Shown: positions 1 through 64,000 of the stretch, piece by piece
How the letters are laid out: every line of letters starts with the position of its first letter
Position numbering within the stretch: position 1 is the first letter of the stretch
NCBI RefSeq assembly: GCF_001194135.2
Contig: NC_068997.1
Span: 30,659,189 to 30,723,188, forward strand
Source of the DNA: Octopus bimaculoides
Lineage: Eukaryota
Direction of reading: 5' to 3'
Length of the DNA stretch: 64,000 nt
Notes under the pieces: generated by a model
The model's database searches: none
What the model was told of the DNA's origin: nothing
The model's input: only the letters and a program-made list of their open reading frames with translations
Position numbers and translations under genes: made by a program

Positions 1-484
1 AACCCTCATCATTGTAACTGACAGGATACCAATATATGTATTGCATATATTTATTTATTCCTAACCCATAGTGTAGAAATTATCCAGACATCAACCTTTT
101 ACTATTATACAAATCAGTTATGACTAGACACATGCCTGTTTGCAGTTTAACAAATAACAAACATTTGATAAAAAATATAATGAAGTCAGTATATTAAGTT
201 AATTGGAAAAGGAATAAGTCATCAATGCTTCAAGTATCAGCCCTTCTTTTTTAGGTAAAGAAGAGAGAAAATAAGGAAAATACTGTGTGTTATTTCAGGC
301 TATGATGGTAACAGACACAGGAAGTGGGTCGATGGTATATATGAATATTAGTAGAAGGCAGTGGAGAATTATTATTGTTGTTGTTGCTGTTGTTTTCCAC
401 AGCCATCCATGGACGAGGAGTTATACATCACACAAATAGTTTAACAAACCACAAGGTATGAGCCAGAGATTCATCATGCCAGTT

Positions 485-579
485 CTACCATGTCTCAGTT
501 AATCCTAATTCTTTTCTTTCACTTTTCAACTTCCTCCTCAACAACTGATTAATTGTCCCTATGCAGGTAGTTTCTCCCA
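485..579 (-). CDS. Candidate exon X6 (phase 1: GETTCIGTINQLL...W*)
   Basis: Acceptor tttttaatcccag| is conserved with copy 3 (50674), which reads GDNTYKGTVNQI*. No conserved donor. Confidence 0.25.
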
Positions 580-1111
580 CTGGGATTAAAAATTATTTCT
601 GTTTTTCTCCAACTCCTTCCCTCATTTTCCATCCCTCCTCATGCACATTACACACATATTCACTACACGAATCTTACATGAATTTTACACTTAACCTCTC
701 ACACATACATACTGTCTAGGGACACACACCTGACAACACATACCTGTCAACACACACCTTTTGCTTTTTATTCTTTCCTTATTTCTTTTTACTTGAGTTC
801 CACATGGACATCACCAACCCATCTCCACTACTAGAAATCACATATCTACAACCATTTCCTGTATCCATTATCATTATGACTATCTGAAATATGACATGAA
901 TAATCCCCTTCTTAATTAATTTTCTCTCTTCTCTCTCTCTTGAAAGAAATAGTTTTTGCTTCAATCTTTATCTTTTTGATTTCCACTTGGTTTAATTCAC
1001 TGACTTTATTTTATATTTCTCATATTTTTGTTTCTTTGAATTATTTTTGTTGAGGAACACAAAGACCAGGATTTCTCATAAATTGAATTTCATCCTTTAA
1101 TTGTTGCTTAC

Positions 1112-1145
1112 CCTCAACATCTTGGAAAGAAGACAAAACTGGAAT
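1112..1145 (-). CDS. Candidate micro-exon X5, 34 nt (may carry start codon, AAG ATG TTG AGG)
   Basis: ttctgtag| acceptor and |GTAAGC donor. Same length and sites as 52668-52701. Confidence 0.5.
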
Positions 1146-1688
1146 CTACAGAATTGTTAAGGAACAACAAACCTAGACATTTTGATTTTCACCTCAGACT
1201 GCCAAAACACATGGGTTTGATGAAAGCTTTTGAGACTTAATCGTATTTAATATTATATAAGAATTTACATCAATCTGTTCATTATATAGTAGCGAAAGAA
1301 ATTAGTATAAAAAAATCTAACTTCTTTCACCAATAAAAAAAAGACGTGTCTGATTTTTAAAATCAATGAAGCTGTAGTTGTGTTAAGACAGATAAGTGTA
1401 CAGAAATGATGGATTGTTATCTTAAATGCCAATCAAATTTTGCTTTTTTGAGCTCTCTGCTTTATTTTAATTCTTCTACTATTCAAAATACTATTCAAAA
1501 TACTATTCAAAATAATGGGATCAGGTTTGAAAGTTGAGCAATTTACTGTATTTCCAACATATGAAAAAATGTTTTAAGGAAATTAACAATCAACTGATCA
1601 TAAGAGTAATCTCCGTTTTTCGTTTCTTCTTTATTCTTTTTCTTTTTTACATTGTCAACATCCCCAAAAGTTTTTGTTTAGTATTTAC

Positions 1689-1702
1689 TGGGATAATCTC
1701 AA
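1689..1702 (-). CDS. Candidate exon X4 (stop-bearing terminal exon start or 14-nt micro-exon)
   Basis: tttgttcag|TTGAGATTATCCCA|GTAAAT. AG and GTAA are conserved in all three copies. Confidence 0.45.
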
Positions 1703-1800
1703 CTGAACAAAGTTCTTAAATTCACTATACACCTTAGATGAAATCATAATATATATATACTCGTATATTATCAAATATAAGGACATATTTCTTGCATTAC

Positions 1801-1832
1801 ATTTTTGCAAATGCCGTGTCTATTTCAGGTTT
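1801..1832 (-). CDS. Micro-exon X3, 32 nt (frame 0: KPEIDTAFAK)
   Basis: ttttactttcag| acceptor and |GTAATG donor. 32 nt in all three copies. Frame 0 is the only open frame in this copy. Confidence 0.65.
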
Positions 1833-2306
1833 CTGAAAGTAAAAGAAAGAATAGTAAACGTTAGAAGGAATGATGGAGTTCAAACTTCTGACATTAATGA
1901 AACAATACATAGATTAAATTTTTACAACAAATTATACAGAGAAACATAACTGAATACAAAGAGTACAAGTATAAGACATAAATGTAGTCTAGATTATCTG
2001 GTGGAGATAATCCAATAGCTATTAACAGGGATTCATGATTTCTTTTTTCCTTATTTATAGTTTTTAGTGTGGTACACTGGTTTTGATATGGCATTTGAAT
2101 GGGTGAAATCGTCTGGATCAAAATAGTTCCACATGATGATAGCAGTATTTTATTTAATTAATTTAAGCATTTGTGCAAGACTTGACAGAAAATTGCACCT
2201 CCATCCATGGTAAATATTTTACAACCAATATTCTAAACAACCTCTCTCACAGACAGCTAATTTTTGGAACTGGAACAAATAATTCCATAAGATTTCTGCA
2301 TAATCC

Positions 2307-2357
2307 TCACAAGAACAGAGAGGTGATTCCATATGTCATATTCATGAGAGAATATAG
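2307..2357 (-). CDS. Candidate alternative terminal exon X2 (phase 0: LYSLMNMTYGITSLFL*)
   Basis: Acceptor tttctttaag|CTATATTC is conserved in three copies. Downstream AATAAA at 2149-2154 is also conserved. Confidence 0.35.
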   Translation of the reverse strand, partial: LYSLMNMTYGITSLFL

Positions 2358-2399
2358 CTTAAAGAAATATGGCACATACAAAGCCAACGAAGCCCGTGT

Positions 2400-3560
2400 A
2401 CGTTAGGCTCATGTGCTCCATATTACGTTCTGTTCCAGTGCATCTGGTACACATGGAGCTTCCTTTCTCCATTAGTCTGCCTCTGATTCCACTACACATT
2501 TTATGTCCATAGCTTACAAAGAGTACAACATATAAATTTTGTATATCTCTTCCTTATCTGCATATTGGGCCAAGTCATTTCCATGAAGATAGCAGTGCTC
2601 CCATTTTCTCTCTTATTACTAAAATCTTAGGTTTTGTTAAGTTTGCTTAAGATATTAATTCTAGGTCATTAGCTTCCATGCCTAGAATTTGCTCTCTAAT
2701 TCCACTATAGATTCAGCAATGCAAACTAAACCATCGGTGTACATAAGTTTCAAGTGATTGACAGTCTTAAAGTCTTAAACTCCTCTGTGGTTTCCAATTG
2801 GACTATGATGAATAGAAGAGGATTGATGATTGAAACTTAACAGTAAATCCTTCACTGACTTTGCTGTTGCTTCTCATTTTACTTAGTGCTTCTATATATA
2901 TACAACCTGTACAACACTCATAAGCAATTCATTGACACCTAGTTTCCTAAGTGACAACTAAATTACTGAATATGGTATCATTCAGAACAGCTCCGCCAAC
3001 ACAATAAATATCAGGAATACTAGTTTACTCTTAACCGAGTATTTCTCCTGCAGTTGCCTCCCTAGAAAGATTGCATCCATCATACCTCTTCTAAGAATGG
3101 TGACAAATTTCATTACATCTATGTTTACTCTATCATAGATCAATGGTGCTATGGCTCAATCTGAGACCTTCATAACCTGATCCAGCAGTTTGTTTCCTCT
3201 ATAATTTCTGCCGCCCAAGGCATCTCCTTAGTTTTTGTAGCACTGTATGATGATACTGTTATTCCAGCCATTAGGTATGACACTTTCCTATATGACTTGA
3301 CTGTCTCTTCTGGTCATAATTAAGTGTCTTTCTACACTGGATATTTTGAGCTTATCTCTATAACTATTTCTCACTGAGCAACATTTCCTCCTCTTCAAGT
3401 CTTTACTTGCTTTGTCCCCCCATGACACTCTCAACTTAAATTCCTGGTCCTTGTCTAGTGTCACTATGAAGCAGTTTCTCTTTATTCCATGCATTCCCCT
3501 CATTCAGCTGTCACTCATGAACTCATTTCCAAGCCAGAAATATGTATATCAATTTTATCA
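2400..3560 (-). mobile_element. Decayed RTE LINE RT region
   Basis: Reverse complement matches the YKGKGDALG/NYxGIKLLDQVMK region of the RTE ORF at 46576-47217. Many stops. Confidence 0.75.
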
Positions 3561-4059
3561 TCATCATCGTTTTCCTCATCGTAGTCGTCGTCATCATCAT
3601 TATCTAATATCCAGGTCTCATGCTGTCATGGATTGGATGCTTTGACAAGATTAGACTGTATCATACTCCAATATATGTATTCGCATTGTTTCTATGATTG
3701 GATTCCAATCCTAAAACCAAACAATTTAGCATGTACTGCATGCGGTTTGTGTACCACTGAGCATTAATGGGTCACCATATAGCCTGCAAGACAAAGTAAA
3801 CCCAGAGGGATCGGGGGTTAGAGTATGAGAGGAGGGCAGGTAGGTTCTTGTAGAATAGATGAATGGTCATGCATATTTAGTAGGGAATAGAGAGAATGAT
3901 CAGAAGGAGCTGTGAAGAAATAAATAGGAGATGAGGTGCCTGGGTGGCCCCACAAGTCCCAAGGTATGCATAAGTAGGTGAATGGAGATTGTATTTGATT
4001 GTAGGAGTAGAAAATGAAGGGAAGAGATGGCAACCTGTAAAATAAGTTGGACTGAGTTA

Positions 4060-4730
4060 ACTGATGTGTCATGAAATTAGGGAGATTGTGAAAGAGAGGA
4101 GATGGTGGGGCAGGTGATATTTGGCTGGGAGGAGAGATTGGTGTAATGCATGGTGAGACTTAGAGGGGACAGAGGGATTAATCAATGTAAGAGCGCATAA
4201 ACACTTTAAGCAGTTTGGTACTTCTTTATACACCTCTCCTTGTCCATACACATCCCATGACTTAAACCATTGCAGTTTCCTTTATTGAACATTAAATTGG
4301 ATTCCTCTTCTGCCTAACTTTCCTATCAACACATTTGCACTTTGTCATTCATGCACACAAATGCTGCATATTCACTGGAGTATTTCATTTCTCTCCAGTC
4401 ATCACTTATCCTCTGCATGCAGAGCCTACATCTCACAACAATGTACCATAACTGTTTGTACACAAGCATCATGCAAATCATACAGTCTTATTTGCAGTCT
4501 TCAAGAGAGAATTTTTGTTTCCAGCATTGATACTAGCTCTCCAAACTTTCTCCATCCAACTCTTATTGTAGCAACTATAATTTCAAAACATCCTCCTCTA
4601 CTGCCAATTTGGTTTCCTAAGGAATATAAACAATCTACAATCTGATATCCATGTGTCTTTAGTGTTTATCACTCCAGGGCATGTTCCAAATACAAAGACT
4701 ACTTTCTCCCTTAACCTACTTGTGATTCTA
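4060..4730 (-). mobile_element. Decayed RTE LINE C-terminal fragment
   Basis: Reverse complement resembles the RTE C-terminal region at 47850-48100 and 8665-8920. Confidence 0.55.
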
Positions 4731-4759
4731 CTAAACATTTTATGTGTTTATTCTCTCCA

Positions 4760-5190
4760 GCGCCACCGTGAGTGATACATCATTTAAACGATGTGGAGAA
4801 TATACGACCTCAACATTAGCTGCAAAATTCATTCAAGGCTACGACAACAGGCCATACGTCTCCTACCCAATTCAGGATCACAACAGATAAATACACTGCA
4901 ACACAATTTCTTTTTTTCTCAACAGGCTCTGTCTTATTTAACATTGTCCTGAAACAGATGAAGGAGGAAAAGAATCCCATCACCTTTAAACGGAATCTGG
5001 ACAAATTTCTTCAAGGAATACCAGAGAAGCTACCTATACCTAAATACAATTCATTCAAAAAGAACTCCATACCCGAATGGACCATGGTACCACAAAACTT
5101 AACTTAGAAAGGATTTAGATAATCCTATCAGGTGGTGCCATTTAGACATGGCCAGGACCAATCTTTAGTTGAAATATATCTAAGTTATCT
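4760..5190 (+). mobile_element. CR1-like LINE 3' end
   Basis: Inverted homolog of 10670-11110, including the 3'UTR gataatcctatcaggtggtgc. Confidence 0.8.
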
Positions 5191-5390
5191 ATAGATTGCA
5201 CTCCTCCTCCTCCTCCTCATTATCATCATCATCGTCTTAGTCATTTAACATCCACTTTCCATGTTGGCACAGTTTGGATGGAAAAATGGCTAACTTGGCT
5301 GAAGCAGCCAGTGTTCCTTCGCTCTATTTAGACATTAACTTCCCTGCATTGCCGCACAATGGAGGGAAGAGAGAAAACATCATATCACAT

Positions 5391-5395
5391 TCACA

Positions 5396-5439
<44 letters not shown>
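5391..5439. repeat. (CA)n microsatellite
   Basis: Seen directly. Confidence 0.95.
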
Positions 5440-5440
<1 letters not shown>

Positions 5441-5459
5441 TTGAACAGCGTCAACACAC

Positions 5460-6290
5460 ATATTAATAAAAAAACAATTATATACAAGACAATCAATTTA
5501 AAAACGAGAAAACCTGAAAACAAATCAACAAATAATCGAAAAATGTTTAAGGCCCATATGGTCACATAAAAAATACATCACAAGGGACAAAATATTTGCC
5601 ATAGTCAAAGTCAGGTTTTACTCAGAAGAGCAAACCAAAGTCTTTCCTACAGAATCACTTTAGTCTGAAGAAATACTAATGATCTCTGTGTACTTAGGGT
5701 GTAGGGTCACAAAAATAAAAATCAAGTATGTGCCACCTGAAATTGAAGCACGATGGCTGGCGTCAACCATCTGCTACAATTTTGTAGATGTTACTAACAT
5801 CTTGGAAATTGCTGTCCTAGATCAATGGAACTGAACAGGCCAGTCTTTCGAAATCTTGATTCAAGCAAATCAAGATACAGTTAAAAATATAGCAGATTTG
5901 ATAAAACTGCCAGACGGTACCAAATTACATGTCGTAGTCGAAGACAGAAAATCACGCTGCCACCTCTATGGCAGCAAAAACCACTTAAAAGTTGGTTGCC
6001 CAAAATACAAGGAGCAACAGCAACAAAAACAACAAGAAGAAAACAACAAAAAAAGAAAAAACAGCATTGCTACCCACACCGCCATATGCACAACTGCTAA
6101 ATCATCTCTACCAAGAAATGAAAGAGCATCAGCAACTACCAAGCCAGCCCAACCAAATGACACCCCCATCAGTACCACTAAGAACAGAAACAACACCATC
6201 ACCACTAACAACAACAACAATAACAACAACTATAGAAGCACCAAACCAAGAAGAGAAAAACAAAAGGACTCATACCCCATCTAATAATCT
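5460..6290 (+). mobile_element. Tx1-clade LINE ORF1 fragment
   Basis: Homologous to 33330-34150. Degenerate zinc knuckle RKSRCHLYGSKNHLKVGCP followed by a Q/T-rich tract. Confidence 0.75.
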
Positions 6291-6304
6291 AATGGTATGA
6301 CTTT

Positions 6305-6394
6305 TCTACTCCTCTGATGAGATTTTGTCCAATACAATGATTTCATAATTGTAATGTAATCTTTGGGCAAAATTGAAACAGTTGTAAGTGAATA
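6305..6394 (+). ncRNA. Type I hammerhead ribozyme motif (Penelope pLTR remnant)
   Basis: CTGATGA 6314-6320; stem II attttgtcca/tgggcaaaat; GAAAC 6375-6379; AGTT loop; GTA 6384-6386; AATAAA follows. Stem I is imperfect. Confidence 0.6.
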
Positions 6395-6494
6395 TGTTGG
6401 ATTTTTACAGTTAATAAATTATATTAATGCTACATCTCCATTTTTGAATTTTACCTTGAATATATATATATAGAGAGAGAGATAGAGAGAGAGG

Positions 6495-6935
6495 CATTTA
6501 AGACAGGATGCCTCTAGGAGCACATCTATGCTGATGACCTTGCTCTAATTGCTGAGTCACTATCAGAACTAGAGGAAAAATCTCAGGTGTGGAAGCAAGG
6601 ATTAGAATCGAAGGGCCTTAGAGTCAACCTAACTAAAACCAAAGTCTTAATATGTAGGAAGGCAGACAAACCACAAATCCCTTCAGGTAGATGGCCTTGC
6701 TCGATCTGTAGAAAAGGCGTAGGTGGAGACTCTATAAGATGTACCCAGTGCAAGCTATGGAAACATAAGTGCAGCAATATCAAAGGAAGAATAACTGGGA
6801 AGATAGAGATTATTATGAATGTATGCGGGAAGCCACTCGAATTGGTTGAGGACTTCCTGTATCTGGGAGCAAAGATTGGGAACACAGAAGGTGGTATAGT
6901 GGAGAGAAAAAGCAAAGCTTGGGCAGCAGTTTGAG
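6495..6935 (+). mobile_element. RTE RT fragment with YADD and a Cys-rich (PHD-like) insert
   Basis: IYADDLALIAES; WPCSICRKGVGGDSIRCTQCKLWKHKC; LVEDFLYLG. Confidence 0.85.
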
Positions 6936-6979
6936 AAGTCACTTTTATTTATGACATCGTTTGTGCGTTTGTACTGGTT

Positions 6980-7230
6980 TTAGCTTCAGGGTTTTAGGGT
7001 TCGGGTTAGGGTTCGGGGGTTAGGGTTCTGGTTTTAGAGTTAGGGTTCGGGTTTTAGGCTTAGGGAGAAGGTTTTAGAGTTAGGATTAGGGTTTTAGGCT
7101 TAGGGAGAAGGTTTTAGAGTTAGGATTAGGGTTGGGTTAGGATTAGGGTGTTAGGGTTAGAGTTTTAGGGTTAGGATTTTAGGGTTAGGGTTTTAGGGTT
7201 AGGGCTAGGATTTTAGGCTTAGAGTTACGG
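6980..7230 (+). repeat. Degenerate telomere-like (TTAGGG)n tract
   Basis: TTAGGG with variants TTCGGG, TTAGAG, TTAGGA, TTTTAGGG. Confidence 0.85.
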
Positions 7231-7479
7231 GAAAATGTGAAAAATGAAGAAATTAGAGGGGGAGGAGGGCAAAAATGTCTTTCCGAAAATAGTAGCTGAA
7301 AAACAGGAAAAAAAAACTAAAACTAGTAGAAATGCATGAACGATTCTGGTGGTGCCATGAAGTAAACATGCTTCAGATACACTCGTTTATTCATACAAAC
7401 GTAACTGAGATGAAATATGTCATAAATAACAGTGACAAAGGAAATATATACCACCGGAAGTTGTTGTTGACAAACAACA

Positions 7480-7690
7480 GTAGTAATTTTATTCAGCTGA
7501 ATGCACGTCATTGATTGGCTGAAATTACCGAAATACGACAATTTTAACACGAAATAACTTTGAAAATACAAATTTTTCTCAACAGCACTAAGAGTAAAAG
7601 ATGTTTTATATGACACATTCTACCATTGTCCGAAGTTTGAAAGTGTTTAGTTACAAAAAATTAATTTCTCGATGTGTCGTTCAAAGGGTA
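7480..7690 (+). mobile_element. Non-autonomous dispersed repeat, possibly Helitron-like; second copy near 22725-22860
   Basis: Shared core cagctgaat..gattgg(c/t)tgaaatta.cgaaata.gacaatttt..gaagtttgaaagt. Confidence 0.5.
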
Positions 7691-7929
7691 AAGATCCATG
7701 ATTATTCCTTTAGTCTTTTCCGGATATTTTCCTGGCAGCAGCTTTACATTTATTATCGATTTATATTTTACAATCTTTTTCTCTATTTCTGTACTGTTGG
7801 TATACGTGACCAAATATGCCACGTTCATCTCTTCCTTTTCACTTCTGCTTGCTTCGGCTCCCGCCCTGATCTGTCCGGGCGTGCAGAAACATCATAACCA
7901 ATATCACGCTAAATTTCAATGAGTAACAT

Positions 7930-8160
7930 ACTTGTCAAAGGAAGACGCACGTGTATTTGTTTATGTTTCTGAAAAAGATCGCCGCTTTACGTAAAGATCT
8001 TTTTATTTTTTTATATATGTGGGGTAAGGGGAAAGGGGATCGTTTGAAGTCGGCGTAAAAGCGAAAGAGACAGAGAGAGCACGATTGGATCTGAGAAGTT
8101 CTTATGAAGTTGGCGTGCCGTGTAAGTGTGTTTGATGGGATGTGCGAGACGGAAAGTGTG
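7930..8160 (-). repeat. Microsatellite-associated non-autonomous repeat; inverted copy at 10330-10540, related end at 29830-29990
   Basis: Reverse complement aligns to 10365-10530 (cacgccaacttca...ccgacttcaaa.gatcccctttcc). Confidence 0.7.
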
Positions 8161-8401
8161 ATGTGTATGTGAAGTTCTTTTGTTAGTGTGCGAGAAGAGA
8201 CAGAGAGAGTAATGTTGCTGGTGTATTTGTATGTGAGAGAGAAAGAAAGAGAGAAAACTGAAATTTTTATATTCACTGTTTGTAGTGAGTGAATGTGTGA
8301 GTGATTGACAGAGTAAAAAAAGAGAGAGAGAGAGAGGTTATGTATATATGTATGAATGGCTTCANNNNNNNNNNATGTATATATGTATGAATGGCTTCAG
8401 T

Positions 8402-8437
<36 letters not shown>

Positions 8438-8664
8438 TACACAAAACATACGTACACCTATTGCATTCATGTTTTTTGTACGCAAACATGTTCATGTGCG
8501 TGTGTATTTACTTTTTTAAGTGAGTGAACATGTGAGTGATTGACAGAGAAAAAGAGCGAGAGAGGTTATGTATGTATGTGTGTGAATGGCTTCATACACA
8601 CACACATACACACACACACACACAAACACATACCTACGTACACCTATTGCATACATTTTTTTGT

Positions 8665-9480
8665 ACGTATGCATGTGCAAGGAAGGAATGAAGCCAGTAT
8701 GCTCCGCTGGATGTGTAATGTCAGTGTACATACACGACAGAGTGTAAGCGCCCTGAGAGAAAAGTTGGACTTAAGAAGCATCAGATGTGGTGTGCAAGAG
8801 AGACAACTGCGTTGGTATGGACATGTGTTGCGAATGGATGAGGACAGCTGTGTGAAAAAGTGTCATAACCTAGCAGTTGAGGGATCCTGTGAAAGAGGTA
8901 GACCCAAGAAGACCTAAGATGAGGTGGTAAAGCACGACCTTCGAACATTGGGCTTCACATTGGGCTGTGCTTGAGAAAACCCGGTAAGCCAAGTGAGACC
9001 ATAAGTCGTGGCCTATGATAGTGGTGTGCAACCAGCCCACTTATGTGTACCTTTCATTCATTGGAGTATAAACTTTCTTTGCGAAGACCTATTGAGGCAA
9101 GTGAAATCAAAATCACTGACGTGGCTGATGACTTCCACATGATTGGCACCCGGGCCAGTGGAATGTTAAAAACACCATCCAAGCGAGATCGTTTCCAGGG
9201 CCGCTGCCTGGCTCCTGTGCCGGTGGCACGTAAAAAGAACCATTCAAGTGTGATCTTTGCCAGCGTCGCCTTACTGGCACCTGTGCCGGTGGCACATGAA
9301 GAACAAGAGTCGAGCGTGGTCGTTGTCAGTGCTACCTGACTAGCCCTCGTGCCAGTGGAACATAAAAAGCACCCACTACACTCTCAGAGTGGTTGGTGTT
9401 AGGAAGGGCATCCAGCTGTAGAAACCTCCAGATCAGATTGGAGACTGGAAAGTGGACGTTAAATGACGATGATGATTATA
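8665..9480 (+). mobile_element. RTE LINE 3' end with hairpin-repeat 3'UTR and (GAT)n tail
   Basis: RNEASMLRWMCNV...RQLRWYGHVLRM...RGRPKKT; repeated GTGCCGGTGGCAC units; tail acgttaaatgacgatgatgat. Confidence 0.9.
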
Positions 9481-9619
9481 TGTATACANNNNNNNNNNNN
9501 NNNNNNNNNNNNNNNNNNNNNNNNNNNNNNNNNNNNNNNNNNNNNNNNNNNNNNNNNNNNNNNNNNNNNNNNNNNTATATATATATATTATATGTGGAAA
9601 TATATATATATATATATAT

Positions 9620-9830
9620 ATGGGAGAATTTACGAAAAAAACAACAGACGAAGACAGGTGGTGTAAACAACAAATGGATGTATTAGTTTAACGCTCGGGA
9701 ATAGAGAAAGTCTTTGACGTTTTGAGCTACGCTCTTCACCTGAAAGGAATACAGAAAAAATTAAGGAGAGAAAGAAGGAGAAAAAAATAAATGTAGCGGT
9801 CAGCGATCTATACATAATAAATACACACAC
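9620..9830 (-). mobile_element. Penelope-type pLTR remnant
   Basis: Minus strand has tgaagagcgtagctcaaaacgtc, resembling a decayed PLE hammerhead motif. Confidence 0.45.
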
Positions 9831-9839
9831 ACATGTCCA

Positions 9840-10205
9840 TTTCTTATATCTTTCAATTTCTGCTCTCTGAAAATAAAATTTTTACGGATAAAACTGCTTA
9901 CAAAAATTGCGATTAAGGTATAATTTATTTCTATGTTCATAATTAAATAAATCTTTTAATGATTAGACATACATCCAATAGAATAGCTCTCACAAACAGA
10001 CTATGTACAAATTCTTTCTTCACAACTCCTGAAGCCATTTTCTGACAGGAGGGGGGGGGGAAATCTTCATACAGCTGGAGGCTCCAATCGAAACGGGACA
10101 CGAAATGATCAGGTTGAGAAACGCTCTTATAGATTATGTCTAACCGAAAACAATCACAGCCACATCATCCAAACAGACCGGGTGAAACCGAGTTTAGCTG
10201 CTAGT
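9840..10205 (+). mobile_element. Helitron 3' terminus
   Basis: Imperfect hairpin accgggtgaaaccgagt at 10177-10193 followed by CTAG|T at 10201-10205. Confidence 0.6.
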
Positions 10206-10669
10206 ATACATATATATATGTACATCTATAAATAAATGTGTGTGTGTGCGTATGTGTGTATAAATATATATTTATGTATGTATAAATATGCACACACACA
10301 TACACGCACACACATACACACACACACATACACGCACGCACATACACACATCAATACTTCCGCTTCACGCCAACTTCAATAAACTTCCCTGATCCAACCG
10401 AGCTCTCTCTCTATCTCCTTCGCTTTCACACCGACTTCAAAAGATCCCCTTTCCTCACAACCCCATATGTAAAAAAATACATTTTTTTACGGAAACCAAC
10501 GATCATCTTCACAAATGTAAATAAACACACCTGCTTTATAAGTGACAGTCGTGTGACTAGTATCGTAAGATCGCAAAAAAAAAGAGTAATCCAGTTTTGA
10601 AGGAAAACATGCACTGTTACGTGCAGTATGCCTCTCTTTCTGGCTGGATGGCCTCATATAAAACTTGGA

Positions 10670-13600
10670 TATGTTTCAACCAAAGATTGGTCCAGGCCAT
10701 GTCTCACTAATAGCACCACCTGATAGGATTATCTAAATCCTTTTAAGTCAAGTTTTGTTTATGGTCCATTCAAGCAGTGAATTCTTGTTGAGTGAGTTGT
10801 GTCCAGGTATGGGTGGCTTATCTGGTATTCCTTGAAGAAATCTGTCCAGACTTCGTTTAAAGGTGATGGGATCCTTTTCCTCTTTGATCAGTTTTGGGAC
10901 AATATTAAACAGGGCAGGGCCTGTTGAGAAAAAGAAATTATGTCGCAGTGTACCTATATGTCGTGATCCTGAATTGAGCAGGGGACGTATGGCCCGTGGT
11001 CCCAGCCTTGGATGAACCTTGAAACTAATGTTCAGGTCGTTTGGGCAATGCTGGCGGTATATTCTCCACATCGTACAAATGATGTACCGCTCGCGGCGGC
11101 GCTGGAGAGAGTAGAGTTTCAGGGCTTTAAGGCCGTCCAAGTAATCGAGATCAGTCATGCCTTCAATTTGTTTAGTGAGTGCGCTCTGGGGTGATACAAT
11201 TTACGAGATGTTTTGCTTTGTATGGGGAGACCACAAGGGGAAGCAGTATTCGAGGTGTGGCCGTACAATGGAGGAGAAAAGTGGAATGATGACACCTTGT
11301 TCTCTGCCACGGAAGGTTCTTAAAATCCAGGAGCTCATCCTACAAGCTATATCGACCTCATTGTTGATGTGGGCACTCCAACTGAGATTGCTATCAACAA
11401 TTACCCCTAGGTCTCTGATATTATTAGATACTGTGAGTGGTTCCCCTGAAGGAAGAGAATATGGCTGTTTTAGTATAGACTTCTTCAAAAATGCATTAGC
11501 TCAAATTTTCCCTCGCTTAGTTGCATTTTGCTTTTGTCTGCCCATTGATTCACAACATATATATCAGACTGGAGTTGAATTCGGTCTTCTTCTACATTAA
11601 TGATTTGCTGGAGCTTAGTGTCATCAACAAATATTTTCACTTTGCAGTGATTTACGACGCTGGAAAAGTCGTTTATGTAAATTATAAAGTGGAGCAGGCC
11701 CAAGACAGTCCCCTAAGGGACACCACTGGTGACTTTTGCTGGACTTGAATGGACTCCGTCGATCACAACGTGTGTTCTATTCACCAGGAAATACTTAATC
11801 CAATGTAGAAGTTTTCCACGGATTCCAACACTTGCCAATTTTGAGAGTAAGATATTATGGTCAACCCTGTCGAACGCTTTACTGAAGTCAAGATATATGA
11901 CATCAGAGTTCAAACCTGTTCCCAAGGCTTTAAGTATATCTTCAATGTGGTGTAAGAGCTGTGTTAAAAAGTCCCTGCCACAGCGAAAGCTATGCTGATT
12001 TGCATTTAGGAGCTTGTGGATCTCCAGGGAGTCAGCTTATCCTTGATCTTACCACTCTTTCAAACACTTTAATAATGTGGGAGGTGAGTGAGATTAGGCG
12101 ATAGTTGACTGCGAGAGATCTGTTTCCCTGTTTGAAAACCGGGATGACAGACTGGGATAGGAGCTGTTTCGGTATATAACCTGGGTCTAAAGAATTCCTC
12201 CAGACGTTGGTCAGAGGGACTGCAAGTTGGTGTCTACATTCCTTCAGGAGACTAGCGGGTAATCTGTCAGGGCCTACAGCAGAATAGTATTTTTAATCTC
12301 ATTTATTTCTGCTATGATATCAGAGGCAGTGAAGGTTATGTCCGAGATTTTATGTTGGGAATCAACTTTGTTCGCTTTCCTTACGTCAATATCAGTGGGA
12401 TCACTAAAGACAGAGCAGTATTGTTTCTGCAGTATTTCTGCCATTTCTTTAGCATCGTGTTGGGAAATGCCGTTATCATCGATCAATGGCGCAATGGGTG
12501 AGCCAGTGGTTCTATGCTTTTTGCATAAGAATAGAACGATTTGGGGTTCTGTTTGATGTTTTTGATTACCCACTGTTCCTCCGCATCTCTTTGGTTTTCA
12601 ATGAAGATTTTCATGTCAGTCTGCAGATGAAGTTTTTCCAACTCCAGCCTTTTTATTGTTGTTGAAATGTGGTTGTATGTGGGCGTATTTTAATTGGTTG
12701 ATTTTTTTTATTGAGTCTTTTGATGCACCCGATGAGTGTTCTTTTCTTTCTAGGGAGCTGGTTTCTGTTTGTGTTAGTGGATTTCGTAGAAGCGTGTTTT
12801 GAGCATGTATATTGACAATGTTCTCAAAGTGCTGCCATGCATTCTCAATGTGAGTGGAACTGAAAGAGAAAGACCAGTCACTGAAGGACAAATCCTTTCT
12901 GATTGCTCCCCAGATTTGTGGAAGTTTATATTGTCAAATGAGTGCCATGGAGTGGGATTGGCTGGTTTGGTTTTGATATGCAGGGAACTAAAATTGCAGA
13001 GTATCATGTCGTGGTCTGAGAGGAGAGTCTTTTCAACTGAAATACTGTGAACGGAGCTAGAGTAGTTGGTTAATATTAGATCCAAGATCATTTTATTCTG
13101 TCTTGTTGGTTCGAGCACTAGCTGAGTCAGGAAGAATTTGTCCATTAGATTAAAGAGTAATTCTGCTGCTGCTTTATCTGATATAGAACATTTGCCTAAC
13201 TTCAGAGGATTTGTAGGCCAGTTTATATGAGGGAGGTTAAAATCACCCATCACTAGTATGTTTCCAGAGTTGTATTTTTGAAAGAAAGACTTGGTTTTGT
13301 TGAGGCACTCTTCAAAGCACTTTAGAGGTGCTTGGGGAGGCCTGTATAGACCGACGATGATTATGTCTTTGGCCTTGTTGAATAGTGATATAGATTCACA
13401 ATAGCCATTGGAAAATACGTCCTTGGCATCAGCTGAAAAGGAGTGATGGAGAAAGATGGCTGTCTCCCCTTTGTTTTTGTCTATGCGATCTGCATGGACG
13501 ATGGTCAAATCTTTTATTTTCACCACAGCATCCACATGTGTGCTGTTTAGGTGAGTTTCAGTACATGTAGCTCTGAGATGCGGGAATGCAGTTGGAGAGA
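10670..13600 (-). mobile_element. CR1-like LINE ORF2 (APE endonuclease + RT), frameshifted
   Basis: TETHLN, YRPP, MGDFNLPHINW, ILDLILTN; DVIYLDFSKAFDRVDH, SGVP, YINDF, FVDDTKL; LYSLQRRRERY. Confidence 0.92.
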
Positions 13601-13829
13601 GAAACAGAAAGGAACAAACGCAGTCGGAGAGAAAGACAGACAGGAATAAAAGGCAGTCGGAGATAGGGACAGACAGATGCAGTCTGACAGAGACTAACAG
13701 GGGCAGAGAGAGAGATACTCGGAACGAGAGATGGACAACTGTAGCGAATTGGCAAGTGAATATAGTGGGATATTGCGGTTAACCAGGTTTTGCCGAAGTT
13801 GCAGAGGTAGAGTAAAGAACTTTGTTGCC

Positions 13830-14300
13830 GGTAAATGTTTTTTTTGTTTTTGTTTTAAAAGAAAACGTGCTCTGTGCTGTTAAATGTGTTTTAAAAAGAA
13901 AAGAAAGAGGAAAAGAATTTTGAGTTGTTAATTGGTTTTTAAAAGAAACGGAAAAGAAAGAGAAAAAAACTGTGCTGTTAAATGTTTGAAAAGAAACAAA
14001 AAGAACTGTGTTGTTAAATGTTTTAGAATAAAAGAAAAAGAAACGAACTGTGTTATAAATGTTTGAAAAAAAAAAGAGAAAAAACTGTGTTACTAAATGT
14101 TTGAAAATAAAAAAAAAGAGAACTGTGTCGTTAAATGTTTTAGAAGAAAACGAACTTTGTGATGTTAAATGTTTTAAAAGAAGAGGAAAAAAAGAAAAGA
14201 ACTTCGTATTGTTAAATTGCATTTTTTAAAGGAACGGAAAAAAAGAACTTTCGAAAGAACTGTCGTTGTTGTTGAATGTTTAAATGTATTTAAAAAAGTT
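13830..14300. repeat. A-rich tandem repeat, units of about 30-40 bp (aaagaaaaaaactgtgttgttaaatgttt)
   Basis: About ten copies of ctgtg...ttaaatgttt seen directly. Confidence 0.8.
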
Positions 14301-14399
14301 ACTTTGACTACGCAATGTTTTGTGTGTTTTTGTTGTTGTTGGCGGCTCAACTGGCTTCGTTTCGCTGCTTCACCGTCCGGAGCGGGTTTCTGATTTACT

Positions 14400-16690
14400 G
14401 AGCGTTGTCACTCGCGTGCTTCTCTGGGCCAGCAAACTGCGGATTGTTTGTGTGGGGATCCGTGGTGGCATCGGAAGTCCGTGTGTGGCGTAAAAACTGG
14501 TGTCAGAAGTGGGATATTCATTGCTGCAGTGAGTCTGTTATGCACTATGGCCTCGAAGAGAACACGTATGAGGGGCCAGACAAGGAAGGAAGAAATATCC
14601 CTGGCTACAGTTGTGCAAATGTTAAAAGAGCAGAAAACGCAGCTGGAAACGTTTATGGGAAGAATGGAGAAAGGGCAACAGTGGTTGTGGGAAAATCACC
14701 AAGAGTTTAAGGATGGAGAAGGGTCTGCTTTTAAGGGTGAGTGCTGGATATGTGGTAAAAAAAGGACACATGAGCTACAACTGCCCAACAAGAGCGAAGG
14801 AAAGAGTAATGGAAAATAAAGTGAGCTGGAGAAACTTTGTGCTACCGAGCCTAAGGTTGCTGAGCCTGAAGTAGTAGCTGTTGCCGTTCCATATCGTAAT
14901 GCTCCAACGTCTGGGCTCGCGTCTCCTGAGATTCAGGGTAGCTGCATAGTCTCCATTAGGAAGAAGCCACAGGCGTCGATTGCTTGTCAGCTGGACTTGC
15001 GTTCCATGAAGCTTTCGGTGCAGGAAAGACCAGTCCCTGTTTAGGTGGTAGAGTGGACCACGCCTGGTAGCGAGGTAAAAGCGCTACGGACGACAGTAAT
15101 ACCACCGAGATCGGAAAAACTGCTCCAGTATCGTGTGAGCGACCAGTTTGATGGCTACCTGGGGCTGGTAGAGCCCGACAAACGACGCAAGATGAAAGCT
15201 GGAGTGACAGTCGGAGAACCCTGGTGGAGGCAGGAGCTGATGAAGCGCTGGTTGTGACAGCCAGTTTCTCGAGAGTGGCACTGAAGAATTGTAAAGGACA
15301 AATTGTGGGACTGTGCCAGGCAGTGGAACAGTGACAGGGTCAGTTGCGTCACTGCAGGAGGGTAGTTGAAAGGGGTGGTGGTCTGCCTGTGCACTTACAG
15401 GATCAGTTCGCACGGAGTCGCCAGTGCTTAGATGGTGCTCAGGTGTTATAGTTAAGGCAGCTGCTAGTGAGGTGTGCTAATGTGTTCTCTGCAGGAGATC
15501 TTGACCTTGGTTGTAAGGACCTGGTGGAACACCATATCGACACGGGCGACCATCGCCTGATCAAGCGGCCAGCTCGGAGGATGGCCTCAGTTCAACGATG
15601 GACATTTGAGGAAGTGGTGGAGGAATATCAACAACAGGGAGTAGTGGCGAAGTCGAACAGTCCCTGGTCATCAGCAATTGTTTTAGTGTGGAAGAAAGAC
15701 GGTACAGTGAGATGCTGCGTGGATTATAGAGCGCTAAATGAAGTGACAGTGAAGGATTGGCCGATTCTTACTTGTGTAAAGGAGTTGAGGAGTTTCCTAG
15801 GACTGTGCACCTATTACAGGTGCTTTGTAAGAGGCTGTGCGACAGTGGCTGCATCGTTGCACAGGCTACTGGGGAAGAGCCAAACGCTTGAGTGGACTGT
15901 CATATTACAGGGCGCTTTTGACGGACTCAAAAAGGCGTTAGTGAGTTCTCCATATTACAGTAAAAAGCTTAACCCACCTACGCGAAACTATTGTGTAACC
16001 CGTAAGGAGCTTTTGGCGATGATGAAGAGCATTGACGTTTTTATCCGTACCTGTACGGTTTCCACTTTACCATCAGAACGGACCATGCAGCACTCAAGTG
16101 GCTGAGGACACTGTGGAACCCGGAGGGACAATTAGCACGCTGGCTAAGGAAACTAGACCAGCACAACTATGAGGTACAGCACTGTCCGGAACGGGTGCAT
16201 GGTAATGCTGATAGCTTGAGTCGTCGTCTTTGTAAACTGGACTGCAAGCATTGTACAGGAAGGGAAGAGCACAGTAAGAAGTGCAACTGTGCTACAATGA
16301 CTGGACGTGTGTCAACCGGAGAATTACAGAGGAGGCAGACGGGGGATACCGACTTAAGACCAGTGGCAGCGTGGCTACAGCAGAGAGCAGCGAGACTACT
16401 AGGGGAGGAACTGCCCAGGGAAACCTCCAGCTATGTGAAACATCTGCAAGAGAGGTTGACTGAGGTACACCAGCAAGTTAGAGAAGCTCTGAAGTTTTCG
16501 GGTGAAGTGATGAAGCGTCGACATGGCACCAGGGATAGTGAGATCAACTTTAAGGAGGGTGATGAAGTGTGGTTTCATAACCCCCAGCGGAAGAAAGAGC
16601 AGTCACCGAAGCCACAGAGTCCATGGGAAGGACCTTATACCTTGATGAATCGCCTGTTCGATGTGACGTACCGGATTCGAGGAGGCAGCA
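14400..16690 (+). mobile_element. Internally deleted Ty3/Gypsy retrotransposon (gag knuckle, RT, RNase H and integrase remnants)
   Basis: FKGECWICGK; HHIDTGDH, SNSPWSSAIVLV, CCVDYRALNEVT, ELRSFLGLCTYY, RNYCVTRKELLAM; HGNADSLSRR, SPWEGPY. Confidence 0.9.
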
Positions 16691-19600
16691 GCATTGGGTT
16701 CGTCAGTTTCCATTCAGTCTCCTTCGCTGATGTTTGTGCCGAAAGTGACTTTGGAGTCCAAGTCGGTGAAAGAGTCATGTGCAGAACTCGCACGGGATGA
16801 TCGGTGCGGGTCGAGGATGTTGAAGACGCTCCTTTCTTCTGTGTGTTGCCTCCTCATTTTCTTGTCTGTTCTGCTCGAAGGAGCTGGTTCCATTGCGGAT
16901 AACAGTCCTCCAGGCTGTCCTATCTATGGCAATATGTTCTTCCCATGAGGATGGCTGGATGTTAGCTTGAGCCAAGGTCCATTTGAGCTGGTCTTTAAAA
17001 CGGAATTTCGAACTTCCTCTGGGTCGTGTTCCGATTGGAAATTCTCCGTAGAGCATGATCCTTGAGAGACTAGAGGGCTCCATACGCTGGTAGTGTGGCG
17101 CGGTGAAGAGCCTCGTTGTCAGTAACGTAATCTTCCCATTGTATGTTGAGGATCTGTCGTAGCTTCGATTGCTGGAAGCATTCAAGGCGCTTAAAGTCAC
17201 GGCGGTACAAACGTCCAAGACTCACAAGTGTAGAGCAGAGTTGACAGGACAATGGCACGGAAAATAATGATCTTTGTCTGAATTGACAGCGCGTGATTGA
17301 AGAACACACGTTGGCTGAGTCTGCTGAAGGCTGAGTAGGCCACTCCAATCCGGTTGTCCACGTCCTTTTCACACGTGGGGATCCTTGAAGGGATACTTCC
17401 AATGTATGTGAAGTGTTCAATTTTTTCTAGGGGCTGGCCATTGATAGTAATGTTTGTAGCTGGACTGTTCTGACCTGGTGCAGGTTGGATCAGTGTCTTG
17501 GTCTTTAATGTGTTTATCTGCATCCCGAAGCAATCGTAAGCTGCGTTGTAAAGATTGACCGTCCTTTGTAGGCCATCTGAGATCCGGCTTGGAGCTGCAT
17601 TGTCGTCGGCATACTGCATTTCACGGACTGAGATGGTGAAGGTCCTCGTCTTTGCATGGAGACATGCACGGAGATTGAAGAGTCCGCCATCCATGTGATA
17701 GCGCATATTGATGGAAGGCGAGTCTAGTGGGATTTCGTTGAACATGGCGGCCATGTACACATGCCCTGACGCATTCTTGCTTAAGACCCCCAGTGATGGG
17801 AAACAGGTCTGTGATGGCATTTTGATGGCATACCCTACTCATCATGCTGTCATGGAGGGAGCAGACCAAGGCAATGAAGTACACTGGACATCCAAAGTGG
17901 GCAAGGACGACCTATATTGCAGGACGGGGTGCTTTGCCAAAGGCTTTTTATAGATCTCAGAAGATGAATATTGTAAGTTGTTGTTGTTGTTCCTGACACT
18001 TCTGGAATTGACGAGCACAAAAGATTATGTCGATTGTGCCTCGAGAAGGTCGAAAGCCACACTGAGGCTCAAGGAGAACGTCTTCCATGAGGATAAGGAG
18101 GCGATTGAGTAGGATACGGGCGAAGATCTTTCTTGCAATACTCAGGATGGAAATGCCCTAATAGTTGTTGCAATCCTCTCAGTCTCTCTTCTTGTAGATG
18201 GTGATGATTGTTGCATCGTGGAAGTTGTTTGGGGTGGGAACTTGCTTTCCCAGATCTTGAGGAAAAGGAGCATCAGATGATTTCTCATCTCAGGACCTCT
18301 GTGCGTGAGAAACTCAAACTGGATATTGCCTGCTCCTGGAGCTTTCCCCGGCAGGGACATCGAATGGCAGATGGGGAGCTGTGGGGTGTTCTGGAGGAGA
18401 TCATCAGGAGTGCGTGAGTAGTCGTTAAATAGGCAGTCGAAATGGGACTTCTAGCGATCAAGGATTCCCTGAGTGTCGGTTATCATAGAGCCAGTTGCAT
18501 TTTTCAGGTCACCCACTGATGACCTTGTGGGGCCGAAGATCTCCTTGGTTGCGGCATAAAAACTGCGCAAGTCTCGTTGGTCCACACAGTTTTGCATCTC
18601 CTCTGCCACCAGATGTTCTGAGCTTCTCGAATTCCTTGCTGGCATTCCGCTAATGTTTGCTGGTGGTTTCGTTTTTCCTCTGCTGTGGCATGGTTCTCGA
18701 GGGCAAAGCGCGTCCGGAGTTCGGCTTCGATAAGACGGGAGATGGTTTCATCATTCTTGTGAAACCAGTCTTGGTCTTTGTTCCGGGTAAAGCCAATCGT
18801 CACCTCGGCGGCAGCGGCCATGGCTCCACGAAGGCTTGTCCAGCGACCCTCAATGACGTTTGGCTCTGGGAGGTCCATCAGGTGTCTCTCAATGGATTCC
18901 CTGAAGTCTTGGGATACCTGTGAGTTCCGAAGCTTGGTGCAGTCGAAGCGATGTTTGCTGTGACCTGCTTTGGTTGGCAGCAGATCTTGAAGTCAAAGCA
19001 AGAAGTAAGAAGGCAGTGATCCATCCAGCAGCCATCTGCACCAGGCATGGAGTGGATGATACATACATCTCGTCTGTCCCTGGAACTTGTCAGAACGTAG
19101 TCGAGGATGTGCCAGTGTTTAGACCGTAGGTGTTTCTAGATTGTTTTTTTCCGGGAAGGGAGATAAAATAGGGTGTTGGTGATGACGAGTTCGTGCTCGG
19201 TGCAAAGGCCCAAGAATAGCTGGCCATTGACATTGTATTTCCCAATGCCGTGATGGCCAAGAATGCCATTCTACAGTCAATGGTCACTGCCGACTCTGTT
19301 ATTAAAGTCCCCCAACACGATGAGTTTGTCATGCGCAGGGATTGTCTGGATGGTGCGGTCCAGCAGGTTTTAGAACGAAGCCATGATATTATCTTCAGGT
19401 GTGAGGCATACAAAGAGGTCAGCGTAAGGAATCTGTCCGGAATGAGTGGGATCCAATCAGTATTCAGGCGCTCACTGACGGCAGTTGGGACGGGTCTATG
19501 TTGGTCCACGAGTTGCATTTTGATGGCAGGGCCAACACCATGGATGCGTGGCTCATTATGATTCTTCCCCTTCCAAAAGATGGTGCATTTGGAACCAGCT

Positions 19601-20465
19601 TCTCTGATGCTGCCCCCTTCTGCAAAGCCTAATCCCGTGCAAGGCTGCCACGTCAAAGTTGAAGCGGGCAAGTTCCTTGCAGACAAGGGCTGTACGTCGC
19701 TCTGGTTGTTTAATGTCACTCTTGTCCTGGAGAGAGCGTGTGTTTCAAGCCCCAAATGTAAGGGTTTATGAAACAGAAGATTTAGTAGAGTTCCGACTGC
19801 TAAGTGGGAGGTCCGCCAGCCACGGTATGCTTGCCATATCGAGTTGCCGTGTTCGGTGTTTATGCCACATTTTCTATGGGATTCTCCTTGAGGGGTGGGC
19901 TGCAGTAATTCTAAAGAGGCCAGCCCAGTCACGAATCTAGCTGCCGAACTCCAATGTCACGGCTATTCATTAGAGAGCGACCATTTGAGATTCACCGCTA
20001 ATGTGTACTCACAGACTAGAGACTTCCAGCTTTCCAGACCTGCCTCCAGTGCCCACGATACCACTGACATTGGGCTTTTCGAGACAGATTAGAAGGACGA
20101 AGCCATTCGCTGAGTAAATTGTATGTGTTGATCGCTGAGTAAATTGTAAATTGTACTTACTTGGCCGGAAGTTCTCTGCTGCTCAAGAATTGAGCGATCT
20201 ACCCGAATCTATTCGCCTTTGTCACACCTGCTCGCCAGGCGTTGCCGTCTTCCGCCGGAGTTAATCCTTGGAGGAAGGGCTTGAGATAGCCCTCCTCTAC
20301 TTGCTCCACTGTTGGAGTCTTAATGTTGGTGTTTGGTCGTGTTTTGTCTGGGGCCTCATCCTCGACCTTGCCGCCATGGGTGGCCCTACCAGGAGTCTAA
20401 GACTCCAGATGGTATCACTCTCAGAATCATTGGAACACACAAGCTCTTCCACCATGACAAGGGAC
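16690..20465 (-). mobile_element. Near full-length RTE (BovB-like) LINE, decayed
   Basis: EN: FWKGK...RIHGVG; RT: MQYADD, EHFTYIGS, VLSTLLYTCESWT; C-terminal MLYGEF...RFKDQLK; RTE-type 5'UTR at 20340-20465. Confidence 0.92.
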
Positions 20466-20514
20466 GACAATATATAAAGATATACTGTAAATCGGGGGAG
20501 GGTTTTTTAAAAAT

Positions 20515-20523
20515 CTATCAATC

Positions 20524-20563
<40 letters not shown>

Positions 20564-20579
20564 GTCTGTCTGTCTGTCA

Positions 20580-20617
<38 letters not shown>

Positions 20618-20636
20618 TTATCTATCTATCTATCTA
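20515..20636. repeat. (TCTA)n/(TCTG)n microsatellite
   Basis: Seen directly. Confidence 0.95.
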
Positions 20637-20639
20637 ACT

Positions 20640-21627
20640 CTACTGTCATATGCCAGACTTGTTTGGAGGCGTCTAAGTAGCGGTCTACTGCAACTGGCAG
20701 CAAAACGGGAGTATCCCTGTTTCTGTGAAGCGAGGAGCAGTGGCACTGCTAAAGAAAGAGCCAAACAAGAGGAACGTCGTAGATAACTTCAGGCCTATAA
20801 CTCTGCTCAATGCAGATTAGAAGATTTTGGCCAAGGTTTTAGCCATCGAGTAACTGGTTGACAAGGCGCAAACGTGTGCCGTGCCGGGCAGGAGTTTCCA
20901 TGACAACCTCCATCTGATATGCTACATCATAGACAGGGTAGTTAAAGAACCTGGCATGGGTGGGGCGCTGATCAATTTGGGTCAATCCAAAGCTTTCGAT
21001 AGGGTAGACCATCGATACTTGGAGGCTGTCCTGAAAGCGGCTGGTTTCGGTCCTATTTTCTGCGGCTGGATTGCTGCCTTATACAGCGGCATCCGTTCAG
21101 TAGTTTGCGTGAATGGGCATCTATCCAGACCATTTGACATTCCACGTTCAGTCTATCAGGGATCCCCCCTCTCATCGTTTCTCTACGTATTGACTCTTGA
21201 ACTACTACTGTGGAAGCTGGCAATTTTAAGGGGTATCCTGTGAGATTTGGGATGTGGAAGGAGCGTGTCTGCATAAGCGGATGACGTCACCATCATAGTG
21301 TCTAGCCACGGCCATACTGATCTGGTCGGTGATACACTAAAAGAATACAAAGCGGTAGCGAGATAAAAAATTAACCAGAAATGTCAGTGGGCTTCCGACT
21401 GGGAACCTGGAGAGCAAGCCCATGCCGTCCAACAGCGTCTCTGTCGTGGGACGCTGGACCGACGGACCAGTTAAATTGCTTGGAGTCTGGTTCGGTCCGG
21501 ACCTCCAAATTGAGAAGAACTGGAACGAGATAACAAGTCGGGTGGCCACTCTCACCCAGCAATGGGCCGAGAGGAAGCTATTCCTAAAAGGTGGAATGCG
21601 GTGGTGAACCTATACATCGCGTCCGTT
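20640..21627 (+). mobile_element. Tx1-clade LINE RT fragment, 5' truncated, runs into gap
   Basis: FRPITLLNA, LINLGQSKAFDRVDH, RSVYQGSPLS, VKLLGVWFG. Confidence 0.9.
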
Positions 21628-23405
21628 NNNNNNNNNNNNNNNNNNNNNNNNNNNNNNNNNNNNNNNNNNNNNNNNNNNNNNNNNNNNNNNNNNNNNNNNN
21701 NNNNNNNNNNNNNNNNNNNNNNNNNNNNNNNNNNNNNNNNNNNNNNNNNNNNNNNNNNNNNNNNNNNNNNNNNNNNNNNNNNNNNNNNNNNNNNNNNNNN
21801 NNNNNNNNNNNNNNNNNNNNNNNNNNNNNNNNNNNNNNNNNNNNNNNNNNNNNNNNNNNNNNNNNNNNNNNNNNNNNNNNNNNNNNNNNNNNNNNNNNNN
21901 NNNNNNNNNNNNNNNNNNNNNNNNNNNNNNNNNNNNNNNNNNNNNNNNNNNNNNNNNNNNNNNNNNNNNNNNNNNNNNNNNNNNNNNNNNNNNNNNNNNN
22001 NNNNNNNNNNNNNNNNNNNNNNNNNNNNNNNNNNNNNNNNNNNNNNNNNNNNNNNNNNNNNNNNNNNNNNNNNNNNNNNNNNNNNNNNNNNNNNNNNNNN
22101 NNNNNNNNNNNNNNNNNNNNNNNNNNNNNNNNNNNNNNNNNNNNNNNNNNNNNNNNNNNNNNNNNNNNNNNNNNNNNNNNNNNNNNNNNNNNNNNNNNNN
22201 NNNNNNNNNNNNNNNNNNNNNNNNNNNNNNNNNNNNNNNNNNNNNNNNNNNNNNNNNNNNNNNNNNNNNNNNNNNNNNNNNNNNNNNNNNNNNNNNNNNN
22301 NNNNNNNNNNNNNNNNNNNNNNNNNNNNNNNNNNNNNNNNNNNNNNNNNNNNNNNNNNNNNNNNNNNNNNNNNNNNNNNNNNNNNNNNNNNNNNNNNNNN
22401 NNNNNNNNNNNNNNNNNNNNNNNNNNNNNNNNNNNNNNNNNNNNNNNNNNNNNNNNNNNNNNNNNNNNNNNNNNNNNNNNNNNNNNNNNNNNNNNNNNNN
22501 NNNNNNNNNNNNNNNNNNNNNNNNNNNNNNNNNNNNNNNNNNNNNNNNNNNNNNNNNNNNNNNNNNNNNNNNNNNNNNNNNNNNNNNNACGAAATAAACA
22601 CGCGTGAAAGAAAATGAAAAAAAGCAAATGTTATACACATACAGTTCAGGCAGATGTTAACGAAATTATAAATGGAGATTAAATACGCTTTACACCGCTT
22701 AAACTGCCAAAGGAGTAAGTGTAAACAGCTGAATACTTGTCAGTGATTGGTTGAAATTATCGAAATAAGACAATTTTTTACATGAAATAACTCCGAATAC
22801 AAAAAATTTTTTCTGTTCTATAACACAAAATAGATAAGTATACGAAGTTTGAAAGTCTTTCGGCACCAAAAACACTACATAAAACATAAATGAAAACTGG
22901 TGCCCCCATTTTGAACTAGATCCCAAATGTAGCGATAAATAACAAGTTTGTAATATGCTGGTATATAAAGGAAAAGAGGATATATGAGGGTATATATATT
23001 GAGATGGTTCATTAATTAAATAACTAAGCACTATGGAGCATTGCAATTAGTATAGTCTATCGGAGAATATATTTTAAACATAATTTTAGCGATAAACAAC
23101 AACTTAATGAAACAACTTGTACGGCCATTTCTGATCTGTTGTCCCTTATCTGAATTTGTTCCGAATACCTTCCAATGTATAATTTTAACCCCGTATTACC
23201 CATACGGTTTAGTAAATATACGAATGTTTCCCCTAATTAGACAGATACATGTATTATTATATTATATAGGTGTTTTAAAAAAAAAACTTTTTAATAACTT
23301 ATCTTTCATATGCAGTCTATTAAAACCACATCCCCTTAGTAACATCACGTTATCACTAACCTATATATGTAGTAAAACCTCTCTCTCGGGTATTCATTTA
23401 CAAAT

Positions 23406-23961
23406 GGTAACGTGGCGGCTAATATCTATCCTTCGACCGCTTGGACCCTTGTGTCCGCCACCCTGATTGGCTCTTATTTTCCCGGCATTTGTCAACAGTT
23501 CCGTTTCGCGCCAGGGTGCATACCGTACAATCGTGGCCTTCTGTTAAGGTCACGTGAGAGAGAGTTTTTCTACTTTTTCCGGTGAGCCCTTTTTTATCTA
23601 TAAATAACCCTGTTGTACCCACGCCAGTTTGTCTCGGCTTTGGACGTCTCACAGGTCTAGTCGCAGACCACATACAGAACACAGCTCCAGCCAGTTTCCA
23701 GCGACGACGACAACACCACCGATCTACTGTCTACCACAATGTCGTCGCCAGCTACACCACCACCGGAGTACACCCAACAACAGCAAACGCGGTTTCATCT
23801 CAACACTGTTTGAGTGGATTGTTTCCACCATGACGTTCACAGCCAGAACAGCCATGCGAGAATATTCTGTACCAGGTAACCGGTCTTCAGCATCGACGCT
23901 CAACTTCACACACAACATATGACACCACAGCTCTGCTCTTCGGCCACGACTTCTTGTACAG
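23406..23961 (+). promoter_or_regulatory. LTR-like or promoter-like segment
   Basis: ATTGG 23466-23470, CACGTG 23551-23556, TATAAATA 23599-23606, Inr-like CAGTT 23625. GC-richer than flanks. Cut by a gap. Confidence 0.35.
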
Positions 23962-24464
23962 NNNNNNNNNNNNNNNNNNNNNNNNNNNNNNNNNNNNNNN
24001 NNNNNNNNNNNNNNNNNNNNNNNNNNNNNNNNNNNNNNNNNNNNNNNNNNNNNNNNNNNNNNNNNNNNNNNNNNNNNNNNNNNNNNNNNNNNNNNNNNNN
24101 NNNNNNNNNNNNNNNNNNNNNNNNNNNNNNNNNNNNNNNNNNNNNNNNNNNNNNNNNNNNNNNNNNNNNNNNNNNNNNNNNNNNNNNNNNNNNNNNNNNN
24201 NNNNNNNNNNNNNNNNNNNNNNNNNNNNNNNNNNNNNNNNNNNNNNNNNNNNNNNNNNNNNNNNNNNNNNNNNNNNNNNNNNNNNNNNNNNNNNNNNNNN
24301 NNNNNNNNNNNNNNNNNNNNNNNNNNNNNNNNNNNNNNNNNNNNNNNNNNNNNNNNNNNNNNNNNNNNNNNNNNNNNNNNNNNNNNNNNNNNNNNNNNNN
24401 NNNNNNNNNNNNNNNNNNNNNNNNNNNNNNNNNNNNNNNNNNNNNNNNNNNNNNNNNNNACACA

Positions 24465-24516
<52 letters not shown>

Positions 24517-24874
24517 AATTAATTCACATTTTACTTATATAATTTATGAATTTAATATAGTTTAACTTAATTTAATACAATATAACAGAGTCAAGTCCCT
24601 ACATTAATTTATTTATTGATGTTTACTATCCCCTACCTGCTAATAGTTAACCCTGGATTATTTTAGAAATAATACATTTCTAAATCTCTCAGAGAGATTT
24701 ATGCAGTGGTAATACAATGAAGTAGTTGTATGCTGTCAACTTAATGTGACTGTCCCATGAAGGGAATAATACTACTGTTGTTTAGACCTAGGAAGCTGCA
24801 CCGCTTCCTGTCGGCCTTACCACATTTCCTGTGTCCTTGTGTCTACAAGGGGAGATAATCACCTCCACCCAGCA

Positions 24875-24917
24875 TCCAGAGACATGTTTCTGAGTCTTTG
24901 CTCGTCATCAGTCAGGA
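24875..24917 (-). ncRNA. Type I hammerhead ribozyme
   Basis: tcctga CTGATGA cgagc aaa gactca GAAAC ATGTC|tctgga: full core, palindromic ACATGT stem III, stem I 5/6 bp. Confidence 0.7.
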
Positions 24918-25190
24918 GTAGCATGACCCGCTAGTCGAAGATGCCTGTCAAGCTCTGGAAACATAATAATTCTAGTGAAATACATCCACTGATTTCAAAT
25001 TTAGAAATAATACATTTCTAACTCTCTCAGAGAGATTTATGCAGTAGTGATACGATGAAGTAGTTGTATGCTGTCAACTTAATGTAACAGTCCCCTGAAG
25101 GGAATAATACTACTGTTGTTTAGACCTAGGAAGCTGCACCGCTTCCTGTCAGCCTTGACACATTTCCTGTGTCCTAGCAGGTCATGCTTC

Positions 25191-25225
25191 TCCAGACTGA
25201 TGACGAGCAAAGACTTAGAAACATG
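25191..25225 (+). ncRNA. Truncated second hammerhead copy, inverted relative to 24875-24917
   Basis: tccaga CTGATGA cgagcaaagactta GAAAC atg, ending before the cleavage triplet. Confidence 0.55.
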
Positions 25226-26169
25226 AAACAGGAATACAACAAATTCATCAAGAAGGAATTCTACAAGTCTTACAAACTGGCACTGACATCCGCCCTTGAC
25301 AACATCAACACCAACCATTGCAAGCATATGAATAAATTACACGTGGATGACCCACAGAACCCTACTGCACTACATCTCCACACTTTCACCTTAAAGATTA
25401 TAAGAAGAACTTCATAACTAAACCATCGATATGCCTCATATGCCCTACCAAATCCGACCTGCGAAGAATAAGTAAAATTATTCTTGATAAAATAATATCA
25501 ATCGTCTAGGAGTAATTGAAGGTCAACTTATGGTCCTGTACAGGTGTGATCATAGCATGGTTCCCTCCTCTTCTTTCCTACAATTCGATTACTACTCTTC
25601 TATTTCTCCCAAACTTCTTAATTAATCGCTCCATCTAGCTAGGAATCTAACTAACCCAACCCCACTAGAAACTAATATAATCCTTAATGCCTGTAAGACC
25701 CTTATTTCTTTTGAGGAGAAATTTTGGTGCCGGGCTAACCAATATAACTATAACGATAACTATAACAAGTTATTTGACATTATTATGAGATCATCCGACT
25801 CTGCCCAAGTCACCGACCTCATCGGATTATACATACTTCACCAGGTCTAAATACATTTCCCTAGCATCAAGGGAGGCCGCCACAGAGATGACGCATTACC
25901 AGTTACCAAGAGTTTAAATAAATCATCTTTAGAACAAATTAGGAAAGATCTACACAAAGTTTTCTCTAGACTCAATGTAGACACTCAGCTTACTCAATAA
26001 AATAAAATGCTGTAATTGTGGCCTTAAAGGCTTAGTACAATGATTTAGAGATAGTTCAGTTTCTAAAACTCGCCAGATCCTTCAAAAGTAACACTAAAAT
26101 TCCCACAAAACCACTAATTTTCTAGATGTAACTTTAAACTTAGAAACCTTCCAATAATCCCCATATCAC

Positions 26170-26750
26170 AAACCTAGCAACTGTTGAATTAGTGTTATTA
26201 TATTTTTTTCTTTATTGCCCACATGGGACTAAACATACAGGGGACAAACAAGGACAGAGAAAGGGATTAAGTCGATTACATCAACCCCAGTGCGTAACTG
26301 GTACTTACTTAATCGACTCCGAAAGGATGAAAGGCAAAGAATTAGTGTTATTATATGGCAATGACACATGGACACTGACAAAGAAATTATCAAACAAGTT
26401 ATATGGTTCAAAAATGCTCTGAATGACTCTAAATATGAAATTGGCAGCAGAATATATCAAATGAATGCCTTTATGGAGACTTGCCAAAAATTAGCAAGAA
26501 GATCCGGCAAAGACGGCTGCGACTATCTGGCCATTGGTTGCACCACTCTCAGCTGGAAGTATCCAAATTACTCTTATGGAACCCATTGTGGATGTAAGAA
26601 GAGGAAAACTTTGTCACAATTACATCGACAACTTGTTCGCAGACACAGCCTGGAATGTATGCAGGACTTCAAGGCAGCAATGCCTGATAAAGAAGTGGAA
26701 TTTTTTGCTGCGGCCCAGTTTGGAACCTGGGCATAATAAAGTAAAATAAA
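26170..26750 (+). mobile_element. RTE C-terminal fragment interrupted by a SINE
   Basis: VELVLLYGNDTWTLTKKL; RQRRLRLSGHW; AATAAA-type tail. Confidence 0.75.
26204..26338 (-). mobile_element. 5'-truncated SINE with 18-bp target-site duplication
   Basis: TSD gaattagtgttattatat at 26186-26203 and 26339-26356; T-rich tail on the plus strand. Confidence 0.8.
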
Positions 26751-26949
26751 AATAAATAACAGGCACTCAGCTTATTCAATAACTAAATAAAAATGCTGTA
26801 ATTGTGGCCTTAAAGGCTTAGCACAAGGATTTAGAGATAGCTCAGTTTCTAAAAGTCACCAGATCTTTCAAAAGTATCGTAACACTAAAAGCATTCTCAA
26901 TGCTCTAATACCATCAGAACATCCGGATTTATACAAGTTCATGGATGAA

Positions 26950-27761
26950 AATTCTAGAATGTTCACGAGGTTAATTACCAAAAACTCTCCATGTGTTAGA
27001 AGGGACAATCAGAAATGCTCTCTACAATGACATCCAGTACATGATGAGGAGAGGTCAATTCATGCCAGGAAAAAACATGAAAATTGTTTGATCAGTTCTA
27101 AAAGGCTATTAAACAAAGTTAAAAACTTAGAAAAACGTAACATGATTTCGTTTTACTCACATTCAAAAATCTTTAACCTGGACCGGAAGATTTACAGAAA
27201 AAAAAATGAAAGTTCCAACGATCATGTACAAAAAGTTCACTTCAAATGTCATGGCTTTTAAAATTGTCAGTAATGAAGGACATGTAATACATCTTCATCT
27301 CTTTCCACAAAGAATTAGAGTTATCCGATGATTACATTGCAATTCTGGAAACAATTGTCAAGCCCTAGATAGATAGAATACACAAGGGAAAGTCGTATGT
27401 CCGCCAGCAGGACTCTGCACCATCACATAAGGTTCCACCAGTCTAAGAATAGATAGCTGACAATTTCCAAGACCACATAATACCTAACATTTGACCTCCG
27501 AACTCACTAGATCTCAATCGATTGTGAAGTTTTGTTAAGAGAGAAGTCAATCACCATCCCCATAACAAGGATATTTTGAAAGCTGCCATAATCAGAGTAA
27601 TGTACAATATGAACCAGGACCATTTAATTCGGACATATAGATTATACAGATCTCGCATAGAAGCAGTCATTGACGCTGAAGCTGGCTACATTGAATAAGA
27701 TTACAAAAAAGATAATCTAGTTTAAACAAAATTTACTTTTGAATACCTCATGCACACTCTG
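26950..27761 (+). mobile_element. Tc1/mariner (maT/DD37D-like) transposase remnant with right TIR
   Basis: QQDSAPSH, PPNSLDLN, RSRIEAVIDAEAGYIE*; end cacactctg, whose reverse complement CAGAGTG resembles maT TIRs. Confidence 0.8.
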
Positions 27762-28227
27762 CGCACGCATGTATGAATATGTATTCATTAATATCAACAA
27801 ATATCAAAAATACTAGCCTGGTCTAACAATATGGTATATAGTAGCTGGTTCTTCTAATATTACAAATAGTGTTCAACCATATTAAAATGGAAACTAATAC
27901 ACTGACCATAATAATATTAAAAAAATAGAAGATTGCTGTAAATATATGAAATATAGTTGCTGGATTTACCAATATGAGATAAAGCAAACAGTTCTACTTA
28001 TTGGAAAAATAGTAGATAGCTTTTCCAGTCTGAAGAATCATAGCTTGGACTACCAGTATCAGAAATAGTAGTTTATTGTACCAAAACGAGAAAATATATT
28101 AAAATATTCATAAACAGGATATAAAAATTCCTTTTATACAAATCCATTGATGAAATGCTCAAAAATTTCATCACAGTTTATACAAACAGAACTTATTAAG
28201 CATATATAAAATTTTAAAAAGACTTAC

Positions 28228-28255
28228 AGTTTCTAGCCACGATTTGTCATCTGGT
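28228..28255 (-). CDS. Micro-exon X1, 28 nt, phase 2 to 0 (PDDKSWLET)
   Basis: attttgcag| acceptor and |GTAAGT donor. Only one open frame. Flanks are identical to those of 43975-44014. Confidence 0.7.
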
Positions 28256-28320
28256 CTGCAAAATCAGAAAATGAGAAAATTCCAGATTAGTAAAATGAAT
28301 CTGTCATAATGAGTTAAGCG

Positions 28321-29190
28321 CCTAAGTTGGTAGGCTGTTCAGCAAAAGGTTGGCTTCCAGGTCGAGTAAAATTTTTTCGTTCAGCTGTTGGCTCAAGATA
28401 GATTTAGGGCCCAGATTGAGAAGTTCTAGTTCTTCATGGGAGAGTGACCCACTCAAGTGTGTGACTAAGAGTTTCGTTGTTGATGATATGCTGGTGCCCC
28501 TGATGTTAGGGTTATCTTGAGGTTTCCTGTTCATCTGTGTCAGTGTAATAGGCCGAGTTGTGGTGGTATTTGGTACAAAGCTACAGGAATTTAAGTTTGA
28601 GGCGGTTCTTCTCTTGGTCAACACAGTGGTGGCAGCATCAGGCAATAGCTGTGGAGGTTTTTTGGTGTGTAGATTACACATTCGCATCAAAGAACATCTA
28701 AACACGTGAGCCCCCTCCTTCAGAAAACATTCAGACAAAGGCATAACAGTCATAACTGAGGCCAATTACAGAAATTTAGTAAATTTAACAATTAAAGAAG
28801 CTATCCTCATAGACAGACTAGGTCCCCAAATTAACAACAGATTGGAAATTAGCAATCACTATATTATTTAACTACATTGACATCCTGCACGCACGATGGT
28901 AACATGCTCATGTATAAAAAAAATGCATGTATAATACATAACTTAGAAGCAGAGTTGCGGAAATGCCAACACACACGAGCTCAAGACAGGGCCGCGCTCA
29001 TGCACTTCTCATGAGGAATTTTGGAAGGAGTTTCGTGAGACATCTGCAGAGACGCTTCCGAAAAAATCAAAAAAATCAGCAACCGTTGGAAAACCAATTA
29101 TAACAGTGACTCGATTAAATCCAAGAAATATCTGAAGAATGAATTTTTATATACCGAAATATTATATTAGACTCTGAATAATTAAATTAT
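28321..29190. mobile_element. Penelope remnant: inverted N-terminal piece, GIY-YIG C-terminus and pLTR
   Basis: Minus: VTHLSGSLSHEELELLNLGPK. Plus: RLHIRIKEHL...IKEAILIDRLGPQINNR. Confidence 0.7.
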
Positions 29191-29215
29191 TTAACAGCTA
29201 TTATTGTCCACTCTG

Positions 29216-29523
29216 TGGAGGCGCAATGGCCCAGTGGATAGGGCAGCGGACTCACATTCGGAGGATCGCGGTTTCGATTTCCAGACCGGGCATTGTGAGT
29301 ATTTATTGAGCGAAAACACTTAAGCTCCACGAAGCTCCAGCAAGGAGTGGTGACGACCCCTGTTGTACTCTTTCGCCCCGACTTTCTCTCACTCTTTCTT
29401 CCTGCTTCTTGAGTAACGCTGCGATGGACTGGCGTCCCGTTCAGCTGGGGGAACACATACGGCATAGAAACCAGGAAACCGGGCCCATGAGCCTGGCTAG
29501 TTTTGAAAAGGCGAGAAAAAAAA
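29216..29523 (+). mobile_element. tRNA-derived SINE with A/B boxes and TSD
   Basis: TGGCCCAGTGG A box, GGTTTCGATT B box, A tail, TSD attgtccactctg at 29203-29215 and 29524-29536. Confidence 0.9.
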
Positions 29524-29989
29524 ATTGTCCACTCTGGCCTGTTGTGCCATTCAAAACACATTATATTTCACAAATAATATACAATGCTTCCAGCAAACTA
29601 CAGTAACCGTTTTCAGTCTTTACCTTTCAACTTAGCGTGAGGAATAGATGAAAGGTGTTTCAGCCAGAGATGAAAGGTGAGAGAAGAAGAAAGAGTTAAA
29701 GGAAGAGAAGAAATTAAGACAGAAGTTAGAAAGAGGCAATTGGCAAAAATAAATTATACCGTAAAATAGATCTGTTCACACATGCGTATGCACTCACATG
29801 CACACACACATGCACACAAGTATATATATATCTTGCGTTTCATATTATTAACGGCGTAACATTTATTCAAAAGCGGCGATCTTTCGTTACGAGAAAAAAT
29901 TAATATTTTTGTACGGAAACCACCAATGTTATTCAGAAAAGTAAATAAACCCACGTGGTTTACAAGTACCGAAAGATAGCCAAGGCGAT

Positions 29990-32755
29990 TTTTCGTTACG
30001 AGAACACACGACTGCTAGCGTACCTCTTAAATGACATAAAGTCACACGATTTGGGAATCATAGCCATGAGTGAGACCAGACTCCATGAGCTATAAGCCCT
30101 AAAGTCCATGTTTGGTGGACAATATAACATTCATTTTCCTCCCTGTCTGCTGAAGATCGGCGGTAGTGGTACGGCGGCACTTTTTCGCAAGAGTCTGGAT
30201 CTTGAAGTAAAGACGATATTCATAGACCTGGAGGATAGACCGGTTGTCATGGATGTCGACGGCAGCGATTGATGCACTTTTCGACTCCTAGCAGTCTATA
30301 GACCGCCTTTAACAGGTCGGCCGAATTTCTTTCGACGTCTAGAAGTGTTCCTAGGAACATCTTGTCCTTTACTTTTAGTGGGGGATTGGAATGCTACCTT
30401 GGACACGCATCTATACTAAGTGGGAAGAGACAGAAATAGACGGGGATGCAAATCCCCAGAGACCTGCTCAGACGCTTTCAACTGTCTGACAGGTACCGAC
30501 TCGACCACACAAATGTGCCAACGTGGACATGGAGCAACCGCATTGGGTTGTCGAAATCGTATCTAGATAGGACACTGTGTAGAACAATAGACATGGAGCA
30601 ACCGCATTGGGTTGTCGAAATCGTATCTAGATAGGACACTGTGTAGAACAATAGATAGGGATAACTTAGGATGTCCACAATTCCACACAGCTACACGTCA
30701 CAAACTTGTGACATGTATGCTAGACTTAGATAAGGCACATAGGCAGGGCCCCGGTTACTGGAAACTGAACGTGTCTTTCCCGTCGAGACACGTTTTTCAG
30801 AGACCGAATTAGCACGCTAGTAAAGAGGGCTTTGATAGGAGCCGTCATCAACAACAAAGAGAGCAATAAAAGCAGAAGCGATTAGGTATAGCAAAGCACG
30901 AGCCATAGATAGAAACAGAGTAGAGGGTGACCTAGTTAAGAAGCTAGAAGAGGTGATTAGAAGTGGCATCGTATCCGACGTTTTGGTGGCGAGGTTGGCC
31001 CTTGACCAACACTTCAACGCCAAACACGAAGGGTGTGTTGTCAGAGCTAGGATGCATGCTCTAAGAGACGAAGGTGCTGGAGCTGTGAAAGAGGACTGGG
31101 TGGCGGATGCGCAACAGGGCAACAAAGCCACCATTCGGGCTCCGGTAAATGAACAGGGACTCAAATTACATCCAAGTAAAATGTGTGAGGCAGTCCAACA
31201 GCATTTTGCTTGACTCTTCGGGATGAGTGGCGAGCGAGAACGCAGAGTGGACTTCAGTGCCTACCTGCACANNNNNNNNNNNNNNNNNNNNNNNNNNNNN
31301 NNNNNNNNNNNNNNNNNNNNNNNNNNNNNNNNNNNNNNNNNNNNNNNNNNNNNNNNNNNNNNNNNNNNNNNNNNNNNNNNNNNNNNNNNNNNNNNNNNNN
31401 NNNNNNNNNNNNNNNNNNNNNNNNNNNNNNNNNNNNNNNNNNNNNNNNNNNNNNNNNNNNNNNNAGACTTGTTTGGAGACGTCTTGGCAGCAGTGTACTG
31501 CAACTGGCAGCAAAACGGGAGCATCCGCAGTTTTGTGAGCCAAGGAGCCATAACGTTGCTGAAGAAAGACCCAAACAAGGGGGACGTAATAGATAACTTT
31601 AGGCCCATCACTCTGCTCAATGCAGACTTGAAAATTTTGGCCAAGGTGTTAGCCAAGAGGTTGGTGCTTGTCATTGCGAAACTGGTCGGTAAGGCCAAAT
31701 GTGCGCCATGCCGGACCGGAGCATCCATGACAACCTCCATCTGATGCGCTACATTATAGACGGGGTAGTTAAGGAACCTGTCATAGGTGGGGCTCTGATC
31801 AATTTGGATCAGTCCAAAGATTTCGATAGGGTAGACCATCACTACTTGGAGGCTGTCTCATAGCGGCTAGTTTTAGTCCCGTCCTCTGCGGCTGGATAGC
31901 TACTTTATACAGAGGTATCTGTTTGTTACTTCGCTTAAATGGTCATCTATCAAGACTCTTCAGCATTGCACTTCGGTTTGTCAGAGATGCCCCCACTCGT
32001 CACTTCTATACGTATTAACTCTCGATCTACTACTGCGGGAGCTGGTGATGCTGAGGGACATCCCGGGAGATTTGGGATGCGGGACGAGCGTGGCTACATA
32101 TGCAGACGATGTCACCGTCGTAGTGTCTAGCCAGAAGTACATCGAGCTGGTCGGTGAGACACTGAAAGTCTACAGAGTGGTAACAGGAGCAAAAATCTAC
32201 CAGGAAAAGTCAGTGGACTTGCAGCACGGCACCTGGTGAAACAAGGCCATGCGTCCACCAGCACCTTAGTAATGGTCAATCTCTCATCAACTTCTTCAAA
32301 TATCACTTGAAGAGGAAGGTGAGAGTAGAGAGGAAAGTTTTATCTAGTGAACGTTTCAAAAAAAGATGGGTGAATGTAGCAAGGATGGCACGTGTGAATG
32401 GTGGAGCCAGCTTGAGCATAATCCTATAAACCAAAAAAAGAAAGGAAAAAAGAGAGTCAATTACTGTAATGCGTTTCTTTTTTTTTTGTTTTTTGCATGA
32501 AATTATTGCTCGAGTTTACCATTGTCGTTTCCGTAGGCTTTTCCTTCCACGGATAAACCTAATCTGTTTCCCCTTTTTACACTATGACATTTCTGTGATA
32601 CACAATCCCTATTGATTTTTTTTTTAAATATCCCTTTTGATCGAATTTCTACCCCACCCTTTTTTTCCCTTCTTCTCTTCCCCAAAAGAAAAGCTCTACT
32701 TTGTAGTTTGTCTCCTCTGTGTTCAGCCCTGTGTAGCCAATAAAGAAACATATCT
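29990..32755 (+). mobile_element. Tx1-clade LINE ORF2 (EN-RT) with 3'UTR
   Basis: SETRL, GDWNATLD, GPGYWKLNVS, FRPITLLNAD, ATYADDVT; 3'UTR ending ccaataaagaaac. Confidence 0.9.
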
Positions 32756-32759
32756 GTCT

Positions 32760-35700
32760 CTCGTTGTGAATGGACGGTAGAAAAATCGGCTCCAAGTACG
32801 TTGGCTTTTTTGTATTGAAAAGCATTTTATTTGTCAAATATTTTTATGTGAAAGTGGTGTCTAAAACCATCTACTTCAACCCCAGTAAATCTTGTAATAG
32901 GAAATAACTCCAGTTGGAGTTCATTTCCAAAACTTAAAAAAATTTTCTTCGGTTTACTTGCTATATTTCAAATCGAAAATAGCTAAGCCAAACCATGAAG
33001 TCAACTTCCCGCCTCTACCAAAGTCAGGGGCGAAGGAAGCTGAAACCAAAGCCATTCCGCTTGAATGCACACAGGCTTTAGAAAATACGTACAAAGAAGC
33101 GAATACATTTACTACTATAAATACTGCTTCCACCACTGCTACCAACACTACCGCCATCACCACCACAACTAACACGAATACTGAAAACAATTTTGCCACA
33201 GCTTTAAAGTTAAAGAAAAAAATCATGTGCTTTTCCAAGGAAGAACTGCTCACCTGTAAAGCAATGTTTAAAAAAGACAACCTCAGCATATAATTACAGA
33301 AACCACAAAACATCACAGAAAAAATCGCAAAAATACAATTATTTACAGGACACTCAACCTAAAAACAAGGCTATACGAAAAGGCCACTCAAGGAAATGTT
33401 GAAAAATGTTTAAGGCTTATAATGGGCCTTTAAAGACTACATTACAAGGGGAAACAGATTTGCAATGATCGAAGTTCGATTCAACAGTGAAGAAAGAGCC
33501 AAGGACCTCTTTACAAAGTCCTTCCAATTCGAAAACATACGGATGATTCCTACATACCTTGGTCGTAGGGTCACAAAAATAAAAATAAAGAATGTGCCTC
33601 CTGAAATAAAATAAAATGGCTCATATCTGCCATTTGCTATGACATCAAGGACGAAATCCATATCTTGGAAATCACTGTCGTGAACCAGCAAAACTGGGTT
33701 GGCCAAGAAGTTGAAATTCTTGCTCAGACTGTCCGATTAATTTCGAAGAAATTCCACATCAAATCCAATTGACAGAGGATTCGATTTTACATGTGGCCAT
33801 CGAAGGCAGAAAGCCACGTTGCTATGTTTGTGGTAGCAAAGCACACTTACAAATGAATTGCCCACTAGCACAGAAACAACAGCAACAACAAGCTCATGAT
33901 AGACGACAACAACAACAAGGAGACCAAAAACCGAGCAAAAAACCAGCACTGCTACACACACCGCGATATGCACAACTAATTAAACAGCTCTACAAACAAA
34001 TGAAGGAACATCAGCAACCAACAAGTCAGCCCAACCAAACAACACCACCACCAGTGCCACTAAGAACAGAAACAATACCATCATCACTACCACCACCCAC
34101 AACAATAACAACTTCAAAGGAGGAAGAGAAAACCAAAAAGACTCATGCCCCACCCACAAAAACCCATACACCAGACCCCAACTGTCACCAACCAGCAGCA
34201 CCAACTCCAACAACAAAGTCAACACACTCAGAAATAGACACCAATACACTTCCCCTCCTACATTCTGATTCCTCCGACATGTTGTCAGATGAAGATGACA
34301 CAGAGGCTTGGCAAGTGGCCACAGGGGGAAGCAGAAAAGCGGGGGGAGAATAGAGAAGCAGACAAACAAAGCAGGGATGTTTACCACTCCCGAAACCAAA
34401 ACACCTGCAGAAAACAAAAGCATCAACACAAACACTCTAACACCAAACCCCGCAACAATGTTGACAGCCATAAACACCAATAATCCAGACCTAATGGAAT
34501 ACATTAGTTCAAACACCATCGTTACAGAAAATGATATCAAAACAAAGAATCACCCATGCACAACATCACTACAACACATTAAAATAATACACATAACACA
34601 GAACACACTCAGCACCCTAAAATCTCTCTACCTTGATGCAGTTGGGGGATTTCAAAAATACCTGTCTAAAAAAACTATACGAAAACCTTCTGGGAGAAGA
34701 CTGTGAGGTGAAGAACAAAGAACTTTTGGATAGTAAGTGATTCTCTGTCTCTCTTTCTCTTTCGTCTTCCTTTCATGTGTGAAACACAACTTTCAATAGG
34801 AACATGCTCAAAAGGCAGTATAAATTTACGTGGCTTGGGGTCGCCTTGGAAACAAGGCTATCTGTTAAACGACATCAAGTCACAAAATCTGCATACCATA
34901 GCCATCAACGATACCAGACTCCACAGCATGTGGGCACTCCAGTACATGTTCAGCGGACATTTCGACATTTTTCTCCATGTCTGCCGAGAATGGGCAGATG
35001 TGGCACCACGGTGCTTCTTTAGAAGAGTCTGGACCTCAAAGTAAGAGCAATTTTCCTAGACCTGGAGGGTAGGCTGGTCGTCTTGAGTGTCGATGGCAGC
35101 AATAGGTATGCTTTTTGACTGATAACAGTTTATGCATAGTCCTTAACAGGCCGGCCAGATTTCTTTCGACGACTAGAGGTTTTCCTGGGTAGGTCTCGGC
35201 CTTTACTTTTAGTGGGGGGGGGGATGCTACCCTGGACACGCATCTAGACTACGTGGGGATGCAAATGCCTCAAAGACCTGCTCAGACGTTTCCAACTGTC
35301 TGACAGGTACCGACTAGACCACCTGAATGTGCCAATGTGGACATGGAGCAACCGCATCGGATTGTAGAGATCGTACTTAGAGTATTCTATAGGACAGTGT
35401 ATAAGGATAGGGTAGGTGACTTGTACACTTGACTTAGATAAGACACATAAGCAGGGTCCTAGTTACTGGAAGCTGAATGCGTCGTTCATGGCACGCCAGG
35501 CTTACAGGGACCGGATTAGTATATTAGTTAAGAGAGCATTGACAGGTGCCATCATCAACAACAGATGAAGGATTTCCCTAAAGAAAGCAATTAAAGCAGA
35601 ATCGGTGAGGTACAGTAAGGCCCTAGTATTAGACCGAAATAGAATATAAGGAGAGCTAGTTAAGAAATTAGAAGAGGCACTTAGAACTGGCCTTCCACGA

Positions 35701-38640
35701 CTCTCAGCAAGGGAGGCGGAGTGTTGTGAAAGACCCATCACAGCCGTGGACGTACGGGATGCGATGGCAGGCTGCGCGAGAGACAAGTCACCAGGCTTGG
35801 ATGATCTGCCCTACGATCTTTATTGCCATATGCCAAACTTGTTCAGAGGCATCTTAGCAGCAGTCTACTGCAACTGGCAACAAGACAGGAGTATCCTCAG
35901 TTTTGTGAGCCAAGGAGCAATGGCATTTTTAAAGAAAGATCCAAACAAGGGGAATGTCATAGATAACTTCATGCCCATCACTCTGCTTAACTCTGATTTG
36001 AAAATTTTGGTCAAGGTGTTAGCCGGGAAGTTGGTGCTTGTCATCAAGAAACTAGTCGACAAGGTGCAAACGTGCGCCAAGTCGGATAGGAGTATCTATG
36101 ACAACCTCCATCTGGTGCGCTACATCATAGACAGGGTAGTTAAGGAATCTGGCATGGGTGGGGTGCTGATCAATTTGGATCAATCAAAAGCCTTCGATAG
36201 GGTAGACTACTTGGAGGCTGTCCTCAAAGCACTGGTTTCAGTCCCATCTTCTGCGGTTGGACCGCTGCCTTATACAGCGGTATCCGCTTGGTAGTTCACG
36301 TAAATGGTCATCTATCCAGACCATTTAACATCATGCATTCGGTTCATCAAAGATTCCCCCTCTTGTTGCTTGTGTATGTATTGACTCTTGAGCCACTACT
36401 GCGGAAGCTGGCGACGCTGAGGGGCATCCCATGAAAGTTGGAATGTGGGAGGAGTATGTCTGCATAAGCGGATGACGTCACCATCATAGTGTCGAGCCAC
36501 AACCACATCGTCCTGGTTGGCGAGACACTAAAAGAATACGAAGCAGTAATGGGAGCAAAAATTAACCGTGAAAATCAGTGGGCTTGCGGCTCAGCACCTG
36601 GAGAAGCAAGCCCATGCTGTCCAAGAGCATCTCCATCGTTGGACGCTTGACCAGCAGATCAGTTCAATTGCTCGGAGTCTGGTTCGGTCNNNNNNNNNNN
36701 NNNNNNNNNNNNNNNNNNNNNNNNNNNNNNNNNNNNNNNNNNNNNNNNNNNNNNNNNNNNNNNNNNNNNNNNNNNNNNNNNNNNNNNNNNNNNNNNNNNN
36801 NNNNNNNNNNNNNNNNNNNNNNNNNNNNNNNNNNNNNNNNNNNNNNNNNNNNNNNNNNNNNNNNNNNNNNNNNNNNNNNNNNNNNNNNNNNNNNNNNNNN
36901 NNNNNNNNNNNNNNNNNNNNNNNNNNNNNNNNNNNNNNNNNNNNNNNNNNNNNNNNNNNNNNNNNNNNNNNNNNNNNNNNNNNNNNNNNNNNNNNNNNNN
37001 NNNNNNNNNNNNNNNNNNNNNNNNNNNNNNNNNNNNNNNNNNNNNNNNNNNNNNNNNNNNNNNNNNNNNNNNNNNNNNNNNNNNNNNNNNNNNNNNNNNN
37101 NNNNNNNNNNNNNNNNNNNNNNNNNNNNNNNNNNNNNNNNNNNNNNNNNNNNNNNNNNNNNNNNNNNNNNNNNNNNNNNNNNNNNNNNNNNNNNNNNNNN
37201 NNNNNNNNNNNNNNNNNNNNNNNNNNNNNNNNNNNNNNNNNNNNNNNNNNNNNNNNNNNNNNNNNNNNNNNNNNNNNNNNNNNNNNNNNNNNNNNNNNNN
37301 NNNNNNNNNNNNNNNNNNNNNNNNNNNNNNNNNNNNNNGACCGAACTGCAGTCGTGGATCAAACAGAGACCGAGGCTAGACGAATGGCACCGTGAGTGTC
37401 GCGTTGCTCTCAAGCAACTCTTCCATCTGGGACCAAACTTGTGCGACTTCATTACAACAAAGGTGTTCTATAGCGGATTAGTGGAGGGGAGGTGCGACGA
37501 CGTTCTCGGGCAGAATCTGGGCGTCGATGAGGAAAACCTGACCCGCCTGTTCAGCACAACATTCGGGCTGGGACCTATGGACAATCATCAAAGATCCCTG
37601 GCCTGGTGCTATCGAAAAACATTACCTGTTCGGTATAAGCTCTACAGGCACGGTTCGAGACACACCGGGCCAACTTGCCCGAGTTGCAGTCAGAGCGATG
37701 AAACTATTCTGGACACACTCGCAGTATCCAACCATTTCGGACCTGTAGGCTTATGCCAAACGGCTGCTGTCACGTGTGAGATGAGCTCGCCTGTTGGTCA
37801 AGTCTATCGTAAAAATTGCTCCGCCACCTTTCCTCAACCGGGAAGGCAAGGCAGTCTTCATCGTACTGGTGGCCATGGTGAAAGAATGTGTGTGGTAGAC
37901 TCGAGCGAAAGAATTAGAGACAAACACTTACCTCTCTGGCCAATCGCTCATCAACTTTTTCGAGTAGCACTTGAAAAGGAAGGTGAGAATGGAGAGGCAG
38001 GTTTTGTCTCGTGAAAGTTTCAAAAAAGAGGTGGGTGAATGCAGCAAAGATGGTGTGTGCGAGTGACGAAACAACTTTGAGCATGATCCTGTAAATCGAA
38101 AACAGAGAGATAGAGAGAGAACACTTTGCTTTCATGTGTTTATTCCCTCCCTGCCTGAGATTACCGTGGTCTTTTCTGTAGGCTTTTCTTTCCACGGATA
38201 AACCTAATCTTGCTTTTTACATTTAAAAAATTCTTCTGTGATACATTATCGTTTTGATCGTCTTTTTTTCCCCGATCCCTTTTGATCGGAATTTAACTTT
38301 TTTTTCTCATTTGTTCCCTTTTTCTTTTTCATTTTCGAAAAGAAAAGCTCTACATTTGTATTTGTCCCCTCTGTGTTCAGCCCTGTGTGGNNNNNNNNNN
38401 ACCGTGGTCTTTTCTGTAGGCTTTTCTTTCCACGGATAAACCTAATCTTGCTTTTTACATTTAAAAAATTCTTCTGTGATACATTATCGTTTTGATCGTC
38501 TTTTTTTCCCCGATCCCTTTTGATCGGAATTTAACTTTTTTTTCTCATTTGTTCCCTTTTTCTTTTTCATTTTCGAAAAGAAAAGCTCTACATTTGTATT
38601 TGTCCCCTCTGTGTTCAGCCCTGTGTGGCCAATAAAGAAA
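32760..38640 (+). mobile_element. Near full-length Tx1-clade LINE (ORF1 with CCHC knuckle, ORF2 EN-RT-Zn), decayed
   Basis: RKPRCYVCGSKAHLQMNCP; SINLRGL; SPGLDDLPY, DQSKAFDRVD; PTCPSCSQSDETI; AATAAA then a TCTA-type tail. Confidence 0.9.
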
Positions 38641-39290
38641 GTTATCTATCTATCTCTCTATCTATCTCTCTATCTATCTATCTATCTATCTGTCTGTCTT
38701 TCTGTCTGTCTGTCTGCCTGCCTGTCTGTCTGTATGTTTGTCAGTCAATCAATCAATCTATTTATTTTCTCTCTCTTCTCTGACTCTGTCTCTCTCTTCC
38801 TCCATCTCTCTCCCTCCATCTTTCTTTCATTTCTTCACTCTCTCTTCCCTTCTCACACTTTTTATGAATATGATTAAAATTATTATTAGTAGAAGCGATG
38901 GATTTCCCACAGAGTTCACAAACCAGTTCTAACTTCTAATTTGCAAAAATCTTTTCTTCATATCATCTTTTCACCAATAAAACTGTGTGTGATTGTTAAA
39001 ATCGTTAATGCTATAGCTGTGTTAAGAGAAATAAGTGTAGAGAGATGATGGATATTAAATGCTAGCCAAATTTTGATTTTTTAAAATATTTTATCAATTT
39101 CTTTCTGCTATTTGCAAATAGCGCCAGTGATCTAATCAGGTAAGCTTTGGAAGAGTAGCAATTTAGTATATTTCAAACATATAAGAAAAGAAGTATACAG
39201 AAATCAATAAAAAACTGATATTGTTTGTTATTTCCCTTATTGTTTTTGGAGTGCAACCATCCACAAAAGACATTTTTGTTTATTAATTAC

Positions 39291-39304
39291 TGGGATAATC
39301 TCAG
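39291..39304 (-). CDS. Candidate exon X4, copy 2
   Basis: ctttgattag|CTGAGATTATCCCA|GTAATT. Confidence 0.45.
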
Positions 39305-39408
39305 CTAATCAAAGATATTTAGCTTAGTAGATACCATAACTGGAACCCTGCTATATATATATATGTACTTATATATTATCAGATTTAGGGATATGTTTCT
39401 TGAATTAC

Positions 39409-39440
39409 CTCTTTTCTTCCGAGCTGTCCATTTTGTCTTC
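39409..39440 (-). CDS. Micro-exon X3, copy 2 (EDKMDSSEEK; alternative frame KTKWTARKKR)
   Basis: ataatttcag| acceptor, 32 nt, |GTAATT donor. Confidence 0.65.
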
Positions 39441-40024
39441 CTGAAATTATAAGAAATGATATTGAATGTTAAAAGGAATGACAGATATCCAACTTCTTAC
39501 AACAGATTATACAGGGAAGACATTACTGAATATAAAGAGTACAACAGGTGAGAGTAGTGACAATTATCTAATGGAAATAATCTAATCTATATTATAACAG
39601 GAACACATGATTTATTTTTTTCTTATTTATAGTTTTATCATAGGATTTGAATGGATGAAATCTTCTAACTAGAAACCATGTCAAATGATGATATGAGAAT
39701 TTTTATTTAATCAGTTAAAACATTTGTGTAAAATTCAAAGTCATATGAGACTTAGAAATGTATACAATACCCCACTACTAGCTTTAAAAATTACTAAAAA
39801 GAAGACACCAAAGAGTGTAAATAGAGAACAATTAAAAGGTCAGGTTATTGAATAGTCATGTAATTTTCATGTATTGGACGATCTTTTATTTGACGAACCT
39901 TCATAGAAAATTGCACCTACAGCCCTGATTAACATTTTAAAATCAATATTCCAAACAACCTCTCTCTCAGACTGCTAATAACTGCAACTGGAACAAATCA
40001 TTCCATAAGGCATCTGAATAATTC

Positions 40025-40072
40025 TCAGAACACAATCATAATTCCATATAACAACATCCTGATAGAATATAG
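40025..40072 (-). CDS. Candidate terminal exon X2, copy 2 (LYSIRMLLYGIMIVF*)
   Basis: tttgtttcag| acceptor; TGA aligned with copy 1; AATAAA at 39702-39707. Confidence 0.35.
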   Translation of the reverse strand, partial: LYSIRMLLYGIMIVF

Positions 40073-40100
40073 CTGAAACAAATATTGAGCAGTCAAAGTC

Positions 40101-42050
40101 CTTGTATGTCTTTCTGTTTTTTTTTTGTTTTTTTTTTCTTGTCGATAATAAATGTAAACAAAATATGTAGTATATAGATGTAAAGATACATCGGAGGGAA
40201 CTGAACACTTTTGCATCAGTGCAACTTCACTGTGTTTCTTCTACTTAATTCATTACCACCGCTGGCGCCTTCACCCTAGCATTGTCGACAATGTTAGTGG
40301 ACGAGATGCTGTGCTCGTCACTGTCGGTGCTGGTGTTTCTGCTGTTTAATGTGTTGCTGCCACTGCTGCCCTCCACCGTTGCCACTGGTGATGGCAATGT
40401 TGTTGAAAGTGCTGCTGGTGCTATTAGTCTGATTGTTAGGGGTGGATACCACCACAGCCTCATAAGCAGGTCCCTCAGCCTTGAATATTCCCCACCACTA
40501 CTTGAACGATCATTGTGCTTCCTGAAAGAGCAACTGGCCTCTGCTTGCGTTTTATGCCAATATTCTTTTTATTTTGAGTGCGTAACTAAAGTAGATCTCT
40601 CTTAAACTAAAGACACAATATCTGTAGTCTTTGTCCCCCATTTCAAACACTACCTGCTGTTGGCGCGAGATTCCTCATTTGTTGATTAGGCCTGTAAAAA
40701 GTATCTGCTGACTGGAACCAGTTAAAGGGCAGAGATTCACTGTTTGACCTTTAGGTCAATAAGGTTTGCGAACTGGACCGGTCTAAGGCAGATTACTCAC
40801 TCCGTTCATATTATACATTTGTACACAAATCAACTAACTGTAACAGCCGATTAAGGCTGCAAAAATTATATTTTTACAGCCTTAATCGGCAAACGGAGAA
40901 TCTTATAGATGTCATCATGATGTCAGGAAAACGATGCTGTTTAATAATGGTTCGACCTGGGTCAAACAATCCAATTCCAAGGGTTCCGTAAGTGACGATG
41001 AGAGACTACAACAACACTGAAATATGTGACCGCATTGGGTTATACATTCTGGACACCTTAGGGAAGAAGTTTCCTTCAGTCCTCTTTGGTCTTTACAGAG
41101 ATGACAGCCTGACCATCTCTAGAAGAGCCAATGGGCACATCCTTGATAGATTTAAGAAATACATGAATAGTGTCCTAGGCTCCATTTAACTAGATATAAC
41201 AACTGAAAACAACCTCACCATCGTAACCTTCCTAGACGTCACACTAGATTGGGGCTCTGATTCATACAGGCCCTACTACAAAGCAAACACCATGTTGTCC
41301 TACATTGACAAAGCTTCCCACCATCCATCTGTAGTGTTCAGGAACTTAGTGACGGGTGTCAGCAAGAGAATCTCAAATCTGTCCTCGATAAAAGAAGCTT
41401 TCGACGCCGCGGATGCCTATTACAGCGAGGCCATCATGTCCAGTTGGTTTAAGGACCACATCTCCTATATATCGGGCCCTAGCACCCACAAAAGAAGTGC
41501 CACTGGGACATCATTTCGTTTGCTGCATCCTTCTTGCTCAACATTAAAACTTGTGTGGGAAGAACAAGCATATCCTGCAGATACACAGGTACAGACATTT
41601 GTTCGGTAGGTACAACCTAAAGGTCTCCTTTAGTTGCGCACCCGACAGGAAACGAATATTATCAAATAGGCATAAAACATGAGTAGAGGCTGGTATCTCT
41701 TGCAGGAAGTACAATGACTGCACAGTGAGGAACTAATGCGAGGCTGAGGGAGTTGTATATGAGGCTGTGGAAGCCTCCAGCCATAACAACCAGGGTAATA
41801 GCTGCAGTGGTTCATCTAATAGCATTTACAACAACGGTAAAGGTGAAGGCAGCAGTGGCAGCAACGCATTACATGGAAGAAACACCAGCACTATGGCCAG
41901 GATGATAACTACGCCAGACCAAGCAGCAACAGTGGAACTACCAGTCCCATGCTCAGAATAAACAGCGATGGAAGTCACAACACTAGGACTTGGGATGACT
42001 AATGCAACAGCAATAACAACAGCAACAGTAAACTCTCTCTGCAACAAAAA
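40101..42050. mobile_element. Naiad-type Penelope-like element with an inverted 3' arm (minus 40101-40875; plus RT to EN 40880-42050)
   Basis: NTEICDRIGLYILD...GLYRDDSL; YIDKASHHPSVVF...RISNLSS. 41600-41900 is the inverted homolog of 40240-40640. Confidence 0.75.
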
Positions 42051-42465
42051 TCAGTGAACTACCTAAAAGACAAGAATTTGCCCCAACCCCACGAAGATCT
42101 AACGAGAATGAAATTAAAGACAATATTTCGGAATTCTGCAAAACAATACAACTCACGGAAGCACTAACTAACTACAACAACGTGGCTGAATCACTGGTTA
42201 AGAACAGAAGTAATTATCTTCCTCCTAAAGGTAGGAATAAAACACTAAATGATTTCTGCAATCATATCAAAAGTTTTTCCAAAACTTTTTTCCATAAGCA
42301 AAAAATTTATTCAAACCTCAACAATCTAAAATAAAAATTCTAGTTGAACTACAAAATGCCAAAGACCTGACAATTAAAGAAGCAGACAAAAGAAGTGCTG
42401 TAGTTCTGATGGACACAGAATACTATAAAAACTTAGTATTATTTTTGAAGTAAAGTCCATTTGAG
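42050..42465 (+). mobile_element. Penelope (Neptune-like) N-terminal ORF fragment
   Basis: FAPTPRRS, VKNRSNYLPPKGRN, TIKEADKRSAVVLMD. Confidence 0.7.
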
Positions 42466-42469
42466 TGCT

Positions 42470-43375
42470 TGTAAAGTTCATGTTCATCGCAAAGCTCCAG
42501 CAGCATGAGATTGTTGCTATTCTTTTTCCCTACACCAAAACGTCCTAGAGACTTCCAGGTTTGTCAGTCTGTTCCAACCATGGCATTGAAATCCATCAGT
42601 AGAATGACTTTATCAGAATTGTAGATTTTCCTAAGTATGGCTCTCAGCTGGGAATAAAAATAGTTTTATCTTCATCAGAACCAGTCAAAGTAGGTGCATA
42701 GGCACTTATGAGAGTAGCAAACCGCCCACCTTTCAGGTGCAATCATAGAGTCATAAGACGTTCATTTATAGGAACAGGAAGCTCCTCCAACTTGTTAAAG
42801 GATATCAGATTAAACTACAAAGCAAACACCAACATCTCTGTGCTCCTCCTGTCTCCTCTTCCAAAAAAGGTGTATCCACCTCCTACTTCCTGAAGTGACC
42901 ATCACCTTCTATACAAGTCTCTCAAAGTGCAGCTATATAAGTGTTATGGTGGTTCAGCTCGCGAGCAACAAGTGCAGTGCGTCTTTCAGGCCTACAATCA
43001 TTCTTGTTATCCAATAGAGTGCGTACTTTCCAACATAACATGTTCAAGTTCCATCCATATTTTGTAAATAAAAGTCTCTTTGTTTTTTGATCGCAGAGTG
43101 GACGTCCTTCAGTCGCTTCCAACTGACCAAATATAGAAAGACAGGCAATTTTTGGTTCACCTTTTCTAGAAACTCCCCGGCCTCTCGGTGAGCAGTGCCC
43201 TCTCCAAATGGAGCTGCTCAGACACTCATGCAGCAACCGAATTCTACCGCTCTCTTGGGCGACAAGGAGACGATTTTATATCTAGCATGGGCAGCCTGCA
43301 TGCATGTCTCTGACTACATGCTTCCAAACCGACAGGTCTTCATACTTCACCACCTTCCCATCGCCGCAGGACTTC
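42470..43375 (-). mobile_element. RTE (BovB-like) 5' part with endonuclease
   Basis: WKVRTLLDNKNDCRPERRTALVARELN...IAAL. Confidence 0.85.
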
Positions 43376-43974
43376 CGAATAAAAATAAAATAAAATATAT
43401 ACTAAAAATAGATAAATATATACTTAAAATAAAGATATATATATACTGAAAATAAAATAAATATATATATAGGAAAAAAAGCAGCACATATCAAGCAGAG
43501 GTCAGCAATGCCTGTGCAGAATTTTAGGTCCAATAAGACTTGTACGACACCTCATAGACCCTCTTCATTCTATTAATATTATCCAGAGAAAAGCCGGAGC
43601 AAGATGTCTGGTGCCAATATGAGTCGCAGGCTCAGGGATGTGGGAGCACCATGATCTCTAATACAAACTAAAGATCCTCAAAATGTCCAATGCCATTCCT
43701 TGCATATCTGGTTTTATATCAGAGTGACCTTCTTCTAGAGACATGTTTGAACAGAAACTGAGGGGTGTCTCACTCCCAGTGGTCTTTCAGTATGCCAGAT
43801 ACCATCCCGGAATTTCTGCATACCAGTGTTATTGCTAGATAGCCGTTAAGCATACATTAGGATATGCAAGGTTCATTTTATACAATCCAGTGATGAAATT
43901 CTCAACAACCCATTTATCACAATTCATGAAAACAACAAAAATAAAATAAAAGTTAAAAGTTAAAAAAGACTTAC

Positions 43975-44014
43975 TCTTCTTAGTTGCTTAAAAAATTCAT
44001 TGAATTCAAATTCA
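43975..44014 (-). CDS. Micro-exon X1 paralog, 40 nt, phase 2 to 0 (EFEFNEFFKQLRR)
   Basis: attttgcag| acceptor and |GTAAGT donor. Only one open frame. Length differs from 28228-28255 by 12 nt. Confidence 0.7.
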
Positions 44015-44489
44015 CTGCAAAATATGTAAATGTGAAAATTCCAGATTAATAAAGTGAATCTGTGATGATGAGTCTAATATTTCGGTCTTTATCTTTTAAC
44101 TGAACTAAGCAATAGAAGAAAAAATGTGCTTTTGCATGAAATCAAGAAAATGGATGTGAAACTAAAATTTAAGGAATTGTGTGGTAGGTGAAAATGTATA
44201 TCCAATGAAAGTGATTGGGTGAGAGAAGAAAGGTGAAAGGTGAACAAGGAGTAAAGGAAACTTAGAAAATAAGACAGCAATTGGAAAGAAGCAATTTCTC
44301 AAAAAAAAAGACAAGTAGCAATATGCTGAAAATTGTAAGAGTGGCAGAAAAGATGGAGAAACCACTTGTGACTGAGGCAAGAAACAAATAAGAGGAACCA
44401 TACCTTAAAAATAAATTTATTCACAGATACACACACGCACCCACACACACACACGCCCCCCCCCCCNNNNNNNNNNTCCACACACAAGT

Positions 44490-47400
44490 ACACACAAAAC
44501 ATGGGAAGGTAACAGTGACGGAGTAGTTGGTGTAGGCATACACCTAGATGAGAAATGGGTGGATAAGATCATAGAGGTAGTTAGAGTATGCGATAGAGTA
44601 CTTATGCTCAGGCTAGTCTTGCAGAATAGCATAGCTACAATTATATCTGCCTACACCCAACAAGCGGGCCTACCAAATAAACAGAAGGACCATCATCATC
44701 ATCATCGTTTAACGTCCGCTTTCCATGCTGGCATGGGCTGGACGATTTGACTGAGGACTAGCGAACCCGATGGCTGCACCAGGCTCCAATCTGATCTGGC
44801 AAACTTTTTACAGCTGGATGCCCTTCCTAACGCCAACCCCTCTGAGAGTGTAGTGGGTGCTTTTATCTGCCACCGGCATGAAGGCCAGTCAGGCGGTACT
44901 GGCAACGGCCACACCCAAGTAGTGGTTTTTACGTGCCACCTGCACAGAAGCCAGTCCAGCAGCACTGGCAACGACCTCACTTGAATGTTTTTTCACGTGC
45001 CACCAGCACAAGTGCCAGTAAGGTGGTGCTGGTAATGATCACGGTCAAATGGTGCTTTTTATGTGCCACAGGCACGGAAGCCAGTCAGCTGCTCTGGCAA
45101 TGATCTCGTTTGGATGGTGCTCTTAGCACTCCACTGGCATGGGTGCCAGTCATCGAATTTGTGAATTTGATTCGATTTCGATTTCACTTTCTTCAACAGG
45201 TCTTCGCAAGCAGAGTTTAGTGTCCAATGAAGGAAAGGTACGCACAATTGGGCTGGTTTTTTATGATATTCTTCTGCAGGCTACCTCCAAGATGAGGGAC
45301 AATGATCTTATCTTCGTGACTGGGGATTTCAATGGGCATGTCAGACGGCAGCCCAGCATCTATCATCGCGTTCATGGGGGTCTTGGAATTGGTCCCCGAA
45401 GTGAAGAGAGAACAAGGCGACTGGAGTTCTGTGATGCAAATAACCTTTTGCTCTCCAACACCAACTTCAGGAAGCCAACCAGCCACCTGATAACCTATTA
45501 CTCAGGTGACTCTGCTAGCCAGATAGATTTCATTCTCACCAGACTGTGGGATGCATGACTGCTCTTAAATGCAAAGACTCTCCCTGGTGAAGAATGTAAC
45601 TCCAGCATAGACTAGTCATTAGCAACTTTAGACTCCAGGCCAGAATGATGCCAAGAAGCAGCCAATCTGGAAGCATCTTAATTAGGGACATCCTAATTGA
45701 AGAAGACCTGGGATGAGGCGGTGAAGCATGACCTTCAAACTTTAGGCCTCACTGAGGAAATGACCAGTGACTAGGACCTTTGGAAATATGCAGTAGGTGA
45801 GAAGACCCTGCCAGAAGTGTAGCCAGCTCACTAATCCGTATCTTTACTTCATTGGACACTAAAAACCCTGCTTTCGAAGACCTGTTGAGGCAAGTGAATT
45901 TCGAATTTGAAATTTGAAATCTGAAATCGAAATCGAACCGAATCTAATGACTGGCACCCATGCCAACCTCTCCTTCATTGGACACTAAACTCTGCTTGCG
46001 AAGACCTGTTGGGGCAAGTGAAATCGAAATTGAACCATACTCGTACCGGTGGCACGTAAAAGCACCCACTACACCCTCGGAGTGGTTGGCGTTAGGAAGG
46101 GCATCCAGCTGTAGAAACTCTGCCAGATCAGATTGGAGCCTGGTGCAGCCTTCTGGCTTGCCAGTCTTCAGTCAAATCGTCCAACCCATGCTAGCATGGA
46201 AAGCGGACGTTAAACGATGATGATGATGATGATGATGATGAGAGAGAGGAGCAGCTACAAACTTGAGACTTAGAGGGCAACTGGGAATTTATGCGAGACA
46301 GCTTGCTGAGTGCCACAGACCAAATCTGTGGCTCATACAAAGTCCCTTCCAGACTCAGGCTAATGTGGTGTTTGAACAATACCACAGACAGTGCCATTAG
46401 AGCAAAGAAACAGGCCTGGAAGAGTGAGGGTGGTAGGGAACTGTATCAGATAATCAGAAGGGAAACTAGGAGACAAGTATATCTAGCCTAGGGAGAAGTA
46501 GAAAAGAAGAAGTTTGCCAATGTTCAGCACTGTGAGGACCAACAAACTGAAGTATTTCGGATTGTAAAACAGTGTGTGAGAGAATATTGTGATTTCATAG
46601 GAGAGAAATGTGGCCACATAGATGATGGTACACTTACTGTTAATGAGTCTGCAAAGAAAGAGGACTGGAGATGTCATTATGAAAAACTGGAGAATGAATG
46701 GGAGGAGGAGAGTCTGCCAAATGTTGACCCAACTGAGGAACCAACTATCCGAATTGACAGTACCCTGTTAGATAAAGTAATTAAGGATATAAAGACAGAG
46801 AAAGCCGCGGGCCCATCAGGAATCTCCACTGAGGTGCTTAAAATATCTGGTGGTGTGGGTTATGGTCTAGTCACCTGTATTGCAAATCAGGTGGTTTATG
46901 AAGGAGTCATACCTAATGACTGGTGTAGCAGCACCATAGCCAACTGCTACAAAGGTAAAGGTGATGCCTTAGGTAGAAATAATTACAGTGGTATTAAATT
47001 GTTGGATCAGGTGATGAAAGTTATGGAGAGAGTCATAACCCAATTAATTAGGGAAAAAGTTAGTCTAGATGAGATGCAGTTTGGTTTTGTGCCCAGTAGA
47101 AGCACCATTGATCCTATATGTCTAGTAAGGCAACTTCAGAAGAAATACACAGCCAAAGATATACTTCTGTACTTAGCTTTTGTTGACTTATTGAAAGCCT
47201 TTGACAAGGTCTCCTGATCCCTTGTCTGGTGGTCAATGCGGAAACTTGGGATAGATGAGTGGTTGGTGAGAGCTATACAAGTTTTTTACAGAGATGCTAC
47301 AAGTAAGGTGAGGGTGGGCAATGAGTATAGCGAAGAATTTAGGGTACATGTAGTGGTTCACCAAGGGTCAGTCCCCCCTCTTGTTCATCATAGTCCTCCA

Positions 47401-48840
47401 GGCAATAACGGAGGAATTAAAGACAGGCTGCCCCTGGGAGCTCTTCTATGCTGATGACCTTGCTCTTATAGCTGAATTAGTACTTGAGCTAGAGAAGTTT
47501 CAGGTATGGAAACAAGGTCTAGAATCAAAGTGTAAGCTTTGGAAACACAAAAGGTGCAGTAACATCAAATGAAGTTTAAGAGAGAAACTAACTTTTGGAT
47601 GTGGAATGTGCACAGGCATAATAAATACTGAACATGAGTGGAAAACAGACTCCATGTACTGCCAGTGTGGCCAGCTAGATGTAGTAGATAGCTTCCAGTA
47701 TCTAGGCGACCCGGTTAGTAGTGGAGGTGGTTGTTCCGAGGGCCTAGTTGTGAGAATAAGACTAGGCTGGGCAAAGTTCAGAAAGCACTTACCCCAGCTA
47801 GCAATAAAGGGCCTCTCTCTCAGAGTGAAAGGAAGATTGCTTGATACCTCTGTGCGAACAGCTATGCTGCATGGCATTAAAACATGAGCTATGACAGCCA
47901 AGGACATGCGTGAGCTTGAGAGAAATGAAGTCAGTATGCTTCGCTGGATGTGCAATGTCAGTTTGCATGTTTGACAAAGTGTAAGCATCTTGAGAGAAAA
48001 GTTAGGCATAAGAGGCATTAGATGTGGTGTGCATGAGAGACGACTGTGCTGGTATGGTCATGTGATGCATGAGGACAGCTGTGTAAAGAAGTGCCGGTCT
48101 CTGTGGAGGGACCCTTGGTGAGGTAGACTTAGGAAGATATGGGATAAGGCAGTAAAGCATGATCTTCGAACTTTGAACCTCACAGAGGCAGTGTCTAGTG
48201 ATCGAGACCTTTGGCGATGTACTCTGTTTAAGAGGACTCATCAAGCCAAGTGCCCCCATTCTGGTGGTCTGGTGGCAAGTAAAAAAATTAAACTTTTGAA
48301 TGTTGGGCTCCATAGAGGCAAAGTAACTGAGTACTTTTCGAATGTTGGACATGACGGAAGTAAGGTGACTTAGTTCCTTTCGAGTGTTGGGCCTCATGGG
48401 GTGAGGTGGCTGTGCTCCTTTTGAACGGGCCTCACAGAGGCAAGGTGGCTGAGTTCCTCTCAAACGGGCCTCATGGAGGCGAGCTGGCTGAGTTCCTTTT
48501 GTGTGTTGGGTCTCATGGATGCAAAGTGGCTGAGCTCTTTTTGAGTGTTCGTCCTTACTGAGGCAATGACCAAGATCTTTGGCATTATGTGGTCCTTGAG
48601 AAAACCCATCAAGCCGAGTAATTTCACAGTCGAGGCAGATACCAGTGTCAAGCAAATGCCAGTGGCACGTAAAAGCACCCATTACACTCTCTGAGTGGTT
48701 GGCGTTAGTCAGGGCAACCAGCCATAGAAAACCATGCCAAATCAGACTGGAGTCTAGTGCAGCCTTCCAGCCCAGTCAAACCGTCCAACTCATGACAACA
48801 TGGACAACAGACGTTAAATGATGATGGCAATGATGATGAT
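44490..48840 (+). mobile_element. RTE LINE (EN-RT-3'UTR) with two nested RTE 3'-end insertions (44690-45260 minus; 45670-46240 plus)
   Basis: EN IISAYTQQAG...GDFNGHV...QIDFIL is split by the insertions; RT MQFGFVP, LAFVDLLKAFDKV, FYADDL; (GAT)n tails. Confidence 0.9.
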
Positions 48841-50633
48841 ACAACAGTACCAATAAAAATGGGTTATTATTAAATAAATATATCAAATCATTTCCATATA
48901 TATTTAGTGCTTCAGTGAAATTATGTCCGATGTGGTCTCAGCCATTTAGGATAAGAATCAAACTGACTAGATTCATTGTTACTTTGCAATTCATCAAGAA
49001 CCACAGAATCCATATAGCTATTATTACTTCTCTTTATTCATTCCTAACCTATAGTGTAGTAATTATTATTCAGCCATCAACCTTTTACTATGATGCAAAT
49101 CAGTTATGACAAGATACATACATGTTTACATTTTAACAAATAACAAACTAAAGTTTGACAAAAAAATATAACAAAGTCAGCATATTAAGTTGTTTGGAAA
49201 ATGAATAAGTTATCAAAGCTTCAAGTATAAGCCCTTCTTTTTTTTAGGAAAGAAGAGAGAAATTAAAGTAAAACTGTATATCATTTCATTGATGGCAACA
49301 GACACAAGTAGTGAGTAGATGGTTTATATGGGTTTTAATAGAAAAAAGTAGAGATTTATTGTAGTTTGTTTTTTGCACAGGTCATGCCTGATTGAGGAGT
49401 CATACAACACACAAATAGTTTAGCAAACAATAAGGAAATGAGACAGAGATTCACCTTCCCAGTTCTACCATGTCTCCATTTGAGATCGCAGCACACATGC
49501 ACACTTTGACATTCAATTACGAAATGTATGGTATGTAGCATAGCAGTCTGGAAATATTGCAATCAATGCTGGTGAGCAAACAGTTTTTCAAGCTGCCATG
49601 TCTATGTAGTGTACTAGAACATCACTTTCAGAATCTAATTTCACAAATAGAATCCGTTGGTCATCCATTCTCTCACACATGATTTCAATTTCTTCCTACA
49701 CAAACTTTCCTTACCTCATAAATACAAATAGAGAGATTCATATGCTGACAACATAAGCACTCACATCTACCAAGATTTTTTAAGATAGTGCAGCATAACT
49801 ATTTCAATCCTTCTTGAAGTTCTAAGGGACCTGGCCCCACAATGGTCTCATGAGAAATACTCTGTCCCTTTCTCATTCAGGAAGTCATTCTTAGATAGAG
49901 TGAAGTACATGAAGTGGAAAATTTTAAGCAGGATCAAGCGGTCAACATTGGAAAGCTGTAAGTCATTGAGTTGAGTCACTAAGACATGTAAAGTTGAGAC
50001 AAGTGTAAATATAATTGGTCAACATGCCGGTGGAGATTACAGATGTCTCCAATACCACACTTCATCCTGCAGCCAAATTCTTTATGAACAATGATTGTGT
50101 AGTGACGGCTAATACCAGTCGCCATTTTGGGAAGTTCGTCCACGCATGCGCAGGGACATGTCTTCCGGAAGGCATGCAGGAAGTCCCTCATGCGCATGCT
50201 TGGTCATCCTATATCAAAGCATTCCCGCCTTTTCTTGACCTCTTCGCACTGGAGCTTCGAAGACACAGGACCACTAAGAGCCGCTCTGTAACTCTGCCTT
50301 TGAGTCAACGCAAACTTCTTCGGAGGCTGAAGAATGACTTAATCAACTAGCGTCGACACTGTCTTCACACCAACCATAAAGGATGACCTGGCAATTCCGT
50401 TACCTGAGATGTAGGCTGAGCACTTCATAATAAATATTTGTTATGTTGTTATTCAATTTATCCAGCATGTTCATTTTTATTGAAGAGAATTGATTTGTAC
50501 GGGATAGGGTTACCCAATGATGGTGGCCCTATAACCTACAATTGATTTTGCTTTTGGATGCATCCATCTACAGCCAGGATTATACATTGATTAATTTTCC
50601 ACTAATTCTTTACTTTCTTTTTTCAACTCCCCT

Positions 50634-50674
50634 CTATATCTGATTAACTGTGCCTTTATAGGTGTTATCTCCCA
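50634..50674 (-). CDS. Candidate exon X6, copy 3 (GDNTYKGTVNQI*)
   Basis: ttttaaaatcccag| acceptor; aligns with 485-579. Confidence 0.25.
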
Positions 50675-50789
50675 CTGGGATTTTAAAAAATCTATTTCTA
50701 TTTTTTTCCAACTCCTTCCCTCATTTCCCAACCACCACATATGCACGTACATACACATTCACACTACTTGAATCTTATAACAATGTTGA

Positions 50790-52560
50790 TCGGTTATTGT
50801 GAGCAATGACCAAGGACATCACATGGGATGGACGGATACATTACAGAGTCTCTGGCCATGAGTGGCGAGTCGTATTGTTGCTCAGAAGGCTCTGCAAAAA
50901 AATAGCTCTACACTATTCACAGTTCATGTCTTTATTGTGCCCAGGTATGTTAACTTATCAACAACCTTCAGCGTTTCTCCTTCGACAGTGATAGTTGGTT
51001 CCACATATGGCTTCCATGGGACAGGTTAGTGCATTAAGTCTGTCTTCTGAATACTGATTGTGAGGCCAATGTTGTCTGATGTAGTGGAAAAGCAGTTCAT
51101 GCTGTGCTGTATCTGGGCCTCTGTGGTGGCGTAGAGTGTGCAGTCATTTACAAAAGAAAGGCACACACTAAATCCTCTTTTCCCTTCATCTTGGCCAGTA
51201 GTCTCCGCAGGTTGAAGTGTCAGTCATCAATCTGATCTTGACACTGATTTCATTTCATCCATGTTGTGGAAAGTATCCAACAACATGGCCAAGACCATCA
51301 TGCTGAACAGGGAAGGTGTGAGTACACAGCATTGCTTGACTCCATTAATAACTGGAAATGCATCAGAAGAATCTCTATCATCCAGTTCTCGAATGAGAAC
51401 GCCATCATGAAACTGACGTAACATGCTGATGAATTTGTCTGGGCAGCTCAACTTTCTCATGATCTCCCATAGTCCCTCGTAACTGATGGTGTCAAAGGCC
51501 TTGTTTAAGTCCACAAATGTTGTGTATATATCCTTGTTTTGCTTCTGATATTTCTCCAGAAGTTGGCGTGCTGTAAAAACCATATCAACTGTCTCTTGGC
51601 CATCTTTCAATCCGCATTGACTGTCTCACAGATGACCAGCTTCCGTATAATGAGTGGGGTTAAGGATCGAAGGCAAGGAGAGAAATTCCTCGATAGTTGT
51701 GACAGGAACACTTACTTACCTTTCTCTTCTAGAGAGTGACAATAGATATATACTTAACACTCTGGGAAAATAATTTCTTGTTGCCACATGGTCTGAGAGA
51801 GCTTGGCGAGCTTCTATGACAAGACTGGTACACCTAGTATATATATTTCAGCTTGGATGGAGTCAGAGGATGGTGACTTTGCCATTAGAGAGAAATTTAA
51901 TTACTTCCTGGACCTCTGCTTTTGTTGGAGGTTCTGCCAGAAAAGTGTTGATGACAACTTGGGGCATATGCAGGCAATGGCTTCGGCTTTATAAAGGAAG
52001 GCCCTTTCAGGACGTTGTTGAAGCATGCTGCTCACCTATTCAGGTAGAATAATTTTGTCAGGAACAAGCAGTGTTGATGTTTTGGAGGACTGTGGCCCAA
52101 AGATGGCTTATAGGACATCGTAGAAGCACTTAGATTTGTTGCTGTCAGTGTATCTCTATATCTCATCTGCTTTGTTGCTGAGCCAGAAATCCTTTTCCCT
52201 CTGAGCTTTATGTGCACTTTGCTTTTGTGATATTCTAAGCTGATTTCTAGGAGGTCAATGTTTTGTCTTGTTGACAGACTCTGTACTCTTCATGCTTCTC
52301 ACCAAGTAACTTCTGAATTTCCTCATCATTGCTGTCGGACCAGTTTTAGTGTTTATACAGGTTCTGGCTTTGATGAATGATCCAGGGCTACATAGCACAT
52401 CCCCGAACGCCAACCAGTCATCTTCTATCCACTCTGTACCAACATCAAGTTGGCTCATCTTGCTGTCCAGGCTGTCTATTGCTGAGATTCTGTTGCACAT
52501 TGTGCTGTTCCAATTTGCTGACACTTAGCCGCCTACTTGCCTGCTTTGCTTGTGGTCGAT
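50790..52560 (-). mobile_element. Decayed RTE (BovB-like) RT
   Basis: DMVFTARQLLEK, FVDLNKAFDTI, NGVKQCCVLTPSLF. Confidence 0.85.
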
Positions 52561-52667
52561 GCCTGGACAGGATGTGCATGTCTCCTACCCTTAAAATTAT
52601 TTTTGCTGAGGTGAACGAAGACCAGAATTTCTTATATACTGGATTTCATGTTTTAATTACTGCTTAC

Positions 52668-52701
52668 CCTCAGCATCTTTGGAAGGAGAAGATACTGGAA
52701 T
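52668..52701 (-). CDS. Candidate micro-exon X5, copy 3 (AAG ATG CTG AGG|GTAAGC)
   Basis: AG acceptor, 34 nt, GTAAGC donor, as in 1112-1145. Confidence 0.5.
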
Positions 52702-52922
52702 CTATTAATTTATTAAGTAACAATAAAACTAGACAGCCTAAAATCATAAGTTTGATGTAACCTTTTGAGACCTATTCATAATTAAAATAATATAAGAAAA
52801 TGCAATAAAGTGAATATTACAATTTAGGTATGCTGTAGTGGCTATCATTCATCACCCATGATGAAGTCAGTTTAGTTTCAACACAAAACCTTAGATCAAA
52901 TCTCTTGCCTGAAATGTAGTAA

Positions 52923-52954
<32 letters not shown>

Positions 52955-52956
52955 GC

Positions 52957-53001
<45 letters not shown>

Positions 53002-53135
53002 TTTCTCACTGAGTTCACAAACTAGCTTCAGCTTCTGTTTAATTTGCATAAATCTGTTCCTTATATAATAAAGAAATCAATATCACAAAATCTAAATTTT
53101 TTCACCTGTCAAAAAGTTTATTATTGTTAGAATTA

Positions 53136-55524
53136 CACCGGTCAACAAAATATTTGTCCCAAGAGAAAGAATACCTACATCTAATATATTTTTTTTATGC
53201 AGAATTCAAAAATAATGTCAAATTAAATGTATCATTCAGTTTCTCTGTTGCACGATATTCTGCTCAGTTCCTGTTATGTGAGCTAAATTTCTGTTAAGCT
53301 GCTGAAATATGAAGCTAGCAGTTTCAGAAATACTCCTAATTTAAATGTGTATGAATAGAATTAAGCTAATGAAATCCTAAATCTAGCTATCTGAGTTAAT
53401 GAGTCACCGAAGCTTGGCAACACCGAGTCGATGAGTTACTGATGCTTTGTCAGTACTGTGCTTGAAGTGTAGGCGTGCAGTTATGTACTAAGTTCACATA
53501 TTCCATTCAACTTCATATTTCCAAGAAACTGTATAAACATCACAAACAACTTTTGTTATATTTGTGATGATTTAACATTCAAGTCATAAAGATAGCATTT
53601 CACACCACTGATTAAAAAGCACTATGAACATTATTTCGACTGCAAAGTGGATGATCAGGATAAAAGCTGGGCCTCTTCATGTGTTTTATGTAACCTCTGT
53701 CAGGCTTTTCACTGTATAGGTCAAAAGTTTACGCCATATGCCTTTTGCCACCCCTATGATTTGGAGAGAGTCCAAAGATCACATTTCAGATTGCTACTTC
53801 TGCATGACGAATATACAAGGTGTAACATCAAAATCCAAGCATACTATAAAATATCCTCATTTACAATCTGCTATGAGACAAGTACTTCACAGTCAACACT
53901 TACCTGCACCTGATCCTCCAAAACTAAGGACACTTAGTGATGATGATTCAAGTGATGAAGATATGGAAAAGAAACAGAAGACTTTGAGCCTAACCATTCT
54001 TCAAGTGAACCACATTTGTTGAATCAGGGAGATCTGAATGATTTTGTGTGGGATTTAAATTCGCCGAAAAACGCCTTGGTTTCAGGTAAAATGCTGAAAT
54101 CTTCTCAAGAGACTATAGTTACTTTTTAATGTACTCAATATTGTAATTTTGCAAATTTTTTCTCACTTCAGGATGGTATGGTGTTTTGTAATGATGTATA
54201 TTGTTAGGGAGGAACTTAACCACAAATATAGCACGAATGAGTGGCATTTGCCTCCACAAAGTAAGCTTGAAAGCAGTTTTACTCCACAATGGAAATAAGT
54301 TTCCTCCTGTTCCTCTGCCGATGCAGCTAGCATGAAAGAAACATATAAGAGTATGAAACTTCGGTTGCAAAAAATTAAGTATGAAGAACATAAGTGGAAT
54401 ATTTGTGGTGACCTAAAGGTTGTGGCACTTTTATTTGGAATGCAGTTGGGTTACATCAAGTTTTGTCACTTTCTTTGTGAGTGGGACAGTCAAGATATGA
54501 AAAATCATTATGAAAAAAGAATGTGCGGCCAAAATGATCTCTAACTCCTGGACAGTAGAATGTCATTAATCTTCCCCTTGTTGATTCTGAGAAACTTTAT
54601 CTGTCTTCTTTGCATATTAAGCCAGGGTTGATGAAGAATTTTATCAAAGTTATGGATAGAACTGGTAAGGAATCCACGTATTTTGAAAACTAAATTTCCA
54701 AGAGTAAGTGATGGAAAAAATCAAGGAAAGTTATTTTTGTTGAGCCACAGACTAGGGAGCTGTTGAGAAACCAAAAATTTGATGAAGAGCTTAATGATGT
54801 TGAAAAAGCTGCATGACTGTCATTTAAGAGAGTTTTGGGGGAATCACAGAGCAGAGAACTATTCTGATATTGTGAAAGAGCTAGTGACATCGTACAAGGT
54901 CTTGAGATGCAATATGAGCCTAAAAAGCCACATCTTGAACTCTCACTTGGAATTTTTTCCTGCAAACCTTGGGCTATCAGTGATGAGCATGGTGAGATGC
55001 TTCACCAGGACATTCTGAACACGGAAACCCGGTTCCAAGGAAAGTGAAGCTCTTCTATGTTTGCTGATTATTGTTGGTCACTAAAAAAGGATGTTCCAGA
55101 AGCTAAATACAGTCAAAAATCATACACTTCTACTTTTTAAAGATGTTTTCTTGTAATATCAGCCTGATTTTTGAATTCATGAAATACAATTTTTCAACAA
55201 TTTACATATACTATCACGGAAAAACTATGGCTTATAGAAAAAGTTTGAAAACACACTTGAATTCTATGGATAAAATGTTATTAATTTCATCTACTTTTGT
55301 TTGGGGGACCAAATTTTTCATTAATTCTGTTGACCAATTATAATTGTCATCCTTATTTCTGCATTAATATGGCACATTTATTGTATAATTTAATTACTTT
55401 GTTACGTAAAAACCATAGCTGAGAGAATGATTCTAAAACATTCGAAATCTGCATTAAAAGTACTATAAACTTCATTTTCTTTAGTTCGTGGGACAGTAAA
55501 AAATTTGAATTTTGTTGATCAGTG
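53136..55524 (+). mobile_element. Chapaev3-like (CMC) DNA transposon, decayed transposase
   Basis: TIRs CACCGGTCAACAAAAT / ATTTTGTTGATCAGTG; flanks tta/ttg; DQDKSWA, MIWRESKDHISDCYFC, WNICGDLKVVALL, CNMSLKSH, SDEHGEMLHQDI. The family name is from recall. Confidence 0.8.
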
Positions 55525-55857
55525 TTGTTAATGCAATAACTGCCTTAAGAGACATGAGCATAGAGAAATAATGGATTGTTATACCAAATATATATATTTT
55601 GTGCCTTCTGTTGATTTCCGTCCTTCTACTATTCATAAATAATACCAATGTTCTAATGGAGTAAGATTTGGAAGTGTAGCAATTTAGTATACATATCCAG
55701 CTTAGTATGAGAAAAAAATTTACAAGAAAATCAACAATCAACTTTTATTAACAATTATCTCCCTTGCTCATTGCTTTGAAATTATAGACATTTCCAGGAG
55801 AGGTTTTTGCCTAGTAATAACTGAGATAATCTCAACTGATCAGAAATCTCTAATTAC

Positions 55858-55871
55858 TGGGATAATCTCAG
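55858..55871 (-). CDS. Candidate exon X4, copy 3, with a degenerate duplicate at 55822-55835
   Basis: gatcag|CTGAGATTATCCCA|GTAATT. Confidence 0.4.
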
Positions 55872-55985
55872 CTGATCCCCTATACACCATAACTGGAACC
55901 CTGCTATAAATATATGTATATTAATACTTATATATTAACAAATACTTATATATTAACAGATTTAGGGATATATTTCTTGCATTAC

Positions 55986-56017
55986 CTCTCTTCATCCGAG
56001 TTGTCCATTTCGTCTTC
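55986..56017 (-). CDS. Micro-exon X3, copy 3 (EDEMDNSDEE; alternative frame KTKWTTRMKR)
   Basis: ttttaatttcag| acceptor, 32 nt, |GTAATG donor. Confidence 0.65.
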
Positions 56018-56589
56018 CTGAAATTAAAACATGATATTGAACGTTAGAAGGAAAGACAAAAATCCAACTTCTTACAACAAATTATAGAGAAGACATGACT
56101 GAATATAAATAATACAACATGTGAGAGTAGTGACAATTATCTGATGGAGATTATGTAATCCATATTATCACAGTTACACATGATTTCTTTTTTTCTTATT
56201 TATAGTTTTAGCATGGTACACTGGCTTTGACATAGGATTTGAATGGATGAAATCTTCTAACTAGAAACCGTGTCAAATGATGATATGAGAATTTTTATTT
56301 AATCAGTTTAAACATTTGTGTAAAATTCAAAGTCATATGAGACTTAGAAATGTATACAATACCCCACTACTAGCTTTAAAAATTACTAAAAAGAAGACAC
56401 CAAAGAGTGTAAATAGAGAACAATTAAAAAGTCAGGTTATTGAATAGTCATGTAATTTTCATGTATTTGACGATTTTTTATTTGATGGACCTTCATAGAA
56501 AATTGCACCTACAGCCCTGATTAACATTTTAAAATCAATATTCCAAACAACCTCTCTCTCAGACTGCTAATAACTGCAACTGGAACAAA

Positions 56590-56667
56590 TCATTCCATAA
56601 GGCATCTGAATAATTCCCAGAAGAACACAATCATAATTCCATATAAGATATTCCTGATAGAATATAG
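56590..56667 (-). CDS. Candidate terminal exon X2, copy 3 (LYSIRNILYGIMIVFFWELFRCLME*)
   Basis: tttgtttcag| acceptor; TGG in place of the TGA seen in the other copies; AATAAA at 56294-56299. Confidence 0.35.
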   Translation of the reverse strand, partial: LYSIRNILYGIMIVFFWELFRCLME

Positions 56668-57799
56668 CTGAAACAAATATTGAGCAGTCAAAGTCCTTGT
56701 ATGTTAACTTTGCACTGTATCTGATTCATTTCATACATTGACAGGTCTGGTTGATATATTAGAGATAAACATAGATATACATTTCACTTTAATTTACATA
56801 AAATTTAGATCCTGATACATATGAGTAATTTAGTCATATTCCAATGAAAAGCACAAAGACACATTCACTAAACCTATCAAGAAAATATTCCACCCACACA
56901 ATAAACAAATTAGAGAATGTATCTGAAAGACTGATGGCTACTAAAGCAACATGGCCTCACCATCTCTGAGGACCTCTCTTAACAAACAGACATATATCTT
57001 GCATAGAAGGAATAATACTGAATAAACTGGTATTCTTCTTCTTCAGAACCAAACAATATTTCATCCCCATCAACTCTACAGATCCTCTATAAAGCACAGA
57101 TGAAACCTTCAAATATATAGTTCTCACATACTTGAGATAGTACTGTTGCTACACAAAGTGACATCCTGGAACATATGAAAAGAAAAGTCCCATGACTGAT
57201 TAATTAGAAGGCATTTGCTTAATGTCTAATCCAGAGTCATGCAGACTCTTCTCTCTCTCTGTGCATTTTTGCCATTATTGCTGTGGCTTTATAATAACCA
57301 TTACAAAGCATAATAACACAGAAAATAATAATCACCGAATTTCTACGATGTGGTGGAGGGCTACACTAAAGGAGTTATGAAAAGTGTCATACTCTAGCAT
57401 ACCCATGTCGTCAAAAATGCAGGTAATTTTATTAATGATACAAAATGGCACATCAACACAGTAGGAGAAAACATTGATAAATATCAACTATCTAATAAAT
57501 GTATGTACACACACACAATTGAAGCATTTGAAGAATAATATACGGTTGTAAAATTTGGTTGAAAATAACTTCCACATGATACGTGTATATGTGTGTGTGC
57601 GCATAGGTATGTTATAAGGTATTTCTCCAAATGTTTACTGTTTTCCTTACGGGTTTTGAAAAATTGGTTAATTTCAGCGGTTAGCATATAAATTCTGTTA
57701 TAATAGCTTTATTCCAAATAGAAAATCCTTAAACCGTATATGTTTCCTGGAGTATTAATATAAACAACAACAACAATAATAATAGTGATGATGATGATG

Positions 57800-58239
57800 A
57801 TGATGATGATGACAATATTCTGCCCAATACCAAAGATCTGCTTGTCAGTTGTTTGGCCATAACCAGTTGAGTATGTCCCTTAGTGGCTGACGTTATGTGC
57901 ATCTCTAATCACAACCTGAAGTAGTGTGATTAGTGTGCATCATAACCATGTGTTGAGAGGAATTCTTTGGGGTTTGAATAATTCACCTCTGGAAACATGG
58001 GTGTTTCATTCAATATCCTTAAACAACCTTTCGAGCGGGAATGGCTACTCAACCTGAAGAAAATTCTAACCTGCAAGGTCATGCACTGTTAATCTTGGTT
58101 AGATCACTATATTGGGCACATGTGATTGTAATGCATGTGCTTGGTGTACCCTTATCAGATGGGTAGTCATGGTGGGTATACTGGGCTTCGTATATTTTAC
58201 TCCAGTGTCACTTTGATCGCATGCATTGCTCTCTCACTC

Positions 58240-58265
<26 letters not shown>
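57800..58265 (+). repeat. Retro-derived dispersed repeat with (AAT)n tail
   Basis: Bounded by (GAT)n and (AAT)n runs. Family not identified. Confidence 0.45.
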
Positions 58266-58270
<5 letters not shown>

Positions 58271-58746
58271 ATGATGAAGTAGCGTTTCATGAATTTTAAT
58301 TTTGATTGAAATACAGCTTAATATTGACCTACATATATTTCCATTACATCGGTTAGTAGGCGTTGTAATTGAAACTTTACTGGTGCATTTTCTTGCACCA
58401 GTAACTTTACTGTTCCTTGAGGGTTTTCATTGTAATATCCTTTCAGATCCAACTGCTTTGAGTTTTATGTAAATTTTAGTATTACGTTAAATAAAGAAGT
58501 ACTGAACTTTAATTCAGACGCGAACTTTATTTTGAATTCCAAGAATTGATTGGATAATTACTTGTTTGTTTCTTTGAGTTATTTCAAAATATTTCGTTTG
58601 ATTTATTATATTATGGTTGTTTAATTATTTAGAACTTGTCTAAAAGTTAATTTCTTTTTGTATCTAAACAACTTAAATCTCGCTCGTCTAGAAATTTTAT
58701 ATTGTATTTTTTGCTAAAATTTTTCTATGCATAGATCATATTTAGT

Positions 58747-59050
58747 GGAGGAGCAATGGCCCAGTGGTTAGGGCAGCGGACTCGCGGTCATAGGATCGCG
58801 GTTTCGATTCCCAGACCGGGCGTTGTGAGTGTTTATTGAGCGAAAACACCTAAAGCTCCACGAGGGGATGGTGGCGAACCCTGCTGTACTCTTTCACCAC
58901 AACTTTCTCTCACTCTTACTTCTTGTTTCTGTTGTGCCTGTAATTCAAAAAGGTCAGCCTTGTCACGCTGAATATCCCCGAGTGTGTCTGTTCCGTTGTT
59001 CGGATCAACTGGAACCGTTGACGTCGTAAGCGACGGAGTGCGAACAACAC
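58747..59050 (+). mobile_element. tRNA-derived SINE, same head as 29216-29523 but a different tail
   Basis: A and B boxes; aligns with the 29216 copy until about 58925, then diverges. Confidence 0.85.
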
Positions 59051-59189
59051 TCCCTAGTCTATAAGGGTTAACGGTACTAATTAATTCCCCGTTGATAGTA
59101 TAGTCCTTGTTTCTGTCTTTAATAGACCAGGTTATCTTATTTAGATTAGTTTGGAAGTTTTTATTTCTATCTTTAAACGAATTTAAGTG

Positions 59190-60235
59190 TCTAGCCAGTA
59201 CCGCTTTGTTTCTGTTTTGTCAATAATAAATGTAAATAGAATATGCGGTATATCGATGTAAAGTTACATCGAAGAGAATTGAATACTTTTACATCAGTGC
59301 AACTTCACTGTGCTTCTTCTAGTTAATGCATTGCCACTGCTAATGCCTTTGCTCTCAGTATTGTTGTCAATGTTAGTGGATGAGACGCTGCACTTGTCAC
59401 TGTTGGTGCCGGTGTTTCTACCGTTTAATGGGTTACTGCTGCTGCTGCCGCCTCCACCATTGCCATTGTTGTCGACGATGTTGTTAGATGAGCTGCTGTT
59501 ACTCTGATTGTTAGGGCTAGATACCACCACATCCTCATAAACAGGTCTCTCAGCCTCAAATATTCCCCACCGCCACTGAGCAATCATTGTGTTGCCTGCA
59601 AGAGCAACCGGCCTTTGCTCGCGTTTCATGGGTGCTTGCAACTATTCTTTTCATTTTGAGTTCATAACTAAAGGGGATCTCTCTTAAACTCAAGACACAA
59701 TATGCTACCTGCTGCTGGTGTGAGATTCCTCGTTCGTTGATTGGGCGTGTAAAAGTACCTGCTGACTGGAGCCAGTGTGAAGTTAGAGACCTACTGTTCA
59801 ATCTTTAGATCAATAAGTTTTGCCAACTGGACCGGTCTAAGGGAGATAACTCGTACCGTTTATGGCTCAGTATATATTAAACATTTGTACACAAATTAAC
59901 TGACGAACGGTTTAAATCATTTTTACAGCCTAATCGACGAACGGCTAATCCCATAGACGTCTTCATGATGCCAGAAAAATGGTGCAGTTTAATAATGGTT
60001 CGACTTGGGTCAAACAATCTAATTCCAGGTGTTCCTTCAGTGTGGCGATGGAGCCTACGACAGTACCGACATTTGTGACCGCATTGGGTTATATATCCTG
60101 GACACCTAAGGGAAAAAATTTCTTTCAGTCCTATTTGGCCTCTACAGATATGACGTCCCGACCATCTCTAGCAGAGCCAACGGGCACATCCTTGATAGAT
60201 TTCGAAAGGACATGACTAGCGTCCTAGGCTCCATG
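59190..60235. mobile_element. Second Naiad-type element with the same inverted architecture as 40101-41200
   Basis: Collinear with 40130-41190, including the inversion junction. Confidence 0.8.
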
Positions 60236-60299
60236 GAAGGGATTGCTTTTACACACACACATATATACATACATACTTATATATATATATATAGACTTT

Positions 60300-62990
60300 A
60301 TTAAAAAGTAACATCACAAAAACTGTTACTCAAAGTTTCACGGTCCCATTCGTCGGATACATATTTGAAAAAATGAGTAAAGATGGCTTTTGGGAAAGCA
60401 ATTTTTATTTTAATGATAGTGTTTACAGTTACTCTAACGAGTTTCGAGCTTTTCGATAGCCGTTTTCAAACTGAAATTCTGTGGTTTAGAAGGTTGCTTA
60501 CATAGCAAAAGACTTTTTCTCACAAGTATACAAATAAAACATATAAATAGAAAATAGAAAATAAAAGATAGAAAAAAATATATATAAAATTTAATATAAA
60601 AAAATTAAAAGAATACAAAAAGTAAATACAACAGCATGTGTGAGAGAAGAAGAAAGAAAAGAAGGAGAAAAAGAGAAGGAAAATGGAAAGAAAAAGAAGG
60701 AAAAGGGGAATATGAAGAAGAGCAAGAGGAAGAAAGGAGGAAGGTAAAGAGTTAGAGGAAGAAGACAAAAAGTAGTTGAAAATGGTAGAGAGAAGATATA
60801 TACATACATATATACATGCATGCTTATAAACATATTTTCAAAGAAGCTGACAAAAATGGAATAATAGTTATCATGGACAAGAACCATTACAAAGATATGG
60901 TTATTGGACAACTCAATGACCAGCACTTCTAAAAAAGCTAACCAAAAATGATGATGAAAATACCATGTGCAAGATACATAGACTGGTCTCAAAACATCGT
61001 GATAATCTAACTGAGAATGAGATTAATTATTAACCAGCTTCCAAGTCAAACCAATAACTTCTATGGATTACCTAAAATCTGAAAATCAAAAGAAATCCAA
61101 GACAACATAAAAGGAAACAATTCAACGTATGTCAAAACCCAGAAATCTGAAACATAATCCTTAAAGGTCCAGCACACAAAGCTTAAGCATCTTGACAGAT
61201 AAAGTTCTAAAACTTTTATGTAAAATGATACCAAGCTATGCCTGGGACAACATGGATTTTTAACTACATACCTAAAAGTGTCCACCAGGAAACAATTCTA
61301 GTTAGTGTCAATGTAACTAGTCTATACACCAATATGCCACTCGACATAGGAATTGAAGCTATAAATTTCTGGTTAACAAAATACCTAAACCATATCTTGG
61401 AAAGATTCTCAAAAGCTTTCAATTTCGAAGGATTAAAATTAATACTGGAAAATAATCACCTCTTCGATAAAAACTTCTACTTACAAATAAAAGGAACGGT
61501 GATGCACCAAAAGTAGCCCCTACATATGCAACACTCGTTATGGGCTTCTTAAAAGTCAAACTTTATTCCTAACTAACGGAAACATTTAACGAATAATTAT
61601 CCATTTATATAAAACACGATTGGAAACGATATTTAGATGAATGCTTTATATTCTGGACTAAATACCAAGAAACCTTAGGAATCTTTAACACTTCTAAACA
61701 ACTTTTAAACAACTTATACACTTCAATAACTCACGTTTAAACAAATTTAATAAATTTAAAAGTGTAACTCACTTTTAAAAATCTTACACACTTCAATAAA
61801 ATTCACCATGGAACAAAACATAAAGGAATGACCATTTTTAGACATACTTCTAATTAAAGAAAATAACACTATAAAAACAGATCTCTTCTACAAACCTTCA
61901 GGTACACACCAATATTTGAACTTTCATTCCTCTCATCCATCATATACCAAAAGAAACATACCCTTCAACATAGCAAAACGAATTTGCACGATAATAATAG
62001 ATGCAGAATTAAGGGACACAAGATTACAGGAATTTAAAATATTTCTAAAGGAACAAAAATATCCCATTAGTTTAATTGACAAAGCAATCAGCAAAGCATA
62101 AAACATCTCACCCACAACCCTCTGAGGAAAACAAACACACAAAAATAAAAATAATAATGAACCCATAAGCATTCCTTTTGTCATCACTCACAACCCATGA
62201 AATCACGACATTATCAATACTGCAAAACGATACCTCCCAATTCTTCCATGTTCCTCAAGAATGAAACAATTAATAACAGACTCAAAAATAATTTATGGCA
62301 GATGGCAACCAACATAAAAAACTCTTAACCCAAGCAAAATTTACAACCACAGAAGCAGCAAAGAGAGTTTAAAAATGTGATGACCCTTGTTGTGGAACAT
62401 GTGACTACATTCAAGAGGGAGTATAAATTACTTTTAAACACAATGACACTTTTAAAATAAATACAAGTATGAGTTGCAAATCCATACCAGCTGTGAGGGA
62501 TTAATAGAATGGCCTCAAATCAAAAGATCATCTTTTCACATGAACTCAACATTTTTGACCACATCTAAAATATTTCTTTATTCCTTATAGACTAATCTCC
62601 TCTCTTTACCATGTTCAACAACTTTTTGTCTTCTTTACTTTCTCTTATTCATGTCCCCCTTTTCCCTTCTTCTCCACCTTTTCTTGTTCTTCTTATTTTT
62701 TATTTTTTCTCCTTTTCTTTTTTCTTCTTTTCTCACACATGCTGCTGTATTTACTTTTTGTATTCTTTTATTATTTTTTATATTGAATTTTATATTCTTT
62801 TTCTATCTTTTATTTTGTATTTTCTTTTTATATTTTTTATTTGTAAACTTGTGAGAAAAAAATCTTTTGCTATGTAAGTAACCTTCCAAACCGCAGAATT
62901 TCAGTTTGGAAAAAATCGAAGCTCATTAGAATAATTGTAAACATCATTAAAATAGAAACTATCCCCTCAAATGCCAGTTCTATTCATTTT
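60300..62990 (+). mobile_element. Penelope (Neptune-like) retroelement flanked by inverted pLTRs
   Basis: KEADKNG, VNVTSLYTNMP, WKRYLDE, NFHSSHPSYTKRNIPF, KCDDPCCGTCD. 60410-60810 is the reverse complement of 62595-62990. Confidence 0.85.
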
Positions 62991-63059
62991 TTTAAAAAAT
63001 ACATTATACTATACCAAGAACTTTTTATTATTCTACTATGTATGTATGTATGTATGTAT

Positions 63060-63420
63060 AATTAGGGAAAATTAAATATCTCGTATTTGAATTGGATTTC
63101 CGATCCTTCCAGTAGGGGCATGTTCCACAGTGTGGACGCCCGCATCTTTTAACTCTTGGATCCGTTGCTGTTGAGTATAACGTCCGATTTGTCTGTATTC
63201 TTTATAGCGATTTAGGTAATGTTTTTCTTTAGATGGACTTGTGTGTTTGTACAATGTGCTTCATGTTTGGCCCCCTTGTGAGCATTAGTAGATTTCGAAT
63301 AGGGTTGTGTGTTGAAATATAGGTCAGTGTTTGTATTGTGGGTGTTTCTCTTAGTCTTTTGATATCTATTTTCTTCGTACATTTAATCACATCTTCTATT
63401 AGTGAGTGCAGACAGTGCTT
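63060..63420 (-). mobile_element. Penelope fragment (thumb and Cys linker)
   Basis: Minus frame VKRCGRPHCGTCP. Confidence 0.65.
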
Positions 63421-63683
63421 CTCGACTACTGTGACTTTAAGATCACAAAGTCGAAGCTTTCAAGTATTTGCATGAGAAAATACAGCGCAAATCCTTTTTG
63501 CTAAATGAAAGGGAATACTCATTCTAATGTATTTTGGTTGGCATGAATTAAACAGAAGTTATTGCTTCGATTTATAATAGATATCGGTTTCAATTTGATT
63601 GTTGCCTTTTTATATCAACATATCACGGAATGACGCTTACACTTGGCTGTACTCCGTTGCAATTTGAATATTTGGATTCATAC

Positions 63684-64000
63684 TGTGGTATGACGTCAGT
63701 GACTGGGGAGCTGACCGGAAGGGCGAGTTGACCGGAAGAGGAAGGGCAGAGGGAGCCTCGATCAGGATTCGTGCCTTTTTCGAACGGAGTCGTGTTCAGG
63801 AGAGGACGTGCTAAGTGACGGTCTAGGTTTGGGGGAAGCAGCTGCTATTCCTAGTGTTCTTCGGGTCGGGGCAAGCTTCGAGGATCGGATACCGCAAGAC
63901 AGACCCGCAGTCGACGAAAGGAAAACCGAGGTAAGGCGATTACATCTACTCGCACGCATACACCACAAGCTATTTCGGCCCCACGTGTATAAATTCGCCT
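63684..64000. mobile_element. Probable LTR, truncated by the window end
   Basis: Abrupt GC-rich segment starting TGTGG; TGACGTCA, two CCGGAAG, CACGTG and TATAAA near the end. Confidence 0.4.

Follow-up and report, generated by a model that had tools for sequence, protein, structure and literature searches.

Once transposable elements (TEs) are set aside, does the remaining DNA of this 64,000-nucleotide stretch of the Octopus bimaculoides genome (hereafter the window) carry a tandem family of genes built from very short exons, as an initial annotation proposed, or only decaying duplicated sequence? Self-BLAST of the window bears out the tandem triplication on one strand: three paralogous units, A, B and C, are colinear and share a single orientation, all matches being +/+. 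Unit A (minus strand; 21-2383 and 28116-28314, from self-BLAST and a three-way alignment) comprises a main block, 21-2383, paralogous to 38969-40098 in unit B and to five colinear blocks within 49003-56693 in unit C, and a second block, 28116-28314, which surrounds the candidate exon X1_A and matches 43859-44073 in B. Upstream of X1_A, beyond a 1.3-kb insertion, a conserved CT-rich block on the same strand (29611-29813) matches 44080-44456 in B. Unit B (minus strand; 38830-40109 and 43859-44296) has its main block at 38830-40109, and the homologous CT-rich and (GT)n block at 44080-44456 lies upstream of X1_B. Unit C (minus strand; 49003-56704 in blocks, from self-BLAST) consists of a downstream part, 49003-53133, with blocks at 49003-49476, 50573-50787, 52590-52819 and 52927-53133, and of a main block, 55527-56704, which is 91% identical to B over 39366-40109. 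Units A and C are linked by five same-strand colinear blocks, and A and B, like B and C, are also colinear; at least three colinear copies in one orientation are hence present at a single locus, as in a local tandem segmental duplication. Identity of A to B and C ranges from 65 to 80% and that of B to C from 81 to 91%, with a mean column identity of 77% in the three-way alignment. With 9-35% divergence and numerous indels between them, the units are distinct from haplotigs or redundant contig ends.

The burial of the units in TEs was likewise recovered, since fragments of reverse transcriptase, endonuclease, RNase H and integrase sit between the unit blocks. A LINE reverse transcriptase (51029-51625) interrupts the blocks of unit C, an element at 40128-41185 that owns the poly-A at 40110-40127 adjoins unit B. 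Large stretches carry no class assignment (e.g., 2.4-4.7, 22.6-28.1, 41.2-43.8 and 56.7-57.8 kb), and the residual host DNA may thus comprise more than the three units to which it was initially reduced. All three units lose homology at one shared point (2383, 40109 and 56704), as might be expected if the unit were itself an interspersed repeat of medium copy number, such as a non-autonomous element, instead of host single-locus DNA. However, its copies are colinear over several blocks in a single orientation, self-BLAST revealed no reverse-orientation or partial copies elsewhere in the window, and no TE domain, LTR, terminal inverted repeat or poly(A) tail belongs to the units themselves. No long ORF occurs in the units, and a Pfam search with their 10 longest ORFs gave no significant match (nothing below E = 0.03). 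Moreover, a search of 51.6 kb of Octopus vulgaris DNA gave no match to the unit, whereas the TEs of the window matched there 30 times and the SINE-like element at 26200-26339 had 14 matches. An interspersed repeat is hence a very improbable reading. The locus resembles an ordinary TE-bloated tandem segmental duplication of cephalopods in its colinear same-strand copies, 65-91% identical, which have been split where LINEs, LTR elements and SINEs inserted independently and where repeats leave gaps in the assembly. Nevertheless, strand-specific splice-like boundaries that are compatible in phase and coincide with islands of divergence are not expected from a neutral duplication.

Conserved splice-like boundaries lie mostly on the minus strand, where each of the AG/GT-bounded segments reported initially was located again. 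The two copies of X1, X1_A (28255-28228, 28 nt) and X1_B (44014-43975, 40 nt), are both preceded by TTTTGCAG and followed by GTAAGT; the flanks TTTTGCAG and GTAAGTCTTTTT are identical in A and B around a core of only 33% identity, which in X1_B partly consists of a TGAATT-type slippage repeat, and the two lengths differ by 12 nt, a multiple of three. Three copies of X3, each of 32 nt, lie at 1832-1801 (X3_A, between TTTCAG and GTAATG), 39440-39409 (X3_B) and 56017-55986 (X3_C). For X4, the total is four copies and not the three initially counted, because unit C has two in tandem (55871-55858 and 55835-55822). X4_A (1702-1689, 14 nt, TTGAGATTATCCCA) and X4_B (39304-39291, 14 nt, CTGAGATTATCCCA) both contain an in-frame TGA, with AATAAA 53 nt and 6 nt downstream, respectively; between copies, the poly(A) signals downstream of X4 are at non-aligned positions. 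The putative X3-X4 intron measures 98-114 nt in all three units, and the putative X1-X3 intron 4.5 kb in B and 26 kb, filled with TEs, in A. X5 is also AG/GT-bounded and 34 nt long, X5_A (1145-1112) ending in ATG TTG AGG and X5_C (52701-52668) in ATG CTG AGG, both before GTAAGC; the 9-nt segment from ATG to donor is 89% conserved between A and C and codes for three residues only. Weaker candidates, all on the minus strand, are X2'_A (1967-1997, 31 nt, donor GTACTC), whose phase is incompatible with the X1-X3 chain, X2'_B (39543-39567, 25 nt) and X2'_C (56116-56140, 25 nt, donor GTATTA). X5 is absent from unit B, where a microsatellite, a TE and the assembly gap 38391-38400 occupy its expected place, and X1 of unit C was not found within the window. 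In the units that carry it, X5 is found some 0.55 kb downstream of X4, which would leave it no role but that of first exon in the following gene. X5_C would thus feed X1_B, X3_B and X4_B, and X5_A would be the 5' exon of a further gene, outside the window past its start.

A blind scan, which required AG...GT pairs to be conserved between the two paralogs and to come with a polypyrimidine tract, a GTR donor and an open frame common to both, returned exactly X5, X1, X3 and the weaker X2' on the minus strand and none on the plus strand. These four conserved splice-like segments compare with 0 in the reverse complement, 2 in the reversed and 2 in the complemented alignment, and with a mean of 0.16 in column shuffles; conserved GTAAG occurs 2, 0, 0 and 2 times on the minus strand and in the same three controls. 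The excess of splice-like segments above chance is modest. Identity falls from 0.78 in the flanks to 0.33 inside X1 and from 0.77 to 0.50 inside X3, which ranks 8th lowest among 660 ungapped windows of its own alignment and whose low-identity island has its edges exactly at the AG and the GT. Islands of this kind occur often, at 10-12 per 1.2 kb, and indels account for most of them; with windows pooled, divergence as strong as that of X1 is seen in 9.7% of 41-column windows, and as strong as that of X3 in 26% of 32-column windows. Because islands are so frequent, hypervariability alone reaches a pooled P of about 0.03.

These figures leave real room for neutral decay, in which an old tandem duplication of non-genic or deep-intronic DNA, AT-rich in its paralogs, would have acquired AG...GT pairs and a shared frame by chance. 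Neutral decay would account for the 0-2 comparable candidates per control orientation, the conserved GTAAG found twice in the complemented control, the abundance of indel-made islands, the slippage repeat in the X1_B core, and the lack of X5 in B and, within the window, of X1 in C. It accounts less readily for four candidates in colinear order on one strand against 0 on the other, for perfect copies of TTTTGCAG and GTAAGT adjoining a 33%-identical core in both X1 copies, for an X3 island that ends exactly at splice-like dinucleotides, and for X1 and X3 frames that are mutually compatible. We regard neutral decay as a serious possibility, on the less probable side. The splice-like boundaries lend moderate support to real exons, and the chances that the exons are real appear about even.

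If the exons are real, do they encode a peptide? Both X1 copies and X3_A are open only in one mutually compatible frame, which stops at the TGA in X4: frame 2 alone is open in X1_A (PDDKSWLET) and in X1_B (EFEFNEFFKQLRR), and frame 1 alone in X3_A (KPEIDTAFAK), X3_B and X3_C reading EDKMDSSEEK and EDEMDNSDEE. This frame, the only one open through X1 and X3 in both A and B, reproduces the peptides initially proposed; from base composition, the chance of such a frame being common to two AT-rich copies is roughly estimated at 0.17. The predicted C-termini, EFEFNEFFKQLRREDKMDSSEEKS, PDDKSWLETKPEIDTAFAKI and EDEMDNSDEES, are charged and free of cysteine, and that of B carries an RR pair ahead of an acidic tail. 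All four differences between B and C in X3 are non-synonymous in the proposed frame, with P of about 0.3, as some 75% of random changes are expected to be non-synonymous. X5 could open the chain only from the neighbouring unit, as it lies downstream of X4 in its own, and no complete ATG-to-stop chain was found. Only MLR precedes the X5 donor, and a direct X5-to-X1 splice would give MLR and then a stop, X5 ending in phase 0 where X1 requires phase 2. Neither an exon 2 nor a hydrophobic signal-peptide exon was found in the paralogous blocks, including those common to A and C; such an exon might be situated in DNA that is unaligned or outside the window. The initial failure to recognise any protein family also agrees with our searches, in which none of 5.8 billion database proteins had as many as three 5-mers in common with the predicted C-termini, a negative that is weak evidence because small genes often go unannotated. 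The missing complete ORF, exon 2, signal peptide and database protein are equally what neutral DNA would show.

These observations bear on a stricter version of the real-exon reading, in which the initially described protein would be fully right and the units would encode small secreted peptides of the MEG (micro-exon gene) or conotoxin type, with positive selection acting on the micro-exons. The single common open frame, the 12-nt difference between the X1 copies, the four non-synonymous differences in X3, the exon cores more diverged than their flanks and the RR pair with acidic tail in B, which may be propeptide-like, are all in line with it. However, it lacks a signal peptide, an ATG-to-stop chain, cysteines and database relatives; exon lengths that are not multiples of three and only three or four micro-exons run contrary to the MEG definition, and the non-synonymous count has a P of about 0.3. 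Secreted peptides of this kind are an unlikely reading. Support for a protein is weak, and the one initially described would probably not prove correct.

When X1, X3, X4 and X5 are joined, every frame is closed. This would suit exons that are real and non-coding, either those of a spliced lncRNA, perhaps a single long transcript in which X1-X3-X4-X5 cassettes of 108 or 120 nt are reused, or UTR or alternative 3' cassettes from a larger gene that lies beyond the 64 kb. X4 and X5 could both be internal exons because each has an acceptor and a donor, and the absent start and exon 2 would then need no explaining. Against this, no Rfam family, snoRNA included, was detected anywhere in the window, and hence no intron-hosted snoRNA; cores diverging faster than flanks are unexpected for an unconstrained lncRNA, and the agreement in frame between X1 and X3 would have to be accidental. 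Non-coding exons appear distinctly unlikely.

The parallel with schistosome MEGs and conotoxin genes drawn initially holds for the architecture and fails for the defining features, namely exon number, exon lengths and cysteines. Schistosome MEGs encode an N-terminal signal peptide and have 10-20 micro-exons, which measure 6-81 bp and are for the most part divisible by three in length (PMC10526429). The octopus units share with them very short candidate exons separated by much longer introns (98-114 nt, 4.5 kb in B and 26 kb in A, against a long-intron range of 0.1-5 kb), as well as tandem paralogs, high sequence variability and a lack of homologs outside the lineage. In contrast to the 10-20 of schistosomes, only three or four micro-exons are seen here (X1, X3, X4 and X5, plus the weak X2'), no further conserved AG/GT segments having been found in the paralogous blocks. 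None of their lengths (28/40, 32, 14 and 34 nt) is divisible by three, and exon skipping would therefore disrupt the reading frame. The octopus units yielded no signal peptide, belong to another phylum and show no sequence similarity to MEGs.

Conopeptide genes have about three exons of conventional size, a conserved signal sequence and a mature region with a cysteine framework, and in conotoxin-type, snake-toxin and other venom or defence peptide genes the exons evolve faster than the introns. The octopus locus is similar in its tandem duplication, in the conserved splice sites and intron flanks around the strongly diverged cores of X1 and X3, islands of a kind common in these alignments, and in the dibasic site followed by an acidic tail in one copy. 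It differs in its 14-40 nt candidate exons, its predicted peptides devoid of cysteine, and the lack of a detectable signal exon. The copies open to selection analysis, two to three of about 30 nt each, are too few for a test of positive selection. Exons less conserved than introns are also a feature of snoRNA host genes of the GAS5/UHG type, which the locus recalls by its short, poorly conserved candidate exons and better conserved intron flanks; unlike these, its introns would be kilobases of TE sequence holding no snoRNA.

The reading that best explains the locus is a plausible, unproven, lineage-specific micro-exon transcription unit, with chances that we judge evenly balanced. A low-copy octopod segment of a few kb would have formed a local tandem array, later swollen by insertions of LINEs, LTR elements, SINEs and DNA elements; three units are visible, and X5_A would imply a fourth beyond the window start. 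Each segment would carry, on the minus strand, a short transcription unit that is spliced and restricted to the lineage, and the genes would each run across the junction of two units. Such a gene would start at the conserved 5' exon X5 (ATG YTG AGG before GTAAGC), about 0.55 kb past the X4 of the previous copy, and continue through a long TE-filled intron to X1, then to X3, an intron of about 100 nt and X4. Only gene B would be complete in the window, spanning about 13.4 kb with X5 at 52701-52668, X1 at 44014-43975, X3 at 39440-39409 and X4 at 39304-39291. If the genes are translated, the last 20-24 codons would run through X1 and X3 to the TGA in X4. A bolder and quite unlikely version would make the locus an octopod tandem cluster of orphan genes whose small peptides derive largely from asymmetric 14-40 nt micro-exons with cores outpacing the introns, that is, an independent molluscan MEG-like or toxin-like diversifying architecture hidden from annotation by TE-bloated introns.

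Real exons would reveal a lineage-restricted, rapidly diversifying cluster of small genes in a cephalopod; our literature search found no published description of a micro-exon gene family in this group. Standard gene finders and ORF tracks are blind to such genes because their exons measure 14-40 nt and their introns tens of kb of TEs. The cluster would add to taxon-specific peptide families, such as venom, defence and neuropeptide-like products, and would show the extent to which small sequences, coding or not, may go unnoticed in repeat-rich genomes. Should the exons prove spurious, what remains is a TE-riddled segmental duplication of an ordinary kind, which calls for caution with micro-exons read from AG/GT pairs in AT-rich DNA.

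The assembly gaps all fall in TEs or putative introns, none within 450 nt of a proposed exon. Besides those described below, they lie at 9489-9575, 21628-22588, 23962-24459 and 44467-44476. The link from X1_A to X3_A crosses four gaps and therefore rests on correct scaffolding. Gaps 31272-31464 and 36690-37338 fall inside TE copies, and the sequence on either side of them is colinear with a copy that has no gap. Two gaps of 10 Ns are flanked by exact duplicates, of 25 nt at 8365-8374 and of 228 nt at 38391-38400, which look like unmerged contig ends and are the only artefactual duplicates.

Self-comparison of the window resolved three paralogous units, A, B and C, which are colinear, all in the same orientation and with their blocks in the same order. 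Unit A comprises positions 21-2383, 28116-28314 and 29611-29813, unit B positions 38830-40109, 43859-44073 and 44080-44456, and unit C the blocks 49003-49476, 50573-50787, 52590-53133 and 55527-56704, between which lies DNA that includes a LINE reverse transcriptase. Identity between B and C reaches 91% over 39366-40109, and that of A to either of them is 65-80%, with a mean column identity of 77% in the three-way alignment. A haplotig or assembly artefact behind the triplication was rejected, since the units diverge by 9-35%. Homology ends at the same point in all three units (2383, 40109 and 56704). In B, this boundary adjoins the poly-A tail (minus strand) of a retroposon-like element of about 1 kb (40128-41185), of which a relative, 77-80% identical, is found at 59206-60234, 2.5 kb from the corresponding boundary of C. 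This pair was rejected as unit DNA; the poly-A tail, and an identity of 77-80% versus 91% for the adjacent unit DNA, make a retroposon the likelier reading. Either its insertion may predate the duplication that gave B and C, or two independent insertions may have occurred.

That the unit is simply an interspersed repeat appears very improbable. Besides the single orientation and block order of its copies, the units lack Pfam domains and terminal inverted repeats, and none of their open reading frames (ORFs) exceeds 87 codons; the absence of both domains and terminal repeats also led us to reject the unit as a transposable element (TE). In 51.6 kb of Octopus vulgaris DNA, the unit sequence had no match, against 30 for the TEs of the window. 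For the DNA searched, this argues against a high-copy nature of the unit, but a medium-copy repeat would still fit. Among these 30 matches, 14 came from one SINE-like element of about 135 nt (26200-26339), at 80-88% identity over two loci (L001 and L002); so many matches in just 51.6 kb mark it as an octopod repeat of very high copy number. When metagenome contigs were scanned for the DNA patterns of the X1 flanks and of a 24-mer conserved in the unit, no match was obtained, as expected from a collection without eukaryotic genomes.

Within these units, the initial annotation had proposed a family of minus-strand genes built from short candidate micro-exons, running from X5 (with the ATG) through further exon(s) to X1, X3 and X4 (with the stop). 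All four named segments were found at their positions with minus-strand AG...GT bounds, and the translations were reproduced from the X1, X3 and X4 segments. The layout had to be amended in three respects. X4 is present in all three units, but in four copies rather than three, X4 and its acceptor being tandemly duplicated solely in unit C (55822-55871, period 36 nt). X5 is present and AG/GT-bounded in A and C, but within the unit it lies downstream of X4 (0.55 kb away in A) and could therefore only start the next gene. The X5 of C would then pair with X1, X3 and X4 of B, and the X5 of A would imply a fourth gene past the window start. No X5 was found in B, and no X1 of C in 56.7-64 kb. Upstream of X1, a CT-rich block with a (GT)n microsatellite before it is conserved in A (29611-29813) and B (44080-44456); in A, it is parted from X1 by a 1.3-kb insertion (28315-29610) containing a repeat that also occurs at 58745-58930 and in O. 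vulgaris.

The splice-like signals were compared with chance through a blind scan of the paralog alignments, independent of the annotated segments, with the following criteria: (i) conservation of AG and GT between the two copies, (ii) at least 10 pyrimidines among the 15 upstream positions, (iii) a GTR donor, (iv) lengths that differ by a multiple of 3, and (v) a shared open frame. Four candidates were returned on the minus strand, namely X5, X1, X3 and a weaker segment, X2' (1997-1967 in A and 39567-39543 in B). The plus strand (reverse complement) gave none, the reversed and complemented controls two each, and column shuffles a mean of 0.16. Conserved GTAAG was counted twice on the minus strand, never in the reverse complement or the reversed control, and twice in the complemented control. 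The excess of minus-strand splice-like candidates over controls is real but modest. X2', which recurs in C at 56140-56116, lies between X1 and X3 on the minus strand (31, 25 and 25 nt in A, B and C) with conserved AG/GT and a diverged core. It was rejected as a member of the X1-X3 chain on its weak donors (GTACTC, GTATTA) and incompatible phase, and was retained as no more than a possible alternative exon; a non-coding exon or a chance occurrence would also account for it.

The quality of the splice-like sites in X1, X3 and X5 lends some further weight beyond these counts. In X1, TTTTGCAG and GTAAGTCTTTTT are identical in A and B and directly abut a core that is only 33% identical, with lengths differing by 12 nt; each of the three X3 copies carries TTTCAG and GTAAT, and both X5 copies carry AGG|GTAAGC. 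The cores of X1, X2' and X3 have an A-to-B identity of 0.33-0.50, versus 0.77-0.78 for their flanks, and the low-identity island of X3, whose edges fall exactly on the splice dinucleotides, ranks 8th among 660 ungapped windows. Such hypervariability of the exon cores is suggestive but not decisive, because comparably diverged islands are common. An island-first analysis, after which hypervariability was downgraded from strong evidence, counted 10-12 low-identity islands per 1.2 kb, mostly caused by indels; with all alignments pooled, 9.7% of 41-column windows reached the divergence of X1, and 26% of 32-column windows that of X3. A neutral duplicated segment carrying chance splice-like motifs is a genuine possibility, although not one that we favor. 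In our judgment, the odds are even that the AG/GT segments are genuine micro-exons, spliced within a lineage-restricted transcription unit that was duplicated in tandem.

In favor of coding potential, only frame 2 is open in X1, in both copies, and only frame 1 in the X3 of A, which is the phase compatible with X1; in each of the units, a TGA in X4 closes the X1-X3 chain. From base composition, we estimated that two AT-rich copies would share an open frame of 20-24 codons by chance about 17% of the time. The four differences between B and C in X3 are all non-synonymous (P ~0.3). Against coding, the AATAAA found 6-100 nt past X4 in each unit is at positions that are unaligned between units. The predicted C-terminal peptides include EFEFNEFFKQLRR, EDKMDSSEEKS and PDDKSWLETKPEIDTAFAKI. 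Also against coding, when the three predicted C-termini were concatenated and compared with 5.8 billion proteins, including the O. vulgaris annotation, no candidate with three shared 5-mers was retrieved. In addition, exact-product look-ups of two window ORFs found neither on record.

The start of the chain also speaks against coding, the phase being 0 at the end of X5 but 2 as required by X1. A direct X5-to-X1 splice was rejected, since it yields MLR and then a stop in B. A search of the A/C paralogous blocks for an exon 2 or a hydrophobic signal exon returned nothing convincing, even with relaxed filters or alignment inspection. An 85-codon hydrophobic ORF, read by eye from an ATG upstream of the X1 of B, was also discarded; ATA replaces this ATG in A, and the ORF reflects CT-rich composition. 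The idea that X1+X3+X4+X5 forms a repeated cassette (108 or 120 nt, both divisible by 3) read as one continuous ORF was rejected, with stops in all three frames. The sequence observation behind the micro-exon gene family holds, but the candidate gene is incomplete, with no exon found to link X5 to X1, and the interpretation is plausible but unproven. Within the case of real exons, the protein reading of the initial annotation is doubtful, and a non-coding or differently structured transcript is unlikely. A snoRNA or other non-coding RNA host gene was rejected, with no Rfam match and no tRNA in the window.

The units had also been likened to conotoxin-type genes and to schistosome micro-exon genes (MEGs). 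In conotoxin-type genes, the exons are of conventional type, the signal exon is conserved and a Cys framework is present, while diverged exon cores sit between conserved intron flanks. This last arrangement is suggested in the octopus units, whereas the other three features were not found in them. Schistosome MEGs have 10-20 exons that measure 6-81 bp and are mostly divisible by three in length, separated by introns of 0.1-5 kb, and they encode a signal peptide (PMC10526429). Long introns are the sole MEG feature seen in the octopus units, whose candidate exons (28/40, 32, 14 and 34 nt) are all asymmetric and in which just 3-4 micro-exons are seen. The likeness is one of architecture only, and does not support placing the units in either family. 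Our literature search returned no description of a cephalopod micro-exon gene family.

The window has a G+C content of about 38% and eight runs of N, with degraded retroelement ORFs dispersed across it: endonuclease and reverse-transcriptase fragments at 6.5-6.9, 12.8-13.5, 35.7-36.3, 46.6-47.2 and 51.0-51.6 kb, fragments of RNase H and integrase at 15.5-16.8 kb, and a minus-strand LINE reverse-transcriptase ORF (17197-17820) with 70-76% identity to O. vulgaris hypothetical proteins. Two random O. vulgaris loci contain matches, at 77-88% identity, to several of the window's repeats. As judged from these TE matches, a cephalopod origin of the window DNA is supported at the "octopod-like" level.

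Every assembly gap lies at least 450 nt from any proposed exon. Two 10-N gaps, 8365-8374 and 38391-38400, separate exact duplicates of 25 nt (8340-8364 and 8375-8399) and 228 nt (38163-38390 and 38401-38628), which look like unmerged overlapping contig ends, i.e., assembly redundancy rather than biology, so that the sequence there would be continuous but redundant. The latter gap is about 0.2-0.3 kb past the expected site of the X5 of B, within the TE occupying that site. Gaps 31272-31464 and 36690-37338 break copies of one TE family, their flanks being colinear with a gap-free copy, and gaps 9489-9575, 21628-22588, 23962-24459 and 44467-44476 are flanked by microsatellite or unique sequence. 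The candidate X1-to-X3 link of unit A (28228>1832) spans four gaps, and so rests on correct scaffolding. One TE family has three copies (20638-21497, 31465-32262 and 35818-36689), 78-80% identical and each ending at a gap or within about 130 nt of one; the assembler evidently broke at this repeat.

Inside a 2.4-kb insertion of unit C, plus-strand ORF fragments (53596-55044; ...DHISDCYFC..., ...SHLEFFPANLG...) resemble transposase-like proteins, a tentative element class given that they had no significant Pfam match. A 226-codon ATG ORF on the minus strand (48002-48682), without Pfam match, overlaps a 39-42-nt tandem repeat (48293-48549) and is probably TE-associated. Arrays of a 64-66-nt tandem repeat (GTGCTTTTTACGTGCCACCGGCA...) are present in opposite orientations at 9140-9295 and 44857-45121, as part of a larger repeated element, and an exact 64-nt tandem duplication lies within a TE copy (30526-30655). 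Finally, a degenerate (TTAGGG)n interstitial telomere-like array, with periods of 14-28 nt, occupies 6976-7227 within TE-rich DNA.
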